DNA of 63,275 nucleotides, counting the filler, from Asterionella formosa (Eukaryota): assembly GCA_002256025.1 (NCBI GenBank). It is 9 parts of 9 records of this genome, joined end to end, with 100 filler letters (N's around TTAATTAATTAA, not from the genome) between each part and the next. Parts side by side here need not be neighbours in the genome. Positions count along the whole stretch, not along the records: positions 44,762 to 63,275 come from NKIB01004009.1; 8 more parts are not named here. One strand, given 5' to 3'. The notes under the pieces are model-generated. The model did not search any database and was not told where the DNA came from. It saw only the letters and a list, made by a program, of their open reading frames with translations. Within the stretch, counting starts at the first letter, position 1, and every line of letters starts with the position of its first letter. This document shows, in pieces, positions 1-63,275 of this stretch. The position numbers and the translations under genes are program-made.

Positions 1-700
1 CATTTTCTTGCCTCTCGTATAACAACTAGAACAGAACTAATAATTGGGTAATTCCAAATGACCAATGCATACCGGTAGGTCCTAAATCGGCTGCAGTAAA
101 AACGAATGACCCATCGGATAATAAACTGAAAATGCCTTTTTATTATGCTCCAGAAAAAATGGAAGTTGGAACCCCTGGTACCAGGGTACCTGCTACTGGT
201 ACTTAAACTAATTCCAGTCATACATAGATGCTCCATAGCTAACATAGAAAGAGTCGAACTAGATTTTTTTGTCACCCAGCAGCTGTATGCAATGTATCGC
301 AATGTTAAGCAAACGGAAAAGTCATACCTACCATCCGAATTTATATTTATGTCCTTACCCTGCCAGTGGAACATTTTTAATGAAAAAGAATTTTACAGGT
401 TCGCTCCTGGTACAGTATAAGCAACACCGGTAATTTGTTAACCCTCCAGAAAAAATGGACGAAGCAAACAAGCGCGGAACAACAGCCAAATATTATGTTG
501 GCTACAGAAAAAGGAAGATCCGAATAATCGAGATATTTAGCTTTATTTATTCTAGAGGGAAAAAGTGTTTTGCCGGACCTACCACAGGTACATACCTGTA
601 ACAAGGTGCCGGTATGTGTATATGTATAGGCTTAGGGTTAGGGTGATGGCAAGTAGCTCAGAACTCAACTATCGGTTTGTAACAGTTACCCGGTACCTGG

Positions 701-874
701 TGAGCGATCTTGCGCATCAATACAGATGTATATATAGGGTTAGTGTTATATCATATATGTATCAGAACTCAATAAATGAGAGAACTCGACTAACCCTCAC
801 TGTATACTTTGGTGTCGACTTAGAGAACGAGTTACACACAAGGATTAACAAATAAGCTCATATATTCAACAAAT
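701..874 (+). repeat. 5' LTR of gypsy element
   Basis: TGAGCGATCT...TTCAACAAAT; differs from the 3' copy by 2 substitutions and 2 small indels. Confidence 0.92.
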
Positions 875-3308
875 CCTACTACTTCTAGTTAGATACTTCA
901 GCACTTTGAATTCAAAAAGAGTCCAATTAGAATTAATATTGTTGATGTCCTCTCAAGTTCCAGTGGTCCCATTGATGAAGGATAACAACAAACTAAACAT
1001 CAAGATTCAAACTTCTTTGTGTATCCTTACAAGCCAGGTCGACATTTGGAGTCTTACAGCAAAGAAATGATCAATTGACGCTCAGGGTAAGCTTGTTTAT
1101 TGATTTCAGTAAATCCTGTGATATGGCTAACACATATATCTTCAGTCCAGCAGATTCCTTGCTTGTTCATCTACTGCTACAAAAGATGACTCACAGATAT
1201 CGTCTTGTCTGACTGGATGAGCGTTGCAATACACTCAGATGCTCAGTCCCACCATTACAGTCTCAACAAGAAAGTCATAGTGATGTGGCTGGAAGATTAC
1301 CCTCTTCGTGATATCTCTGAGAGTCAATAACAGTGGCTGGATGCCATGATATTACTCAATAAAACATTTCAACATGTTTATATTCGACTTCGACTTTGCT
1401 GCCTGTCTCAAGACCACAAAGAAGCTCCTAAAACTCATGATAACTCATCCAGAAGATCAAGAGGTTTTCGCCAAGGAAGATTTGAGGTTGATTGTCATTT
1501 TGCTTGATCGACAATGCGTGGCAACAAGTGTTTGAATGGAACAATGAAAAGAACACAAAATAATTAATTCGCTTGGTTTTGACTTACTTCGAGAGTCAAC
1601 AATCATTCAAAGATCAACTCAAGCACATCCTCAAGCATGAGTTCTACCCTAAGCCAAAATCGACTTCGCATCGCTGAAGGCAATCGTGTTATGTCGAGAG
1701 AACGCGCGTGCCTGGTGTCGATTTTCTAACACAAAATCGTAAATAAATAGTTGAACTTGAAGACAATTCCATGACGCATCAAGAAAATAAGTGTGACTGC
1801 TGTCAATTTTAACAAAAGATCGTCTTCGCATTGCTAAATACAGTCCTGTGATGTATCAAGAGTACAACCACCATTTCAAGCGTAAATTTGTAAATGATAA
1901 TTTTGTACTCAGTGGAAATGGCAGGGCACATGCATTTTAATGCAACCGACCACGCATGGGATATGAAACAACGGTCAAACATAAGGTTCATGGAGTTAAC
2001 ATTACTAACACTACTAACCTTGTTCCTGTTCGGAATCCTGTTCCTGTTCCTCTCCTGGTGTAGAAATTCTACGCGGAGCAAATTATCATACTAACACAGC
2101 TAACTCTATTCATGTTTTTTCTTCCGTACATGTTTAATACAAGCAAATCCATGGGTTTAACCCTATGATGATGTCTGGTTAGGGTACTGTGCTGAGGGCC
2201 ATACCTGCCGACTATTATGAATCTGCCCAGGAAATCTTAGTGGTCATGAACCCTCCTGTTGGTCAGTTAGTGGCCGATGTGCCTAATTAAAAACCAGCAG
2301 AATGCTGGACAGATCGCCTTAACAGAAGTATGTGCGACAATAGCAACAATGCTATGATTTAAATAAAATACATATATATATTTATATTTATGAGCGACAG
2401 CACATTGAATATGTCTTACGTCAATCATTACCTGAATAAATTTTGTTATTTACAGGATAATTACAGGTTGGATATCACCGCTATTGTAACACGGGATATT
2501 TTAAAATGCAAATGTAGATTCAATAAATCATTCCATATGCACATCTCAAGGCCTGATTCCGGTCTCATTCTTTCTTTGCCTAAGAATGCATAAGCTTAAT
2601 TGCATTTCATTCTCATGTCATAAGCAACCCAAGTATGGGTGGCTGCGTTGTATATGCATGACATAAGATGAAGATTATTTGATTGCGGTGGGTCTTGATT
2701 TTTAACTTATGAATGGATTGTAATTCAGGACATTTCGTTGTAAAATCGAACATTTATAATTAATATATACCATGATGCATAGCAGGTATGATCCCACCTT
2801 TTCATCCTTTGCCAGTACTCCGCATGATGCTCCCAAAATTTATTCCGTCAGCTTGTATCTTGCAACAGAAGTACCTGGTCTTAGTACCTTCTGCGAGTTT
2901 GCTCATTTGTCCAGCTAATTAATTTATGATGGATAATTTACAAATACCATGTCCTGTCTGTATGGTGGATATATCAGTGTCTTTCTGCATGTCATGCATT
3001 CCTATAATGATACGCACAGAACATTTGCACAATGGTTTGTTATAATTTGATACACCTATCAAGGATTATGTTTACACATGGAACATTCAAGCTCCTAACT
3101 ATACAGATACGGAAATATGCTGTTATGGCTGAAGTCCTCCAGCACCATTCTATATGAAATGGTCTGTTGAAGAAACTGACTCAATGGGATATCGATAAAA
3201 TCCAACCGACTTCAAATTTTGGTCTTCAAATCTTAAAACAGGATTGAAATGGAACTAGACCATTTGTATGGTTATCTAGTATGCATACATCAACAAACTT
3301 GTGCATCA

Positions 3309-4940
3309 ATGAAAGCATTGTTGGTTGCAGATACACTCATGAGTTATCCTGATCGTAATTTTCCTTTCCATATTTTTTACTAATGTTTCTGATTTTCAAA
3401 TAAGAAACTTTCAAAGAATTTTTTCGCTCTATGTCATTGAATGCGGTTCTACATGTTCACACTGAACATCATATTTTTTTCTTTATTACCCTACACAGAA
3501 ACTCAGCGTGTTCTCCGGTGGAGGAATTATATTGAAGAATATCTTCTCACTTTTCACAATATGAAGGGTACTGATCATGTGAAATATTACAGATTCTATC
3601 TCTCGCCTCCCGAGGCTTGAGTCTTTGGTGGGGGATGATATTGGACCGAAATCTTCAGCATCAACATCCATTTCTACTTTCTCAATTGAAGTAGATGATG
3701 AACCTTTGTTTACCTGTTCCCTCAATCATCCAATTTTGGCAGACAATATTCAATATCCTCTGGAATATTACTTCATACATGATAGACAATTGCTGGATAT
3801 ACAATTGATTCTCAATCAAACAAATCATCTCATTCTCAATCAACAAACACATCCGTTAAAATTTCCCTCTATCAATTTTCATCATATACATTTAAAATAT
3901 TTTGTGAAGAATCCAGGAGATACTTGACGTATTGTTATTCCTAAATCACTATCGAATCCTATTATTTATTGGTATCATCAGATGTTAGCTCATGTGGGTA
4001 TGACAAGATGAAATGCCACAGTTTCTACACATTTTTACTATCCTCCATTAAAAGCAAGAGTGGAACATATTGCAAGCATATATGAAACATGTCAAAACGT
4101 ACAAAATTACCTGATGCTTGGTTTTGGTGAACTTCCAGCACCAAGGAATGCATTGTTATTACAATGCTCAGAAGTCACAGTGGATTTCATTGGTCCATGG
4201 AAGATAACAGTGACTGCACAAGCGATTGAATTTCATGCTCCAACTTGAGTTAACACAGTCACCAATTAACCAGAAATTTCACATATCAATAATAAGACAT
4301 CAGATTATATTGCGATGAAATTTAGAAAATGATTGATTAGACGGATATCTCCGTCCAGAAGGTTGTAAACATGACAATGGATGTCAATTTACTGGTATTC
4401 CTTTCACACACATGTAAGTGTTGAATGGAATCAAAATTGGGACCATTACAGTCAAGAATCCACAAACAAATGCTATCCGTGAACGTTTACATCAATCTAT
4501 CAGTAAAAGTCTATGTACAAGTCATGTTAAAGGCTCATCCTCCAATCTAGGAATTTCAAGTTCAGAATATTGTGGATACCAGTTTGCTGCATCATATGCA
4601 GCTCGAGCTACTATTTATAGTACATTGTGTATTTTCACCAGGAACATGGATTTTCCAACATGATTTGATTACAGATATGTAATTGATATTGGGATATCAA
4701 TGTCGATAAGTGATTATTGACAAATGACTACGTCGTGATAATTTCCGTCGTCGTTCTTGCGATTACAAGGTTGTTGATGAGGTTTTAATCCTATTGGATA
4801 ATCCTTCTACCTTGCTGGATAACCATGGACGAGGTCCTTTTCTATTATTCAAGTATATGCCAATGGTACAGTTACTTTTCAACAAACTATGCATACTACG
4901 GAACGAATTACTATTCATTACATCAAACCTTTTCAAAGGT
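3309..4940 (+). pseudogene. Gypsy pol remnant (RNase H junction and integrase), many stops and frameshifts
   Basis: Fragments MKALLVADTLMSYPDRNFPFHI, VDFIGPWKI, NGIK..ITVKNPQTNAIRERLHQ, a GPF..ANGTV (GPY/F) motif and terminal ERITIHYIKPF. Confidence 0.85.
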
Positions 4941-4967
4941 AAAAGGTTTTCCCTTGGTGTGGGAGAG

Positions 4968-5138
4968 TGAGCGATCTTGCGCATCAATACAGATGTATAT
5001 AGGGTTAGTGTTATATCATATATGTATCAGAACTCAATAATGAGAGAACTCGACTAACCCTCATTGTATACTTTGGTGTCGACTTAGAGAACAAGTTACA
5101 CACAAGGATTAACAAATAAGCTCATATATTCAACAAAT
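4968..5138 (+). repeat. 3' LTR of gypsy element
   Basis: Direct repeat of 701-874, preceded by a polypurine tract. Confidence 0.92.
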
Positions 5139-5140
5139 AA

Positions 5141-8100
5141 CCTGGTTCGATGTTCTCCTTCCATAATGACTTCACCGTCATTCCCGTCATTCTTGTTCAA
5201 TGTCTTTCCTGGTACGCCCGGCGTTGCGTACGACTTAATTTTCATACCGGTCAACTTCTCGTATTCGTGTAGAAGTTGCATACGAAATTTCTTCATCTGC
5301 ACCTCCCAGTATTCACCATACTTGTCCTCTGTCCAAGCATATTCCACTCCTAGGTGTTTCTGTAGAATACCCTGCTCGGTAATATTGAAAGTCTTCCTTG
5401 ATAACATTTTTCATATACTCCACTGCACTTGGAGTCCCACATACAATACCGTCATCCCCGTAATTAACAAGTAGACCATCAATTTGTCCATCGTTGTTCC
5501 GGTGCATAAATAACATAGGGTCAATCTTGCTCTTCGTCATACTTGGTTTATTGGTGACACATTTCGCAAACATCCTGGACCAGCATCATGGAGCTTGTAC
5601 TATCCCGTACATAGCCTTCACAAGCTTGCAAACATGTGTATTGGAATCGACTCCGATCAAACCTTGAGGGGGCTCAATATAAATGTCCTCATCGACGTCA
5701 GCATTTAGAAATTCTGCTTCCACATCAATAGCCTCTGCTCGCCAACCGTTGTACATCGTCACTGCTAGTACCGTTTTGATTGTTGCATCGCTTGCAACTG
5801 GAGCAAATGTCTCAGTAAAATCAACACCTGGTATTTGCTCGTATCCCTCCTTCACGACCAATCTTGCCTTGTAAATAGTCTTCCCGGTTAACACATCTTC
5901 TTTAATTCGAAACACCCATCTCGTTTTTAGTGTTCGCTTCTTAACAGTGTCACGTTTGACAACTTTCCACACTCCTCTCGACTGGAAGTTTTCATATTCT
6001 TTGTTGATCGCCTTGATCCACTCTTTCTTGTCTGGTCTTGCCATTGCTTCATCGTAGCTTGTTGGTAATCCTGGATCAGAAGCCAGACTTGCGTTGTACA
6101 CGAAATTCACCTGTGTATTCTTCGTAACTTCCTTCATATCATCCTCCTTGATAACACCAGGCATCTCAGTATCTCCTGAAATTTTCACAATTTTCGTACT
6201 CGTAGGATTGAACAATGAGTCCAATCTTCGCATTTCACGTGCCAACTTCGCTTGCTTAGACTGAGCACTTTCCGCACGTTTAGCCTTCACAATTGGGGTA
6301 TTGGTACCTGTATCTTCGTATTTCGTAGTATCATCTATCTTAGTTGATTGTTCAGTTTTCCTCCCCAATTCTTGCTTGTCATCATATTCATCTTCATTAT
6401 CGGACACTTCTCGAGGTTTGAACTCGTCATAAAAAACGTCATGCACTTCTTCATTAACTTCTCGTACTGATATCTCCGTATCATGTTGGTTGGTGAACGG
6501 TTTGAACATGTTCTCTAGTCCATCCGTTGGTATGTTTGTTCCGTGCCACTCACTCCACTTTACGTCACGTGTATTGACCACAGTATGATTTGTCTCGTGA
6601 TAATACATGCGATACGTATCTTGAGAGTGGTCATCTGAGTATCCCAAAAAGACACATTTCTTGACACCTTCTCTTATAGTAACCCAACCAACACGTCCAA
6701 ATTGCCTGTAGAGCTTGTAGGGCCGCCTTGCATTCGTTTCTCCATAGAACACATCATCAGGACTCTTCTTAGTCACTGAATTTACTGTACTGTTTGTCAA
6801 TCTTGTCGCAGTATGTACAGCATCTGCCCACAATAGCCCCTGATATTCATCTGTAAACTTCGCACTTAGCATCATAGCGAGTGCTCTCTGACGCACTGTA
6901 ACAAAACCATGTTCCACAACACCGTTGTGCTGCGGAGTATGAGGTGCCGTAAATTCCATCTTGACACCTTGGTTTTCACATACTTTCTTTAGTTGCTTGG
7001 AGTTCTCACCTGCGTCATCACATCGGACAAATTTAGTCTCATGTCCTGCACCTGCAAGTTTTGTGAGTAACGCTCCAATGACAGTTCCGATGTCACTTTT
7101 CTTCTTGATACCAGCGTTTCCTTGTATAATCGTCCATGGCCATCACCCAATACTGATTTCCCACAGCGGATTTTGCGTAGGGTCCGCTAATATCAATAAA
7201 CAGTCTTTTTCCTGGTGTCTTAGCCTTCTCTTGCATCATCTTGGGTACTGCACGTGCTTTCGCCTTGGCTGCTGCGCATCCTGCGCACACCTTTAAATTT
7301 CCAACAAGTTTCCACCCAAATAATTTCGATGTCTCACAAAGACATATTTCCCCCACATGTCCAAGCATTTCATGCGCTTCATTTATTTCCAGGATCACAT
7401 CATTATTTTCGATTACGTTTCTTTTCTCGATCGTTTCACCTATCGCTTTCGTCGTTTTCTTCTTTTTGTCGACTTTCGTCCATTTCTCGTCTTCTTTATC
7501 ATAGTTGATAGATTGTTGTGTTGGCTTCTCGCTTTCTTGTTCAACCTCCAACACCGTTTCCTTTAGCATAGGCGTTCCTTGCACATGGTACATTGCACCA
7601 ATTGTCCTCGTTTCATCACGTTTGCAGATCAAAAATCCGTTGTTGTTTCTGATCGTCATCTTATCATCGTCAAACATAAAATTATTTCCCTTGTCAATTA
7701 TTCTCGAAATGCTAATGATGTTCTGCTTGAACTCCGGTGCATGGAGCACATTCGTGAGTTTCAACGCTTTTCCTTTGTCTGTCGTTGTAAGGGTCACCGT
7801 GCCTGATACGGTCGCAACAATTGCTGTGTAAGGGTCACCGTGCCTGATATGGTCGCAACAATTGCTGTGCCGCCTGTTTCCCACAAGAACAGTTTCATGC
7901 ACTGTGCGCTTGTCATCCATGATGCGCTCGTCATTGCATATATGTACCATAGCACCACTATCTAGTAGCCAACGGTCCTTATGCACGCACGTATGATTTA
8001 CCTCTTCGTTGTACCTTGCTTCAATACACGTCACCACGAACATTCCTTGCGTAGTGGTGTTGGCGTCTTCGCCCTTCTGTTTGATTGGTGCATTTTGTTG

Positions 8101-8777
8101 ATTGTTGCACTCACTGGCATAGTGCCCCATCTTCTGGCAATTACAACACTTCACATTCTTTGTCTTATTCCGTTGCTCGGGAGTTAATTCTCTCTTTTCT
8201 GTAGTATTGCCCTTGCTTCGGCAATCAACTACTGCCTTGTGGCCATACTTGCCACACTTCCTCCTGCAGTCTCCCTCAAACTTGCTTTTTGAAAAGAAGG
8301 CCTGCTCGCCATTCTTACTCGTCTTGGTTTCGTCACGCACATACAAATCGTAATAGTCGCGTACATTCTTCTTGACCTCTTGGATTGTGAGCTCAGAGCT
8401 CGCGATACCAAATTTTCCAACCACCAAACTCTTGTAGACTTCCGGTAGGTTGTTGATAACGTGGGCCACATAGGCACCATCCGAAATTGCGGAGCTTCGC
8501 ATTTCCATTGGGGAAATCTTCACTTCTGGCACAATTTACGTATCCAAATGGTCCACTCGGACATGCCACAATCAAAATTGCATAGGCCACCGATTTTTTT
8601 TTGTTTCGTACGCTTCTCATCGTTGTCGATTATCATAGGCTTCCTTTGCATCTTGCATGTGAGAACAATGGACCACTTGAAGTTGTGAAATTCTTGGTCC
8701 AGCAATGATATCCAGATTCTGTGAAGGTCGGGAATTCTTGTCATTGGAAGCCTTTGTACTTGGCATGCGAAAACCAA
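5141..8777 (-). mobile_element. Ty1/copia gag-pol remnant, truncated at both ends (no LTRs or RNase H seen)
   Basis: ORFs 8393-8620 (gag AYAILIVAC), 7093-8532 (two CCHC knuckles, protease WLLDSGA, GAG-pre-integrase, DISGP), 5586-6959 (integrase TPQHNGVVE; RT YKARLV, QIPGVDFTETFAPV, KAMYGIVQAP), 5313-5573 (YGDD), 5096-5407 (KHLGVEY). Confidence 0.95.
7786..7867. repeat. 41-bp tandem duplication inside copia protease region
   Basis: TGTAAGGGTCACCGTGCCTGATA(C/T)GGTCGCAACAATTGCTG at 7786 and 7827. Confidence 0.95.
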
Positions 8778-10051
8778 TCACCACTCAATGTGGTGGAATT
8801 CTTGGTTGAGGAGTACCCAGCTTCAGTGTTCTTCAAAGGCATGGATGAGATGAATAATGAAACATTTGATTTTTTTTTCATTATGAATTATTCTTAGAGA
8901 CAGTATGTTGTTAAAGTATCATAGCATGTCATCTATTTTTGTTGAATTCTTGCTTCAAGAATGAGTTACTACTACATACACTATGAGTATCATAGTGATA
9001 TGTCTACCATTAGATGTGCTTGCGTAAATAATAGTATTGTTCAAATATTGATATTTTGAACTTTAAGTTGAGCCAGTGCTTACCATGCCGGAAAAAGACT
9101 TGTGAATCAAAGATCCTGTCACTTTTTCCCAAAAAGCCGTTCTTTGTCGGTTCGGAAACTTGAGTTTTCCAGGTTTGATTTCCCGAAACTCAAAATATTT
9201 TTAGTTACATTGGGAAAATTGTCGATTTTCCCAATGAAGACTATTTTCTTAAGAAATTTTAATCACTTCTGGGAAATTGATTTCACACCCAAAGCACTAG
9301 ATAGTGTAACATTAATAATTGAATTTGACTAGCAGATCGAATCTTTTGTCTATTTTTTAATAAACAGCAATTACACATAAATACATACATACATCTGTCT
9401 GTAAAGATGCACATTTTACCGTTCTTGGCTTTACAGCTGCGAATGGGAATCCAATTATGTGTGCCATCATTTTGGGGTCCATTACACTTTTGCATAGAAG
9501 TGTCCGAAAATACATAATGAATTAGTCGGAGGATCTCGGGGTTACTTTTTTTTGGCTAAACTTGTAGCAAATCAATTTTAATTTCTATCAATGATAGGAA
9601 CTTTTCCTAACTAAATTTTCAATGGCTCATTTTACTTAGTATATTGAAAATCGAAAAAAATATATATATTTTTACTACTGTACATGGTTTGACTGGGTCG
9701 AAGTGTAAGTGAACTGGGAGAAAGGAGATGGATCAAGTTCCTATACAGTTCAGTTCCGGCAAAACTACTTCTTTGGGGAAATGTTATTTTCTCCAACACA
9801 ACAACCATTCTCTTAGCGTGTATTCATTCCTTGAAAAGTTCAACTGAAATGAAAATCCATAGGATGTGCTTTAGTTATAATTTACATTGGGCGATCACGA
9901 GAATTGAAAATAATATGAGAAGGTTTATGATATTGATGAGAAATGTTGTTGATCAGTTGATATACATTGTGTGATGATAATGTTATTATTATCATTGTAC
10001 TTCAAGGTTGGTAAAATATTAATAAGTTATAATAGTTATAGGATACCTTGA

Positions 10052-11683
10052 TCATGGTTTTGATCCAAAAATTATCATATATACGAAAATCCTGTGCCAC
10101 TTAGCGTACAATACCCTTGATCCTATGTGCATGACACTTTTTATTTGCAGACGTTGGAAGAGGTCAAGCCAGAGTTTGTGAGGAGCAAAACGTATGGGGG
10201 GATGGGTTGGGTAGTGCGGAAAGTGAACGCATTTGTTTGGCTGGGTGTCGGTGAAAGGACGAACACTGCTGTGGGCGAGGATGCGGGAGTTATCAGTAGT
10301 GAGGATTTTGTACATTACCTTATCACCAATGTTGTGGGCAACTCCCGTCTACCAGTAGCCGGGTTTTTCTTTAGAGTTAGGATATATTTCCATGGGGTAA
10401 TGGTACTAAACCTTAGAGTCAAAGGTGAAAAGGAGAATAGCCGAGATATGTGGTGTGTTGGCATGGCGTATAGTGGTAGGTACTTCCCAACAACAAAGTG
10501 ACTTGTCAGTGCTAATGTTATGAATGTCTGTAAGGTATTTGGTAGCAAGGAGCCAAGTGTTGGGCGGTGCTCCGTATAGTGGTAGGTACTTCCCAACAAC
10601 AAAGTGACTTGTTTTCATGGCATGCATTTCTTCAGGGTTTTGCTGAGGATGCTAGGGCTCTGTGTATTCGTCCCTGATGAGGTATGTGCGGTTGAAGTCT
10701 TGAAACTTCAGGCCGGTTTGAACTCTGCAATTATCGCGGCAAAGGATGGTGGGGGTACCTTGGTCGTGTAGGAAGTCATTATAACACCGGGGGCATGGTT
10801 CTCACTTGGTAAATCATAAACATTCTAGGTAAACCATACATTTTGATGATATGGAAAGTGAGGCCATTAAAGACTTGGGCATAGGTGGCACCCGTAACTT
10901 CATGGCAGTTGGCAAAAAATGTGTCAGTGGCAGCCTTTTGCGGTAGTCATGGTCGGTTATGTTGGATAAAGCGAGCTTTAACGTGGCAATGGAGGGGAAA
11001 ATGTAAATGGGCTTTAGCCAGATGGGTGGTGTGGAGAAGGGTCTGTTTAATGACTTCGAAGGATTGGTACCCAAGATATGGTTGTAAATGGGCCAAGGAA
11101 GGGTTGATAGCTTTGGTGGTCATCATGGCGGTGGTGCAAGTAGGTGCAGCGAGCGCAGTAAGGAAATCCCATGTAGGGAGGGACATGGGGATTCCATAGG
11201 TTGAGATCGTGGTCTCGGAGGGGTCATAGGGACGTGAAATATGATGAACATGTGCAATAGAGTCCTCGGTATGAAGGGGGTAAGGGATCGCATATGGTTC
11301 ACTATGATGAGAGTTTGGGTTCCAATGTTGATCAGCCGTGATAGTAATAGCCAGGAGGGAAGTTAATTCCAGTGGGGTAGGGAGTGAGGCGATCTTCAAA
11401 GGTCATCAGTCCGCCATTGAGCGTTAACAGGATCAAAGTTTAGTAGAGAAGTTGGCACAGCATGGCACCGTGATACATGGATGGGGACTGAAGGCCCATG
11501 AAGAAGGTTTGGACAGCAAGGTCTTGGTCATGCATGGCGGAGTCCATGATGACGTGGTTGGGGACAGGAGGGAGCACGGTTGGTGTGGCTTAACATCGAT
11601 GATGCCGACGAACAGGTGCTAGTATGGTAGCAGAGGGGGTACCATTGTCTATGCCTTGTGTATAGCTGATCCATTTCTCCTTA
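10052..11683 (-). mobile_element. Decayed diatom-type copia (CoDi6-like) integrase-region remnant
   Basis: Fragments LQPYLGYQSFEVIKQTLLHTT..HFPLHCHVKARF, ATDTFFANC and YKILTTDNSRILAHSSVRP resemble the integrase region of divergent diatom copia elements; 40-bp internal duplication (10467-10506, 10573-10612); 34-bp LTR-like stub at 11650-11683. Confidence 0.7.
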
Positions 11684-11934
11684 TTAGTTGTTATGTTCAT
11701 AGTTACCCTAGTACTCATTACAAATACAAGAATAAAAGACTATGCTGTTTGATAGTTTAAGTATCAGAATAAATAATATATATGCAAACACCGCAGGATT
11801 GCCTTTTTTGGTATACCACCATCCTCCTCCTCCGATCAGCAACACCACTCACTCTGAACTACAATAAATATAAGCGTATGCACCTATTCATCCTACCAGG
11901 TACTACTTTTGATGGAAAAACATGCCATGCACCT

Positions 11935-12903
11935 TTACTGCTTGATGCCTTTGACAAAATCCTCACAGGCCTTGGTATCTTTGTTGGTGAAGAACATGTT
12001 GAATTTGCCAATGTTGGACTTGTTGCAGTCGGCCGCAACAGTTGGGAAGCACTTTCCTCGAATAGTGCACTTTGCTGGGTCCTTGACAAGGAAGCGAATG
12101 GAAGTCTTGACCAACACTTGTCCCGTTGTCTTGTTCTTGATAGAGAACGCAACGTCATAGATGCCTTCAGTGTAGACAAGTGGATTGAAGCCCACAAAAC
12201 CTGCATAGAAGAGAGGAGGGATGCCCCCCAAGAAGCCGTAGTTGAAGGAATTCTGTACCACATGCCATTTTCCACCAGTAATTGCAGTATAGTAGTCTCC
12301 TGATGTGGCTGCTTTATATTTGGTTGCTTGAACCGTATCAAATTTCCCGAAATCATGGTCAGCGATAGGCACATTGATGGGGTCGACTGTAATCCATCTT
12401 GTCTTGATGGTCGGATCTACATCCATTGCCACTTCATACGCATATGTGGCAAGGGGAGTGCACGTGGTGCTGCTGCTGGGGCAATCAACATCGGAATCAA
12501 ACTCATAGTCAAAGTTCCACTCGGGCAATCCTGTCGGGGTGGTGCCATCTTGTTTAAATCCTGTGCCCACGTTGAAAATGTAGTAATCATCATGTGGGAT
12601 GAACTGGGGGTATTCGGGCTGGTAACGTTTCTTGCCACGCAGACCTATCTTGAGTTTCCTTCCATTGACATTGTTAGTGCTGCTGATACCAACTGTCCAT
12701 GTATTAGGATCACCAACGTTATTACCTGTTGCATAGTACACACCAGGGTTTGTGAGTGCCTGGTCAAAAGTAACTTTGTAGGGCGCTGGAGCAGGTGGCG
12801 ACTTGAGGCCACGAATGGAGTGTTCTTCCTCTTGGGCCGTAGAAGGGTCTTGTTTCACAAGAAGGAGGATTGGGACGAGAAGAGTGGCAGCAGTGATCTT
12901 CAT
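11935..12903 (-). CDS. Secreted protein, intronless (~322 aa), core resembling bacterial PEP-CTERM/VPLPA-CTERM cargo domains
   Basis: ATG at 12903 gives signal peptide MKITAATLLVPILLLV, then an RGL motif, motifs IGLRGKKRY, PEWNFDY, DVDP, DPIN..DHDFG, VVQNSFNYGF, GIYDV, KTSIRFLV, and a Cys-containing tail. Confidence 0.85.
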   Translation of the reverse strand: MKITAATLLVPILLLVKQDPSTAQEEEHSIRGLKSPPAPAPYKVTFDQALTNPGVYYATGNNVGDPNTWTVGISSTNNVNGRKLKIGLRGKKRYQPEYPQFIPHDDYYIFNVGTGFKQDGTTPTGLPEWNFDYEFDSDVDCPSSSTTCTPLATYAYEVAMDVDPTIKTRWITVDPINVPIADHDFGKFDTVQATKYKAATSGDYYTAITGGKWHVVQNSFNYGFLGGIPPLFYAGFVGFNPLVYTEGIYDVAFSIKNKTTGQVLVKTSIRFLVKDPAKCTIRGKCFPTVAADCNKSNIGKFNMFFTNKDTKACEDFVKGIKQ

Positions 12904-14137
12904 GTTGGATATGATGATTTTCTTCTTTAGTGTAGCAATAGAACTTGACTGTAACAAGTGAAGGAAATTTTTTTATGAGACAAAAACAAAATGAAAATAA
13001 TAATGGTTCGTTTGCAAATCAGAAGCAAAGTACTACCTAGTATTGTCTCCACGAGGCAGGTGTGCGTACGTCACTGACGAGGAGGATTGCAACTGATGCA
13101 CTACGAGGGCTACGTTCTTCTCTGTTGAAGTAGATCAAACTGAACACTGAAATGAGGGCTCCAAAAGATTCTTTGTATACAACATTGGAGCGAGACGAGT
13201 ATTGAAATCCATGACTGTTGCCTCCTGGTGTCGAAAAAAGTGGGGTTTTCTCACTCACGCACGCACATCTTGCAAATCTTGGCTGCATGTGCATTCGATA
13301 CCTGAAAATATGCCTAGGTATTTCTCACGCACGTCTTGATAGTCTTTTGGTCTCATGTTCATTGAAAAGTATTTTGTCGACAACCTACTGCCTACTGGTA
13401 CACATGGTCGTTGTGTCAGTATCAGGTACCATAGTACCATGTACTACCGGTAAGTGATACCGATTCGCCTAATGATGACATTCTAGAAGTGAACGAACCA
13501 TACCATGAAATCAATAAGTGCTGTAGAGACTAATACCATTATTATCAATGGTAAATAAATATAGTCTAAAAACATGGAATTTATATTGTGGCAAATTTTA
13601 ACCTTCAGTCACGGGGGATGATAGTGTCATGAATGGATTTATATGTGTATGACACACAGGAGACATCAATGCAAGTACTTATAAAAAAGGCAGAGTGCGA
13701 ATATTTAGGAAACAACTCAGGAATCCCACGTGAGATCCTAAATAGATGGCGATGTCGTGTTGTTCTCTTTGATGAGACATCAGCCTATACAACCGCACGT
13801 GACAACGTGAATTGCGAACGCCACTATCAGCATCTGCATAAAAATTGCGAATGCTACGACTTTCACCAACGTTGGGGAAGTATGGAGTTACAACTACCAT
13901 AGCAAATGACAGGTAGAAAAAGGAAAGAAATCCATCGTCGCGATAAATTGAACTGTCACTGAAGAGGTACTCCTGGGACATACGGAAAACGTGCATGTAC
14001 ACATGGACGAGTGAGTTTTTGATGCACGTTTCAAAATTCGCCGCAACAACTAAAGGTGTTATACGTTCACGTCCTTTTGGATGAGCCGCCGGGGTAAAAT
14101 GCGTGCACGCCGGCCTTCCCACTGAGGAAACTTTTAA

Positions 14138-14282
14138 CTTAAGCAGGAAACTGACATCTTGCTTAAACGAAACTTAAGCAGGAAACTGACATCTTGCTTA
14201 AACGGATCTTAAGCAGGAAACTAACATCTTGCTTTAGCTTAAGCAGCAAATGTCAATCTTGCTTAAACTTAAGCAGCAAACG
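14138..14282. repeat. Tandem array of ~4.5 palindromic 30-35-bp units
   Basis: Units begin CTTAAGCAG at 14138, 14173, 14208, 14238, 14268; each full unit reads TTAAGCAG(G/C)A-loop-TCTTGCTT(A/T)A. Confidence 0.95.
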
Positions 14283-15297
14283 AACTTCTAAAATACATTA
14301 GGGTTAGGGGAAGTCTTTTTTTCACCCTGCCAGCAGGATGGAGAGGAGCTAACTCAACGACGTGTTCTCTCTCGGAAAACCTTCATGTTCTTGTCAGCCC
14401 ATCGACTGTGACGTAGGAAGTCAATAATGAAAAATGGAAAACATTTTTGTTAGACTACCGATACTATTTTTACAAATTAAATACCGGTGGTACGATTCCT
14501 TTATGGAAATTAGTTAGTTTTTAAAGCTATTGTGGACTCAATTAAAATGTACTCTGAGTATGGTGACTGTGGCGGTGGAAACAACGAAATGACGATGACC
14601 ATCACATGGTGATCCAACTATTCTAAACAGATAAATAATGAAATATACATCAATTTTTGTTTTGGGCCTGATCTCTTGTAGGCAATGGAGCATTGTAGAA
14701 AGGCGAATATGTACGAATAAAACGGGTTTCAATGCGACCTCGAGGCATCGAGATATCGTTCTATGTCGTCGAGCCCAGTTGTAGGTTTCCGATTTTACTG
14801 TTTCTGCTACGGTATATCTAAACGAATGTGGTATCTACAATTAAAATCGTTTACAATTCGGTAGCGGCTATACGATTCTATCTATTTGACTAGTATACAA
14901 TGACAAATGAGGGAAAGATGACATGATGTCAGCGATTTGTTGTAATTGTTTCTGACATGATGTCGATGAACGATGTCTTGTACCATTACCGTTACCGGTA
15001 TACCGGTATCTATATAGCACTGTTTCAAGGGTCCTCAATTTTCAGGGTGCAAACCGGTATATAAATAGACGAACGCAATATACGGGAATACTGACTCGCA
15101 GATGAGCGAAACTTAATGTGATGCAAAAACCAGTAGGCACGGAATCTCCAATCAGGTACAGTGCTGGTAACGTACCAGCAATGCAAACAACGCGTTTGCA
15201 TTGTGATTTTCACTCCCATTGGCATCGCATTTTAGGGTTATAGAAACCAAAACACTGTTTGGTTGCCTTTTTAGTCCAAGGTTATATCGAACCAGCC

Positions 15298-17620
15298 TTA
15301 AGGTTCCTGCATTTCAACCCTAGTTTAGAGGTAGGGTTAAAAATGTAATAATATTGAGTCAGAGTACTCAAACACACACTTCTTACGAGTAAAACATTGA
15401 TGTGTATCGCTAAACGGAGCTTTCACCAATATACACCCTTTCCATATGTTTAGATACAGTCATTGACAAAAGTAGGGGCACAGGTCAACGCTATATATCG
15501 TCAGGATATAGGATCTGGCGAGAAACTGCAGAAAGGAACTTCGGTTTTTAAACTGTGCTATAAAGACTTTGACTTTGTCTCTATATAATTTTTTAAACAT
15601 TATTCTACAGTTTAATAGTTTAACCCATCAATAGTAACAACAAAAGATATAGACAACAACATCAACATGCCACGCTCTAGTGGTGGCCGTCTTGTTTCCG
15701 AAATTGGAACTGCTGGACATGGAGGTCAAAATGTCATCTGCGATGAAAATCAGAATTGGTGGTCATTGTCATAAACATACTCGCCCCCTCTCCCCACAAT
15801 TAAAGCGACTAAATAACAACAGAAACAACTACCATCTGAACAGCAGAATAGGAACCACTTTATCGACTGTAATTTATTCACCAGATTGTTGAATGACAAT
15901 GTGATTTGCAAGAGTTGTGTAAATGCATATGTCAAAGAATATTGTAAACAAACAGTACAAGACTTTGTAACTTATTTTCAAAGTGATAGTGCCTATCACA
16001 TTAGCATAAATCTGAAATCTGAATCCTTCTTGGAAAAAGCGTTTCTATCCACAGAAATCCCATGCATCCCATGCATCCCACAACCGTTGATTGTTGTGTC
16101 CTCTAAGAACTTAGGGTTGGCAAGCGAAATACAAATCAGCTGTCTGACCTGCCAGAAAGTGATAGCTAAACTTGAATCTGCAAGAAGCGATAAAACCAAA
16201 GACAATGGTGAGATAATAAATAAGGAAATTGAAGCAAAACACTTTTCAATCAACTAACAATTTATATTGGGTTGTCATGAGGCGGGATTGGGACCTGGCG
16301 ATGCAGACATCATTTGTTCTGCAATGAACTTGTTACCGATTCCAGTTGGGTACTGGTCAACGCAAGGAAACTTCTGTGCTGTTGAGGAGCTTGTTGGGAA
16401 AGCCCAACTAGAAACAACAGCTCTTGCGATGCAAGAGGCATGTGACACTCAATGTGCATGAACGAGTCGATTGGGCAGACAAAGGACATGATTTCCAGTG
16501 GTGAAAGTCACTATCTGGTACTGAATGTACGGCTGTGCAGAATATGCCACACCTGACAGTTAGTTACGATATGGGCTGGCAGCAGCGATCAAGTGGAAAT
16601 AAGTACAACTCCGTAAGTGGGCATGCATTCTGCATCGGTGGCTACACAAGAAAGATACTAGACTATCGAGTAAAATCAAAGGTCTGTAACATGTGCAACA
16701 GGGCTATACGGTAAAAGAAACCTATCAAGCATCATGTTTGTTCCAAGATTCACATAACTGAAAGTTCGAAGGCAATGGAATCAGATGCGGGTGTGGAAAT
16801 GATGATTGATGCCATTACTAAATACAATGTTATCTACTCTACAATAATCTGTGATGATGATTCTACAATTCGAGCTGTGTCGAAATAGTCCTATAAGGAT
16901 TTATTAACTCTACAGCCTGCATTTGAATCGCCAAGACCATTAAATGAAAAAAACCGACAAAAGTTGCCTTCCACTACATGGTGTCCTAGAACCGCGATTC
17001 CTTTCTGATTCATCGCACCGGGTCTGCATACTTCTCTACCCTGCCTTTTTAAAATTCAATGGCCCAGTCTCCCTCAAGAGTCCATCAAGCAAAAGCAGAT
17101 TGTCTCCACTTGAAAATATATTATGGAGCATGGATTAAAAAAACCCGGAACCTATCATTGATTGATTTTACGGAATCATCAAAGGCACCAATCAACCACT
17201 TGTTTGGCTGCCATGACTTTTGTTCTGAGACATGGTGTCCTGTGAAAGCAGGAAAAATGTTAGCAATGGAAAATATCACGATATGAAAACAGAAAGACCA
17301 TTGTATGATTGGTTAATGTTTAATGTTGCAGCAAAAATCGAAGGCGAAAAGCTTTTATCATAGTATCATCCCTTCGATACACAGATTAACGAAGCAATGA
17401 ATAATGCAGTTTCAAGACTATGTCCAAAAAACAAAGTGTTTGCAGGATCTGGTAGCCTACACTATAGAGTGGCTTCGGTTGCAGGACAACAAACACAAGA
17501 AGTCACAAAATACATGAACGATGTCTACAGACAATGTGGAATGGTTATGTCAAAACTGCAAGAATCCTTCTGAAGGCAAAAGGAAAAGCGACGGAATGAA
17601 GATGCAGTCTACAAGGCGCA
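15298..17620 (+). mobile_element. Mutator-like (MULE) DNA transposon: decayed transposase plus left terminal sequence
   Basis: Fragments VICKSC, GLASEIQISCLTC, SYDMGWQQRSSGNKYNSVSGHAFCIGGYTRKILDYRVKSKVCNMC, SSKAMESDAG, ICDDDSTIRA, HLFGCHDFCSETWCP, DTQINEAMNNAVSRLCPK; blocks 15298-15321 and 15527-15559 recur at 45488-45551. Confidence 0.88.
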
Positions 17621-18516
17621 ATTCAGGCCAATCAAATGGAGGTAATATAAGTAATTCACATCAACCAATTGTATTTTACACCTGGAAGCAGCCACTTACA
17701 ATGGAATTTTTTGGACAGGAGATTTTTGGACTAAAAATTCCGGCACATGTCTACTATTCCGATGATATAAACCTGGTAACCAGTCGATAGGAGCAAATGG
17801 CACACAGTAGGTACATGGTAGAACCGGTATTGTTGCTAGCTTTGTGCACTGTACTGGAGTTCTAGTAAACAACTTCATCATTGCTTAAATAGTATTTCCT
17901 AGAGTGTTAACATTTGCTTTTCTGGATTTACTCTGCTAAATTAATGTTTATAATGTGACATGATACTGGCATGTATACTTATATTTAGTAGTATTTAATA
18001 TTCCTCTTGTGTCAGAGTGTGTCTGTTAGGCTGTTGATGTCGACAGGTGTCCGAAGACTAGATGTAGTCTGAGGAATTTCTAAATGGAAATAGACAGGAT
18101 TTATATAGCAAAAACAATATGCAGAAGAGCGGTGCGAGAAAGATCTTTTTTACCGGTCATTCCATGGAAGTACTGGAGCGCGCTAGTAGAAGAGGCGCCA
18201 TATATATCAGAACTTTTGTTCGCGTACATACATGTACCGGTAGTCGTCCATGGCGGATCCCACGGAACACACGGCTGTGGCAAGAACGAAAAGCAATAAT
18301 CAAATCATAAGACCGCTTATTTATTGACTGTCAAACGTCGAGACGAGGAAGAACAACACCAACAACAGCAACAGCCACAGCCACAGCATCAGCATCAGCA
18401 TCAGACATGGTTCATATTTGTATGTGACCAGGAATGCAGCAGAATGTTCGACTTGTGCCTGACCAAACAGTCGATCTCACCATTGCGCTCTTCTTTCGTT
18501 CAGCGGTAGCAGCGTA

Positions 18517-18616
18517 NNNNNNNNNNNNNNNNNNNNNNNNNNNNNNNNNNNNNNNNNNNNTTAATTAATTAANNNNNNNNNNNNNNNNNNNNNNNNNNNN
18601 NNNNNNNNNNNNNNNN
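18517..18616. other. Artificial contig linker
   Basis: N44-TTAATTAATTAA-N44 (stop codons in all six frames). Confidence 0.99.
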
Positions 18617-18626
18617 AAAAAAATTC

Positions 18627-19772
18627 TTACTTCCATCTTTCCCCATAGGAATCAAGCAAAAACGAAACTAGTGATGGAGGGATACGCTCTGTATCATTTG
18701 CTTTTGTGTTAATGGCATTTCCGAATCTTTTGCAAATAGCAACTGAGTTTTGCTCTGGAGTGGAACCAGGCGACAAATACATGTGAAGTCTCAATGCACC
18801 ATTGCTTAGGTGATTATCCATAGCACCTGCATGAACTGTGTCACCTCGCATTAAGAAGATGTACTTGAAGGGAATGCGAAGAAGCATCGCATGTTGGTTT
18901 ACATGTTCCATGGCATGTTGCTTGAATTCCGCTTTACCTGTACCTTTTCGATCTAAAATGAGGTTAGACTCAAATGACTCGCCATCCCAGACATTTATAG
19001 AGAAACCACCAGCACCTAGGGACATATCCAATCCCCAAGGAAGGCACTTTTCGAAGTCATTGACTACCAGTTCTGCCTGCTGATAGTCAAAATGTGGCTC
19101 CTGAGAAACATTTGAGTGATTTACAGCAGTGTGCAACAATGTACAGGTGTGAGGCATACTCTTCCTGACATATGTTGCGTCACTTACAAGTGATTGCAGC
19201 ACAGAACCGGGAATGACCATAGACAAAGTTTTCCAAAACATGTCGATATTGTTGGAAAGTAATGTATTCGAGATCACCATCTTGTCAGTGAATGCTCCAT
19301 AGGCAATCAATGACATTACCTTGCCTGTCATTTGCCTATAGCAATCACGACAGAGTATGGTTTTAGAACCGAATGTGTTCTTGATGAGTGAATTGGTAGC
19401 CTCATCATTTCTGAGGTTCCCTAAAATTTGTTTAAAGCCCAGGTCAAGAAAAGGACAATCTTTTGTTCCGAAAAATTGGTCCGGGAGGAAAGACAAATTC
19501 AACAAAAATATCTTGGAAGATAGAGTCCCTTCAATCTGTAGCATGAAATCATCATCAATAATCAAATGAACAGTTTTCATCGCGTCTGCAACTTTTTGTA
19601 AGAAAATGTTGAGATGTTTAATGCGGTCACATTGGTTCGAAGGCCAAACCTCATCAACAAAGCTTCTAGCAAACTTGAAATTGCTATGATCAATAACAAG
19701 TGCATGCCATCCAATCTTCTTTCCGCCCTTCTTTTTAATGAAAGTTGACGAATTCACTGACTCCAGTCTCCT
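18627..19772 (-). CDS. 2OG-Fe(II) dioxygenase-domain protein (PhyH-like), 5'-partial
   Basis: ORF open to the contig edge; HxD motif QEPHFDY, distal His in MRGDTVHAG, Arg in ALRLHMYL. Confidence 0.72.
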   Translation of the reverse strand, partial: RRLESVNSSTFIKKKGGKKIGWHALVIDHSNFKFARSFVDEVWPSNQCDRIKHLNIFLQKVADAMKTVHLIIDDDFMLQIEGTLSSKIFLLNLSFLPDQFFGTKDCPFLDLGFKQILGNLRNDEATNSLIKNTFGSKTILCRDCYRQMTGKVMSLIAYGAFTDKMVISNTLLSNNIDMFWKTLSMVIPGSVLQSLVSDATYVRKSMPHTCTLLHTAVNHSNVSQEPHFDYQQAELVVNDFEKCLPWGLDMSLGAGGFSINVWDGESFESNLILDRKGTGKAEFKQHAMEHVNQHAMLLRIPFKYIFLMRGDTVHAGAMDNHLSNGALRLHMYLSPGSTPEQNSVAICKRFGNAINTKANDTERIPPSLVSFLLDSYGERWK

Positions 19773-19872
19773 NNNNNNNNNNNNNNNNNNNNNNNNNNNN
19801 NNNNNNNNNNNNNNNNTTAATTAATTAANNNNNNNNNNNNNNNNNNNNNNNNNNNNNNNNNNNNNNNNNNNN
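19773..19872. other. Artificial contig linker
   Basis: N44-TTAATTAATTAA-N44. Confidence 0.99.
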
Positions 19873-20691
19873 TGAAGTATTTCAAATAATTATGTGAAGT
19901 ATTTCAAATAATTATGTGAAGGTGATCACGTAATATAGTGATGATCAGGAATGCATGCATGATACTCTGATCAAATAATGAACGTGATGTATTCAGATAA
20001 TATATAGATATATTCAAGTAAGCATTTTGATGTATTCAACTAATTCATGTGATCCATTCAAAATCAACTAGGCTTATTTACGTGATGGTCACTTCACATA
20101 ATACGCGGCTTAGATGCTGTCCACAACCAGTTGCCTCAATAATAATGATTATTTTTATCAAGGAAAATTTTGACTCAACAAATTTCTCCGGTTCAATTGC
20201 CCTATTGTGTGCCTTGCTCAAAGCAACAGATTGATGTTTTAAAAGTGACTGCTACATTTGACAACAATGTTTTTATGCCTGCTCGATTAGTGCTTTTGGC
20301 CTGTATCTCGAGAAAAATGGACTTGCATGAGGAACCTTTTTGCCACCACCTCTTCTCAACAAGCATATGAGGAGAGATCAAACGCAACGAGAGAATCAAT
20401 TTGTGTTGGATAATGGATTGTGAAATCTCAAAGGAGGACCTGATGGGGAGGACAAAATAGATTGTAGGGTCATTTTAGTGCATGAATTTGGTAAATATGT
20501 GGTGGGCTGGTTCAAAGTTGATAGCAACCAATACCATGTATTTGGAACCGCACTCGAAAATAGTAGGGTTTGCTGGTAAGGATTTTTCATTTCCAGTGCC
20601 ATTATGGCTGCATATCTAACGATTCCAACTATTTTTAAAAATATATAAAAATTCTTAAACATTTTAGCATTCAATTGCTAAAGGACTCGGC

Positions 20692-20865
20692 ATTGTGGAG
20701 GTTTTTACTGTACTTTGGCTGCCCAAAGGGCCATAACTTGCATGTTGCCAGCAAGACACCCCAGCACCCTAGAGGGTACTTAATCAAAGCAGGTGAAGAA
20801 TGCGGGAATCTAACCCACCACCTCAGAAGGTGTGCTAACCACCACCAGTAAGCTATGTATTCCCC
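20692..20865 (-). mobile_element. tRNA-derived SINE-like element, copy A (tail type 1)
   Basis: Minus strand: GGGGAATACATAGCTTACTGG..GGTTAGCACACCTTCTGAGGTGGTGGGTTAGATTCCCGCATTCTTCACCTGCTTTG..CTAGGGTGCTGGGGTGT..AACCTCCACAAT; A/B-box-like motifs; aligns with copy B throughout. Confidence 0.75.
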
Positions 20866-20897
20866 CTGTTTTAACATATATAATAGCCCTGGTCACT

Positions 20898-21056
20898 GGG
20901 GAATAGCTTAGTTGTTTACCTCACTTTCCGAGGTGGCGGGTTCGATTCCCGCATTCTCCACCTGCTTTGTTTATGTAGTTCCTTGTGCTCCGGGTGGTAA
21001 ACCACGCAGGTCTAATGCCCTATGGGGCCACAGTGCGACTTAATAACCTCCACAAT
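20898..21056 (+). mobile_element. tRNA-derived SINE-like element, copy B (tail type 1)
   Basis: GGGGAATAGCTTAGTTG (A box), GGTTCGATTCC (B box, 20939-20949), GCATTCTCCA (acceptor-like end, 20960); no proper anticodon arm; ~95-nt body ending AACCTCCACAAT. Confidence 0.78.
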
Positions 21057-22149
21057 TGTCTAGTTCTTTTATTAAAGCGTACTATAAAATTTAAATATAC
21101 CTTTACAAGCCCGGACCATTTATGGTTCATTTACAAACATAGATTAGAACATCAATTATTGGTAGTCTATTTTATCTATATAGCAGTAGAAACACTATTA
21201 TCTAAGTGATCACCTATTTTAAGAAAAGATTTCTTACTTCAAAGCATCTTCAATCAGTTGATTTCCTCTACAAACACATATAGAAGCGCAATTCTTTGCT
21301 TAATCTCGCTTATTCATTCGTCTTTTCTTTTGATCCTCAGAGTCCTTTACCAGTTCAACTACTACAGCAGTAGAAATAACCTGCTGCACTGACTCAAACA
21401 TGTCAAGCGCAATTCTCTTGAAAAGTTACCGAACCCTGCACCTTCGACCTCAAGGATGGACTAGGTCACACTCCATTGTTGCCTGGCTGGATTGCAACCT
21501 CAAGTTCTCGGAGGAGCTTGTCCAGGACCTTACACCACTTGAAGTGAACCATTGATTTAACTTTCAATACTAATACACAACAGTGATGACGAGCAGAGCT
21601 TAACATCAAGCCAATGATCAAACCATCAGGGACAGACGAGATGACGTTCACCAATGTCCATTTTGGCAATAATAATGAATGATGATGATTAAAATCATGA
21701 TACCACTAGCAAAATCAATTCATAAGCATTGCTTGATATATACATGGACACAATGAATATATGTATGATTAATACATTTTTATGAGCTTATTTAGAATAA
21801 AATAGTAGAATTACAGAAACAGAATTTATACTCACTCACATCTATGTAACTCATTAAAAACGGTTTTTAGGGGTTTTCTTATCATTTTCGATTTGGCATC
21901 ATATGTTTTGAAAAATCATCATGCAACGGCTACTCGATTTAAACAGAAAAAATACATTCTCCAAAAAAACCATGAACAAAATTGTACCACCAAAAAGTAC
22001 CAAGAAAATTTTGCGGTTACTGGCCTGCTACAATCATGTGCAAATCCCTCCAGATTTCCCTCCAGACTACTTCGATAATTTTCCATTACTAAAACCATGT
22101 GGGAAAACTACGTGTATTATATACCGGTATAGAATCTATAGTTGATATA

Positions 22150-22346
22150 CCTTGCAGGCGTATTTTCGGTTGTTTTACTAGTGACAATGGAAATGATACC
22201 CGTGTGAAAACATCAGTATCACTGATACCGTTTTTGGAGGGCACAAAAAAGGTATCAATTTTGTATCAATGATACAAAATTGATACCATCAAGTTACCGT
22301 TGCTGATACCAAGTTTTGATACCAACCGCCACTTTTTTCCTGCAAC
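22150..22346. repeat. MITE-like patch rich in TGATACC motifs with a perfect 37-bp palindrome
   Basis: GGTATCAATTTTGTATCA-A-TGATACAAAATTGATACC at 22251-22287; further TGATACC copies on both sides; weak terminal inverted match TTGCAGG..CGGTTG / CAACCG..CCTGCAA. Confidence 0.65.
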
Positions 22347-22736
22347 CCGGATATGATGCAGCAAATTCGGAAGATAAGAATGACCCTTACCAAGCCGAAC
22401 CTAATGTAGAAATATTGTATGTTTTTTATGCAATCAGTGTTAAAAATAAGCTGCTCAGCATTTGAGTTGCTACAAACCGTTGCAACTGCAATTGGACAGA
22501 GGGAGTAGCTAGCTAAAAGTAAAGTTTAGATATATACTATTTAAGAGTATTAGATACTTCAAAAATTCTGTGCAAGCCTAGGGAGAGGGGGGGGGTTCTT
22601 ATTATTTTGGATAGTGTATGATGATATTTGAAAAAGTAGCTATCATGCAATGGCAACTCGATTTAAACTGAAAATATTCATTCTCCACATTCAAAAATTA
22701 AAACTTTTCACCCAAAAGTATCATGGATATTCAAAG

Positions 22737-23017
22737 GTTACAGGCTGGCTACAAAGATTTGTCTCTCCCTCCAGACCATTTTGATAGCTAATCAGTATAT
22801 GTACTTGATAAAATCTATATGTAGCCTAAATGAATATACTAGTGGTTTGGTTTGGATGATAAAGTAAACATAGATATATATTTTTTTGTTACAGGCTGGC
22901 TACAAATATTTGTCTCTCCCTCCAGACCATTCTGATAGCTAATCAGTATATGTACTTGATAAAATCTATATGTAGCCTAAATGAATATACTAGTGGTTTG
23001 GTTTGGATGATAAAGTA
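22737..23017. repeat. 130-bp direct duplication (period 151)
   Basis: 22737-22866 and 22888-23017 nearly identical; an older diverged relative of 22640-22790 lies at ~21915-22080. Confidence 0.93.
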
Positions 23018-23810
23018 TATATACATATATATATACTGGGAAATGGTGGCTGGATTCATGGTCAGGATACAGTACCCTAGGTAGCCCTCCTCCTTGGTGC
23101 TAGGATATAATTATTTTTATGGCAAATCCATGACAAAAGGACAGAAAGGGTTATTATTGTGAATCAATTATTGTCCAAGCTTTTTAAACAGTTGCTTTGA
23201 TAGGAATTTCCCCAGGAACTAGAGTTCATCAAAGATAGGCAAGTATTCCTTATCCCATGAGATTCCCCCTGTTGCAACCATCATAGGAGCTTAGTGAATC
23301 GCAGCTTTATTACCAGCTGTCAATATTCGAAAAAATGTCCCGTCTCCGGTAAATGAATAAAACTGAGCATCATTCATTGGTAGTGACTATTTGTTATGAT
23401 GGGCTCGTGATTGAGAGAATGAAAGGTCCATAATTGCCAAACAATAAAAGAAAAACTCATCAACAAACAAAACTGCTAAATTTGACCACAAACAGACAAG
23501 GAATAGTTGCCATGCTCTTATTCAACGGATGGGTGCTGTGAATGAAATGATGGAGCAAAGGCGGATTTTAGAACAGCCTTTCAAAAAGAAACGAGTGTTT
23601 TGATCATTATGCGATCAGACAGAATAACAAACGATCATCACAGATTTCAGTTCTATCGATCCTTGTTTGATTATGGCTCTTCATGTCACTTTTTACTCCC
23701 CAGATTTGTACGATCATGACCTACTCACCTCAAGCGCGTGAATTTGAAAACACAAACTCCAGTGATTCGCAGTACTACCTCGTATCACAAACTGCACCGA
23801 CACAGTACCC

Positions 23811-26800
23811 CTAATTAATGTTCAGTTTCTTTTTTAGCATATGATAGCGGCCCACATCTCCTCGACGTCTTGGCCCATTCATACCAAACATGAGCTGGAA
23901 ATCCTGGTCGGAAAACTCTTCGTGGTTTCCTCTGTAGAATGCTTCTAACTATAGAATATATGAGTGAGTCAATACGCAATCCCATGATGACCATAGGAAC
24001 GAGTCAAAGACCATCATGGCACTTACCTCTTCCATCTCGACTTCCATCATTGCCATGAAACTGGCTGAACGCTCGAAAGAAATAGCAGCAAGTTCGTCGT
24101 CCCAGAATGAGTGGTCGAAGCTAGTGGCGCCTTTTAAATCACGATACAATACAGACCCACTTCGGTCTAAGGCTTCAACTCCATTCAGTGTCAAAGGGGA
24201 TTTGGAGACAATACCCTCGCCATTTGCGATAACTCGAACAGTCTGCATCAAGAGCAATGGAATATATTGCTCCAAAGATGAAAAGGTATAGCCAGTTACA
24301 GCGTTTCCACTTGCCTCGCGGAGATTGTCGCTAGCGCCCATCAAATATTCGCCGAGATCGTTCACACAAGAAGGAATACGAACAGCGTCCTTGGCCACTA
24401 TAGTGGAACTTTTACAAATCTTGGATAAACGAGTGACACTGGAAGGAAGTAAAGACAAGTTAGTCACGGAACAAATAGCATTTTTCAGGTTCGGGCAATC
24501 GACACTTACTTCTGCATGAGCATGTCAATTCTACAGAACTTCGCTACTTTGACACCATGTGCCTTGATTGTCTTTATGGCTTCACGGAGGGCGCGAGTGG
24601 AGGTCAAAGCCTTTTCAAATGCCCCATTATGGCGAACCTTGAGGCGGCACTCCAGCAAACTGGACAACTTCAAAAGACTATGAGCCAGACAAGACGCCTT
24701 CATTAGCTCCTCGTCGGTGCAACACACAATAGAGTTAGAGCGGTCGTCCTTCGTGAAATCCAGGATTGAGGTGAGATGACTCAATTCCTGAATCAAAATC
24801 TGCTCCTCCTTCTCGACACCGCCTCCTAGGTCGAGGTCATCAGCCGTACTTTTTAGTTCGCTTACACTGTTGCGAGACTTTGGGTCACTCAAAGATGGGT
24901 TGAGTGGCGCAGAACTGGGATCCTTGTCGAAGTTATCGTCCATTTGAGTCGCTTCTAAGGCATCACCGTCTGCATACGCATGAAGAAGTTGCGCGAACGC
25001 ATTCCGTTTTTCGATAATTGCCCCAAACGACTTTTCTTTCCCTTCCTTTCCGCTATCTAAGAGGAAACGAAGAGCAGTCTTATCATTGCATAGCTGTCCC
25101 ACACGAGGCTTCACGCGAGAAATAAACGTCAGGATAGCGTGCTCCAAAACTCCCACTAAATGGAGGTACATCTTCTCGTCTTTTGGAAGGCGATGCAAGG
25201 CCAAGAAAAGGGGCCCGGTAGAGTTATAAAGAGCCTGGCAAGCAATACACATGTCGACATCCTGAGGTTTGTTTGAGTTAGGACGACCGTATAACGATCG
25301 ATCGATGACAGGATCAAAGGCATCTTCACGTTCCAACGCTTGAGTAGTTCCGTTAATGGCATCGTGCTGAAGAACAGGAATCAACTGTCTCTTGATGACA
25401 CCATCCAAATAGTGCAAGGCACCTTCCTCCGAAAACTGCCCGTATGACTGACTACTCATATCTTCACCAGAGATAACTGCAAGTTCATCCCGCAGTTCCT
25501 CAGTTTCCCATGACCACTTTGCAAGGGAACGACGGAATTCCAATGCGTGACGGACTTGAGGTGTTGTGTTTGTTTTTGGCATCAGTACATTCGTCACAAA
25601 CTCGCTCGCCGTCTTATCGGTGTTGTTCACACGAACAGAGGCCATAGCCATGGTGTCATTCTTGGCGGCTGCTTCCGTAATACCGAGAGAAAACAATCCA
25701 CGCTCCTGAGAATTCTGAGCAATGTGTTGGCGTTCTTGGTGACTCTGTTGTCCCTGCTGACCCCCGTCCTCTTCTTCAATCAAAGTTCCCCTGAGAAAAT
25801 CTTTTATTTCTCGCTGCATGGCATCGTAAGCGTTGATCAAAACAGAGTGAAGCGCTGTTGCTTTATTCCCGATGGAGTGAAGCTTTAAATCCTTCTCGGT
25901 TGTCTGAAAAGTTAATAGGAGAAATATTTAGTGTCGCCAAGAGCATCAGCAGTCAAGTAAGGAATGAGTGTAGTGATTTCACTTACAATGCGGTAACGAA
26001 AGATTTGCGCCAAATGAGCAAGGCGAATCATGACGCATCCGTACGAAGACAATAATCCTGTTAAATGGCGACGAAAGTCTTTCAAATTTAGCGAGCGCCC
26101 ACGCCGAGGTTGCTGTTGCTTGTCAAGACGGGCAAATGTCTTGGCCTGCTCTTTTTGCGACAGCTTCCGAATCTCGAGTTCGATATTTTCATTCAGGGTC
26201 CGCTCCACATCATCCAAACGTTCCAACTTGGTCAAACATTCCAATAAAATACGCAAGGCCAGGACATGGTCTGCATACCGTGGGAGACTGCGGGTATGAG
26301 CGTCGTCCCATGAATTCCCCGCCATTTCTTCTAGGCAACGCATTTCGTCTGCTTCCAAGTCGAGTTCAGCTTCTAACAGGGAGACAGGAATCATCATTTT
26401 TGTCAACTTTTTGACAACCTCCGGATTCTTGGGGGCATCGTCTCGTGAAAAGAGGGAGGCCCCTGATCCCGCACTATCAACACTCTCGTCGTCACCGACT
26501 CCTGGTCGGCGGATGCGGCTCATGAATGGGTTTTTCATTCCATTCTGAATAAAGCTCCGGGAGTCACTCGCAATACTGGCTCCCGAACTGGGAACCTTGT
26601 TTTCCGTGGTTACTAATTTCTGTTCTGGAGGCGCAGCCATTCCGTTTCCAGTACGCAAATATAGAACATCATAGAGTGTGTCCCAAATTATTTGATCGGC
26701 CCGCTGACTACGCTCCATTAACTGCATACTGATATGCTGCAGAGCGTGGACATGACTGACATTTGTATGAAACGCAACATATTTGGCTCGCGATAAAATG

Positions 26801-27483
26801 TTTGTCGCCGCTCCGATTCGAATCGGTCCCGGCGGTTTGATCAATGCGTCGAACTGTTGCGGAGCAGCTCGAACAATGTCAATTTTAGTCAATAATCCCA
26901 AAACAGCTTCGCATTCCAGCTTCTTCAACCACAACTCTCTGAGCGACATGGCTGCCGCTTGTGCCGCACTTGCTCCCTTTGCATCTCCAGATACCATTCC
27001 AACCGGATTGGACGATCCCAAGGTTTCCTTGATGTCTCTCACTTGTCGTCTTAAATGTCGCACCATGGTAACAGCATCACTGAACTGCCTCGCCACTTTC
27101 CCAACTTGGACCACACTGCTGTTCAGATCAGCACAATGACGAATGGCCATGTGCTCAATGGCATCTTCAACGACTTTCTGTTGTTTCTTGAGTGCGCGAT
27201 ACGCTGGATTATTCTTTCGCAGGTTTTCATAATCTGATATGCTTGAATTGGCATGCATGGCTGCTGGTTCTTCGACTTGCGCGCCCAGCACGTCAATGAC
27301 GCGGTGCAGTGTGTGAAACTTGAGTGGGTCCTCGAAAAAGTCATCATCGACCTCCGTCGTCAAACGGTCTTCCAGTATATCCAAGTCCTCGTGAATATCA
27401 CTGCCGCGGCGATTGGTAACCTGGGGAGGAGGATCGAAGGCGTCGTCGTCATCCCATTCGTTGAACTTGGCGGCCTGACGCAT
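23811..27483 (-). CDS. SEC8: Exocyst complex component Sec8/EXOC4; exons 27483-25987, 25903-24510, 24438-24027, 23948-23811 (~1146 aa)
   Basis: N-terminal Sec8-type coiled coil (VVEDAIEH..DLNSSV..FSDAV..VRDIKETL..LRELW..LLTKIDIV); three GTAAGT..YAG introns (83, 71, 78 bp) join the ORFs in frame. Start codon is a best guess because the frame is open further upstream. Confidence 0.85.
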
Positions 27484-27755
27484 GATTCGTGACAAAGATC
27501 TTGTTTGTTCGTTTGCTTTTGGTCGTTTTTGTGATTCCCCGCCACGAGGAAAAGTCGAGATGTCAAACAGATGCTGAAGTGCTGAATGGTGGGAGCAAAG
27601 GAGAGAATCCAACGGAATTCCTAACGTTTTGGTTGCCTCGGCACACACGACTGTTAGGTTTAGTAGTCTACCTGAAGGTGTAAGAATAAAGGTTGTTGGA
27701 CCAGATCGCATTGCTTTTTCAGGTGGCTGTTGCTTACACGATGTCATAGCCTGTG

Positions 27756-28484
27756 GAGTACCAGGTACCTGGTACCTGGTACCAGGTACTGTATGTAGCC
27801 CGGTAACGGGACGCTTGTACATGGTCCGCCAGCACTGAGCAAAACTCACTCAAGGATGTGTTATTCAATACACATATATCCAGAGATGCATGTGTCGTAT
27901 TACCGTTTTGTTAAAATCATTTGTTGATACGGCAGTACCCCCCCGGTACGCACCAGCAACCGTGTACCTGGTAACTGATTACTTGGGGTACCAGGTACCA
28001 GGGGTACCATAACTGGTTGGAGTATACCCAGTAGTGTATACATACAGTACCTGGTACCAATCAATCCGGATCATATAACGAGCGTTGGGGTGGGCCCCTC
28101 TGCTTTGCCGCCTTGTTATGCAGCACTGTACCCTGGTACCTGGTACCTGGTAGTCTATTTGTATAAAATATGTACGATATACAAGCAATCAACAAGTCGT
28201 TTGATGCATGTAGTAAAGAGGGGCATGCATAGCTATGCGAGGTCTGTATTCTCGGGTTTAAGAATCTTGGTGATTTCGCACATTTACGTTTAGGTTTTTT
28301 TTCCAAAGTTACCTAAACGTAGGATTCCATATTGACTACTTTGAATGTAGTCAATAGAAACCCAATTATCATTATCGTCGTAGAATGACTACCGGTACAT
28401 ATAGGACGCATCATATACGGGTATATCAAATACATATATAAAACAATAGCTATAGGTACCGGTACTCTGGTACCTGGTACCTGG
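27756..28484. repeat. Cluster of GGTACC-containing heptamer repeats, (CCAGGTA)n/(TACCTGG)n
   Basis: e.g. GTACCAGGTACCTGGTACCTGGTACCAGGTAC at ~27758-27789; more at 27964-28060, 28128-28152, 28455-28484. Confidence 0.85.
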
Positions 28485-28650
28485 TGTTGAAGGGAACCTT
28501 GTCGTTAACAAAGGTGAGCTACAATATAATGACTATTCTGTATCTGTGGTCCGCGTATGATTATCACAAAACTGGTATGTATCGGATCTGGTGGCTACGC
28601 TAGTACTGACTGTGTGGCGCATACGTAGATGTCGTACCCAGGGATTAACA
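28485..28650 (-). repeat. 3' LTR of copia (166 bp, TG...CA)
   Basis: Minus strand TGTTAATCCC...CCCTTCAACA directly after the PPT; 129 bp shared with 33949-34077 (4 mismatches). Confidence 0.93.
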
Positions 28651-31600
28651 CACCCTCACCACCAGATTCAGGAAGAAAAGGAAGGGCATTTGGTGATGGG
28701 AATTGGAAGAGGGGGGGGGGGGGGGGGGGGGGGGGCAACCCACTATTTCTTTCGCGGGGGGAGATGATATCAGCATGGGAAGCCAAACACGCATAATAAT
28801 TTGGAGGGGAGGAGGAAGGGAGATTACCAGAGTGTAAATATTGCGAGCGCAATTTAGTGTGGTGGGATGCAGGATGATGTTTTGTAAAATAATCAGCGCG
28901 ATTCAGACTACCTTGCTTCCAATAAACATGAAACTGTCCTTGGCAGACCCTATCCCGAATCCAATAAAAATGCATGTCCATGGCCCTGGACCGTTTTTGA
29001 AACAACACAGTATTATTGGCAATACCACTCTTGCAGTACTGTTGTCAGTGACAATTGGTGTAGGTAGTTGTGGGTGGCCAAGTTCATCAAGGACATTGCG
29101 GATTGCGAAAGCCTCCTTGCCATTATGGAATAAAGCAGCAAGCTCTGCTTCAGCAGCACTGGACAATACTTCCTTGAGAATTTGACAATGTACATAAATA
29201 GCGCCATTAAAGGGGGGAATAATGGCATTGGATTCAGTCGGGGGATGTAAAGGTTTACAACTTAAGAAATGTATTCCAGCAGCCCAAGAATGGCCCCAAG
29301 ATTTGGACAAATACGACGCATCACTTTCAACATGTAACACTATATCGCTGGCAATATATCGAAGTGTGGTCTCAGGATTGGTTGCACAATAGTTTAACAG
29401 CTGAGTAATGGTCTTCATGGGGCGATGGTAGGTTTTGCCTGTTGAGTAGCCAGTGAACCAATTGCTGGTAGCATTGTGCTATCGACAGCACGTGCATAGT
29501 ATAGCAAGGTGCCAAGGACCTCCTGGACACGCTTTTGGTCAGTTAAATCTAAGGCCGGAGTCATGTCCGTGACATCAAATTGTTGGCAAGCGCCATATAT
29601 TGGTGGGGTCCATGCATGCGGAGCATGTTGTGGGTGAACCGGTGGGGGGTGTTCAAGGCGCTGGAGAGCATGGGCAATGTAACCGGGCATGGTGAGATCG
29701 ACTGTACAGTGCTCGTAGTCCCAATGGAGAGTGACACCAATGTATCAAGTGCTTGTCTAATCAGTGGTTAGTCGATATTTTGTGCGTAGGGTTGTGATAA
29801 GGCGGTCCACATCCGCGCGTGGGTGTAATGCACCCCAAAATTGTCAACAACAAGAGTGAACATGAAGTCGCTATGAGTATCTTTCCAAAGACCAGGATGA
29901 GTGATGGGACATAGGAGATAACCGTGTGGTAAGAGGATCTGCTCGACGAGCTGTTCATTGGCAAGTTTTCCAGCCTGTAGGAGGCCATACATCCCACGAC
30001 GAATTTTGGCATATACCTGACCATGAGTGATTTTTGAAGATAGATTATATAACTCCTGGATATGCGGCGGAATCATCCACAGGGGAATTCGCACATATTC
30101 ATACTCATCGCGGGGTAAGTGGCTTTCAAGGTAGAAATCGGATAAATCCAGTGTCATGAAGCGACCATTTTGGGTACTGATGGTGCTGTTAAAGAGACAT
30201 TTTGTTGTGGTCAAGTCCGCAGTTTTGGTACTAATGTTTCCAGTATAAATGACCTGGTCACCACCAGCAGCAGTCCACCAGACGCGCTGTGGAAGTTTTT
30301 TCAGGGCGATCCGCACACACAATACGTATATATGTTGCACGTTTGTTTACAGGGATTTGATGTTTATGGACAAAGAAACAGCAATTTGTGCCAGTTGGCA
30401 TTTGGGTATTGGCACCGAGACCCTGGAACAAACAGCCAATCTCAAGGCCATTAGCAGATGCCCAGAGAGGAGCAGTGGTGCTGCATGATAATAATTCTTT
30501 GTATACCGCTTTTTTCCAGTGTCCGGATTGAGTGCGGTGCCGTGGAAACAGAATGCGATGTCAGGGGGAAGGAGGGAGGTGGCGGGGTCACTAATAAGTT
30601 GTGTTGCTAGAGCAGCTTCTTGTGTAGGGGGGGGGGAGGTGTATATGACTGTTTTTGTGGAAGAACAAGTGGTACAGCTAATGCCTGGGTGGCACGGCGT
30701 TGCTTTTGACGGTTGCGACGACCTTGAGGCCGCAATGGGGTGAGCTGGTGGTGAATGGCCTCGACTGTGTGCAACAGCATCACGATAAGACATATGTGGG
30801 GGAATGGCCTGTTCAGGTAGATCCATGGGAATGACAGTGCCTATTTGTAGGGGCATCATCCTCAGTGGATCTGTACAGGGTGAGTCAAAGGAGTGCATGG
30901 GGTTGTCATCATTGGGAATCACTGCATGCTGGTCAGTGGTTGTGCTGGGGGTGACGGCCACCCTCAGTGATGTTGCATGGGGGGGGGGAGGGACAGGATG
31001 TGGCTGGATAGTGGGAGAGACAACGGGCGGAAGAACGGTAGAAAGAATTTCGATGAGCTGCTGTATGGCAGCTTTGTGGGTGGCAGTGAGGGGGGTGACT
31101 GGGGAGGGGGATGTTGGATGATTTAGGGCATGAGCAATGTCCTGCAAACTCGTCGCAATGAGATCCGTTGAAGAAGTGGTAGGAAGTACAACCTTGGTGG
31201 GGAACCATGCCACGGTGTCACAGATACGTGGTGTGGTGCGAGTGTCCCACATCCATATATGGTAACACCGATAGGAATCCAATGCCGGGCCAACATACCA
31301 TCTGTCTAGAGCATGTGGGGACCAAGTGGTGCGATTTTGTGGTTTTTCGTGCACAAGAACACGACAGCCTGGTGGCGCCAATGGACAGCGATTGTAATCA
31401 AAGATGCCATGGACCTGTGCCCATGCAGATAATTTGGGATTAATGTGGGAAGCACGGAGTAAGTTTAATGTCAGTTCAGCTTGGCTTATTAATTGATCCC
31501 ATAAGTGGAGGGGAAAATCCTTATCAACACCACAAAGCCCAGCAATGAAATGATTTTGAAAAGTCCTTATGGCATGCTCGGCGGCATTTCGATGGTGAAC

Positions 31601-33936
31601 TGCAGGCGGAACTAATTGGAAATCAATGGATTCGACGTCAAGGAACTCTTTGAGGAGGGTAGAACATTCATTGTCCAATCTTTGTAATTTTGGGCGAAGG
31701 CCTGCTTGACAAAAGCGGAAATGGAGGTGTTTGTAGGCCGCAAGAAGGCAGGGAGCTGTACAATTACAAAAAGGCTGGGCAAAAATAAAATTACTGTCAT
31801 AATCATAAATAATCATGACATAATTGTTGCCAGTGCTGGATGGCAGGATGAATTTTCCAGTTTGATCAGATTATATTTGGCCAGTGGGAGTGATGACTGC
31901 AGCAAAACACATGCATGTTAGTAGGAGTATCAATTCCCAAAGGGTGCATGTCGGTAGTGCAGTCGTTGTTGTCAGGGGATGGGATGGACGCATTGGCAGG
32001 AATCATGGGAGCTGCTATAATTTTTGTTGACCGCTGATTTTGGCGAGTTTGGTCTAGGTGCCCTTTGATGGTTGCAATGGATTGGGGTGGATGTTTATGG
32101 AGCATATTAAATGTAAGGCCAGGGAAATTTGTTAAGAAACCGTTGGATAGAGCTTTTTCCAAGGTCGAAAGGGCAGGAGAGAATAAGGTGGCATGGTCAA
32201 AAGCAACTAAGTCAGCCGCTTTATGAGTTCCAATCGCTGTGGCAGCAGAATGTGTGGGATATGAGGGCGGGCTAGTAGGCATGGCTGTGCCAGTAGTGGA
32301 CGGGACATGCCACAATTTTGTGGTGGTAGATCGGTGGCCTTGTAAGATACAACATCCATCTATCAAGACATGCATGTGTGTTCGGGTGAAGTGGACATCA
32401 TAACCAGCATCGCACAATTGTCCAATGGAAAGTAACAAGCAATTATGGAGACCAGGAACTAGATGCATATGTCTTGCATCAGGGAGAAGCATAGGAAGAT
32501 CAAGTTCAGCCTCATGAGTGGAGAAGACCTGGTCGCCATTTGGGAGTTGAATTGTGATGGGTTGTGTACTAGTGGGGCGTTTGTTTAGCACAGGTAGGTC
32601 AAAGGTGGCAAAATTTCCAGAACTACCAGAATCGGCAATTAGAGTGATGGGGGGGGGGGTTAGCCGGCATAACAGATAAACTAGCATTAATAGCGTTATC
32701 CGCTATGACTTGCTCCCCTCGGGGTCACACATTGGAAGGTGGGGTGGGAGAATTTGTATGGGTTGGCGCACGAAGGGTGCAAGAAGGCCTGGTGCCATCG
32801 CTGAACATTCTGGCACTACCACCCAGACGTTTGTCAAATGTGGCATGGTTCTGATGGCCAGGAGCAGGATGTGCGCATGTTGCACTGGTATGTTTGTGCT
32901 TTTTGGTTAGACCCAGCAATATCCCAATTGTATACTGTTGCAAGAGAAAGAATTATGGACAGAAGGAATCACGTGAGTAGCCGCCGCAATACTGGTAGTA
33001 GGTGTGTAATCATGAGTCTGCAAGGCAGCATGGGCACCATGATAACCAGCTGTGGAAGCAGTGAGAAGCCGAAGGCGTTCTTTGTCCCCATGAACAAAAT
33101 GGGAACGAAAAGTGCTCAATGTGTGTTCCAGGTCAGGGCGATCATGCCACGTGCGGATACTATGTGAATATACGCCAGTTTGTTCCAGGGCAGACAAAGT
33201 AAGCCTCATAACGGTGCTGTCAGAGAGAGGTTCACCACCTGATTGGCCACAGCACAGATGTGTTTGATTCGAATCCACAGATTTTCGATTGGCTCCTCGA
33301 GATCATTCCATGTAGTAGATAAACGCATGCGATTCAATTCCAAATCATCAGCTGTCAATGTAGCATAATTTTTTTCTAAATGATCAAGCAACCGAAGAAT
33401 GGTGACATCTGCATATCCAAATGTATTGTCCTCAAGCACATTGTAATATGCAGGATCGACAGCTGTGAGAATTTGTTGACGCAATGCCTCAGTAACCTGG
33501 GCATATCGGCGAAAAGTGTCTAACAAACAATCATATTGCCGGTTAGCAGCAGTGAGTTGAGTGCCAGGATGAACTGGAAGAACAAAAACCTCGCCAGCAC
33601 GAAGAAGATACTATGCAGCGGGCATGACAATACCCAGGAAACCGTTGGCTCCGCCTCCACCAGTGCAGTGGACGGAGCGCGCATTGGCATACACCTCCTT
33701 GCGGAGTTGAGCCACAGTGAGAATCGTAGGCTTTCCATCAATTGGCGTGAGGAGGGGATGAGGAAAGGGGAAAACAGGTGCAGTGGAGGAAAAAGTCATG
33801 GTGATGGAAAATGTAACAGGATGGATGCACATGCAAGGTCTTTTGGAGTCACAACGTCAAGAGCGACGAAGGCACGTGCAAGAGATGGCAACAAAAAGGG
33901 GCCACAACGTCAAGAGCAACGAAGGGGGGTAAAAGG

Positions 33937-33948
33937 ATATTGTAGCTC
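33937..33948 (-). promoter_or_regulatory. Primer-binding site complementary to its own LTR (self-priming candidate)
   Basis: Minus-strand GAGCTACAATAT immediately follows the 5' LTR and is the exact reverse complement of LTR positions 33980-33991. Confidence 0.75.
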
Positions 33949-34077
33949 TGTTGAAGGGAACCTTGTCGTTAACAAAGGTGAGCTACAATATTATGACTAT
34001 TCTGTATCTGTGGTCAGCGTATGATTATCACAATACTGGTATGTATCGGATCTGGTGGCTACGCTGGTACTGACTGT
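33949..34077 (-). repeat. 5' LTR of copia, outer ~37 bp missing
   Basis: Matches 28485-28613; similarity stops abruptly at 34077. Confidence 0.92.
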
Positions 34078-34664
34078 TCTGTAAAATCCACAATACAATG
34101 AGATAGCTGTATCCAAGCCAATTCCATACATGCAAACCTTTTCCTGCCACTTGGCTAATCCTTCAACCATCACAACTGCTTCCTTCCAGGACTTTGTTGT
34201 GACATGTGGCTTATGATACCATTTACTCTGGAGCATGCTTGCCTGCATATATGTCCTTGTTTGCTTTAGCCTCACATCTCACCAACAAAGCATCCCTTGA
34301 TGTTTATCACGCCTTTAACTCATATTTTCATATTGGTTTTTACATGCAGTGGTACCAGCAACAAGTACTTATGTAATTGTGATTTGGAGATTGTTGTAGG
34401 AAACCCATTAGGGGCAACAAGTGCAAAGGTTGCCATTGTAGCTCAGCTCTGGAAAACTTGAATCTTATAGCTTCCTTTATTTTAGTTGATTCATAAGTGA
34501 TGTCAAATATTGTGAGACAGAGCAAAACAGTAAAATTTCTGCAGTTTGAAAAAACTTGACTATTACTGTGAAATGGTAGTATATGTAAGCACCCGGTGAG
34601 TGCAACATTCATTCCATTTCGTTTGATTTCTTTCAGAAAAACATTGCAGGATAAAATTATAATG

Positions 34665-35570
34665 TCACAACTTGGCCAGCTTTGGTAAACTCCCATAAAC
34701 TGGCAAATGGCATTCGTCAGCAATCTCCACCAAAGGCAAGAAGGTATACGCACTTCCCCCATCCACGCACATGACAGCCCCGGTCACATATGATGCTCCT
34801 TCACTTAATAACCATACTGTAGCTGATGCAATCTCCTCTGGGGTCCCAAACCTCTTCGCTGGAAGTGTAGGGAGTATTTTGCCTACAAAGTAATCTCCAG
34901 CAGGTCCATAGTTGGCAAAACCAGATTCGGTCCAGATAATCCCTGGTCTAACGCAGTTGATGCGAACTGACGATTCCATCCATTCCGTACACAATGTGGC
35001 AGTCATGTTTTCGACACCAGCTCTGGCAGCACCTGAATGGACCATATGGGGCATGCCGTTCCGATTGCCGAGAGTGATGTTGACAATAGAACCTCCGTGG
35101 TCTCGCATGTATTGAGTATAGGCTTCTCGACACATTAGAAAAGTGCCCATGAGATTTGTGTCCACAACAGCGGCAAATCCTTTCGTCGACATATCAGCGG
35201 CAGGGCAGACAAACTGTCCTCCAGCGTTGTTAACGAGCATATGCAAGGCACCGTAGGTAGAAACCACGTGGGAAATCAAGGCTTGAATTTCTGATTCTGT
35301 TCGCAAACTTGTCGATGGTCCAACGACTACTCGTCCTGTCGACGTTTTCGTGTGCTGTAGTATGTCGTTCATTTCCTTGGCAGCACTCCGACATGTCTCG
35401 AGAGTCCTGGACGCAATCACTACAGTTGCGCCAATTGAGGCCAACTCAAAAGCGATAGCACGACCAATTCCAGTTCCTCCTCCCGTCACGAGGGCAATTT
35501 TATGTTCCATCAAGTCGTGACGAAAACATGTCTTGTAGGATGTGGACGATTCAATGATGGTCGACGGCAT
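34665..35570 (-). CDS. PECR: Peroxisomal trans-2-enoyl-CoA reductase (SDR family)
   Basis: 301-aa intronless ORF; TGGGTGIG, NNAGGQF, HSGAARAGVEN, RINCVRPG, VDGG; C-terminal PTS1 AKL. Confidence 0.9.
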   Translation of the reverse strand: MPSTIIESSTSYKTCFRHDLMEHKIALVTGGGTGIGRAIAFELASIGATVVIASRTLETCRSAAKEMNDILQHTKTSTGRVVVGPSTSLRTESEIQALISHVVSTYGALHMLVNNAGGQFVCPAADMSTKGFAAVVDTNLMGTFLMCREAYTQYMRDHGGSIVNITLGNRNGMPHMVHSGAARAGVENMTATLCTEWMESSVRINCVRPGIIWTESGFANYGPAGDYFVGKILPTLPAKRFGTPEEIASATVWLLSEGASYVTGAVMCVDGGSAYTFLPLVEIADECHLPVYGSLPKLAKL

Positions 35571-38386
35571 GATGAGGATACAAATTAGAAATATGTTAGG
35601 GATTGTAATGTAAATAGTACAGTGCTCACGGATGTCGCGAAATCAGGTATTTTCTTGGTTGACCGAAAATCCGGAAACTCTTTGAATTTCATTACGATAA
35701 ATCTCGCATTATCAAAATGACAATGTCGATCGCCGTTCTCTTCCTATATAATAAGTATGGGCGCGTTTCGAAATACCAAATTAATTTGTGACAAAATTTT
35801 AAATCACAAATATTCTTTTGTGATTTTATAATTGATGTTGTCGTTGCGATCTGATATTCGAATTATTTTAGATTGACATAAACTAATTATATATAAATTT
35901 TTTATAACTATAATCTTTAACAGTTAAATTTTCATAGCGATGCATCCTCTTGTTTATTATGCCCCCTCTTGTACATTTCTTTACATGATAGGAGTACTGG
36001 TAGTCTACTGTTTATAATATCATTGAGGTACATAATTTCATCATCATCAGTCACTGACCATGTCAGCTTTAGTATTTGGGTCAAATATGAGTGCAACTTG
36101 TGCTGCTGGCAAATTGCATATGACATGAAATCGAAATCTGTGTCTTGTGTGATGATCAAGTCATCACAATGAAACAGCATATCTAAGTTGCAAGTCCCCT
36201 AAAGAAGTGCATTAGCAAGTTATAGCCATAATCTTGTGATGATGTCTTTATGTATTTAGTCTATTTTTTGTCAACATTGCAACTCCAGAATATGTTTGAA
36301 CATTTGGTTACAACATTTTGATACCATTTGCAGCTTTGCTTTCCATTGCAATCAAAATTTCTTCAGCAATTTTACCAGTGGTAGGAGCATCAATTTCACC
36401 CCTTTTTGGTATGCTGTTGATCAATCAATTATAGATATTCACAACTAGCTACAATCATTGTACTGAGTGTGGTATCATCATATTTCTTCTGATCTCCTGG
36501 TCATTTTCTCGGCTGCTACCACAGCCCCACGCAACCCGAAACATGACAAAGACGATATTCCCACACTGAAAAAAAATCCAGCAAAACAAGCTTGGTATTG
36601 TACGCTTTGTCGACAAGATTGAAAATTAAGTCTTCATTCTTCGCATATGCCTCGATAAAAATAACATAATTGATGGCATTGGGAACGATATAATCAAAAT
36701 CTTTTATGTGGTAGTCAGAAAAGAGCATCTTGCTTAGGAACGCTTGCAACGGCTACCAAGACAAGAAGATCGGTTGCTTGGTCTTATGTTTTCATTGTCA
36801 TTTCAGAAGCTTTGGAGAGGAACAAGGGATGCCATCTCTGGCCTACCTTCTTCCTTTGATCAGAAGAGGATGAAGACAGGATTATAATATAAATGGACGA
36901 CGATTGCGGAACATATAGATACCTTTATTAGGTTGATTGATTGATTAGTTTATGTACCAGTACTAGTAGGCATATATTGCATACCTTTTTTGGTGAGAGC
37001 ATGCCGTTTAGGGTATGAGCAAGCAAGTCTTGAAATATTCACGGAAATAAAATGTAGACATACATGAATAGACATATTTTAATATATTGTACAGTTATTT
37101 CTAACTGCAAAAATTTGTGTTTGTGTTGACCAAATTTGGTCACCCTGGTTCGCACCTAACACAACGACTCTTGCTTACCGGATTCCGTACTCATATCCCA
37201 ATAAGTTTCAAGCAAAACGTGTCTGATGGGCCAGGATCATTCGCTCCAAATTCACTATGGTACATTTATTACTAGGTACCAGGTACCAGTATAATGTACG
37301 ATTGGTCTACATGCAAAATGCATTACCGGTAGTTGACTCACTATACTACCTCAGGATCAACTGTTTACCAGTACCATCATCTGGGAGTAGTCCTATGGAG
37401 TCTACCAGTACCCTCTTTCTTATTAACTGCAACCTCTTTGACCTTTGAGCATTGGTGATATCGACAAACATGTACACACAGCAGATGTGCAGCCATATGA
37501 AAGCAAACTTGAGCCAAGTTGCGCAAGACTAGTGACTATTGCAACTGCCATGACTAAATAGATCGAGAGTCTGGACCTCACCAAGTCAGTTCTTCTTGAG
37601 GTTCACCTAGCTATTGGTTCAATTACCTTTGTTTCAATGAGTATAGAGCTTTATAATTTATGTTTGATAATTAATTTTAGACTGTATTGTCTTTGGGTTG
37701 TGCACAAGTCACAGTGACAGAGGGGGGAAATATGGCAGGAGTGCTCCAGAGTACCTGGTTCCAGTTGGCTGATGGAGCTACACATACTTTAACCCCATCC
37801 AGGCAGTATTCAAAAATCAGTTTTTCATGTCGTGAGCATGGTATAAATTGTGTCAAGATCATAGTTTGTGGAAATACAAGCTGCCCTCGTCAGCCCAGAA
37901 ACATCAGGATATAATTAGTGTTTTGCTCTATTGAAAGATACAACATTTATGTTGACTACTGGTTTTGTTGTATGAAATTTGTGTAGCACAAATTTGCTCA
38001 AGAAATAATTGAGAGTTGAGATCATATGATACTGGTATGAAATTTGACACTTGCCCTCTCAAAACTAAAATTCATTTAATGGACGTTCCTTGGATTTTTG
38101 GGTAATTTGACAATATGTTTCATTGCTTAGTGACCGAATTTCATTGGTACTGAATGCTCTCCTAATCAAAAACCTAGAGACTACTCTGCTTACATATTTT
38201 GTCACTTGGTGAGAATCCAACAAACGACCATTTGACAACTTGTGTATTAACAGGCATTCCCTTGAGTGAGTCCAACTAGAAAGTCAGTCAAGACAACAAG
38301 AACTCTCTGAAATCAGGCAGATATTTAATTTTATAAGTGGATAATGTCATTCTACCTTCGTCCCTGACAATAACAATGATTCTCAA

Positions 38387-38486
38387 NNNNNNNNNNNNNN
38401 NNNNNNNNNNNNNNNNNNNNNNNNNNNNNNTTAATTAATTAANNNNNNNNNNNNNNNNNNNNNNNNNNNNNNNNNNNNNNNNNNNN
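38387..38486. other. Artificial contig linker
   Basis: N44-TTAATTAATTAA-N44. Confidence 0.99.
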
Positions 38487-38764
38487 GTATACCTGCAAGT
38501 TGCGGTCATTTTGCTGAAATTGATGACGTGACGTAGGACAGGCGTTACTTACATAGAAAACGTCATCAATTCACTCTTTAAAATCGTCTGCATGCATGGT
38601 GACCGCTTAGTGATGAATTAGGTTTTATGCTAATTTTATTCTTCAAAACAGGGAAATGTCAAGAAAACAAACAATGACCAGGGCAATAGAGGGGGGGGGA
38701 CTATCTCTGTCCAGTGAAAAATGAGAGAGTTTTTCACCTCGCAAGAAAAACACGACTTCATGTT

Positions 38765-38960
38765 GCTATCGGCGATCTCAATTTTCGTTGTCATTATCAG
38801 TGTTATTACTTTACTTCTTTCACCACTGTGTTTTCTATGTCTTGCTTAATGTATGTAGCAAGCAGCAAAGTGTTGTTCTCAATTTTCGCGGAAATAATTC
38901 GTATTTTCGTCACGGTAAAGGTTGCAACAATATTATGCAGGATTCTCCAGCTGCTCACAA
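38765..38960. repeat. Diverged dispersed repeat, homologous to ~55484-55685
   Basis: Collinear shared blocks GCTATCGGC..TCAATTTTCGTTGTCA..GTTATTAC..TGCTTAAT..AGCAAAG..CTCCAGC..CTCACAAC. Confidence 0.8.
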
Positions 38961-39641
38961 CCACTACCTTCGCAATCTAGTGTTTTATATGTATAAAGTA
39001 ATCTCAAAATCGTAGCTAAATGGTTATATAGCTAGCAGTGCCTACGAGAAAAAAGAATTGCAGCATGTTACTTTGTCTATGTCTAGAAACTTATTGGGTG
39101 GTGTTTGGTGCCACCACGAAACAAATGTACATGGGGGGGGGGGGGGGGGGGCGGCGGGGGGGGGGGCGGGGGGGGGGGGTTATTAAAATCGGAATTCATA
39201 GTAGGAAACTCCTTGATCCCTGCCGTTTTTACAACCCTATTGATGTTTTCTCCGAACTAGGGTTAAACCGGGGCCGCAACCTTAATGTAGAGAAGTGGCA
39301 GTTATCCCTCGTAGATTTTTTAAAAAGCTTGATGGCCCCCTTTTTGACTATTTTTTGGATAGTTACAATTCCAAGAGGGATAACTGCCACTTCTCTCCAG
39401 AAATGAGGTCCTTGCCATATCTGAATATAGATCATACCACTAAGGCCGTCGCTAACCGTTGACCCAAACCAAAATCCAAAACTTATTTTTGGATTGGTTT
39501 TGGTTTTGGTCAACTGACGCAAAAACGATGCTATCGGTTTTTGTGAAATCCTAAATGTTGTCAACCACCCATCTACTGTGACGCAGGATGACAAAACCAT
39601 TATAAAAAAAGTAAATTATTTCTATTAGACTACTCTTACAA

Positions 39642-39741
39642 NNNNNNNNNNNNNNNNNNNNNNNNNNNNNNNNNNNNNNNNNNNNTTAATTAATTAANNN
39701 NNNNNNNNNNNNNNNNNNNNNNNNNNNNNNNNNNNNNNNNN
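39642..39741. other. Artificial contig linker
   Basis: N44-TTAATTAATTAA-N44. Confidence 0.99.
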
Positions 39742-39742
39742 C

Positions 39743-39979
39743 TCTGAAGCAATTGGACTCTATGAGAAAGCTGGCTATTCACGCGTGAACCAATCCATTC
39801 CAATGTATCATGACTTTACGAGATCGCTCAATTTGCAAGATGGAGCAACCAAGGGTCGTAAACACCTTTTATTGTGCAAACATGTAGGGAAGCTTAGACT
39901 TTCTAAGGATCCATGTATGTCGTTATTAGTTGAGACTGCAAGAGAAGGGATAGAGATGGGGTTCCAAGTTCCGTGTTGA
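39743..39979 (+). CDS. 3' end of a probable GNAT acetyltransferase
   Basis: Frame open from the contig edge: SEAIGLYEKAGY (GNAT motif B-like) through to stop at 39979. Confidence 0.6.
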   Translation, partial: SEAIGLYEKAGYSRVNQSIPMYHDFTRSLNLQDGATKGRKHLLLCKHVGKLRLSKDPCMSLLVETAREGIEMGFQVPC

Positions 39980-40736
39980 CACTATTTCAAGCACTTTGAA
40001 TGTACCGAAACCACAGACAAAAAATGCTGATCTCCAAACTTCCGTCTTTTTAACACAAACTTATGTAGGCCGATTAACAGATTAAAACATCACCAGAATG
40101 TGTAAAAGAGCAGAAACGTGCCTGAGGCCCTATTTTGTCCAAATTAACAATTAATGGAAAACTAATAAAATATTGCATTCCCGATAGTAAACTGAATTAT
40201 TGTGTATGAAAATATGAGAAGCTTGAATAATAAAACCTGGTAAATGACATTATTGAACGTTCGGTTCTTTAATAATCAATATCGCTAAAGTCAACCATGA
40301 AAATGAGCCATACGGCGATCTCCTGACAAATTCTTGAATAGGATATCATGAATGAGGCCAGTGAGATTCTCAGGAATGATTGCTTTGCCAAAAGCATGAT
40401 GTTTAGACCGAGGAAGTGCTACGTGGAGGATTAGTTGGTGGAAACTGCAGCACTTGGGCGGGAAAGGGCATATAACATAAATTATTTGGACAACATGAGA
40501 AAAAAATCGGTATAGCAGCAAAAACAACGAGAAACGATTGACACTGACACCAAAACAGCAATTGTTGGTGCTTGTTTTAGGGGTAGACTTTAGACTTATT
40601 ACAAATATAATAGAGAAAATACAGTTGAAACTCAAAAGAACATCATACATCAGTAGACATTAAACCAGCATAAACCCAAGGAGAGGCAGGCCATCCACGA
40701 AATGGGGCCTCAACATCTACTCAGCAACATTAATTT

Positions 40737-40895
40737 TCATTCCACCATAAATGGTAAGAATGAAATGGGACCAGATCTCGCAGACTCATTGAAAACATCA
40801 TTTATCCATGGATAGAGACGTGCTGCCCGTACTGATGTTCTTTGTTTTGCATCAGCAAGAGTCATACTTTTCACTAGTCGAACAACTTCAGTCGG
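40737..40895 (-). CDS. 3' end of a probable Ser/Thr protein kinase
   Basis: Open from the contig edge: PTEVVRLVKSMTLADAKQRTSVRAARLYPWINDVF..., resembling kinase subdomain XI. Confidence 0.45.
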   Translation of the reverse strand, partial: PTEVVRLVKSMTLADAKQRTSVRAARLYPWINDVFNESARSGPISFLPFMVE

Positions 40896-40896
40896 T

Positions 40897-40996
40897 NNNN
40901 NNNNNNNNNNNNNNNNNNNNNNNNNNNNNNNNNNNNNNNNTTAATTAATTAANNNNNNNNNNNNNNNNNNNNNNNNNNNNNNNNNNNNNNNNNNNN
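40897..40996. other. Artificial contig linker
   Basis: N44-TTAATTAATTAA-N44. Confidence 0.99.
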
Positions 40997-42151
40997 GAGG
41001 TGAAGGTTATCACCTTGGACCAACAAGGACACGCGAACCTGCTTCATTGACTGCTGCATTTGGAATTGCTGCCAACAAAGTGGTGAGAACAGAAAAGGTT
41101 GGAAGCGGAGGCTACACTAATCTAGTCAAGAAAAATCTCCGAACTGGATTTCCGCATATTGATGCGTATGGAGAGTCACGGAAAGATATTGCCTTCAAAT
41201 GCATCGACGGCTACTACAAAAAGATCAAGAGTGATAGAAAGAAGCCTTCAGACCCTCGCAAAACTTTTGATGGTGAAGAAGAAGACGATGCCGACGTAGC
41301 TGCTCGTGATGCTGTAAAATGTTTGGAACATGCCATGGTTGTGGTTGCAGGAGAGAAAAATGTTTACCGTGCCTGCATTGCACCGTCCTTGTTGCAAGGA
41401 ACAGACGAAGATGCCACTCAGATATCACCGTTCTACCGCAAGGCTTGCATAGCTGCATATTCCCACATTGTCGCAGCGATCGTTGATCGTGCAATGGACA
41501 TTATTGAGACTGTTTTCTTAAAGGAAGGCCTTATTGGACAGTCCAGCGGTGATAAAGGAGACAAGGAAGGCGCTTCATCGCCTTTGACGGTACGAAATGC
41601 TGCGTCAGCTGCTGCTTCGGGATTGCGGATGTTAGATGGCGTTAGAATGCTTGGACCGTCTCTTGCTAAACTTTGTGACATGCCATACGAGGACGATTTC
41701 TCTGCTGATGTACAGAAGGGCGGTCAAAGCACTATGACAGTTGCCTCAACCCTCTGTATTGCCATTCACAGAACTACTGTGAAGAATACAGCCAAGACGT
41801 TGGAGAACCTTGCGAAAGCGATCCAAGAGGATCCCGTCAATGGTGTAAAGCACCGTCCTCCTGATGCTCGTATTGCATCTGTGAGCTCCGACGTTGTTCG
41901 TGCGCTTCGTCTCATTTCGCCATTCGTCAGCGCATATAAATCCGTCACAAAACGACGTGCTCTCCCTTGGGATCCAAATATCGGAGAGGAAGCAGGTGAG
42001 ATGGAGTCGTACGTGAGATTTTTGATCATGCGCCTGCTTAACTCGCTTCAAGGAAAAGCATTGAATTACACAAAGGGAAACGAAGAGGACGAGGGTGGTC
42101 AAGCGAAAGCCAATATGTTTATTATCAACAACACCTTCTACCTACTTCAAC
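40997..42151 (+). CDS. EXO70: Exocyst component Exo70, internal fragment (copy 1)
   Basis: Frame open across the whole contig; Exo70 C-terminal pattern RPPDARIASVSSDVV..LIMRLLNSLQGKALNY..MFIINNTFYL. Confidence 0.75.
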
Positions 42152-42251
42152 NNNNNNNNNNNNNNNNNNNNNNNNNNNNNNNNNNNNNNNNNNNNTTAAT
42201 TAATTAANNNNNNNNNNNNNNNNNNNNNNNNNNNNNNNNNNNNNNNNNNNN
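42152..42251. other. Artificial contig linker
   Basis: N44-TTAATTAATTAA-N44. Confidence 0.99.
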
Positions 42252-43406
42252 GAGGTGAAGGTTATCACCTTGGACCAACAAGGACACGCGAACCTGCTTC
42301 ATTGACTGCTGCATTTGGAATTGCTGCCAACAAAGTGGTGAGAACAGAAAAGGTTGGAAGCGGAGGCTACACTAATCTAGTCAAGAAAAATCTCCGAACT
42401 GGATTTCCGCATATTGATGCGTATGGAGAGTCACGGAAAGATATTGCCTTCAAATGCATCGACGGCTACTACAAAAAGATCAAGAGTGATAGAAAGAAGG
42501 CTTCAGACCCTCGCAAAACTTTTGATGGTGAAGAAGAAGACGATGCCGACGTAGCTGCTCGTGATGCTGTAAAATGTTTGGAACATGCCATGGTTGTGGT
42601 TGCAGGAGAGAAAAATGTTTACCGTGCCTGCGTTGCACCGTCCTTGTTGCAAGGAACAGACGAAGATGCCACTCAGATATCCCCGTTCTACCGCAAGGCT
42701 TGCATAGCTGCATATTCCCACATTGTCGCAGCGATCGTTGATCGTGCAATGGACATTATTGAGACTGTTTTCTTAAAGGAAGGCCTTATTGGACAGTCCA
42801 GCGGTGACAAAGGAGACAAGGAAGGCGCTTCATCGCCTTTGACGGTACGAAATGCTGCGTCAGCTGCTGCTTCGGGATTGCGGATGTTAGATGGTGTTAG
42901 AATGCTTGGACCGTCTCTTGCTAAACTTTGTGACATGCCATACGAGGACGATTTCTCTGCTGATCTACAGAAGGGCGGTCAAAGCACTATGACAGTTGCC
43001 TCAACCCTCTGTATTGCCATTCACAGAACTACTGTGAAGAATACAGCCAAGACGTTGGAGAACCTTGCGAAAGCGATCCAAGAGGATCCCGTCAATGGTG
43101 TAAAGCACCGTCCTCCTGATGCTCGTATTGCATCTGTGAGCTCCGACGTTGTTCGTGCGCTTCGTCTCATTTCGCCATTCGTCAGCGCATATAAATCCGT
43201 CACAAAACGACGTGCTCTCCCTTGGGATCCAAATATCGGAGAGGAAGCAGGTGAGATGGAGTCGTACGTGAGATTTTTGATCATGCGCCTGCTTAACTCG
43301 CTTCAAGGAAAAGCATTGAATTACACAAAGGGAAACGAAGAGGACGAGGGTGGTCAAGCGAAAGCCAATATGTTTATTATCAACAACACCTTCTACCTAC
43401 TTCAAC
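42252..43406 (+). CDS. EXO70: Exocyst component Exo70, internal fragment (copy 2, probable allele)
   Basis: Same 1155-bp boundaries as 40997-42151; at least 6 SNPs, 3 non-synonymous (P/A, I/V, V/L). Confidence 0.75.
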
Positions 43407-43506
43407 NNNNNNNNNNNNNNNNNNNNNNNNNNNNNNNNNNNNNNNNNNNNTTAATTAATTAANNNNNNNNNNNNNNNNNNNNNNNNNNNNNNNNNNNNNN
43501 NNNNNN
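43407..43506. other. Artificial contig linker
   Basis: N44-TTAATTAATTAA-N44. Confidence 0.99.
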
Positions 43507-43510
43507 ATGT

Positions 43511-44100
43511 CCAACCCAGCCCTCATCAAATTGATTGTCTGCAATCAGTAAACAACGGTCGCAGAGTGAGTTCATGGACGAACAATTGTTACAAAGGCAT
43601 CGTTCTTGTTGTGCTTACCATGCCGCCTGATTCACAACAAATCCCTTGCTCAACAGATTGATTGTCTGTAGACAAAGAACAGCGTTTGCAGAGTAAGTTC
43701 GTGATCAACAATTAACATGCACAAAATCAAGCCCTTCTTCTAATTCATTACAAATAGGCAATGCCTGCGCTAACAATTCCGAACAAAGACGAAGGAGAAT
43801 AGGAGAGGAGATCTGCCCACAACAAGCAACAGCAAACAATATCAGCAGAAGGTAAGAAAACATTGCACTTGCTTACCATGTATACATTTGTCCCCTAGCT
43901 ATGCACCAGAGGAATCCTTTCAACAATGCAAATAACAAATGATTGATAGCCTGCCTGACACAGGATAGCCATCCTGACACAGGCAGAGCACGACGCATTT
44001 CATTATTCTCAAGGTTCAACCCTGCCCTGCCAAACACAGATTGATTGTCTGTAGAAAAAGAAAAAGGTTCGCAGAGTATGTTCATGACTGACCACTTTTC
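43511..44100. repeat. Three diverged ~70-bp repeats
   Basis: Core ATTGATTGTCTG..GCAGAGT..GTTC(A/G)TG at ~43530, ~43657 and ~44040. Confidence 0.75.
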
Positions 44101-44661
44101 CAATTCCAAACGGGACAAGTAAGAGGAAGAACGAAATGGAGGTAAGGGAACTACAACAGCAATCATTCATATTTCCAAACACAAGACGAAGAAAACGAGC
44201 GACGGTGCAGAGCAACAACAAAAAGAACAACAGCAATGTGACAAAAGACCTGTTTCCATTTCCCAAAATATTAACTGCTTACCATAATTTCTCGAACTTT
44301 CAGATGCATCCTTTCTGTGATGACAAGCAAGGAGAAACAAAAAATGCCTGCCTGTTTCTTCCAGAGGAACCGGCCCACAACAGAGTCCTTCTTGTTATCT
44401 GGAAGCGAAGAACAAGATTCACAGAGTCAGATGATGGCTGGTTTTTAACAAACAAGACCTTTTTACATTTCATATCAAACAATGCATGTTCAAGTTCAAA
44501 CGCAGGGCGAGGAACACCAAGGAAGAGAAGGTTTTACAGCCACAGTAACCATAACGAAAGAACAATAGAATAAGAACAAGAAAAATGACAGCAGAAACAG
44601 CAGGGACAGCGGTAACGACAACGAGAACACAACCATGATAGCAGAAAAGACGACAAAAACG

Positions 44662-44761
44662 NNNNNNNNNNNNNNNNNNNNNNNNNNNNNNNNNNNNNNN
44701 NNNNNTTAATTAATTAANNNNNNNNNNNNNNNNNNNNNNNNNNNNNNNNNNNNNNNNNNNN
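44662..44761. other. Artificial contig linker
   Basis: N44-TTAATTAATTAA-N44. Confidence 0.99.
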
Positions 44762-44847
44762 GCAGAGGATGCCTTCTTGACAGGAGCTGGGGCGAATGCA
44801 GCAGCTGAGCCGACGAGAAGAGCGCTGATAGCAACAGTGAACTGCAT
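44762..44847 (-). CDS. 5' end of a nucleus-encoded plastid-targeted protein (possibly a light-harvesting protein)
   Basis: MQFTVAISALLVGSAAAFAPAPVKKASS: signal peptide plus ASAFAP-type motif; mature part cut off by the contig end. Confidence 0.8.
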
Positions 44848-45487
44848 TGTATTATTTGTTGTTGCTTTGTCGAAGGCTATTATGGACTCAAAATGAATTT
44901 GTGAGAACACGAAGGCGAAACGATGGAGAGGAAATGGATCTTACGAATCTTTGACTTCTCATTTTGGTACCCCGTTCAACATTGTGTACTTAGCAATAGC
45001 GATATTTGGTAGGAGTACGTACAGACCAGTGAAGTGATAGTTTGGATGCAACTATGCCAGAACAGAGGGAGAGAACTTATGTGCGATAATTGAATACACA
45101 CATACGTATGTGAATTCCATTACTGGTCCCCTGCTACCCACGTACGTGCTTGTCAGCATTGGGGATCGTCGTCCCTAGACCATACATTCAACATGAAAGC
45201 CAATCAAAAGTTCACAGACGCCACTTTGTTAGCTGCCATGAGCAACGTCATACCCTACGGTATGTTCAGTCGTATGATGCGACCGGTATTAGGATTTGTT
45301 GTTATGGAGGTTACCGGGAAATTATATCTTGAATATTTCGAATACCTGGTACAGGTATGCCGATAAGAATAATATCCGGGTACTGGTAGTTATGTAGTAA
45401 CAATTGTACCGTTTCTGTATGTTAGGAATGTCCCTCTGCACTGACACTTGTAAGTACTGTTACGTCACTTCTTGCAGTTCGGACCTG

Positions 45488-45626
45488 TTAAGGTTCCTGC
45501 ATTTCAACCCTCCAAAAGTGCAGAAAGGAACTTCGGTTTTTTTAACTATGCTGAAAATAGCGGATTTTACTGGGCCAACTTGTTTATTTGGCCTAGTTAA
45601 AAAGCCCATGTTCCTTTCTGCACTTT
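45488..45626. mobile_element. MITE-like derivative of the Mutator-like element at 15298
   Basis: TTAAGGTTCCTGCATTTCAACCCT and TGCAGAAAGGAACTTCGGTTTTT shared with 15298-15549; perfect 17-bp inverted repeat 45515-45531/45610-45626 extending imperfectly inward. Confidence 0.8.
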
Positions 45627-45847
45627 CTCATCGAAAGTAAACTTCTGAGGCTATATGAAGATTACCTATGTACTCAACTCTTCTTCTAACCCTGCCAACA
45701 TTGAGCTATCATTGTTCAAAAATTCGACAATATTGATCTTTTCAATGGTCTTCAAAATGTCAGAATCAGAATCACTAATTGCCGAAACGTCATCATTGGA
45801 ATAGGAGTTTTTTGATTCAATTTTTTGTCCTACAATCACCTGTGAGG

Positions 45848-45893
45848 CTGACAAAAAGGCAGGTCCCGTTGTACTGTACGGACAAATAAAACC
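45848..45893 (+). mobile_element. SINE-like element, 3' tail only (copy E, tail type 2)
   Basis: GGCAGGTCCCGTTGTACTGTACGGACAAATAAAACC matches the tails of copies C and D. Confidence 0.7.
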
Positions 45894-46851
45894 AGTACTC
45901 CTATGATATCTATTCATTAGCTGAGGTCAACACACTCAGCATCACGATGCCATTTCAGATATATTCACAATACAGGTATGTTATTCATATATTTTTTATC
46001 TTCAGAATTCATACGGAATATAGTTTATGTAAAAGAATAAGAGAATTCACATTGGATGCTGACAATATCGATGGTAAAGATGATTGTTGATATGCTTCAT
46101 GCACCCAGTTAACAACAACCACATTGCATTGATTTTCTCCATCATTTCATGCCCAATAGCACTCCGAAGATTTGCAGTCGATAACACACTAATTCGAATA
46201 GATATTTAGTTGAGCATTTCAAATTCAATATTAAATGATTCATTCCATACTTGTTTTGTGCTCATTAGGGTTGGTTGTTGCTTACATCACAAATCTTGTC
46301 GCGATATTTCTCGAGATCCATATCGCTCTGTTTTTCTCAATCAAATAAGGGCAAATTGCAATCAAACAATTTGTAGTGAAGTTGTCTTTCGCAATGATTT
46401 ATCCTCTAAAAAATTTATCTTGAACTTTTAAAATATTTAGTTGTAACATCAACTAGTCCTGCCTTGGAAATAACCTTATGATTGTGAACCATCACATGAA
46501 ACCTTGACAAGTAATCTTGTTCGCTCAGTATAACAGTAAATATTATTTACGTGAAGTGCACAACCATAAACCGTACCTGGTAGCATGAATTAAGACACCA
46601 CAAATATCCTTACTATTTCACAAAGGAAGATGCATGTCGTAAATGAATTAGCCTCGAGAGCACGACTTACTTGAACTTTGAAATGAATTATTTGAAACAT
46701 CAACTGATTCAGTATTGAGTTCAAAGTTTTTTGTGAAATCTTCACATGAAACTGTTAAAAGTAACCTTTTCTACAGGAAGAGTAGCATTAATTCATGTGA
46801 AGTAGTAAGAGTAATTATAAAACAAAGCTTGTTAACATCACGACGTAACTA

Positions 46852-47066
46852 TGTCGCCGGACAAAGAGTATATAATTGAATTATTCCATTAATGTGAGAT
46901 TATATTACGCTCCACTGGTCAATATAATCATACTACAGATCTCCGTACATATATTATGTACGTAACCAGTTACATCTCATATGACTTCAACCTGTACTCT
47001 GCTCCCACCGTATGAGGAACTCAACACGTGTATGCCTTGTGTATAGCTGATCCATTTCTCCTTACT
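46852..47066 (-). mobile_element. Candidate solo LTR
   Basis: 47031-47064 identical to 11650-11683 (5' edge of copia remnant); the other end reads ...CCGGCGACA on the minus strand; ACTATG at 46848-46853 and 47064-47069. Confidence 0.5.
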
Positions 47067-47419
47067 ATGAAGTAGTAACACATAATTAACACTCCTACGT
47101 AGAGCAAATTTCGAAAAGTGGCGTATTTCGCGGCTTAAATGTACAAGTGCGGTAGCTAGAATAATAAAGAATTGTACTCGCCTTAATGATTTCGACAAAA
47201 AAAGTTACTTTTTAAGAGTGATTTCAGTACCTATCAAAGCTTACCCCTCACGCTACAATAGCTTATCAAAGATTTAGAAGAAGGCTTCTAGTGAATATGC
47301 CATAGTTGATGTAAAGAATTCTATGAAAAATTTATGAAGTTGCATTGCAAAGGTACTTGTGATCCGGCCGACGAAATTAGCTGCAGCGTTAAAATGTACA
47401 ATTGCTGATGATATTTCCA

Positions 47420-47775
47420 CTTTGCAATCATTTCCTTTGCTAATTCCCTTCCCTTTTTGTTTTCCCATTCCATTCGATTCTGCAGCGCATTATTAGTATA
47501 TTCATCAGACTATAGTCCAAAGACTCCGTTTTCTTCATCCGATTCTTTCTTAAGTGGGATGATGTAAATGTCAGAAAAGGTAATTTCCAACTCATACCAA
47601 CTATCAGATGGATCAGTCTTGGACCGTCCAGATCTATCAGACAAGAAGCCTCCAACATTTCAATGTACAAAAGCTGATTCCATTCGAAAAGTTCATGCCA
47701 ATTTCGTATTGTGTGGGCCACATTGGATGTTTGGATCATGTGAACAATTGTTGCCTTGACATCGTCAACCACTGA
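47420..47775 (-). pseudogene. Decayed cyclic-nucleotide phosphodiesterase domain (diatom cyclase-PDE fusion family)
   Basis: KATIVHMIQTSNVAHTIRNWH..WNQLLYIEM, then frameshifted FDIYIIPL and GVFGL..DEYTNNALQNRMEWENKK. Confidence 0.75.
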
Positions 47776-48554
47776 AGTGATAACAGCCTGATTGTCGCCA
47801 TGTAAAACCTCTGTCCACCACCGCTCTTGCGATCATTTACTTTAGGAGCGGCTTGTTGGCTCAGAGTGCCATATGATGGCGTGCATGCTCAAAGTTGTGA
47901 AAGGGAATGGCTTGATAAAGGCAAGCAATCTTTCCAACATATTAACGCAATTGCCGCTGAGGCTTGAGTTGCCGCATATCATAACAAAATAAACTTAAAA
48001 TTCTTAAAATGATTCAACCTGCCAGTACTTGCATGCATTTTTTGACCTCTGCTCTAAGGGTTTTAATTGGGGTCCATTGAACATTTTTCTAATTTTAGTC
48101 CAAAAACGGGGTAATATAGTGGTCTTAAGCAGTTTTGACCGGTACCAGTATTTGAAAAAAAGGAACACGGCCTTTTTTAACTTGCTGATCTTATCTACTT
48201 CCATTTCTCCCTAACATAACATGTGCGATTATGTAAGTTTGTATGATCCTTAAAAGGGAATGATTTATGGACAGCACGACTAGGTAATACTGATGGTAAG
48301 TAAGTCTAACTTAACTATTTCTATATAAGTTATCAATTCTGGGTTGGTTACTTGTCAGCTCAAGAAAGAATTCAAAGCAAATATTGACAATCTTCATTTA
48401 ACATTTTCATCAAAGGAGGGCATCACAAGGAACAGCATTGCAATTAATTTTGATGTTGTTGTCAAATGCAAAATGTGTTGTTCCTGCAAAAAATCATGTA
48501 TATACTTCACGCATTTTTCACACCCATTAAAATACAATCTCAAATTTGTTGTCG

Positions 48555-50186
48555 TCAATAGCATTCCGTGCAGCAGGTACAGTTAACTTCTGACTTGCAA
48601 TCTGCCGCCAAAGAAATCAAAAGATTGCTAGTAAGGGCACAAATTTCAGATGGCATGGTACCTTGGATGGAAGTGCTATTCACTTCAAAAATAGACATTG
48701 CGGCCAAATTGCCAATCTCAGAAGGTATGGTCCCAGTTAAAGCATTATCGTAAAGCCACATTTGTACCATGCCTGATAATTTCCCAAGTTCAGAAGGTAA
48801 AGGACCTTTCAGCGATAATTTTGTCAACGACAAAGACGCGAGAGTTGTGACCAAGCCAATGGTAGTAGGAATGGTGCCAGTGATGTTAGGGTTGTCGTCC
48901 ATCCAGAATTCCACTGCAAATGAAAAACATTGGAATTAGAGTCAAACAAAAATAAGAATAATCCAATGTTATCAAACACTCACAAATCGTGGGCATATTC
49001 TGGAGAAACTCCAGGTTCCCAGTTAAATCTGATGATTCAATGTATAATCGCTCCAGGCTAGGTAAACTGTAAATACTGGCAGGTATGGAGCTGCTGTATT
49101 GGTTGCCTCCCATGGACAAATAGAACAACTTCGGTAGGTTGGCAAAGATTTTTTCTGTCAAATTCCCAAAATATAAATTGTATGAGCAATCGTATGATTC
49201 AAGGAGGGGCAGGTTTGAAATTTGAGGGGGAATACCATCATATTGAAAATAGTTGGATCCGTAATAAAGATTCTTGAGATTTGTGAGTTTTCCTAGCCAA
49301 CCATTGCCTGTATCACCCTCATTGTGGATTAGGTTTAAGTAGAGATCAAGATAGTACAATGATTCCTTGAGGAGAGTCAATTCCTCAGGTAGGCTTCCTG
49401 TCAGGACGTTTTGATACAACTCAATCTTTCCGACAAGCCCAGAAGAATCACAAGTGATACGATACCACCCGCAAACGGTGCTATCTGACAACCAGTTGGT
49501 GTTAACTTGCCATGGGAGAACTACATTGCTTCCAAATTGCACGTCCGTATCTGAAAAAGTCGTTTGTTGCAAATCACACAATCAGCAACAAGTGCGTAAG
49601 AAAACGAGCCACAACAGAACACACATAAAAAGCCGCGGGGAAAGCATTGTTACCTACATTTCGTCTGAACAGCATTTGTGGAATAGTACAAACACGCCAA
49701 GGCGTAGCGTTGTACCACCTGTGCATCACTATATACTGTGGTTCCAGTTTTCAACCAGGCCAACGCCTTGGACTGGTAAGACGTTGCATCAGAGAATTCA
49801 ACGCCTCCTTGAAGGGCAACAGATAGAATCAAGGTTTCAATGTCCGATGGAGCTGGAGCAGTGGTCGGAGTACTAGTGGGAGCTGGAGTAGCAGGAGCGG
49901 TGCCGTCGCGGGTTGGGGCAACAGTGTTGGAGCCTCTAACCGTCGAGGGCGACGCCGTTGTAGGTGAAGCAGAACTCAAAGGAGAAGCCACACTAACACC
50001 TGAATTACTGGAGCTTGTACCTTCAGTGTTGTTGTTCCCTTGAGCAAGAACTACACCCAAGGCAATCGCAACAATGGCGCATACCAAAAGTCCGAGAGCG
50101 CCAATGAGCAAGGTGCGGCGCTTGCGATCTGTCGTTCCAGTTGTTGTTTCCGACGTACTGCGGGTTTGATCGTCATCGGCCGTCAT
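48555..50186 (-). CDS. Type II membrane LRR protein; exons 50186-49658, 49550-48984, 48913-48555 (484 aa)
   Basis: N-terminal TM helix after KRR, S/T/P stalk, SYQSKALAWL..QRYALACLYYST, LRR N-cap, plant-type LRRs, terminal CTCCTECY; two GT-AG introns (107, 70 bp) keep the frame. Confidence 0.92.
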
Positions 50187-52228
50187 GTTGAAAGGAAGGA
50201 CGCCGGCCTACAAAGAAAAAAAGGCGTCGAGACTGAGAATCAAATTAATGCATTGTATGTTGGTATCGGTATTATTTGCCTACCGGTCCATTCTCACAAA
50301 GTTTATTACCGGTATGTAATAGATTCAAGCAAATCATATAATACCGGTAGTAAAATAAACGAAAATATAGTAACGGTATACCGGTACACACTATAATCGG
50401 AGTACAGCATTATATAGTTCAACATGCACCTGTGGTGATGTTCGTGTCTGTCGACCAGGACTGGCTCGAAAATGACATTTAAAAGCATGAGTATGAACAT
50501 ACAGGTATACCCGGTATACTCCGGTTTTATACCGTCTACTGGTATTGAAATATAATTCTTGACAATTTATACCCTATATAAATATAACTGCCTCGGGCAC
50601 TAAAGTCTAATACTGGTGTACAGTTGGGCAGAATGCATAATGATACCTGAATATATTCATGGAACATTTATTTATTGATTTATGAATGTGTATTTCGAAA
50701 TTTTTAAACGTTTTAGTATCAGCATTTCGTCGTTTCCGTTTTCTCGAAAAACAGAAACACACAATGTGTATACAAGTATGGATGTAATCATTAAGATTTG
50801 AATTTCTGTGCTCCCATGTAAAAGTTGGACCATTGGCGAAAGCATCGCTACCGGTAGTGTCGTTCATCCCATAGTATAGACATGCCCGTATAAATATAAA
50901 TATGCCACAAAAGCATCATCAAATCTTCTGTATTGTACGTATGATGCACGAGTACAGACATCAGCCAGCAAGCAAGGAAAAAGCAAAGGCACTGGAAGGA
51001 ACGGCGCCACTCACTCAATCAACAGCCAACACAGGACGGAAAAATGCATGTGGCTGTGGTACGATTCCTCGCTACACCTTGTTCGCACAAAAGATTTGAA
51101 TTGTGTTCGGGTTTGTATACCGGGAACGTAGTCGTAAAAAATTGAACTCCGAGTTAAACCCGTAGTGAAAGCTAGTACAGTGCACAAAGCTACAGAGCGA
51201 CAATACCGGTACTGGTAGCAGCTACCATTGCTCCTATCGGTACCAGGGTACAGTCACAGGGTACGTGTACCGGTATGCGGGGAATGGACCATTGTATATA
51301 TATATTAGAGTACTCAATATGGAGTCACCACCAGTACATATACTTTTGCAGTATATTACAGTAAATAGAGGGCCAAGTCTATTACTGATAGGTATGTCTA
51401 TTTATCATGTAACTGAAATGAAGTGAATCAATCAATGTGTACCTACATAGCTATATTGAAAAATAGTGAGAAAAAAATGTAACTACAGAAGTATGAAATC
51501 ATGCATCTGTGTTATAATAACCTAAATACATACTAGCTGTGTATGACCACCAGTGTGATGATCAGCAGATATCAATTGATTGGCAATCTAATCTGTGGCA
51601 CTGTTCTATCTGGAATACATGCCTCATACATTTTGTCAATTTGCAATGTGGCAGTGAAAAGAATGCAGCTCAAAGTAGGGTAGTCATCATTTCCCACGCA
51701 ACAATTTGCCAAGCAACAATAATCAAACTTTTTTACTCTATCCTGCACAGCCCTTGTAACATTTGTAGCCACCTTACAAACCTAGTTCCAACTTTGCATT
51801 CCTACCAAAGAACAAATAGTTTTTGGTGAAACAGAAAGACTACAATACTGACAGAATTGCTTCCTCCCTCCTCCCTCTTTGATGCACATCCTGCATCATT
51901 TCTGTTGGTTCATCAACTTTTTAATTGTTGAAAACTTCTTTCTGGACTCTCAATCATCATTCTGCATACTTGTCACTCCTTCTACCACCAATAATACTAG
52001 TAGTCAGAAGTCAAAACTCCTTCAAGATGAGAGTTGATTGGCTGATGTCATTCAGCACCATACTTTCAAAACTAGGCGATATTGCATCTCGATCTGCTGG
52101 GAGTACAACCCAAGTATATAGTTCTAAAACAAACTGGCAGCTCAGACTTCCCTCCTTCACCTGCTGTTGGTGTCCCATCACTAACACCTTCCTCTCCTGA
52201 CCTGCAGGTGAGAAGTACCAGTAGGTCT

Positions 52229-54757
52229 ATGGTGGTGCAATGTGGTGCAGCGACGACATGACGTCACGAAGTCATTTTGAAATATTGTTGTTGCGCATGT
52301 GCACCTTTTCAATATTCATCTCCAACGTTGCATCATGCACATCACCACACAGAAATGCAAATAAACAGCAAAATCACCAAATGTGATGATTGAAAGCGGT
52401 CACTGGTTCTTGCTATCGCTGACATGCAATTTCTTTTGTTTTACTAACCAATTTACTCTACAATAAACCTTTGCTACATCCGCAGCCTTTGGAGAATTTT
52501 GAGTGGAGGAACTGGGGATGGAGACTGTGGAAAGTGTCTTTGTTGCTATCGCAATGATTCAGGAAGCATGCGATGATCGGCTTGATGAATTTTACATCAA
52601 AGAGTCGCATCCTTTCAGTGACATCTGAATGGAGGAGACTCTCCATTTTTCTTGCAAGATTCAAGATCAAGTCAAGCTTCTCATGAGAATTTTTCGTTTT
52701 TGCAACCTCAAAAATCTCGTCAAATTCTATGGACCCACTTTTCCGGTTTTTCTCTGGTGCTGTGGGGATGGTAGCAGCATCCGTTATTCCAATAGCATAA
52801 ACTGTGTTAGTAGAACCATTTTCCTTTGTTGAATCTTGATAACTTGTAGTAGCAGCAATAGCATTAGAATACATCCGATTTTCTTCATTCTTCATAACTC
52901 GTGCATGTACCACAATGTTGATCAGGCTGTGTAATTTTTCTGCACGAGTGGTAGCTAGCTCGTTCAAAAATAACTCGAGCTGTTCATTGGCATTCTGCGG
53001 CCGTACGTAGCTCATAGCAAGGGTAAATATGTGCGCAGGACTGAAGGAGCTTGGGTGTGACCTTGGGACATTCATTCGATCATGTACATACCTTGTAGAA
53101 AGCTCCGAAATTTCGCACTGAAAAACCACCGATGGTAGGTTTAATACTAGTGTAGCTGTAGTCACCTTGACAAATATAGACTTGAATGTACGCACTTTTT
53201 TTAAATGATTGTTGTGTATGTGGGCAATTGCTAGCTGGGCATCTGCATCCTCAACGTATAACTTTGCAGTCTTGAGTGACTGGTGTCGAGCAGATTTCAT
53301 CAAGGCTTCCACTGCTCCACCACCCCAACGACCAAACAGGTACCCAGTCCTACGAAACATGTGCATACCAACCTTCAAATTCTCCAAACCAAGCACCTCC
53401 CTAACAAGTTTAGTTAACCGGTTTGTTCCCACTTTGTAGGACAGACATCTGCATGACAAAAATGCCATTAGCCGGTGGTCATTTTGATTCGTCCTCCTCT
53501 GTAGGAAAAAGAAAACCTCCCCTGATCTTTGCACAGTGTATGTAAGACAGTAGGAGTGACACTGGACAAAACTCGGGGAACTCTTCATCGATCCAGAGGA
53601 ACAGATGCACCCAGTTTTCGTCTGAATTCCCAAAGACTTTTAGACATAGAGCTCGGATATTTCCGGCATCATCAAAGACAAAATGCTTTGCTTCGAAATG
53701 GTCTAGCTCGATGTCCACGAAGTCATCAAAGCGAAGGAACAGACAAATAGAAACCTGGATGATTGTAAATGTCTGCAAGTCAATTAATGAATTGCTGGAC
53801 AAAAGACGATCACTCAACGTTCGTACCCAGCAAGGTAGTAGCTGCTCTGTAGGTTGCCTTACTAAGTAGTCTCGTCTATCCATCCCAATTCTATCCAAAC
53901 AATCTGTAAAGACCGAATCGTATGCAGGATTACCAGATCTAAGTAGAGTAGGATGACCCTTGTGGGTACTGCATCCCTTATACCACTCATCAAAGGGCAT
54001 ATCACGACAATCCTGACAAGCCTGTATGTAGTTACCAGTTTGATTGTGAGCTGTGTGAATGCCCCGTACTGCAGTACGAAATCCCTTACGGTTTTCAGGA
54101 GCATTCCAATCCCCACGACATTTTATAGGATGCCCAATGACATCAACCACTTCCTTTCCACCAAGATCCAATAATGTCATATTGATGCGTTGTATTTCCA
54201 CCATACATACATTACAAGGGATTCTACCTTCATCGATGGACAGTTTGCAGGACATTTGTCCCTAAGTATCAACAGTGACTCATAATCACCAATCAACTTG
54301 AAGATTTTTTTAAGACCACGAAAGTGAACCTCATAGCTTAGCTCTGTACGATACCGGAGTGCACTTGCTTGTACCAGTCAATTTTGCCAAACGTCGGTCA
54401 ACAGATGTCTTTTTCAATTTGTCCAAAGCATTCAGAATTCTTTGGGCTACTTTATCTTCAATATCTGCTGCTGGTATATCCTTGGCATATAAGACATCCC
54501 GAGGTAGATTGGCAAGCTTTTTAGTCTCACCGCGTGTATTCTTCTTACTCATTCTGACAATTCAAGTATATGGATGCGAAATTGGCAAGTTAAGTGAACA
54601 AATTATTCATCAAATGTTGGCGGGCTGTAATTTTGAGGATCACATGTATTCCTATACAGTTATGTATATTAATATAGTTGCACGGATTTGATATAGTCTG
54701 GTGCAATTCAGGTTACTCTAAGTAAAGTGGTGCAATTGTGGTGCAATGGTGGTGCAA
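52229..54757 (-). mobile_element. Crypton-like tyrosine-recombinase DNA transposon candidate
   Basis: Single disrupted YR gene with no RT or gag adjacent; TGGTGCA(A) motif clusters at 52229-52249 and 54699-54757; true ends not defined. Confidence 0.65.
52458..54552 (-). pseudogene. Tyrosine recombinase with Cys/His-rich N- and C-terminal regions (~690 aa reconstructed)
   Basis: Catalytic pattern LFLRFDD (R), CPVSLL..GGFLFP, HMFRRTG (HxxR), ARHQSLKTAKLY (H, Y); hidden frame IGDYESLLIL..CPSMK at ~54180-54350; in-frame TGA at 53479 and several frameshifts. Confidence 0.88.
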
Positions 54758-55483
54758 ATGCCAATGGGCAGTTGAATTTACCAATAGTTTTTCCAGTTTC
54801 ATCCCGTTTTGGGAAAAGTCCCAGTACTCTACCGCTGCTGCATACCCAGTACCAGGTACCATGCCTGGTATCAGGTACCAATGGTACATGCATGTCAGAG
54901 TGTGTCTGTTTTTTTCGAATTGCAAATAGCTATAACGACGGTAGTAATAAATCCATGTCGATTTCTTTTTAAACTGTACTCGAGTACATTTTATTTATGT
55001 CTAGAGTGAACGTAACAATATCGCACGAGGTAATACCATGGTACTACAGTTAGGCCAGGCGGTCTAACAGAGATACAAAATGGGAAAAAATGATGCTCAG
55101 CCCAATTTTTTTGTATCCAACATCTGGATGATATGTTGCTTCCAGCAACCCATTTTTTGTTGCTCCAAAATGTGCATCTTTGTGCATTGCTGAATGGTAG
55201 TAAAATGAAGACAATAGTATTCTGGCACCAGCAGGGTACTGGTACTTACGACTAGTAAGCAAACAATATTGCAAACAATTTTGAAATCTCATCATCATCA
55301 CACTTCCATCATTCCCATCTCACAATGACTCCATTTTGCAGCGTCTATACAAGATGCTTCCCATCTTTTGCTTTAATAGATCATGTTATTGTTTAGTCGC
55401 CTTTGTAGTGTACTAAGAGTCAAATCTGCTGATAGCATCACCGTTTTGAAGTGTGAATCTGTAAATTAATCATTTAAAAAATG

Positions 55484-55685
55484 CGCTATCGGCTATTTCA
55501 ATTTTCGTTGTCAATAAAAGAGTTATTACAACTATTCTTTTACGATTGTATTTTTTATATTGTGCTTAATATATTTACCCAATAGCAAAGCGTCGTTTTC
55601 ATTTTTCATGGAGATATGTGTTAATTTCATCATGGTCAAGGCTGAGTCAACATGATGCATCATACATACTCCAGCCACTCACAAC
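55484..55685. repeat. Diverged dispersed repeat, homologous to ~38765-38960
   Basis: Same collinear blocks as the 38765 copy. Confidence 0.8.
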
Positions 55686-55829
55686 GAATACTACATGGTT
55701 ACTCCTTAGTGCTATACCAGTAAATACATAGAAAAGAATCGAATAATCTAAGCTTAATGATTATAGGTAACGACTGGAGGTGAAAAAGCAGACAATTGGG
55801 AAGGAGATAATTCAGAATCTGTACTGATG

Positions 55830-56323
55830 ATGATCAGAGGCAATATCTTGTCTGGTGGCAGAAAGTTGCTTTGATAGTAGGTGAGGAGACTTCCTTGTTG
55901 ACGATTCAGGAGTAAAGTGAGAGCTCCGTTTCTTTTCAGATACTGCTTCATACCACCCGGTTGTGTAAGAAACAAAAAATTGGGCCAAGTAACATAATTT
56001 TTATTTTTGTATTTCTGTTAAGACCTCCTGCGCTAAGTTATGTGGTCAAGATTTTGGTTTGTTCTTCATCGGTTTCTTCATACAAAATGATTTTTAGCCT
56101 CCCAACATTCGACTCCGAACTGCCACATTGTTAAAACCAAATCGCTCCTCCATTTTGCACCTCTAGTTGCCTCATCATGAATCCTCCTGGCCCTACAGCA
56201 TGCATAGGGGAAAGGAATCGTATTACTCAACAGCAAAGGGACGGCCGGAAGAAACAGTTGCGACCACGCACGACATACAATATAGCTAGTCTGCGCTCTT
56301 GACAGGCATTTGAAAAGTGTCAA
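55830..56323 (-). mobile_element. Possible 3' remnant of a non-LTR retrotransposon ORF2
   Basis: Trp-rich KWRSDLVLTMWQFGVECWEAKNHFV followed by LFLTQP..QQGSLLTYY, like LINE ORF2 C-termini. Confidence 0.45.
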
Positions 56324-56396
56324 TTAAATTTTATATAACATTAAAGCTATCCAATAATCGCACTCGGGCCCAAATAAATGGACACTATTAGTACCA

Positions 56397-56550
56397 GTTT
56401 TATTCGTCCGTATGGTACAACGGGACCTATCTTTTCGTCATCCGCAACCCCCGCAACCATAGGGACTACATGAAAAAGATAGTTGGAGAATGCAGGAATC
56501 AAACCCCCCGCTACCACCGCAGAAGGTGTGCTAACCACTAAGCCATTTCT
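56397..56550 (-). mobile_element. tRNA-derived SINE-like element, copy C (full length, tail type 2)
   Basis: Minus strand: TGGCTTAGTGGTTAGCACACCTTCTGCGGTGGT..GGTTTGATTCCTGCATTCTCCA..ATGTAGTCCCTA..AGGTCCCGTTGTACCATACGGACGAATAAAAC. Confidence 0.78.
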
Positions 56551-57175
56551 GGCTGAAACAGCCAATATATTTGCAACATGCATATCACCTAGTTCTACTA
56601 TGCCTGTGTAGGCGCTGGTATGTATGTAAGTATTTAGCGGAGTGAATTTGATTCTGCAGTTTATATAATACCCTACAGTGTTGTTGTAGCAAATGGCCAG
56701 AGAGTTATGCATGATGTTGTCTCAGCATTGACCATAAACAAAAATAGAGAGTATCTTTATGAAAACTGAAAATTACGCTTTGCTATTTGGTAGATATATT
56801 AAGCACAAGTGATTATTGTGGATGTATTCACCTGCTTGCAGCTAGTGGGGCGCGTATCGCTTTTTGTGCCTCATAATGTATGCGGACATGCTTCTTGACA
56901 TCAACAGAATATTCGTTCGTCTGATCGATGTGGTCTCTTATCTGAGTAGCTATCCGCACCTGCAACCCGTCCTTGACATGGTTGGCTTCCTTAATTTTGT
57001 CGGTCTTCTCCTCCTCTGCTATTGCCTTGGCAGACACACATTTGCTTTGCAGATTCTTATTTTCCTTGCTTATGCTGCTAACGGTGATCGGATTGGGTCC
57101 CCATAAAACTAGCACATGGTACACAGGCCATCAGGACGATGTACTTATCCAGAGATTGTCAAAACTGTTATCGTT

Positions 57176-57264
57176 CTTTTATGTAGTCCCTAGGGTTCTG
57201 GGGTGTTTGGCAGACAAGAAGACAGGCAGGTCCTGCCTGTTGTACCGTATGGACAAATAAAACC
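57176..57264 (+). mobile_element. SINE-like element, 5'-truncated copy D (tail type 2)
   Basis: TTTTATGTAGTCCCTAGGGTTCTGGGGTGT..GGCAGGTCC..GTTGTACCGTATGGACAAATAAAACC. Confidence 0.75.
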
Positions 57265-57288
57265 GGCATTACAAAAGAAACGAAAATA

Positions 57289-58345
57289 CTTTGTATTGGA
57301 ATCCAGCAATACAAAGTGAAAAAGTAATTTCCCAAAGCAGGGTTGACCTTGTATTGGCTAGCTTCGTCGTTAGGGTTGTGAATCCATGCTCTCGACAATA
57401 CAAGGAAATAGGCTCTTTTTTCCAATACAAGGTATTCCAAGACATGACTGGAATTTTTCCCCAATACAAGGTATAAATAGTTTCTCCGAAATAGGGTTTA
57501 GTATCCAATACAAGGTGAACCTTGTATTGGTTCTACTATTTCGCATCCACCTTGTTGTATTGGTTAATCAATCAGATCATCAGTTCCAATTTAAGGTATA
57601 CCTTGTTTTGGACATGACCATAAAAGGTGTACCTTGATTTGGACCCAATAACTCATTTGCGAAACCCATAACAGTACGAGGATAATCATTTTTAGGGTAA
57701 TAGCAAACTAATATCTATAATAGTGTAAAATTTTGAAAGTATACATTACTGTATGATGATATATATCAAAAATAACGGTTTTATCCATATGCATCATACT
57801 ATATGATATCGTATTTACACTTTACCAGGAGCACTATAGACCAACACAGGTTCAATCTTGAAATGCAAAATATTGTCACCTTGTAGAATTGGGACTTATG
57901 ACCTTGTATTGGGATGAGATGTAGTACCGCCAAAACCCAATACAGGGGCAACCTTGAATTGGAAAATATTGTCACCTTGTATTGGAACTTATCACCTTTT
58001 ATTGGTGTAACTCATGACCTTGTATTGGGATATGACGTAGTATAGCCAAATCCCAATACAGGGGCAGCCTTGAATTGCAAAATGTCATCACCTTATTTGG
58101 AAATAAGCAGAGCCCAATAAAGGGAATTCCTTCTTGTGCCGGATGATATATTATGACAAATAAAGGAAAACCTTGAATTGGAGTTATTTCCGGATATGTT
58201 TTCTCCTTATATTGGACTTGACATACTGACCTTTCGCGAATACAAGGTGAATCTTGTATTGGAATGGTATATCACCTTGTATTGAAACAAAACCAAATGA
58301 CAAATACCTTGTATTGGAAAACTTTATGATGCCAAATACAAGGTA
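57289..58345. repeat. Bipartite array of ~30 CCAATACAAGG/CCTTGTATTGG motifs in both orientations
   Basis: Clusters 57289-57645 and 57841-58345 around an AT-rich spacer; perfect CCAATACAAGGT-GA-ACCTTGTATTGG at 57505-57530; higher-order duplication within 57857-58095. Confidence 0.9.
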
Positions 58346-58831
58346 TGCCTGGATTTTGAGGACGAAAACCGGTTGAAAACGTACCAAAAATTGCCAACAT
58401 CCGTCTGTGATATGATCCTTCAATATCCTTCATATTGGCGCGCCAAAATATGTGCATGTAAATTAACCCGTCTATCTGGTACCATGGTACCAGGTGCTTA
58501 AGTCAAATGCTTATTATGCATCTTGGAACAAATACTAACCATAGTAACTGGTACTGCACCGGAATCTCTTTCGATGTAAGCAGGATATTTATTCCTTTGA
58601 TATACCGGTACTAAAATTAAATGTGTATTAATGCATGTACATATATATATAAATATATATATATAGATTTAAATACCACCGCCTAGCAATACCAGTAGCT
58701 ATATACCGGTATGTAGTCTATATCAATTTCTTTTCCATCTTTCAAGCTCATTTTACCATTCATCATTGCCCAGTTTTCTATAGTAACACTGGTAATAGTC
58801 TCCACCATTGTATTCTCCTTTCACATCCAGC

Positions 58832-59203
58832 ATGACATCCTCCATCAACACCTCCAAAAAGAACCAAACAACGTGTCACTGGCTTCCGTGTAACATCGAC
58901 TACGATGGCATGGCACCTGTGCATATTTACTTCCAACATGAACCCATCAATAGTGATGGCACAATTCAAGCAGCAGCCTTTCGAGGCAGGGGATTGTTGA
59001 GCAAATCATCACATCAAGACGATGTTAATGGTGTGGTGTTACAACAAGGAACGACAGTAGCTGCGGCCTTTCAGAAACTGCAGGAATGGGAGCATGAATC
59101 ATCTCCTGAGCTACTTCAGTTCCAGACATCAACGTTCCAACGGGCCAAGGAATGGATGGAGTTGAACCAAGCGGTACATGGCGAGTTGCCAGTGTTGGAA
59201 TAA
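58832..59203 (+). CDS. RNASEH2C: Ribonuclease H2 subunit C
   Basis: HWLPCNIDYDGMAPVHIYF, AAFRGRGL, WEHE..P, WMELNQAVH; first ATG at 58832. Confidence 0.92.
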   Translation: MTSSINTSKKNQTTCHWLPCNIDYDGMAPVHIYFQHEPINSDGTIQAAAFRGRGLLSKSSHQDDVNGVVLQQGTTVAAAFQKLQEWEHESSPELLQFQTSTFQRAKEWMELNQAVHGELPVLE

Positions 59204-59673
59204 AATTAATAATAATTGTGTAGAAAAACTAGAATATATAAAACATTCAGCGATGATTGCAAGTGTAGACAAGGTTCTTCCTAAAATACCAAATTGAGTG
59301 TTTTCAGAAGAACGCAGGATTGTCAACTTCGAAATGGGGTGGATCGATGAGCATTTCATGTAGCTCCCAAGAAAATTAAAAATCGATCATGCTAACCGAT
59401 GAAATGTGACACCCTGTTATTGTGGCAATTCACCTCTATTTTGCAACCTTCGTATACTCAATAAATCGGTTCTGTAAACGTTCACTAGGTTGTCCAAATA
59501 AGATGCGAGCGGAAAGTGCAGGTGAACAGGATGTCTATTCTTATGTTGCGATATCAACTCCGACAGGAGTAAATTAGAATGAATACGTCCTGCAACATAC
59601 GGTTACAACAGCGTGTGCTGTCGTCTCCGCTAGACATTTGCTTGGAAACGAATTTTCATATCCTGTCATGGCT

Positions 59674-62460
59674 CTACACGCTCGTCACACACTCATTGCA
59701 ACACGAACACATCATGGGGCACTCGACCAAATATTGCGTTCCAATTGTAGGTCCACCCAAAGCTGTACTCAAACAAAACAACTCCGGTGCTGTACCAGTC
59801 AAGAGGTTGCCTTGAGTTCGAAAGTCATACAAAGCGTCCAAATTGTAATAATCCAATGGTATCGTGCCTTGGAATTGATTGTTCTCCAACCCAAGCACTG
59901 TCAAATTTATCGCAAGACCAAAAGTCGAAGGAAGCGTCCCCGTCAATCGATTGTTTCCAACACGAAGGACGCTCAGCTTCGTTTGATTTCGTAATTCCTC
60001 TGGAAGTGATCCTGTCAAGTTATTATGCTCCAGAATAAGTTCCTGAATGCCCATCGCCATGACCAATTCCGTAGGGATCGGTCCTACCAACTCATTGGAA
60101 CTCACATCAAAAAGCACAGAGCCCTCCAAGACGTATCCGATGAAGTTGAACAAATTGGAAAGTTCTGTTGGTATCGATCCACCAAGTAGATTGGATGCCA
60201 TGTTCAAATTGTAGAGTTTTGTCATTGTACCTAGTTCTGTGGGGATTGATCCCTGGATTTGATTTTTGGATAAATCAAGATATTTGAGGTTGGTCATTAA
60301 ACCGAGAATGGAAGAGAGAGTCCCTAGCAATTGAGTTTGGGACAAGTCCAAATATAATAGGTTGGTCATGATACCAAGAATAGTAGGGAGACTCCCAAGT
60401 AATTGATTATTTGACAAGGACAAGGTTTGCAAATTCGTCAGGGCGTCAAAAGGAACACTTCCAGTTAATAAATTGCTTCCCAATTTCAATTGTTTAAAAC
60501 CATTTATATTCCCAAACTCTGCCAGCACAGTCCCTGAAATTTGATTTCCATCCAAATATAAGGACTCCAGTGCAGACAGCTGTCCCAAAAATGTTGGTAA
60601 CGTTTTGCTCAAGATATTGTTAGATCCCGACACGATAGAAAGTGACGTTAATCCTTGTAAAAATTCCAAGCCACCAGTAAAACGATTGAAATCAAAGTTA
60701 AGTTTTTTCAATGATGGGGGTAGCCTGGAAGGAATCGAGCCCGTAAATTGATTCGAGTACAAAAGAAGGTTTGTTAATTGGGTCAATTGTCCCAGTTCTG
60801 ATGGAAGAGTTCCAGAGAATTTGTTATCGTTCACTACCAATACTTCAAGTTTAGTCAAGAATATCAATTCGTTCGGAAGCGTCCCCGTCAATTCATTTCC
60901 ATCCACAATAAAGTTGACCAACGTGGTAAGTTTACCAATTGTAGTTGGAATACTTCCTACCATCCTGCACCATTCTACTCGAATCGTTTCCAACACGGAT
61001 GCAGGGCCCTCGCCACTCAAAATACTTCCCAACGTACCAGTTAAGCTAGGAGACTTGAAAAGAGAGAGAAATGTCAATTGCGAGAGAAGCGACAATTCGT
61101 TCGGAAGTGTTCCAACAAAGTTATTGGGCGCTGCGAAGTTAAGACCTGTGACTGCGTCACTATCGACCGTTGAACAGCTGAGACCATTCCAGTGGCATTC
61201 AGATAACGTCTTATCTAGCCATCCACTATTATTGGACCAGCCGTTGCCGTTTGTAGCGTAATAAAAGGTTCCTAAAGCAAATTTTTGCAAGATCTGATCG
61301 TCCGTCAAAGTCTGACCTTCATTATACAATAGATCTGCAACCCACATGACTGCCTGATATTGATGGCTAGATTGGTCTTTCAATGATTCTTTTGATTGAG
61401 GAGTAGATCTTGTAATGTTGGTGGCCAGAGTGGATGCAAAAGCATCAAAAACGGAGGTAGGTGATGATGTGATGCTGGGTGCAGTTGATGGGGGTGGTGT
61501 TACAACGAGAGTAGATGGTGCGTTTCCAGTGTCCGTATCTGTTCTATTAACGGTGAGCATTACTATCACACCCACACACCCTCCTACAATAATGAGAACA
61601 AAAATGATAAGCGACCATCGCTTCCGCTTGTTGTTGTTGTTGGTGGTGGTGGTGCTTCGTGGTGATGATTCTTGCGCCTCGTCAGCAGCATTACGCTGAA
61701 CCGAAGCTTTTGATGAACTTATGGACAAAGAGTCTTTTATAAAGTTTCGCTCGTGTTCCTGGAAGGAAGCGTCATGTGGAGAATCCCAAACTGAACTAAA
61801 TGGACATGAAGGTTTCTTGTTGTTCTCTTGAACAGCAAGCCAATCGGTACCGGGTTGGCTATCCCTTTCCTCTAAATCATCATCCCTAGCGATAATGACT
61901 TTGGATTCCGTGAAGATAGGCTCGCGATTGCCATGAGGAGGCACGGTGTGTACTGACGAGTTGGAGCTCGAAGGGTACATTTTGTCAGAAAAAAGACTAG
62001 GGGCACTTTGATTCGTCCGAATATAGTCTGACAAGTGTGTGAAGGCTAGACTCCGACTCCTAGGCGACAACTTCGCCTGCGAGTTCACGAGCGCTAGGCT
62101 CTTCCTCTTGGTTGCTGACTGATCCCATGCCGTCGTTGGTGGCGACTGTGCCTTTTGCTCTGGGAGCGCCTCTTGTGACGACGGCGATGTGACCGCAGCT
62201 GGCTCCTCGTGTGGTACTATTTCCTCAGCACTCTTGGGAATTCTAGATCTTCTCGCTCTCCCTCGAGACTCGTTTGATATATTGTACATGCTGGGTAATT
62301 GATATCCAAATCTGTCCGAGGACTGCCGCTTCATTCCTTTCTTCGCGATCCCTTGGGTGGACAAATCGAAGGCTCCCTTCTTCTTGACGACTTTTGCCTT
62401 TACTTTCTTTTCTCGACTTGGGGATCGATTGAGGACATGCTCTTCTGTCTCATCTGACAT
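59674..62460 (-). CDS. Type II membrane LRR protein (928 aa, intronless)
   Basis: Long low-complexity N-terminus, KRKR plus TM helix, SHQYQAVMWV..QKFALGTFYYATNG, ECHWNGLSC cap, many LxxNxLxGxIP repeats, terminal CSCCNEC. Confidence 0.95.
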   Translation of the reverse strand: MSDETEEHVLNRSPSREKKVKAKVVKKKGAFDLSTQGIAKKGMKRQSSDRFGYQLPSMYNISNESRGRARRSRIPKSAEEIVPHEEPAAVTSPSSQEALPEQKAQSPPTTAWDQSATKRKSLALVNSQAKLSPRSRSLAFTHLSDYIRTNQSAPSLFSDKMYPSSSNSSVHTVPPHGNREPIFTESKVIIARDDDLEERDSQPGTDWLAVQENNKKPSCPFSSVWDSPHDASFQEHERNFIKDSLSISSSKASVQRNAADEAQESSPRSTTTTNNNNKRKRWSLIIFVLIIVGGCVGVIVMLTVNRTDTDTGNAPSTLVVTPPPSTAPSITSSPTSVFDAFASTLATNITRSTPQSKESLKDQSSHQYQAVMWVADLLYNEGQTLTDDQILQKFALGTFYYATNGNGWSNNSGWLDKTLSECHWNGLSCSTVDSDAVTGLNFAAPNNFVGTLPNELSLLSQLTFLSLFKSPSLTGTLGSILSGEGPASVLETIRVEWCRMVGSIPTTIGKLTTLVNFIVDGNELTGTLPNELIFLTKLEVLVVNDNKFSGTLPSELGQLTQLTNLLLYSNQFTGSIPSRLPPSLKKLNFDFNRFTGGLEFLQGLTSLSIVSGSNNILSKTLPTFLGQLSALESLYLDGNQISGTVLAEFGNINGFKQLKLGSNLLTGSVPFDALTNLQTLSLSNNQLLGSLPTILGIMTNLLYLDLSQTQLLGTLSSILGLMTNLKYLDLSKNQIQGSIPTELGTMTKLYNLNMASNLLGGSIPTELSNLFNFIGYVLEGSVLFDVSSNELVGPIPTELVMAMGIQELILEHNNLTGSLPEELRNQTKLSVLRVGNNRLTGTLPSTFGLAINLTVLGLENNQFQGTIPLDYYNLDALYDFRTQGNLLTGTAPELFCLSTALGGPTIGTQYLVECPMMCSCCNECVTSV

Positions 62461-62756
62461 GGTGCTGTAAATTCACTGCTGTAATGATGAATTGAACAAG
62501 GAGAGTTAGTTGAATCGATTTGTCGTCTGGTTTTGTCGAAAATTTGGAGGGACACACTTTTGGTCGTACATTAGTTTTCTAGGATGGTCGCTGCATGTGG
62601 TACATGTCGTACATAGGGAAGAAGAACCGGTACAAAGAAGACTGATGTGAAATGCAGGACCGGTATTACATTTATCCAGTATTTGAATTTTCTCGTATCC
62701 TGGTACCTGGTAAGTACCTGGTACCTAATAAATAATTAACAAACAACCGTGAGGAT

Positions 62757-63275
62757 TGTTAGTACTGCATACCAGTTACTTCAGTATACTCTACTAATAT
62801 CCACGTAAGTGCGCAGATCCCGGTATATCCGATACACAACAGAAATAGATAATCTAATTAAACCCTCAGTTACTTGTAATTACGTTGTCCTCAACCCGAT
62901 TGCACGAACTCGTCACCCATCTCTCCTCCACAGGTTATTGATCCCTCTTGATCCCTGGGAGAGCAATGCGATCCCCATCGCCGACCGACACCAATCTTGC
63001 CCCTCTCCCTGCCACATTTATTGGTGAAACCACGCCCTCATGGCCTACAGCGCCACCGCACCATCATGGGGGTACCGCCCATCCATATCCCGCCGCTATC
63101 TCTGCTGCACACGGGCGCCCTTCCGCTTCATCGGTCCCCACTGGGTATTCCCTTCCCTCGGCCCACGACTTCCCGGTTTACTTCTCTTCGTCGCCAGAAT
63201 TCATCGCATCCTCCTCCCATCGTTCTGCGCCTCCTCTGCGCCATTCAGCACCACATACCATGAGTCCCTATCCTT
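62757..63275 (+). mobile_element. Possible 5' end of another copia-type LTR element
   Basis: TGTTAG (62757)...CCACA (62932) followed by GGTTAT, then a Pro/Ser/His-rich frame from ATG 62966 open to the window end. Confidence 0.45.

Follow-up and report, generated by a model that had tools for sequence, protein, structure and literature searches.

The five related repeats in the analysed stretch of DNA (63,275 nucleotides, hereafter the window) most probably represent a family of tRNA-derived SINEs, i.e. short, non-autonomous Pol III retroposons, in a freshwater diatom. This reading is well supported, given that the repeat is short, non-coding and dispersed, has a Pol III-type head and is present in many copies that start at a shared 5' boundary. 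Copies were found at unlinked sites on two pieces of the window and on three metagenome contigs, and their flanking sequences were unrelated.

The window consists of nine contig pieces joined by N44-TTAATTAATTAA-N44 spacers, with copies A and B located on the piece 19873-38386 and copies E, C and D on the piece 44762-63275. These borders agree with an earlier note on this DNA, in which the copies were assigned to two unlinked contigs. The host of the SINE-like family is a freshwater diatom and the genome in question is presumably the nuclear one; every named relative of one protein encoded in the window was from a diatom (64-69% identity).

Copies and anatomy of the element

The five pieces were 70-85% identical overall when compared by self-blastn (A/B, 84.6% over 65 nt; A/C, 81.0% over 58 nt; C/E, 82.5% over 57 nt; D/E, 82.9% over 41 nt; C/D, 70% over 90 nt; B/C, 72.7% over 88 nt). 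A profile HMM (nhmmer) built from them and applied to the entire window with its filters disabled recovered exactly the same five (E values 3e-45 to 3e-10), with matches at 20692-20867(-), 20895-21056(+), 56389-56554(-), 57174-57270(+) and 45841-45899(+). Both methods thus placed related pieces where the earlier note had seen them. One extra match of the profile (E 2.8) was regarded as noise.

DNA copies could be read directly for only eight members, the five in the window and three (L001, L002 and L003) obtained by a pattern scan of 241 million metagenome records. The pattern demanded GGGTT in the T arm while the majority form derived from reads is CAGGTT, and the scan therefore probably missed most copies. 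L002 is a full copy with an upstream flank unrelated to that of C, L003 begins within the T arm and has a type-2 body, and L001 consists of a head that runs into unrelated sequence. In addition, 13 database ORF translations corresponded to other copies (67-78% identity), and the divergence among copies was 5-20%. Neither the head pattern nor the tail pattern had any match in viral contigs, and the head pattern had none in prokaryote genome contigs. A degenerate 21-nt 3' motif did occur at three loci in prokaryote genome contigs, which was attributed to chance (nothing by nhmmer and only 21-22 nt by blastn).

The full element is about 210-252 bp long and is composed of five parts: head, core, module, AT-rich terminal stretch and short T run. 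The core is approximately 35 nt and conserved (…TTTATGTAGTCCCTAGGGTTCTGGGG…), and the module exists in two types, type 1 in A and B and type 2 in C, D, E, L002 and L003. Copy A (20648..20866, minus strand, as compared to 20692-20865 in the earlier note; type-1 body; nhmmer E 2.9e-45) is full length at about 219 nt, with its tRNA-like head at ~20798-20866 on the same strand and its 3' end set by the T run and the direct repeat after it, and its alignment to B and C spans the GGGG start to the AT-rich end. Copy B (20898..21107, plus strand; type-1 body; nhmmer E 1.8e-41), full length at about 210 nt with a 3' end that is uncertain by a few nt, lies head-to-head with A at a distance of 31 bp, and its alignment to C extends to ...CCTTTACAA. 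Copy C (56313..56551, minus strand; type-2 body; about 239 nt and full length) was delimited by its likeness to L002 over 230 nt, the upstream flanks being unlike, and by contig depth and loose-end borders at 56547/56551 and 56313-56341. Its first four bases have decayed (CAGA as against GGGG in other copies) and it carries a 6-nt insertion before the T arm.

The remaining two copies are fragments. Copy D (57173..57270, plus strand; nhmmer E 5.2e-22) has the core and the type-2 module without head or 3' terminus and is broken at ~57270, with another repeat (a repeat array) starting at ~57284; contigs of other copies run on upstream of 57178 with the head end ...CTCCACCTGCTTTG. Copy E (45841..45899, plus strand; nhmmer E 2.6e-10), identified also by its blastn likeness to C, has the type-2 module only and fades after ~45899-45915, the likeness past 45899 not being significant. 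The earlier description of D and E as 5'-truncated holds in that both lack 5' parts, but both also lack the 3' terminus, D being cut by the repeat and E fading out. The lack of a 3' terminus in D, E and L003 is not predicted by simple 5' truncation during retroposition.

The 3' ends of the pieces had previously been set too early. Copy C runs about 85 nt past AATAAAAC, alike to L002 down to ~56313 (as opposed to the former end at 56397), and A and B run about 45-50 nt past CACAAT (AACCTCCACAAT) in a stretch that can be aligned between them and to C. From these alignments and the read-derived borders, the true 3' ends lie 45-95 nt further on, where the sequence is AT-rich and closes with a short T run. 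Because of these more distant ends, the two "tails" are best read, judging from the sequence, as two variants of an internal module and not as two 3' ends, and the proposal of two swappable 3' tails taken from two LINE partners was not supported, both motifs being internal. The terminal part may be common to both body types (shuffle test: 18/500 for A-C and 6/500 for B-C; B-L002 not significant). Four or five consecutive T were found at the inferred end, or at most 9 nt from it, in three of the four full copies (A, C and L002), B having only TTT, and the loose-end consensus before 56313 was an A run on the plus strand (T run on the element strand) with an agreement of only 0.42. The motif AATAAA is present in the type-2 copies C, D, E and L003 and appears as AATTAAA in L002. 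The small stem-loop said to precede it folded at -5.5 to -5.7 kcal/mol, which is no better than shuffled sequences (z -0.26 to +0.51).

The head of about 68 nt has an A box, TGGCTTAGTGG, at +8 in the D arm and a B box, GGTTCGATTCC, approximately 40 nt downstream in the T arm. The acceptor stem has 7 bp including G3:U70 and is followed by A-C-C, and the anticodon arm has collapsed to a hairpin with a loop of 4-7 nt (4 nt in the consensus). The motifs that the earlier note quotes for the two boxes (A and B), for the end of the acceptor and for the core can all be read as stated. An RNAalifold consensus of five heads was a cloverleaf with G3:U70 in all five and compensatory base changes at 0/20 pairs, and the minimum free energy folds of the B and L002 heads were cloverleaves as well (B, -23.8 kcal/mol, z -2.65). 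ARAGORN found no tRNA in the window and accepted 0/5 heads at the default and 90% thresholds, and Rfam gave nothing at the gathering score, neither a tRNA nor any match in the core. The head is thus not a working tRNA gene, the case of a normal tRNA gene having been named beforehand as a point against the SINE reading.

With tRNA-Ala the head shares the GGGG… acceptor, G3:U70, A73 and a canonical T arm; it differs in having no 7-nt anticodon loop and in the rejection of all heads by ARAGORN. The likeness to eukaryotic tRNA-Ala is to be regarded as putative. Below threshold, the head matched mascRNA (17.6 bits) and tmRNA (16.4 bits, E 4.6e-4), the tRNA-like domain of tmRNA being its best Rfam clan match but with a gathering score of 47. 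An origin from tmRNA or the plastid was rejected, given that these matches are far below the gathering score and that the D arm and A box are of nuclear tRNA type.

Copy number, boundaries and insertion sites

Copy number was assessed from Logan contigs with at least 80% likeness to a 1,251-bp stretch around copy C. In run X1, 3,507 contig pieces fell on this stretch, with a summed depth of 290,068-764,257 over the element (bins 56318-56527) and 719-836 over the flanks (56150-56275 and 56570-56695), and in X4, a DNA run from another study, the summed depth was 1,894-5,960 over copy C and 6.88 over the flanks. The ratios of element to flank, about 350-1,060 in X1 and 275-866 in X4, rest on summed contig depths, which by the tool's own statement are not a copy number. 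A depth of about 275-1,060 times that of the unique flanks in two DNA runs nevertheless speaks against the very low copy number that the earlier note had named as a point of failure. In the RNA runs X14 and X24 the element occurred only inside longer contigs, and its ratio to the neighbourhood (about 175-340) was no higher than in DNA. No contig joint skipped the whole element, as an empty-site (pre-insertion) allele would. The contig data already suggest that most copies are solitary and have unrelated flanks.

Loose ends accumulated at 56547 (35 in X1, 29 in X4 and 22 in X14) and read CCCC followed by unlike AT-rich sequence, which means that the element starts with GGGG on its own strand. 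Seven of the 13 ORF translations extend upstream of the element, and in all seven the likeness begins at G-N-G (= GGGAATGGC) while the residues before it are unlike. On its 5' side the element has a sharp boundary, common to its copies, which coincides with the first G of the tRNA-like head (tRNA position +1), and the expectation of a common boundary was in this respect confirmed. The flanks on both sides of copy C are single-copy, so that the repeat does not belong to the interior of some larger element, an objection that had been raised beforehand.

Putative target-site duplications (TSDs) were found in two of the four full-length copies, each only marginal (p ~0.03-0.05). For copy A the downstream copy lies at 20634..20647 (minus strand; TATATATTTTTAAA on the element strand) and matches the upstream copy at 20869..20882 (minus strand), 2 nt before the head, in 12/14 nt (91/2000 shuffles as good; 12/1000 in a wider test). 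For L002 the match was 11/13 nt, with the upstream copy abutting the head (64/2000 shuffles as good), and in both A and L002 the downstream copy comes after the T-rich end. No significant TSD was seen for B or C (1479/2000 and 965/2000 shuffles as good, respectively).

Alternative explanations

The copies could instead be multi-copy tRNA-like Pol III genes or tRNA pseudogenes that were spread by duplication at the DNA level and are perhaps functional, giving rise to processed tRNA-like small RNAs. All five heads retain the acceptor stem with G3:U70 together with A73 and the T arm, the below-threshold Rfam matches point to tRNA-like domains, and two of the four full copies have no TSD, all of which would suit such genes. 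However, hundreds of copy equivalents share a non-tRNA body of about 170 nt, sharp ends and unrelated flanks, whereas duplication of DNA would bring flanking sequence along, and the divergence of 5-20% together with truncated or decayed copies (the first four nt of C, L003, D and E) is at odds with selection on each copy. We consider this explanation improbable.

A foldback or MITE-like DNA element, in which the inverted pairs A/B and C/D are two arms and the "tails" are inverted termini, would account for the fact that both window loci are head-to-head pairs with their tails outward (31 bp apart for A/B and about 620 bp for C/D), and for the long hairpin that the A/B heads form with their spacer when folded (20770-20990; -102.9 kcal/mol, z -11.5). 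This is very improbable given that L001, L002, L003 and E are solo copies and that terminal inverted repeats were absent from single copies (0/4 full copies; when the first 40 nt were compared with the last 40 nt in reverse complement, 439, 449, 998 and 757 of 1000 shuffles were as good). Furthermore, the 620 bp between C and D are mostly single-copy in reads (836-2,039 as compared to at least 290,000 in the element), the partners of a pair are unequal, D having no head, and the candidate TSD of A lies inside the A/B spacer, in keeping with two insertions that took place separately. A match to MIR6457 over the A/B hairpin (52.6 bits; gathering score, 140) was discarded as a generic long-hairpin match.

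Even less credible is a solo LTR or part of some non-autonomous LTR retrotransposon bearing small-RNA-like sequence (TRIM or Cassandra-like), since, while such elements are described in the available text of one report (PMC10886601) and a Copia element occurs in the window, no direct-orientation pair surrounds an internal region, the termini read GGGG… and a T run instead of TG…CA, and the flanks of C are single-copy.

Proposed mode of spread and relation to known elements

As a tRNA-derived SINE, the element would be transcribed by Pol III from the head by means of the internal A and B boxes, with transcription stopping at the terminal T run. The enzyme of some LINE would then copy the RNA into DNA at target sites that are nicked and AT-rich, leaving TSDs of variable length, and the two body types would be subfamilies that differ in an internal module. 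The Copia RVT_2 match was the sole reverse transcriptase-type match among the 41 window ORFs scanned. Neither a reverse transcriptase nor an endonuclease of a LINE was among these ORFs, nor did the window show a LINE-like 3' end. A more ambitious version, which we find unlikely, holds that the two body types arose as modules were exchanged, by template switching, at one fixed junction directly behind the core, with a different diatom LINE supplying the 3' region of each type, that the frequent inverted pairs, A/B among them, provide small-RNA silencing with hairpin RNAs, and that no other high-copy SINE family of diatoms has had its anatomy defined before. In a bolder variant, the Ala-type minihelix of acceptor and T arm (G3:U70 in 5/5) would be kept because the Pol III transcripts meet tRNA-processing or charging enzymes.

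The SINE mechanism as known is unchanged by the family. What it does provide is a concrete consensus with which diatom assemblies and metagenome bins can be masked and annotated, a set of markers for studying strains and populations by whether an insertion is present or absent, and a starting point in the search for the LINE active in this diatom lineage.

The closest systems in anatomy are the poly-T tRNA-SINEs of plants (p-SINE- and Au-like). The canonical grass SINE is described as having a tRNA-like head with A and B boxes, an unrelated body, a length of 100-400 bp and variable TSDs, and 26 of 61 grass tRNA-SINE families as having a poly-T tail (PMC5585668, available text); Au-like SINEs are reported, in the part available, to have an RTE-type partner and an insertion signature (PMC6007223). 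The diatom element, likened to these by anatomy, agrees in the boxes at tRNA spacing, the unrelated body and the length, may also agree in the T-run end and the variable TSDs, and differs in its host and in its short T run (3-5 nt in four copies). With the mammalian T+ SINEs (B2, Dip and Ves) it shares AATAAA, in type-2 copies, and probably the T-run end. In T+ SINEs, according to the accessible portion of PMC8466645, AATAAA and the Pol III terminator stand together at the 3' terminus before an A-rich tail, whereas in the diatom element AATAAA is found about 75-95 nt ahead of the end and an A tail is missing.

Descriptions of diatom genomes usually have Copia-type LTR elements as the dominant class, and reviews cited in papers on diatom repeats consider SINEs absent from most unicellular eukaryotes (PMC7466962 and PMC5859163, in the sections available). 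The view that SINEs are poorly documented in diatoms agrees with this literature as far as its available text goes: 13 putative SINE copies covering 1,454 bp are given for P. tricornutum (PMC5859163), and for C. cryptica, S. costatum and Pleurosigma SINEs are reported only as a class (PMC7466962, PMC8147415 and PMC12803021). The element is of an ordinary kind, which in the available text of these reports is so far listed in diatoms by automated annotation only. The host group and the class label are thus the same, but the "putative SINE" entries come from automated repeat annotation and are given, in that text, without head, boundaries or TSDs, whereas for the present family the anatomy is defined and the copy equivalents number in the hundreds.

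Related copies and their limits

The five pieces of the candidate tRNA-derived SINE (A to E) that the earlier note had described are real and related, as self-blastn gave identities of 84.6% for A/B (65 nt), 81.0% for A/C (58 nt), 82.5% for C/E (57 nt), 82.9% for D/E (41 nt), 70% for C/D (90 nt) and 72.7% for B/C (88 nt), and a five-piece profile run over the whole window with filters off recovered all five at E-values from 3e-45 to 3e-10, a single extra match at E 2.8 being noise. Copies A and B lie on the contig piece at 19873-38386 and E, C and D on the piece at 44762-63275; the nine pieces in the window are each separated by a spacer of the form N44-TTAATTAATTAA-N44. Three further loci of the element (L001, L002 and L003) were obtained from a metagenome pattern scan, and a protein search with translated copy C matched 13 ORF "proteins" of ENA assemblies at 67-78% identity, each the translation of another copy of the element. 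The 5'-truncated copy in L003 (150-200 of that locus) begins within a (GAT)n-rich, coding-looking stretch and may have inserted into a gene with acidic repeats or been exonised within one.

Logan contigs from two DNA runs (X1 and X4) and two RNA runs (X14 and X24) were aligned to 56150-57400 at a likeness of at least 80%. The 5' end of the element is sharp. Loose contig ends accumulated at 56547 (35 in X1, 29 in X4 and 22 in X14), where CCCC is followed by unlike AT-rich sequence, indicating that the unit on the element strand starts GGGGAATGGCTTAG. The start reads GGGGAAT in A, B and L001 and TGGGAAT in L002, and the first four bases of C itself are decayed. Of the 13 translated copies seven extend upstream, and in 7/7 of these the likeness begins at G-N-G-L-V-V-S-T, a reading of GGGAATGGCTTAGTGG…, and the preceding residues are unlike.

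The 3' ends previously assigned to the pieces were too early. The likeness between C and the unlinked L002, whose upstream flanks differ, persists about 90 nt past AATAAAAC, to …ATTGACAC/ATTGACAA and a T run; read-derived 3' ends of C fall at 56313, 56318 and 56341; and the alignment of A and B to one another and to C begins at GGGG and reaches an AT-rich end some 45-50 nt past AACCTCCACAAT. The full copies accordingly run from 20866 to 20648 for A (minus strand), from 20898 to about 21107 for B (plus strand) and from 56551 to 56313 for C (minus strand), and L002 spans 252 nt.

The tRNA-like head and the mode of spread

ARAGORN found no tRNA genes in the whole window and accepted 0/5 heads at the default or 90% threshold, and its calls on the heads at 70-80% thresholds were mutually inconsistent. 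RNAalifold of the five heads gave a cloverleaf with a 7-bp acceptor (G3:U70 in 5/5), a 3-bp D arm and a 5-bp T arm, the anticodon arm being replaced by a CACC(U)/(A)GGUG hairpin whose loop has 4 nt; compensatory changes were seen in 0/20 pairs. The heads of B and L002 also fold individually as a cloverleaf. The Pol III type-2 consensus has the A box TRGCNNAGTGG and the B box GGTTCGANNCC, which the A box TGGCTTAGTGG and B box GGTTCGATTCC of the head appear to fit. No Rfam match to the head reached the gathering score, and the top match below it, to the tmRNA tRNA-like domain (16.4 bits, E 4.6e-4, gathering score 47), is attributed to the Ala-type acceptor. The putative resemblance to tRNA-Ala suggested earlier is reasonable.

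Terminal inverted repeats were absent from the full copies, 4/4 of which were no better than shuffles. A run of four to five T lies at the inferred end or at most 9 nt from it in A, C and L002, B has TTT, and the loose-end consensus before 56313 is an A run on the plus strand. Target-site duplications, proposed earlier as a check, have candidates at two copies and none were seen flanking B or C: direct repeats flank A (12/14 nt matching, 91/2000 shuffles as good) and L002 (11/13 nt, 64/2000 shuffles as good), the upstream repeat adjoining the head in L002 and stopping 2 nt short of it in A, and both downstream repeats coming after the T-rich end. The candidate duplication of A is located in the 31-bp A-B spacer, which fits two separate insertions of A and B and not one foldback unit. 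If transcribed through, the head-to-head A/B region (20770-20990) would form a long hairpin (-102.9 kcal/mol, z -11.5, 0/200 shuffles as stable), and it matches the plant miRNA-precursor model MIR6457 below threshold, at 52.6 bits where the gathering score is 140.

Judged by its promoter boxes and its terminator-like T run, the element would be transcribed by Pol III, from the head to that T run; in the RNA runs the element is present solely within longer contigs. No LINE was found within the window, and the earlier note's reading of two different LINE partners is not supported.

Two body types and copy number

Type 1 (A and B) and type 2 (C, D, E, L002 and L003) start to diverge right after the core. 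In X4 and X14, contigs that come loose at 57222 run on into AGGTCTAAGGCCC…, the B-like module, indicating that type 1 has further copies with the junction at the same place. Of the two swappable 3' tails proposed in the earlier note, the two versions after the core stand, but both motifs are internal and the sequence continues beyond them; the small stem-loop described in the second tail is no more stable than shuffles. Because the likeness of A and B to C in the terminal stretches is weak (shuffles scoring as well: A-C 18/500, B-C 6/500, A-L002 99/500, B-L002 437/500), a terminus common to both types is only possible. Instead of the progressive 5' truncation proposed for D and E, these two and L003 are fragments that form no clean 5'-truncation series, and all of them are without the 3' terminus.

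Copy D ends prematurely near 57270, cut off by a different repeat. Directly 3' of D is an array of about 1.08 kb (57284-58360) with many direct and inverted copies of a CCAATACAAGGT-type motif, a 24-nt unit present nine times and a 19-nt arm pair (57418-57436 and 58303-58321) that is 100% complementary. The start of the array is repeated in the genome, with a depth of 24,333-66,149 over 57326-57400 where unique DNA has about 900, and the array possibly represents a DNA element, of the foldback or another type, that broke up D.

In X1, 3,507 contig pieces aligned to the 1,251 bases of 56150-57400, and the summed depth rose from 719-836 in flanking DNA (56150-56275 and 56570-56695) to 290,068-764,257 over 56318-56527. 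In X4, from a separate study, it was 1,894-5,960 in C compared to 6.88 in the flanks. The resulting element/flank ratios (about 350-1,060 in X1 and 275-866 in X4) are read solely as "hundreds of copy equivalents", given that summed contig depth is not copy number. Copy D is likewise repeated (summed depth 12,643-53,771). By likeness to C, 151 of the X1 pieces were at least 99% alike, 550 were at 95-99%, 1,799 at 90-95% and 1,007 below 90%, and the element is a moderately diverged family. Between C and D, the stretch 56738-56821 (X1 summed depth 16,367-24,713 against about 840-1,200 nearby) is another short repeat, unrelated to the SINE.

Host and comparison with known SINEs

The window carries eukaryotic genes for a Copia-type RVT_2 polyprotein, a Sec8-like protein, LRR proteins, RNase H2 subunit C and an SDR protein. 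All named relatives of the last are from diatoms (Pseudo-nitzschia, Cyclotella, Nitzschia, Phaeodactylum, Cylindrotheca and Stephanocyclus; 64-69% identity), and window DNA occurs in runs labelled as metagenomes of freshwater, lake water or algae. The diatom origin assumed earlier is borne out. The Copia-type polyprotein (5586-8535, minus strand) is split over two adjoining frames, one with RVT_2 and a retroviral SH3-like domain and the other with a Pol beta-barrel and a zinc knuckle. Two short contig pieces (40997-42151 and 42252-43406), probably alleles or a recent duplicate, are 99.5% identical across all 1,155 bases and share an open frame of about 386-420 aa without a Pfam family.

A textbook SINE consists of a tRNA head, a body, a poly-A/T tail and a variable target-site duplication. 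We consider it quite probable that these copies represent a genuine, abundant family of tRNA-derived SINEs from a freshwater diatom. In the parts of the literature consulted, diatom SINEs have so far been reported solely through automated annotation: 13 "putative SINE" copies totalling 1,454 bp in P. tricornutum (PMC5859163), SINE as a class in C. cryptica (PMC7466962) and in Pleurosigma (PMC12803021), and a mention of SINEs in "only two other diatom species" (PMC8147415). An account of the anatomy of any diatom SINE was not found in the limited collection of diatom, Bacillariophyta and stramenopile literature searched. Among grasses, 26 of 61 tRNA-SINE families are listed with a poly-T end (PMC5585668).

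Follow-up and report, generated by a model that had tools for sequence, protein, structure and literature searches.

A conserved hairpin at the LTR/internal junction suggests tRNA-independent self-priming in a diatom Ty1/copia retrotransposon family

We analysed a stretch of 63,275 nt from Asterionella formosa (GCA_002256025.1; nine parts of nine records joined end to end with filler), the whole of which is called the window below. Its 704 N occur in runs of about 100 (18517-18616, 19773-19872, 43407-43506, 44662-44761 and others), and we read it as a gapped scaffold. The sequencing runs containing this DNA bear freshwater, lake-water, riverine or algae metagenome labels, or no organism label. 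An LTR retrotransposon, the only copy of its family within the window, lies on the minus strand between two genes: an ORF of the short-chain dehydrogenase/enoyl-ACP-reductase type (34665-35570, minus strand; adh_short_C2, E = 3e-47) and an ORF whose Sec8_N exocyst match falls slightly under the cut-off (25912-27849, minus strand). Short repeats of the GGTACC/TGGTACC type fill 27758-28498, and the 3' flank of the element begins inside them. In the order in which they would be transcribed, the parts of the element are:

28485..34077, minus strand: the element as a whole, a dead Ty1/copia retrotransposon (CoDi-like) with gag-PR-IN-RT-RH order and broken ORFs
33949..34077, minus strand: 5' LTR without its initial 39 nt; 129 nt, 96.9% identity to the 3' LTR
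33206..33856, minus strand: gag-like region in two frames (33856-33611 and 33610-33206), placed by its position before the protease; no Pfam match
31866..32702, minus strand: protease region with DSGSSGN, a motif read by eye; no Pfam match
30347..31870, minus strand: integrase region, with diatom homologues and a weak match to PF25597 SH3_retrovirus
29768..30346, minus strand: reverse transcriptase region with VVDNFGV, from translation; the piece in the window has no Pfam match
28903..29478, minus strand: RNase H region, assigned from its position after the reverse transcriptase and a DAS-type motif read by eye; no Pfam match
28653..28663, minus strand: polypurine-type tract GGTGGTGAGGG, abutting the 3' LTR
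28485..28652, minus strand: complete 3' LTR, 168 nt, TGTGTTAAT...CTTCAACA; unrelated flank follows

The two LTRs appear as direct repeats (33949-34077 and 28485-28613) that are 97% identical. Their termini are of the form TGTG...AACA and a polypurine tract is present, while the conserved LTR start TGTGTTAAT is found in the 3' copy only, directly after GGTGGTGAGGG. This copy is inactive, with broken ORFs and a truncated 5' LTR; we call it dead because its ORFs are split over many frames. It has no target-site duplication, since the 5' LTR lacks 39 nt. In a relative that retains two LTRs with genomic flanks (L019), the flanks have only the bases CAT in common. A run of about 25 C on the sense strand separates the RNase H region from the 3' LTR (about 28696-28744).

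Stop-to-stop translation of the element gave ORF pieces among which Pfam made a single match, the weak one to SH3_retrovirus. The order of the Pol regions is nevertheless legible as PR-IN-RT-RNase H, and integrase before reverse transcriptase is the Ty1/copia order. When 8000 candidates were scored against the integrase, at least 427 homologues were found at E <= 1e-5; those with names are diatom proteins (Fragilaria crotonensis, Phaeodactylum tricornutum, Nitzschia inconspicua), and the integrase of the window is 56-57% identical to Phaeodactylum tricornutum proteins. Two of the homologues (P0051 and P0119) carry a precomputed PF07727 RVT_2 annotation. An intact relative, L021, encodes a gag of 383 aa and a pol of 1267 aa, in which an integrase SH3-like domain (residues 421-471) is followed by RVT_2 (residues 820-988); PF07727 scored 31.1 bits there against a cut-off of 31.6, and 23.8 bits in L019. 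The element had previously been described as copia-type, and the PR-IN-RT-RH order, the diatom relatives (some with PF07727) and the position of RVT_2 after the integrase in L021 all agree with that description. Pol homology to diatom copia elements likewise places it with the CoDi elements, whose LTRs are given as 153-844 bp (Maumus et al. 2009, PMC2806351). It shares with them its diatom host, its Ty1/copia organisation and its short LTRs.

The preliminary description of this DNA had also claimed that the 12 nt after the 5' LTR are complementary to a 12-mer inside that LTR. The match proved exact: read on the minus strand, ATATTGTAGCTC (33991-33980) is the reverse complement of GAGCTACAATAT (33948-33937) at 12 of 12 positions, with a loop of 31 nt (33979-33949) between the two arms. 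As the direct repeats delimit the LTRs, 33949 is the last base of the 5' LTR, and the 3' arm follows it without a gap. The 3' LTR, too, contains the 5' arm (28527-28516) and the loop. The post-LTR sequence of the element does not start with TGG, which bears out a second point of that description, namely that the primer-binding site (PBS) lacks the TGG start. The features of the junction are:

33992..33995, minus strand: CATA, initiator-like and immediately upstream of the arm; its CAT is invariant in relatives
33980..33991, minus strand: 5' arm ATATTGTAGCTC within the 5' LTR, the presumed self-primer; presumed cleavage after 33980
33949..33979, minus strand: 31-nt loop, which begins ACCTTT and finishes TTCAACA, the LTR end
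33960..33979, minus strand: inner stem-loop ACCTTTGT / ACAAGGT, part of the minimum-free-energy fold
33937..33948, minus strand: 3' arm GAGCTACAATAT, the candidate primer-binding site, which is the initial 12 nt past the 5' LTR and the complement of 33991-33980

When 33995-33930 was folded as RNA, the minimum free energy was -19.1 kcal/mol (z = -5.73), and 0 of 200 shuffles folded as well. This fold includes an inner stem, in which ACCTTTGT (33979-33972) pairs with ACAAGGT (33966-33960) with one bulge. The inner stem had been noticed before, and its presence in this copy stands, but as a family feature it was rejected: just 50.8% of its cells are paired in an alignment of 25 sequences, and it is kept only in the subgroup to which the window element belongs.

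Matches to the 12-mer with at most one mismatch number three in the window (the PBS and the arms of both LTRs), while the mean in shuffled sequence was 0.38 and three matches were reached in 1 of 100 shuffles. Taken by itself the hairpin is unexceptional in this DNA, because the window as a whole has 10 perfect hairpins of at least 12 nt with loops of 8-90 nt, as compared to 0.29 per dinucleotide shuffle; such a count is what might lead one to see a chance inverted repeat here. Chance does not account for its location at the LTR/internal junction together with its conservation in the family with compensatory changes.

The conservation was followed in 77 related metagenome loci that were retrieved by means of an integrase alignment including 20 homologues (47-77% integrase identity); many of these loci are circular permutations or tandems from assembly. 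In 341,603 nt, made up of 76 loci and the window element, with L001 outside the set, a blind scan for stems of at least 10 nt and loops of 8-90 nt yielded 70 perfect hairpins, and 36 of them were at the homologous place, as recognised by shared flanking motifs. That place precedes the integrase start by about 2.0-2.3 kb or, where a contig is circularly permuted, follows it by 3.2-3.8 kb; three of the 36 fall off this spacing (L019 at -1044, L049 at -2877 and L074 at -1634). Stems of at least 12 nt occurred 29 times at the homologous place versus four entries, representing two sites, elsewhere. The hairpin is present in L001 as well. Counted by locus, a perfect hairpin of 10-14 bp sits at the homologous place in 34 of the 77 loci, and each matches the arm of its own LTR. 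Four further loci come close: there is a 1-nt bulge in L015 and L016, and pairing is 11/12 in L054 and 11/13 in L072. By a positional criterion 32 loci were long enough, of which 25 have the perfect hairpin, and most of the non-hairpin loci among the 77 are too short to include the junction. The hairpin is absent from L046 and L069, both of which have room for the junction, and this counts against self-priming.

The family shares a common order of elements: polypurine tract (..GAGGG), LTR start TGTGTTGA, U3, CAT(A), an arm of 10-14 nt ending ..TC, the loop, and the PBS. A GAGGG|TGTGTTGA-like junction precedes the LTR in the window and in 20 of 27 hairpin-bearing loci. Loops measure 27-55 nt in the relatives, and within them the start AyCkTT and the end TCAAyA are conserved; the LTRs range from 108 to 602 nt. 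In L036 the LTR is 5'-truncated and the PBS matches the arm of its own 3' LTR, while L057 consists of a 3' LTR and flank only. L019 (hairpin 1787-1837, ORF 2269-6228) has its junction about 1 kb before the integrase as compared to about 2 kb in its close relative L007, and L072 has a 3.7-kb repeat unit (repeat 177-261 / 3900-3984) in which the hairpin is kept; both look like shortened or deletion derivatives that have kept the LTR-PBS hairpin. Many members, including L005, L007, L008 and L009, end their LTR in ..CAATA, that is in TA and not the canonical CA, while the start TGTGTTGA is conserved. A scan of viral_contigs with the protease ORF found no relative.

Compensatory change between arm and PBS had been named in the preliminary description as the check on self-priming, and the family provides it abundantly. 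There are 24 distinct arm sequences, the one in the window included. The 3' arm mostly starts GAGCT or GAACT, and the variants GTTCT, GACCT, GAGTT, GAAGT, GAATT and AGATC also occur, each in exact match to its own LTR. Standard pairs occupy the nine inner positions of the helix throughout an alignment of 25 distinct sequences (25 of 25), a cell count that, through shared ancestry, overstates the number of independent events; if only the pair types in excess of one are counted at each position of the arm helix, the floor is about 20 double changes. Changes on both sides were seen at 10 of 13 pairs, and one pair shows all four Watson-Crick types; pairs 33-76 and 29-80 are invariant, and 32-77 and 30-79 are nearly fixed. 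The arm helix holds a single G.U cell. The covariation score was 0.465 against a shuffled mean of 0.129, and 0 of 500 shuffles reached it. Sliding the partner by 1-3 columns lowered the paired cells from 80% to 28-37%, and RNAalifold, when given no structure, predicted the same 12 pairs. The chance reading was thereby refuted by the family scan and the covariation, as 34 of 77 loci have a hairpin in the same place, built from 24 different sequences; we regard its probability as negligible.

The same alignment bears on the primer. Only about 3-4 of the 12 PBS positions are conserved, and this is therefore incompatible with a shared tRNA primer. That a host tRNA, a half-tRNA or another small RNA complementary to GAGCTACAATAT might serve as primer, as in copia and Ty5, finds precedent in the half-tRNA PBSs of several Ty1/copia lineages (PMC6317226). 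The PBS of the diatom elements, however, differs at most positions among relatives while the LTR of each element matches its own variant, and it has no TGG start. ARAGORN found no tRNA gene in the window, and Rfam placed no family at threshold on 33700-34200, where it gave three sub-threshold chance matches. We consider priming by such a host RNA very improbable. The earlier inference of tRNA-independent self-priming in a Ty1/copia element thus gains support from the covariation and from the variability of the PBS.

Covariation proves that the pairing is conserved, not that it primes. The arms could belong to an RNA structure that serves packaging, dimerisation, translation control or 3'-end formation, with a different primer at work, and a conserved hairpin with no assigned role does occupy the PBS position in fungal copia elements of the GalEa type (PMC5445492). 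Against this, the LTR boundary falls on the stem. Wherever the LTR end can be fixed independently, it is the last base of the loop and is directly followed by the 3' arm. This holds for the two LTRs of the window, for the two LTRs of L019 with their genomic flanks, for L036 (3' LTR and flank) compared with L037, and for L057 (3' LTR and flank) compared with L074; past the same point the 3' LTRs run into unrelated flank. Contigs from other copies, RNA as well as DNA, diverge exactly at 33949 and 28485 too. The 3' end of an LTR is the point where minus-strand DNA synthesis starts, and in four independent comparisons this boundary coincides with the first pair of the stem. An alternative PBS was not seen either, there being no conserved sequence past the 3' arm (alignment columns 89 onward) and so no other conserved candidate beyond the stem. 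Finally, a single G.U cell is unusual for a purely structural helix, and is what copying of the PBS from the primer would produce. We therefore think a purely structural role unlikely, if still the least improbable of the alternatives.

Self-priming of the Tf1 type, independent of tRNA, best explains the family, and we judge it quite probable; in it we infer the start, the cleavage and the primer. The genomic RNA would start at or just after the conserved CAT(A) of the LTR. Its first 12 or so paired nucleotides (33991-33980) are predicted to fold over the 31-nt loop and pair, as RNA, with 33948-33937. The RNase H of the element may then cleave directly 3' of the 5' arm (...GCTC|A), as in Tf1; TC|AyCkTT is conserved around the presumed cut site in the family, though as a cleavage signal it is only suggestive. 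The 3'-OH freed in this way would prime minus-strand strong-stop DNA by copying the loop 33949..33979, presumed to be the remainder of R plus U5. The model would explain why the LTR ends right before the 3' arm, because priming from the freed 3'-OH would copy the loop. In general retroviral replication, plus-strand strong-stop synthesis takes the PBS sequence from the primer, and here the PBS would likewise be copied back from the RNA primer. Re-copied from the primer in each cycle, it would therefore be a perfect Watson-Crick PBS in new copies, and we propose that this is why 24 perfectly matched arm pairs exist with virtually no G.U.

The position of the transcription start can be approached from the LTR. 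In all 25 aligned sequences a CAT precedes the 5' arm by 2-5 nt; the wider table shows yCATA(A), with CAC instead in L037, L049 and L059. Initiator-like motifs of diatoms have been given as CAY+1A and TCAH+1W (Kadono et al. 2015, PMC4686930), and TCATA of the window (33996-33992) fits both. Transcription, which the preliminary description had put near 33991, would then begin around 33993, two bases upstream of the arm. A start at the T of CATA would leave 2-3 unpaired nucleotides as a 5' overhang on the primer arm, which counts against the model; in Tf1, pairing starts at +1. Under the same model R plus U5 would span only about 45 nt, and this too would count against it.

Four sequencing runs that bear on the element consist of assembled contigs, which do not reveal where transcripts start or end; neither poly(A), a cleaved primer nor strong-stop cDNA was seen. 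Family members of about 90-93% identity occur in three metatranscriptome runs of one study. One RNA-library contig (record 15, run X10), 99.7% identical to the window, covers 34349-33980, from the upstream flank through U3, and stops exactly at 33980, the last base of the 5' arm and the presumed cleavage site; this counts against the model and could reflect read-through transcription, DNA carry-over or an assembly break. Further contigs end at 33967, 33961 and 33977. The stop at 33980, if it is not an assembly break, fits a self-priming of other geometry, in which the primer is the arm of the 3' LTR or, in trans, that of a second co-packaged RNA, for example an RNA whose 3' end falls just past the arm, with R as the arm and U5 as the loop; the arm is indeed present in both LTRs. 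A 3'-terminal primer would, however, be blocked by a poly(A) tail, and the 27-55-nt spacing and the CAT before the arm fit an intramolecular fold-back of the 5' end. We know of no element that primes in this way, and we hold this geometry to be improbable. The 5' fold-back remains the reading that we prefer.

The nearest known system for this fold-back is Tf1/Tf2 of Schizosaccharomyces pombe (Ty3/gypsy), where the PBS after the 5' LTR complements the leader of the element itself and not a tRNA. The diatom family resembles Tf1 in its duplex of about 11-12 nt, in the need for a cut after the 5' arm and in an element-specific PBS. It differs in that the diatom loop is only 27-55 nt and the inner U5 stem is not conserved, and in that the diatom arm probably begins 2-4 nt past the presumed transcription start rather than at +1. 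With integrase before reverse transcriptase, as opposed to the order RT-RNase H-IN of Tf1/sushi, it is not a member of that clade. Self-priming of Tf1 was shown experimentally; that of the diatom family is predicted from sequence. To our knowledge, experimental proof of self-priming exists for Tf1-type gypsy elements only, and prediction for a few plant lineages. Self-priming is described as established for Tf1 and proposed for the Tf1/sushi group (PMC5445492, PMC6317226).

Neumann et al. 2019 (PMC6317226) predicted self-priming in silico for two groups of plant elements, TAR among copia lineages and Tcn1 among gypsy clades, and the same paper cites an earlier proposal concerning Houba and Osr-1. 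As TAR has been predicted already, self-priming in Ty1/copia is not new in principle. Like TAR, the diatom elements are Ty1/copia elements without a tRNA-type PBS and with predicted self-priming; unlike TAR, they form a diatom and not a plant lineage, so that the likeness is one of description. GalEa is reported to have a 'conserved hairpin site' in place of a PBS and no complementary U5/LTR sequence (Donnart et al. 2017, PMC5445492). These 'branch 1' copia elements share with the diatom family the lack of a tRNA PBS and a conserved hairpin right after the 5' LTR, but the GalEa hairpin is a local palindrome downstream of the LTR, whereas the partner arm of the diatom hairpin is inside the LTR. 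Half-tRNA priming, as reported for copia, Osser and Bianca, uses a PBS that matches an internal part of tRNA-Met or tRNA-Ile (PMC6317226). Such elements are again Ty1/copia with a non-canonical PBS that does not start with TGG, but their PBS is conserved, while the diatom PBS varies and co-varies with the LTR. For diatoms or CoDi elements we found no report of self-priming in the full-text literature, a body outside which most subscription journals and Repbase Reports lie, and the main text of Maumus et al. 2009 (PMC2806351) mentions neither PBS nor tRNA.

The diatom copia elements add to the copia superfamily a family-wide case of probable self-priming that is backed by covariation. On balance we favour, with less assurance than the priming reading itself, the broader view that a Ty1/copia lineage across marine and freshwater diatoms has abandoned tRNA primers, that a duplex of about 12 nt closes an R-U5 loop of 27-55 nt, and that the PBS is rewritten in each cycle. 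If true, these elements would be invisible to annotation based on tRNA PBSs and immune to silencing aimed at them; together with the hairpin-bearing fungal GalEa elements, they would point to hairpin priming as an old or recurrent trait of copia 'branch 1'. Pipelines that require a tRNA PBS would miss or mis-bound such elements, and the family suggests a simple annotation rule, that is an LTR end followed by a PBS complementary to the sequence after CAT(A). The 24 matched primer/PBS variants form a natural series for studying recognition by reverse transcriptase and RNase H. Diatom copia elements are reported to be stress-activated and to shape genomes (PMC2806351), and the findings bear on a proposal that places hairpin priming before tRNA priming in the history of LTR retrotransposons (PMC3601003).

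Several other repeats were observed elsewhere in the window. A direct repeat at 775-874 and 5039-5138 is 98% identical, with its copies 4264 nt apart and an alignment that extends to about 175 nt each. The two copies could be the LTRs of a second, smaller element, and no matching PBS hairpin was seen by eye at this repeat. Perfect inverted repeats lie at 38518-38571 (12-nt arms, 30-nt loop), 39289-39396 (22-nt arms, 64-nt loop) and 45515-45626 (17-nt arms, 78-nt loop), and a cluster of inverted repeats built of CCAATACAAGGT / ACCTTGTATTGG units occupies 57346-58346.

Follow-up and report, generated by a model that had tools for sequence, protein, structure and literature searches.

A decayed tyrosine recombinase gene between TACTGG direct repeats in Asterionella formosa, probably part of a dead Crypton-type DNA transposon copy

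The stretch of DNA under study (the window, 63,275 nt, Asterionella formosa assembly GCA_002256025.1) includes, in the part taken from NKIB01004009.1 (44,762-63,275), an element with a decayed tyrosine recombinase gene, a TACTGG direct repeat at either end, and two clusters of a short repeated motif. Table 1 lists the features. The element measures 2609 bp with both TACTGG terminal repeats, or 2603 bp per unit if one of them is counted, and a global alignment showed 96.3% identity to the intact unit of contig L001. No second copy of the element was found in the 63-kb window. A search for a tRNA or known RNA that could be the insertion target was negative at 49000-58000 and at 50500-56500.

Table 1. 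Coordinates of the features of the element in the window.
Feature	Position	Strand	Basis or remark
Whole integrated element copy	52218..54826	-	blastn of L001 and L002 against the window, junction strings, global alignment, 54820->52218 joint
5'-terminal direct repeat (attL-like)	54813..54826	-	TACTGG exact at 54826-54821, continues as GACTTTTC; L001 homology starts here
3'-terminal direct repeat (attR-like)	52210..52223	-	TACTGG exact at 52223-52218, continues as TACTTCTC; L001/L002 homology ends at 52210
Decayed tyrosine recombinase ORF	52458..54552	-	Intact form is the 690-aa P0001
First frameshift, 4 extra bases (CAAG, near 54371) relative to intact copies	54368..54371	-	L001 alignment; 4 bases left out at 54364 in X1, X2, X3, X15
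Second frameshift, 1 base missing (near 54181) relative to intact copies	54180..54182	-	L001 alignment; C inserted at 54181 in all four runs
Third frameshift, 4 extra bases (TGTC, near 53447) relative to intact copies	53444..53447	-	L001 alignment; 4 bases left out at 53440 in X2, X3, X15
In-frame TGA replacing Cys354 of intact copies	53479..53481	-	Comparison with intact copy
Upstream cluster, four same-strand TGGTGCAA (TTGCACCA on the coding strand)	54699..54757	+	64-127 bp inside the 5' end; 147-205 bp before the ATG
Downstream pair, TGGTGCAA at 52233 and TGGTGCA at 52243	52233..52249	+	~10-30 bp from 3'-terminal TACTGG, the cluster beginning 5-9 bp inside the end; 100% conserved in L001
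TATA-like A+T box, putative core promoter	54665..54677	-	~115 nt before the ATG; TATATAAA in L001, TATATTAA in the window
Perfect TGACGTCA palindrome adjoining the downstream pair	52259..52266	.	Sequence

The recombinase reading frame is split into four minus-strand pieces between 54561 and 52458. These pieces aligned end to end with P0001, an intact 690-amino acid form of the recombinase that is present in metagenomes (tblastn, residues 1-373 and 365-690), and the largest of them is 97% identical to this homologue. A preliminary description of this DNA had reconstructed a recombinase of about 690 amino acids from frames 54552-52458 and had quoted the peptides IGDYESLLIL, KCRGDWNAP, CQDC...GCSTHKGHP...SGNP, and CFLNHC...GCGC, all of which were located in the minus-strand pieces. 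Its view of the gene as a stand-alone recombinase stood, but it overlooked the pseudogene state of the copy and the TACTGG(K)ACTT terminal repeat. In addition to the three frameshifts and the premature stop codon (Table 1), the window copy carries K306N, by which an invariant lysine is lost. Introns were considered as an explanation for the shifts in frame and were ruled out; the pieces cannot be exons because the intact copies differ from the window by indels of 4, 1, and 4 bases and one stop. The window copy therefore reads as a dead pseudogene, predicted to be unable to make recombinase, and it could be moved at most in trans.

The intact L001 unit is 2599 bp long with a single 690-codon ORF, and the live element appears to consist of one intronless recombinase gene and a non-coding portion of about 520 bp. 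Two near-identical loci were found in a scan of metagenome contigs. Around the window copy, no other ORF of at least 180 amino acids besides the recombinase pieces was found at 50208-59673, and the surrounding ~9 kb are free of ORFs for RT, gag, or DDE transposase. The nearest RT belongs to a Copia-type pol gene at 5586-8535, leaving ~40 kb free of RT. These results bear out the earlier statements that no RT or gag is adjacent and that the element is RT-less and Crypton-like. As is the case for Cryptons, a tyrosine recombinase is encoded without RT, gag, or DDE transposase, and the RT/RNase H that accompanies the recombinase (along with a methyltransferase) in DIRS and Ngaro elements, which have inverted or split direct terminal repeats, was found neither in the single-ORF unit nor nearby.

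The P0001 protein comprises Cre-like core-binding and catalytic domains (residues 48-443), a CxxC...CxxH insert, and, at the C terminus, another conserved domain of ~250 amino acids. The R / HxxR / H / Y residues noticed in the preliminary description, and K306 with them, are conserved in 37-41 of the 41 relatives aligned: R271, K306, H418, and Y427 are invariant, while R395 and H392 are kept in 39 and 37 sequences, respectively. In the Cys/His insert, C177, C180, and C192 are present in all 41 sequences and H195 in 39, and C657, located in the C-terminal domain, is again kept in 41/41. The best Foldseek match of the AF2 model of P0001 (pLDDT 88.2) was Cre (3crx_A, E 5.7e-07). A VIA structure comparison of model residues 52-443 with residues 22-338 of Tre/Cre gave Z 19.3 and rmsd 4.3 over 298 aligned residues. 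Cre also ranked first among 48,161 chains in a wide fold search (Z 18.0), and FLP was among the fold matches (Z 10.9). As modeled, the protein is a stand-alone tyrosine recombinase with a Cre-like two-domain fold and a complete R-K-HxxR-H-Y active site.

Pfam returned no match to Phage_integrase, NDC10_II, or DUF3504 for P0001, P0002, or the window pieces; among the 41 relatives, NDC10_II matched three (best 1.4e-06) and Phage_integrase matched one (E 0.029). PDB sequence searches by phmmer with P0001 and with the 41-sequence profile found no recombinase family either, and the top matches in sequence searches, Ku, Bcl-2 A1, and Ribosomal_L11, were rejected as chance-level. Since the P0001 and profile searches found no recombinase family, the enzyme assignment rests on fold and motif. 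The C-terminal domain (444-690) produced only rows with Z < 5 in the wide fold search of the whole model, a score of 0.76, below the lead threshold, in the Atlas part search, and a pLDDT of 34.4 when modeled alone by single-sequence AF2. The protein family comprises 1206 clusters at 50% identity (E <= 1e-3). The nearest Atlas clusters are from Bacillariophyta and Oomycota, assignments to be taken as leads only. Searches of viral contigs for DNA of relatives (queries P0001, P0002, and alignment A2) and of genome contigs for DNA of divergent relatives (query alignment A2) were negative.

The two terminal repeats of the window copy agree at 12 of 14 positions. The exact TACTGG repeat extends to ~11-14 bp if imperfect matches are included, and takes the form TACTGG(K)ACTT. 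No terminal inverted repeat was found among 37 inverted pairs and, by inspection, the dyad symmetry of the core is weak, unlike that of classic recombinase sites. Contigs of data set X1 part from the window before 52215, in support of the 3' repeat. The sequence GGTAGAS to the left of the core is common to the window and L001; as the flanks are themselves members of a repeat family, it may reflect paralogy rather than target choice. The probable true recombination site is, in our view, the direct repeat TACTGG(K)ACTT that bounds the element.

The ends of the element were also found joined to each other. Positions 16-2635 of L001 correspond to window positions 54833-52210 and are followed by a second, partial unit in which L001 2622-3730 matches 54826-53721 (blastn). 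The L002 contig is arranged likewise, and each of the two junctions carries one TACTGG. The joint of the 3' end to the 5' end over a single TACTGG was observed in five independent data sets (L001, L002, X1, X2, and X3), which indicates that a circular or tandem form exists. Contig depth was not taken as copy number; in these terms, the 54820->52218 joint (a step back of 2603) had a depth of 17.6 in X2, compared to 19-21 for the element, and X3 had a variant head-to-tail joint at 10.9, equal to the element depth (9-11). In X1, where the flanks match the window exactly, the joint is rare (8.85, against ~1000 per single-copy contig), and it has only 25 nt on the shorter side, was accepted at a 90% likeness cut-off, and is of a type that calls for caution. 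The earlier suggestion that the element is excised as a circle gained these junction contigs in its favor, although such junctions are shared by a free circle and a tandem array. L001 starts with 22 nt of non-element flank followed by 1.4 units that differ at 2 of 1109 comparable positions and at the core base. Due to the flanking start and the non-identical units, an integrated tandem is a better fit for this contig than an assembly wrap-around. The L002 contig is chimeric and includes LSU rRNA, which is what one would expect if it came from assembled transcripts. The element is also present in RNA libraries (X15, depth ~80-130), a presence that does not prove transcription.

Different flanks meet the same core in the window, in the 5' flank of L001, at a loose end at 52213 in X3, and in eight X1 contigs that diverge before 52215. 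Sites without the element were detected as well. Three joints in X1 (52202->54816, 52206->54816, and 52209->54823; depth 475-910) connect the two flanks directly, contigs from X2 and X15 lead from 52202 straight into sequence resembling the far flank, and a single core is present in flank paralogues that lack the element. Internally deleted derivatives were represented by the joints 52903->54442 and 53074->53921, and in X1 the family accounted for more than 10,000 contig pieces, which vary in identity. The variety of flanks together with the deleted derivatives points to a mobile element.

Both TGGTGCA clusters lie inside the TACTGG ends of the element. The preliminary description had reported these motif copies, all in the same orientation, and had proposed that paralogous copies be aligned to define ends and empty sites. 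Orientation and distances were as reported (~208 bp past the stop codon and, on the other side, as in Table 1), and the copy boundaries established here include both clusters. On the + strand, TGGTGCAA starts at 52233, 54699, 54728, 54739, and 54750, and the longer ATGGTGGTGCAA is shared exactly by 52229-52240 and 54746-54757. Three of the upstream copies are in 11-bp phase, and Tandem Repeats Finder detected 2.8 copies of an 11-bp repeat at 54727-54757. Intact copies have one additional 12-bp unit in the upstream cluster (an insertion at 54726 in X2, X3, and X15, also found in L001). The motif copies, all on one strand, are unchanged between the window and L001. TGGTGCAA was counted 7 times in the window against an expectation of 3.54 +/- 1.93, a number reached by 6 of 100 shuffles. 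The window-wide number is thus unremarkable, while the clustering is remarkable: 6 of the 12 TGGTGCA sites on both strands of the window are inside the 2.6-kb element, all on one strand, and outside the element no 200-bp stretch has more than one site. In the joined form, 6-7 same-strand TTGCACCA copies are gathered within ~170 bp around the core, two of them just before it and 4-5 from ~65 bp after it.

Taken together, the observations suggest that the region from 54826 to 52218 (minus strand) is probably a Crypton-type DNA transposon of 2.6 kb, present as a dead copy integrated in what is probably the nuclear genome of a diatom. For the movement of the live element, we propose the following mechanism. 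The recombinase would pair the core of a circularized copy with a genomic TACTGGKACTT site that resembles it, and strand exchange within or beside TACTGG would leave one core at each end of the integrated element. Recombination of the two cores would then excise the element as a circle. In these reactions, the TACTGGGACTT core is the proposed substrate to be bound, cleaved, and recombined by a P0001-type protein. Tandem arrays could be generated by integration into the core of a resident copy or from a multimeric circle. In the reading that we prefer, the TTGCACCA copies are candidate accessory binding sites for the recombinase, which may contact them through its Zn-type insert or its C-terminal Cys/His domain, and the arrays may in addition regulate the adjacent promoter. 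As the arrays lie just upstream of a TATA-like box, a promoter role is as plausible for them as the putative binding of the recombinase.

The same transposon could carry the TTGCACCA arrays solely as cis-regulatory promoter elements for host transcription factors, with recombination requiring only the terminal core. We regard this as a genuine possibility, if not the one we would favor. The motif arrays may be ordinary promoter elements because the main array is 25-95 bp upstream of the TATA-like box. The second cluster lies beside the perfect TGACGTCA palindrome, which we take to be a putative bZIP/CRE-type site. The presence of the element in RNA libraries and the L002 rRNA chimera would fit a promoter as well, but presence in such libraries falls short of proving transcription. 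Kojima & Jurka (PMC3212892) found no non-coding sequence to be conserved among Cryptons. Against a purely regulatory role, two of the copies are located past the stop codon next to the core, where one would hardly look for promoter elements other than in a circle or tandem, and no motif cluster occurs elsewhere in the 63-kb window, the upstream regions of host genes included. Other explanations concern the element itself. The live form may be mainly a 2.6-kb multicopy nuclear plasmid of the 2-micron/FLP kind that integrates occasionally, in which case the array would serve in replication or partition in the manner of iterons, and the window copy would be a stranded integrant. Iterons typically consist of motifs in direct repeat with helical phasing. 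The similar depth of joint and body in X2 and X3 agrees with this possibility, as do the sizes of the contigs with cluster members (mostly 2.3-3.1 kb, about one unit plus assembler overlap), the near-uniformity of the metagenome version over runs of ~11 studies (share of words 0.42-0.46), and the near-zero depth of the window's upstream flank (54850-55500) in X2 and X3, data sets in which uncovered parts carry no meaning. We nevertheless consider a plasmid quite unlikely. No gene for replication or partition is present in the unit, L001 goes from genomic flank into 1.4 non-identical units as an integrated tandem would, X3 also has an element-to-flank junction, and the varied pieces and rare joint of X1 give the picture of a dispersed transposon; the contigs themselves do not separate a circle from a tandem array.

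An intermediate arrangement, a hybrid of transposon and plasmid, is unlikely but deserves mention. Here, a 2.6-kb circle or circle-derived array would be dominant in natural diatom populations, and the enzyme would be a eukaryotic heterobivalent integrase whose extra Zn/Cys-His domains recognize phased TTGCACCA arm sites to either side of TACTGG. Only the circular junction would then be a complete attP-like site and, therefore, integration versus excision would be given a direction. The head-to-tail units in five data sets and the homogeneity of the sequences across metagenomes could also suggest a non-mobile tandem gene array or satellite, of which the window copy would be a solo unit left by array collapse. 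This is highly improbable considering the at least three different flanks that meet the same core (window, L001, and X3) plus the eight divergent X1 contigs, the element-free flank paralogues with one core, the two internally deleted derivatives, and a gene that appears to encode a recombinase with a complete active site. It is scarcely credible that the locus is what is left of a DIRS/Ngaro retrotransposon or a viral integrase gene. Such elements also encode tyrosine recombinases, but the full repeating unit has one ORF in 2599 bp, the nearest RT is more than ~40 kb away, and no relative was found in the viral contigs searched.

To our knowledge, there has been no reconstitution of Crypton transposition. 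A circular intermediate was put forward in 2003 and, as far as the available text of two articles conveys (PMC3212892, PMC9977147), it has stayed at the stage of a model; our literature search found no report of circles, tandem arrays, or repeats in a subterminal position for Cryptons. The family of the Crypton-type transposon favored here offers an unusually clean test system: 2.6 kb, one intronless gene, a precisely defined crossover core, element-free and filled sites, public head-to-tail junctions, and candidate accessory sites. Such elements are likely under-annotated in stramenopile genomes and metagenomes because Pfam leaves this large family nearly unmatched (4 of 41 relatives, weakly). 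Speculatively, tool builders might take an interest in a eukaryotic recombinase that is compact and site-specific and has a core of ~11 bp.

The element fits the Crypton model and resembles the CryptonS group. Cryptons are described in the available part of PMC3212892 as having short terminal direct repeats that are regarded as recombination substrates, and the CryptonS elements of oomycetes and one diatom (Phaeodactylum tricornutum) as having, in the majority but not all cases, TATGG termini. By description, the element shares with CryptonS a tyrosine recombinase as the sole enzyme, the lack of TIRs, LTRs, and a GCR1_C domain (no Pfam match, yet with a family-conserved C-terminal region in our element), terminal direct repeats of 5-6 bp, and a stramenopile host range. 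Its TACTGG terminus is different from TATGG and one base longer, and its end-to-end and end-to-target identity reaches ~11-14 bp. While Cryptons are described as very low copy, this family looks high-copy in X1 (>10,000 contig pieces), and phased 8-mer arrays and head-to-tail forms are features of our element that do not appear in the available CryptonS description (PMC3212892). Active Cryptons of Chlamydomonas insert at sites matching their termini and excise cleanly, according to the accessible text of Lopez-Cortegano et al. 2023 (PMC9977147). One of them, CryptonF-1_cRei, resembles our element in that the insertion site matches a short terminal motif; its clean excision leaves one target copy, and its copy number goes up despite excision (PMC9977147). 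It differs in belonging to the CryptonF group, in its green alga host, and in its CACCG terminus, and its activity was directly observed, whereas that of our element would be deduced from contigs.

The protein resembles Cre in its fold over both domains. Its catalytic residues have the spacing found in Cre (3, 23, and 9), presumably that of Cre H289-R292-W315-Y324. Identity to Cre and lambda-type integrases is only 12-13%, and these enzymes are without counterparts of the extra Zn-type insert and the 250-amino acid C-terminal domain. Unlike loxP, the core is not surrounded by clear inverted repeats. The yeast 2-micron circle with FLP is similar in being a small eukaryotic DNA circle with a tyrosine recombinase. 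It differs by its long inverted repeats, which contain FRT sites, and by the partition functions of Rep/STB, while our unit has one gene, direct repeats, and integrated copies. The arrangement of short repeated sites on both sides of the core, divided between the ends after integration, is like that of lambda attP. The pattern of a heterobivalent integrase is present in the 2 + 4-5 same-strand 8-mers around the core and in the extra protein domains, which are putative partners in binding.

A single scan of metagenome contigs returned two that wrap around from one end of the element to the other. In L001 (3730 nt), positions 16-2635 correspond to window 54833-52210 and are followed by 2622-3730, which correspond to 54826-53721; in L002 (1026 nt), positions 248-828 correspond to 52790-52210 and 815-1026 to 54826-54627. 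The head-to-tail joint of both contigs carries a single TACTGG, between ...CCATAGACC and GACTTTTCCC..., and the window has this hexanucleotide at each end of the element, which sets the unit at 2603 bp. The two window end repeats match at 12 of 14 positions. With the ends defined by aligning copies, a check proposed in the preliminary description, both of the TGGTGCA clusters that it had noted lie inside the element.

Features of the element, of its L001 joined form and of the encoded protein
Feature	Position	Strand	Basis or detail
TACTGG, 5' end	54826-54821	minus	continues as GACTTTTC
TACTGG, 3' end	52223-52218	minus	continues as TACTTCTC
Recombinase reading frame	ATG 54552 to stop 52458-52460	minus	3 frame changes, 4 pieces
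Extra CAAG	near 54371	minus	alignment to L001
One base missing	near 54181	minus	alignment to L001
TGA replacing Cys354	53479-53481	minus	alignment to L001
Extra TGTC	near 53447	minus	alignment to L001
TGCACCA pair	ends 9 nt before core	same strand	L001 joined form
Four TGCACCA copies, 11-12-bp phase	start 65 nt after core	same strand	L001 joined form
One further TGCACCA copy	29 nt beyond the four phased copies	same strand	L001 joined form
R271, K306, H418, Y427			kept 41/41, 41-sequence alignment
R395			kept 39/41, 41-sequence alignment
H392			kept 37/41, 41-sequence alignment
C177, C180, C192 (Zn-type module)			kept 41/41, 41-sequence alignment
H195 (Zn-type module)			kept 39/41, 41-sequence alignment
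C657 (C-terminal)			kept 41/41, 41-sequence alignment

All peptides quoted earlier for the recombinase were found in the four reading-frame pieces at 54552-52458 on the minus strand. The largest of these pieces, used as the query of a word-indexed search, retrieved P0001, an intact homologue of 690 aa (97% identity), and the more distant P0002 (699 aa, 44% identity). By tblastn, P0001 matched the window locus from end to end, and no second copy of the locus was found elsewhere in the 63-kb window. Introns were rejected as the cause of the frame changes: compared with the intact DNA copy L001, the window has extra and missing bases and an in-frame TGA, which argues for decay. The window copy also has three 3-base in-frame extras and 34 non-synonymous changes in the ORF, one of which, K306N, alters an invariant residue. 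In runs X2, X3 and X15, contigs show the same indel differences from the window. Judged by this alignment, the locus in the window is a pseudogene.

Sequence comparison identified no recombinase family: Pfam, phmmer and a profile of the 41 sequences run against those of the PDB yielded matches at chance level only; three of the 41 relatives touched NDC10_II (best E 1.4e-06) and one touched Phage_integrase (E 0.029). An exhaustive HMMER search gave 1206 representative clusters at E <= 1e-3 (720 reach 1e-10 and 233 reach 1e-30), most of them 660-760 aa long. P0001, P0002 and 39 near-full-length sequences picked among the 150 matches listed were aligned. The spacing H392-R395-H418-Y427 is 3, 23, 9, identical to that of H289-R292-W315-Y324 in Cre. 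The AlphaFold2 model built with this alignment has a mean pLDDT of 88.2, and among PDB structures Foldseek matches it best to chains of Cre (3crx_A, E 5.7e-07, target TM 0.63). VIA-align superposed model residues 52-443 on Tre/Cre 22-338 (Z 19.3, rmsd 4.3, 298 residues aligned), ranking next after Cre XerA, lambda Int, XerH, IntI, Tn1549 Int and FLP. A separate fold scan of 48,161 chains again placed Cre on top (Z 18.0), with Ndc10, an ALOG domain and QRICH1, proteins tied to Cryptons in published work, lower down. By its predicted fold the protein is a tyrosine recombinase, which none of the sequence methods indicates; the earlier identification of a stand-alone enzyme with its catalytic residues is borne out by this Cre-like predicted fold and by the conservation. 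The conserved stretch at residues 444-690 is modelled as a helical domain, for which the fold scan gave no match of convincing quality (Z < 5).

For four runs (X1, X2, X3 and X15), Logan contigs were aligned to window 51500-55500. X1 has contigs identical to the window flanks, at a depth of about 1000 each, and three contigs linking left to right flank over one core (52202 to 54816, 52206 to 54816 and 52209 to 54823; depths 475-910). In X2 and X15, contigs pass from 52202 straight into far-flank-like sequence; therefore, the flanks belong to a repeat family of which other members are empty. The same core has other flanks in the first 22 nt of L001, at a loose end of X3 at 52213, and in eight X1 contigs diverging before 52215. 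The sequences indicate that exactly one unit is inserted, site-specifically, at a TACTGG-containing site, and that an end-joined form also exists. The flank family (51500-52209 and 54827-54870), with contiguous, element-free copies in X1, X2 and X15, contains many GGTACC/GGTACTGG-like strings, and its part at 51500-52200 has a very high summed depth in X1. Two more TACTGG[GT]ACTT matches outside the element, at 194 and 55237 (plus strand), are unoccupied and are possible target sites. From X1, over 10,000 contig pieces could be aligned, and their identity varies. Some X1 contigs skip 1538 bases (52903-54442) or 846 bases (53074-53921) inside the element, with a few filler letters; these are internally deleted and presumably non-autonomous derivatives of the family.

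The end-joined form could be a circle or a tandem array. The joint going back 2603 bases (54820 to 52218) is present in X1 and X2, with a variant in X3; we infer that its 31-mers cannot come from mis-assembly on the 14-bp repeat. It is covered as deeply as the element body in X2 (17.6 vs 19-21) and X3 (10.9 vs 9-11), and most cluster members among the matches listed are contigs of 2.3-3.1 kb; both observations would fit a circle or an array alike. The joint is rare in X1 (depth 8.85, shorter side just 25 nt). L001 consists of foreign flank followed by 1.4 units that differ at 2 of 1109 comparable positions, its first core reading TACCGG instead of TACTGG, and looks like an integrated tandem. 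Taken together, the contigs are compatible with both forms and do not decide between them; both would be expected as products if the recombinase acts on a circular copy. The preliminary description, which had proposed that same-strand motifs could be recombinase binding sites favouring excision as a circle, was confirmed in its observations and supported in part in its interpretation.

Counting both strands, the window contains TGGTGCA 12 times; six of these sites lie within the element, all on the plus strand, and no TGGTGCA clusters were found outside it on either strand of the whole window. The clustering, confined to the element and to one strand, is remarkable; the raw 8-mer count in the window does not reach significance alone. 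The L001 joined form carries seven same-strand TGCACCA copies within 166 bp. The window array is one 12-bp unit shorter, and the motif copies present in it are unchanged relative to L001, from which the window copy diverges at about 2% of aligned non-coding bases and 2.6% of the ORF. This layout resembles the arm-type sites around the core of lambda attP, and the recombinase has domains to spare that could recognise such sites. An upstream promoter array would look equally similar; beyond the motif array, about 115 nt ahead of the ATG, there is a TATA-like box. Next to the 3' motif pair lies a perfect TGACGTCA palindrome.

The window is eukaryotic nuclear DNA, with a Sec8-like gene, a short-chain dehydrogenase, LRR genes and a Copia-type LTR retrotransposon pol/gag at 5586-8535 (minus strand; RVT_2 E 8.9e-30, Pol_BBD, zf-CCHC), the last probably decayed too since its pieces lie in two overlapping frames. 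LRR-containing genes are found on both sides of the region (48886-50207 and 59674-62472, minus strand), the former with a Ser/Thr/Pro-rich N-terminal region like that of many diatom LRR receptor-like proteins. Beside the Crypton copy, an inverted repeat pair at 55560-56808 (57 nt each, 88% complementary, separated by 1135 nt) resembles a small TIR element, parts of which recur at 38765-38967 (72% over 207 nt). The Atlas clusters nearest P0001 are from Bacillariophyta and Oomycota, and metagenomes of freshwater, riverine, lake, estuary and marine origin contain near-identical sequence; the share of words was at least 0.42 in 15 of 24 runs among the matches listed, from about 11 studies and including one RNA library. 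L002 begins with eukaryotic LSU rRNA (positions 1-278, RF02543, E 3.3e-43) and continues in the middle of the recombinase ORF; it is probably an assembly chimera from an RNA-derived library and not an rDNA insertion.

In the definition of Kojima & Jurka (PMC3212892), Cryptons are transposons that encode a recombinase only and have short direct repeats at their termini. The CryptonS group of these authors, from oomycetes and one diatom, is described as very low in copy number, with a C-terminal region that is conserved and with repeats of 5-6 bp, of which most are TATGG. In Lopez-Cortegano et al. (PMC9977147), Chlamydomonas Cryptons insert at terminus-matching sites and excise cleanly, and copies are still gained; Cryptons are also among the repeats given in sections of diatom genome papers (PMC5859163, PMC7466962). 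All the general Crypton features tested were found in the present element, which resembles CryptonS as that group is described in print. No report of head-to-tail Crypton forms or subterminal repeats was found in the literature searched. The element is a new, well-delimited one of the Crypton type, and moderately interesting as a system for testing how Cryptons work: it differs from CryptonS in a longer core common to ends and target and in an apparently high copy number, and it adds to known Cryptons the phased 8-mer arrays around the core and a joined form seen directly in public data.
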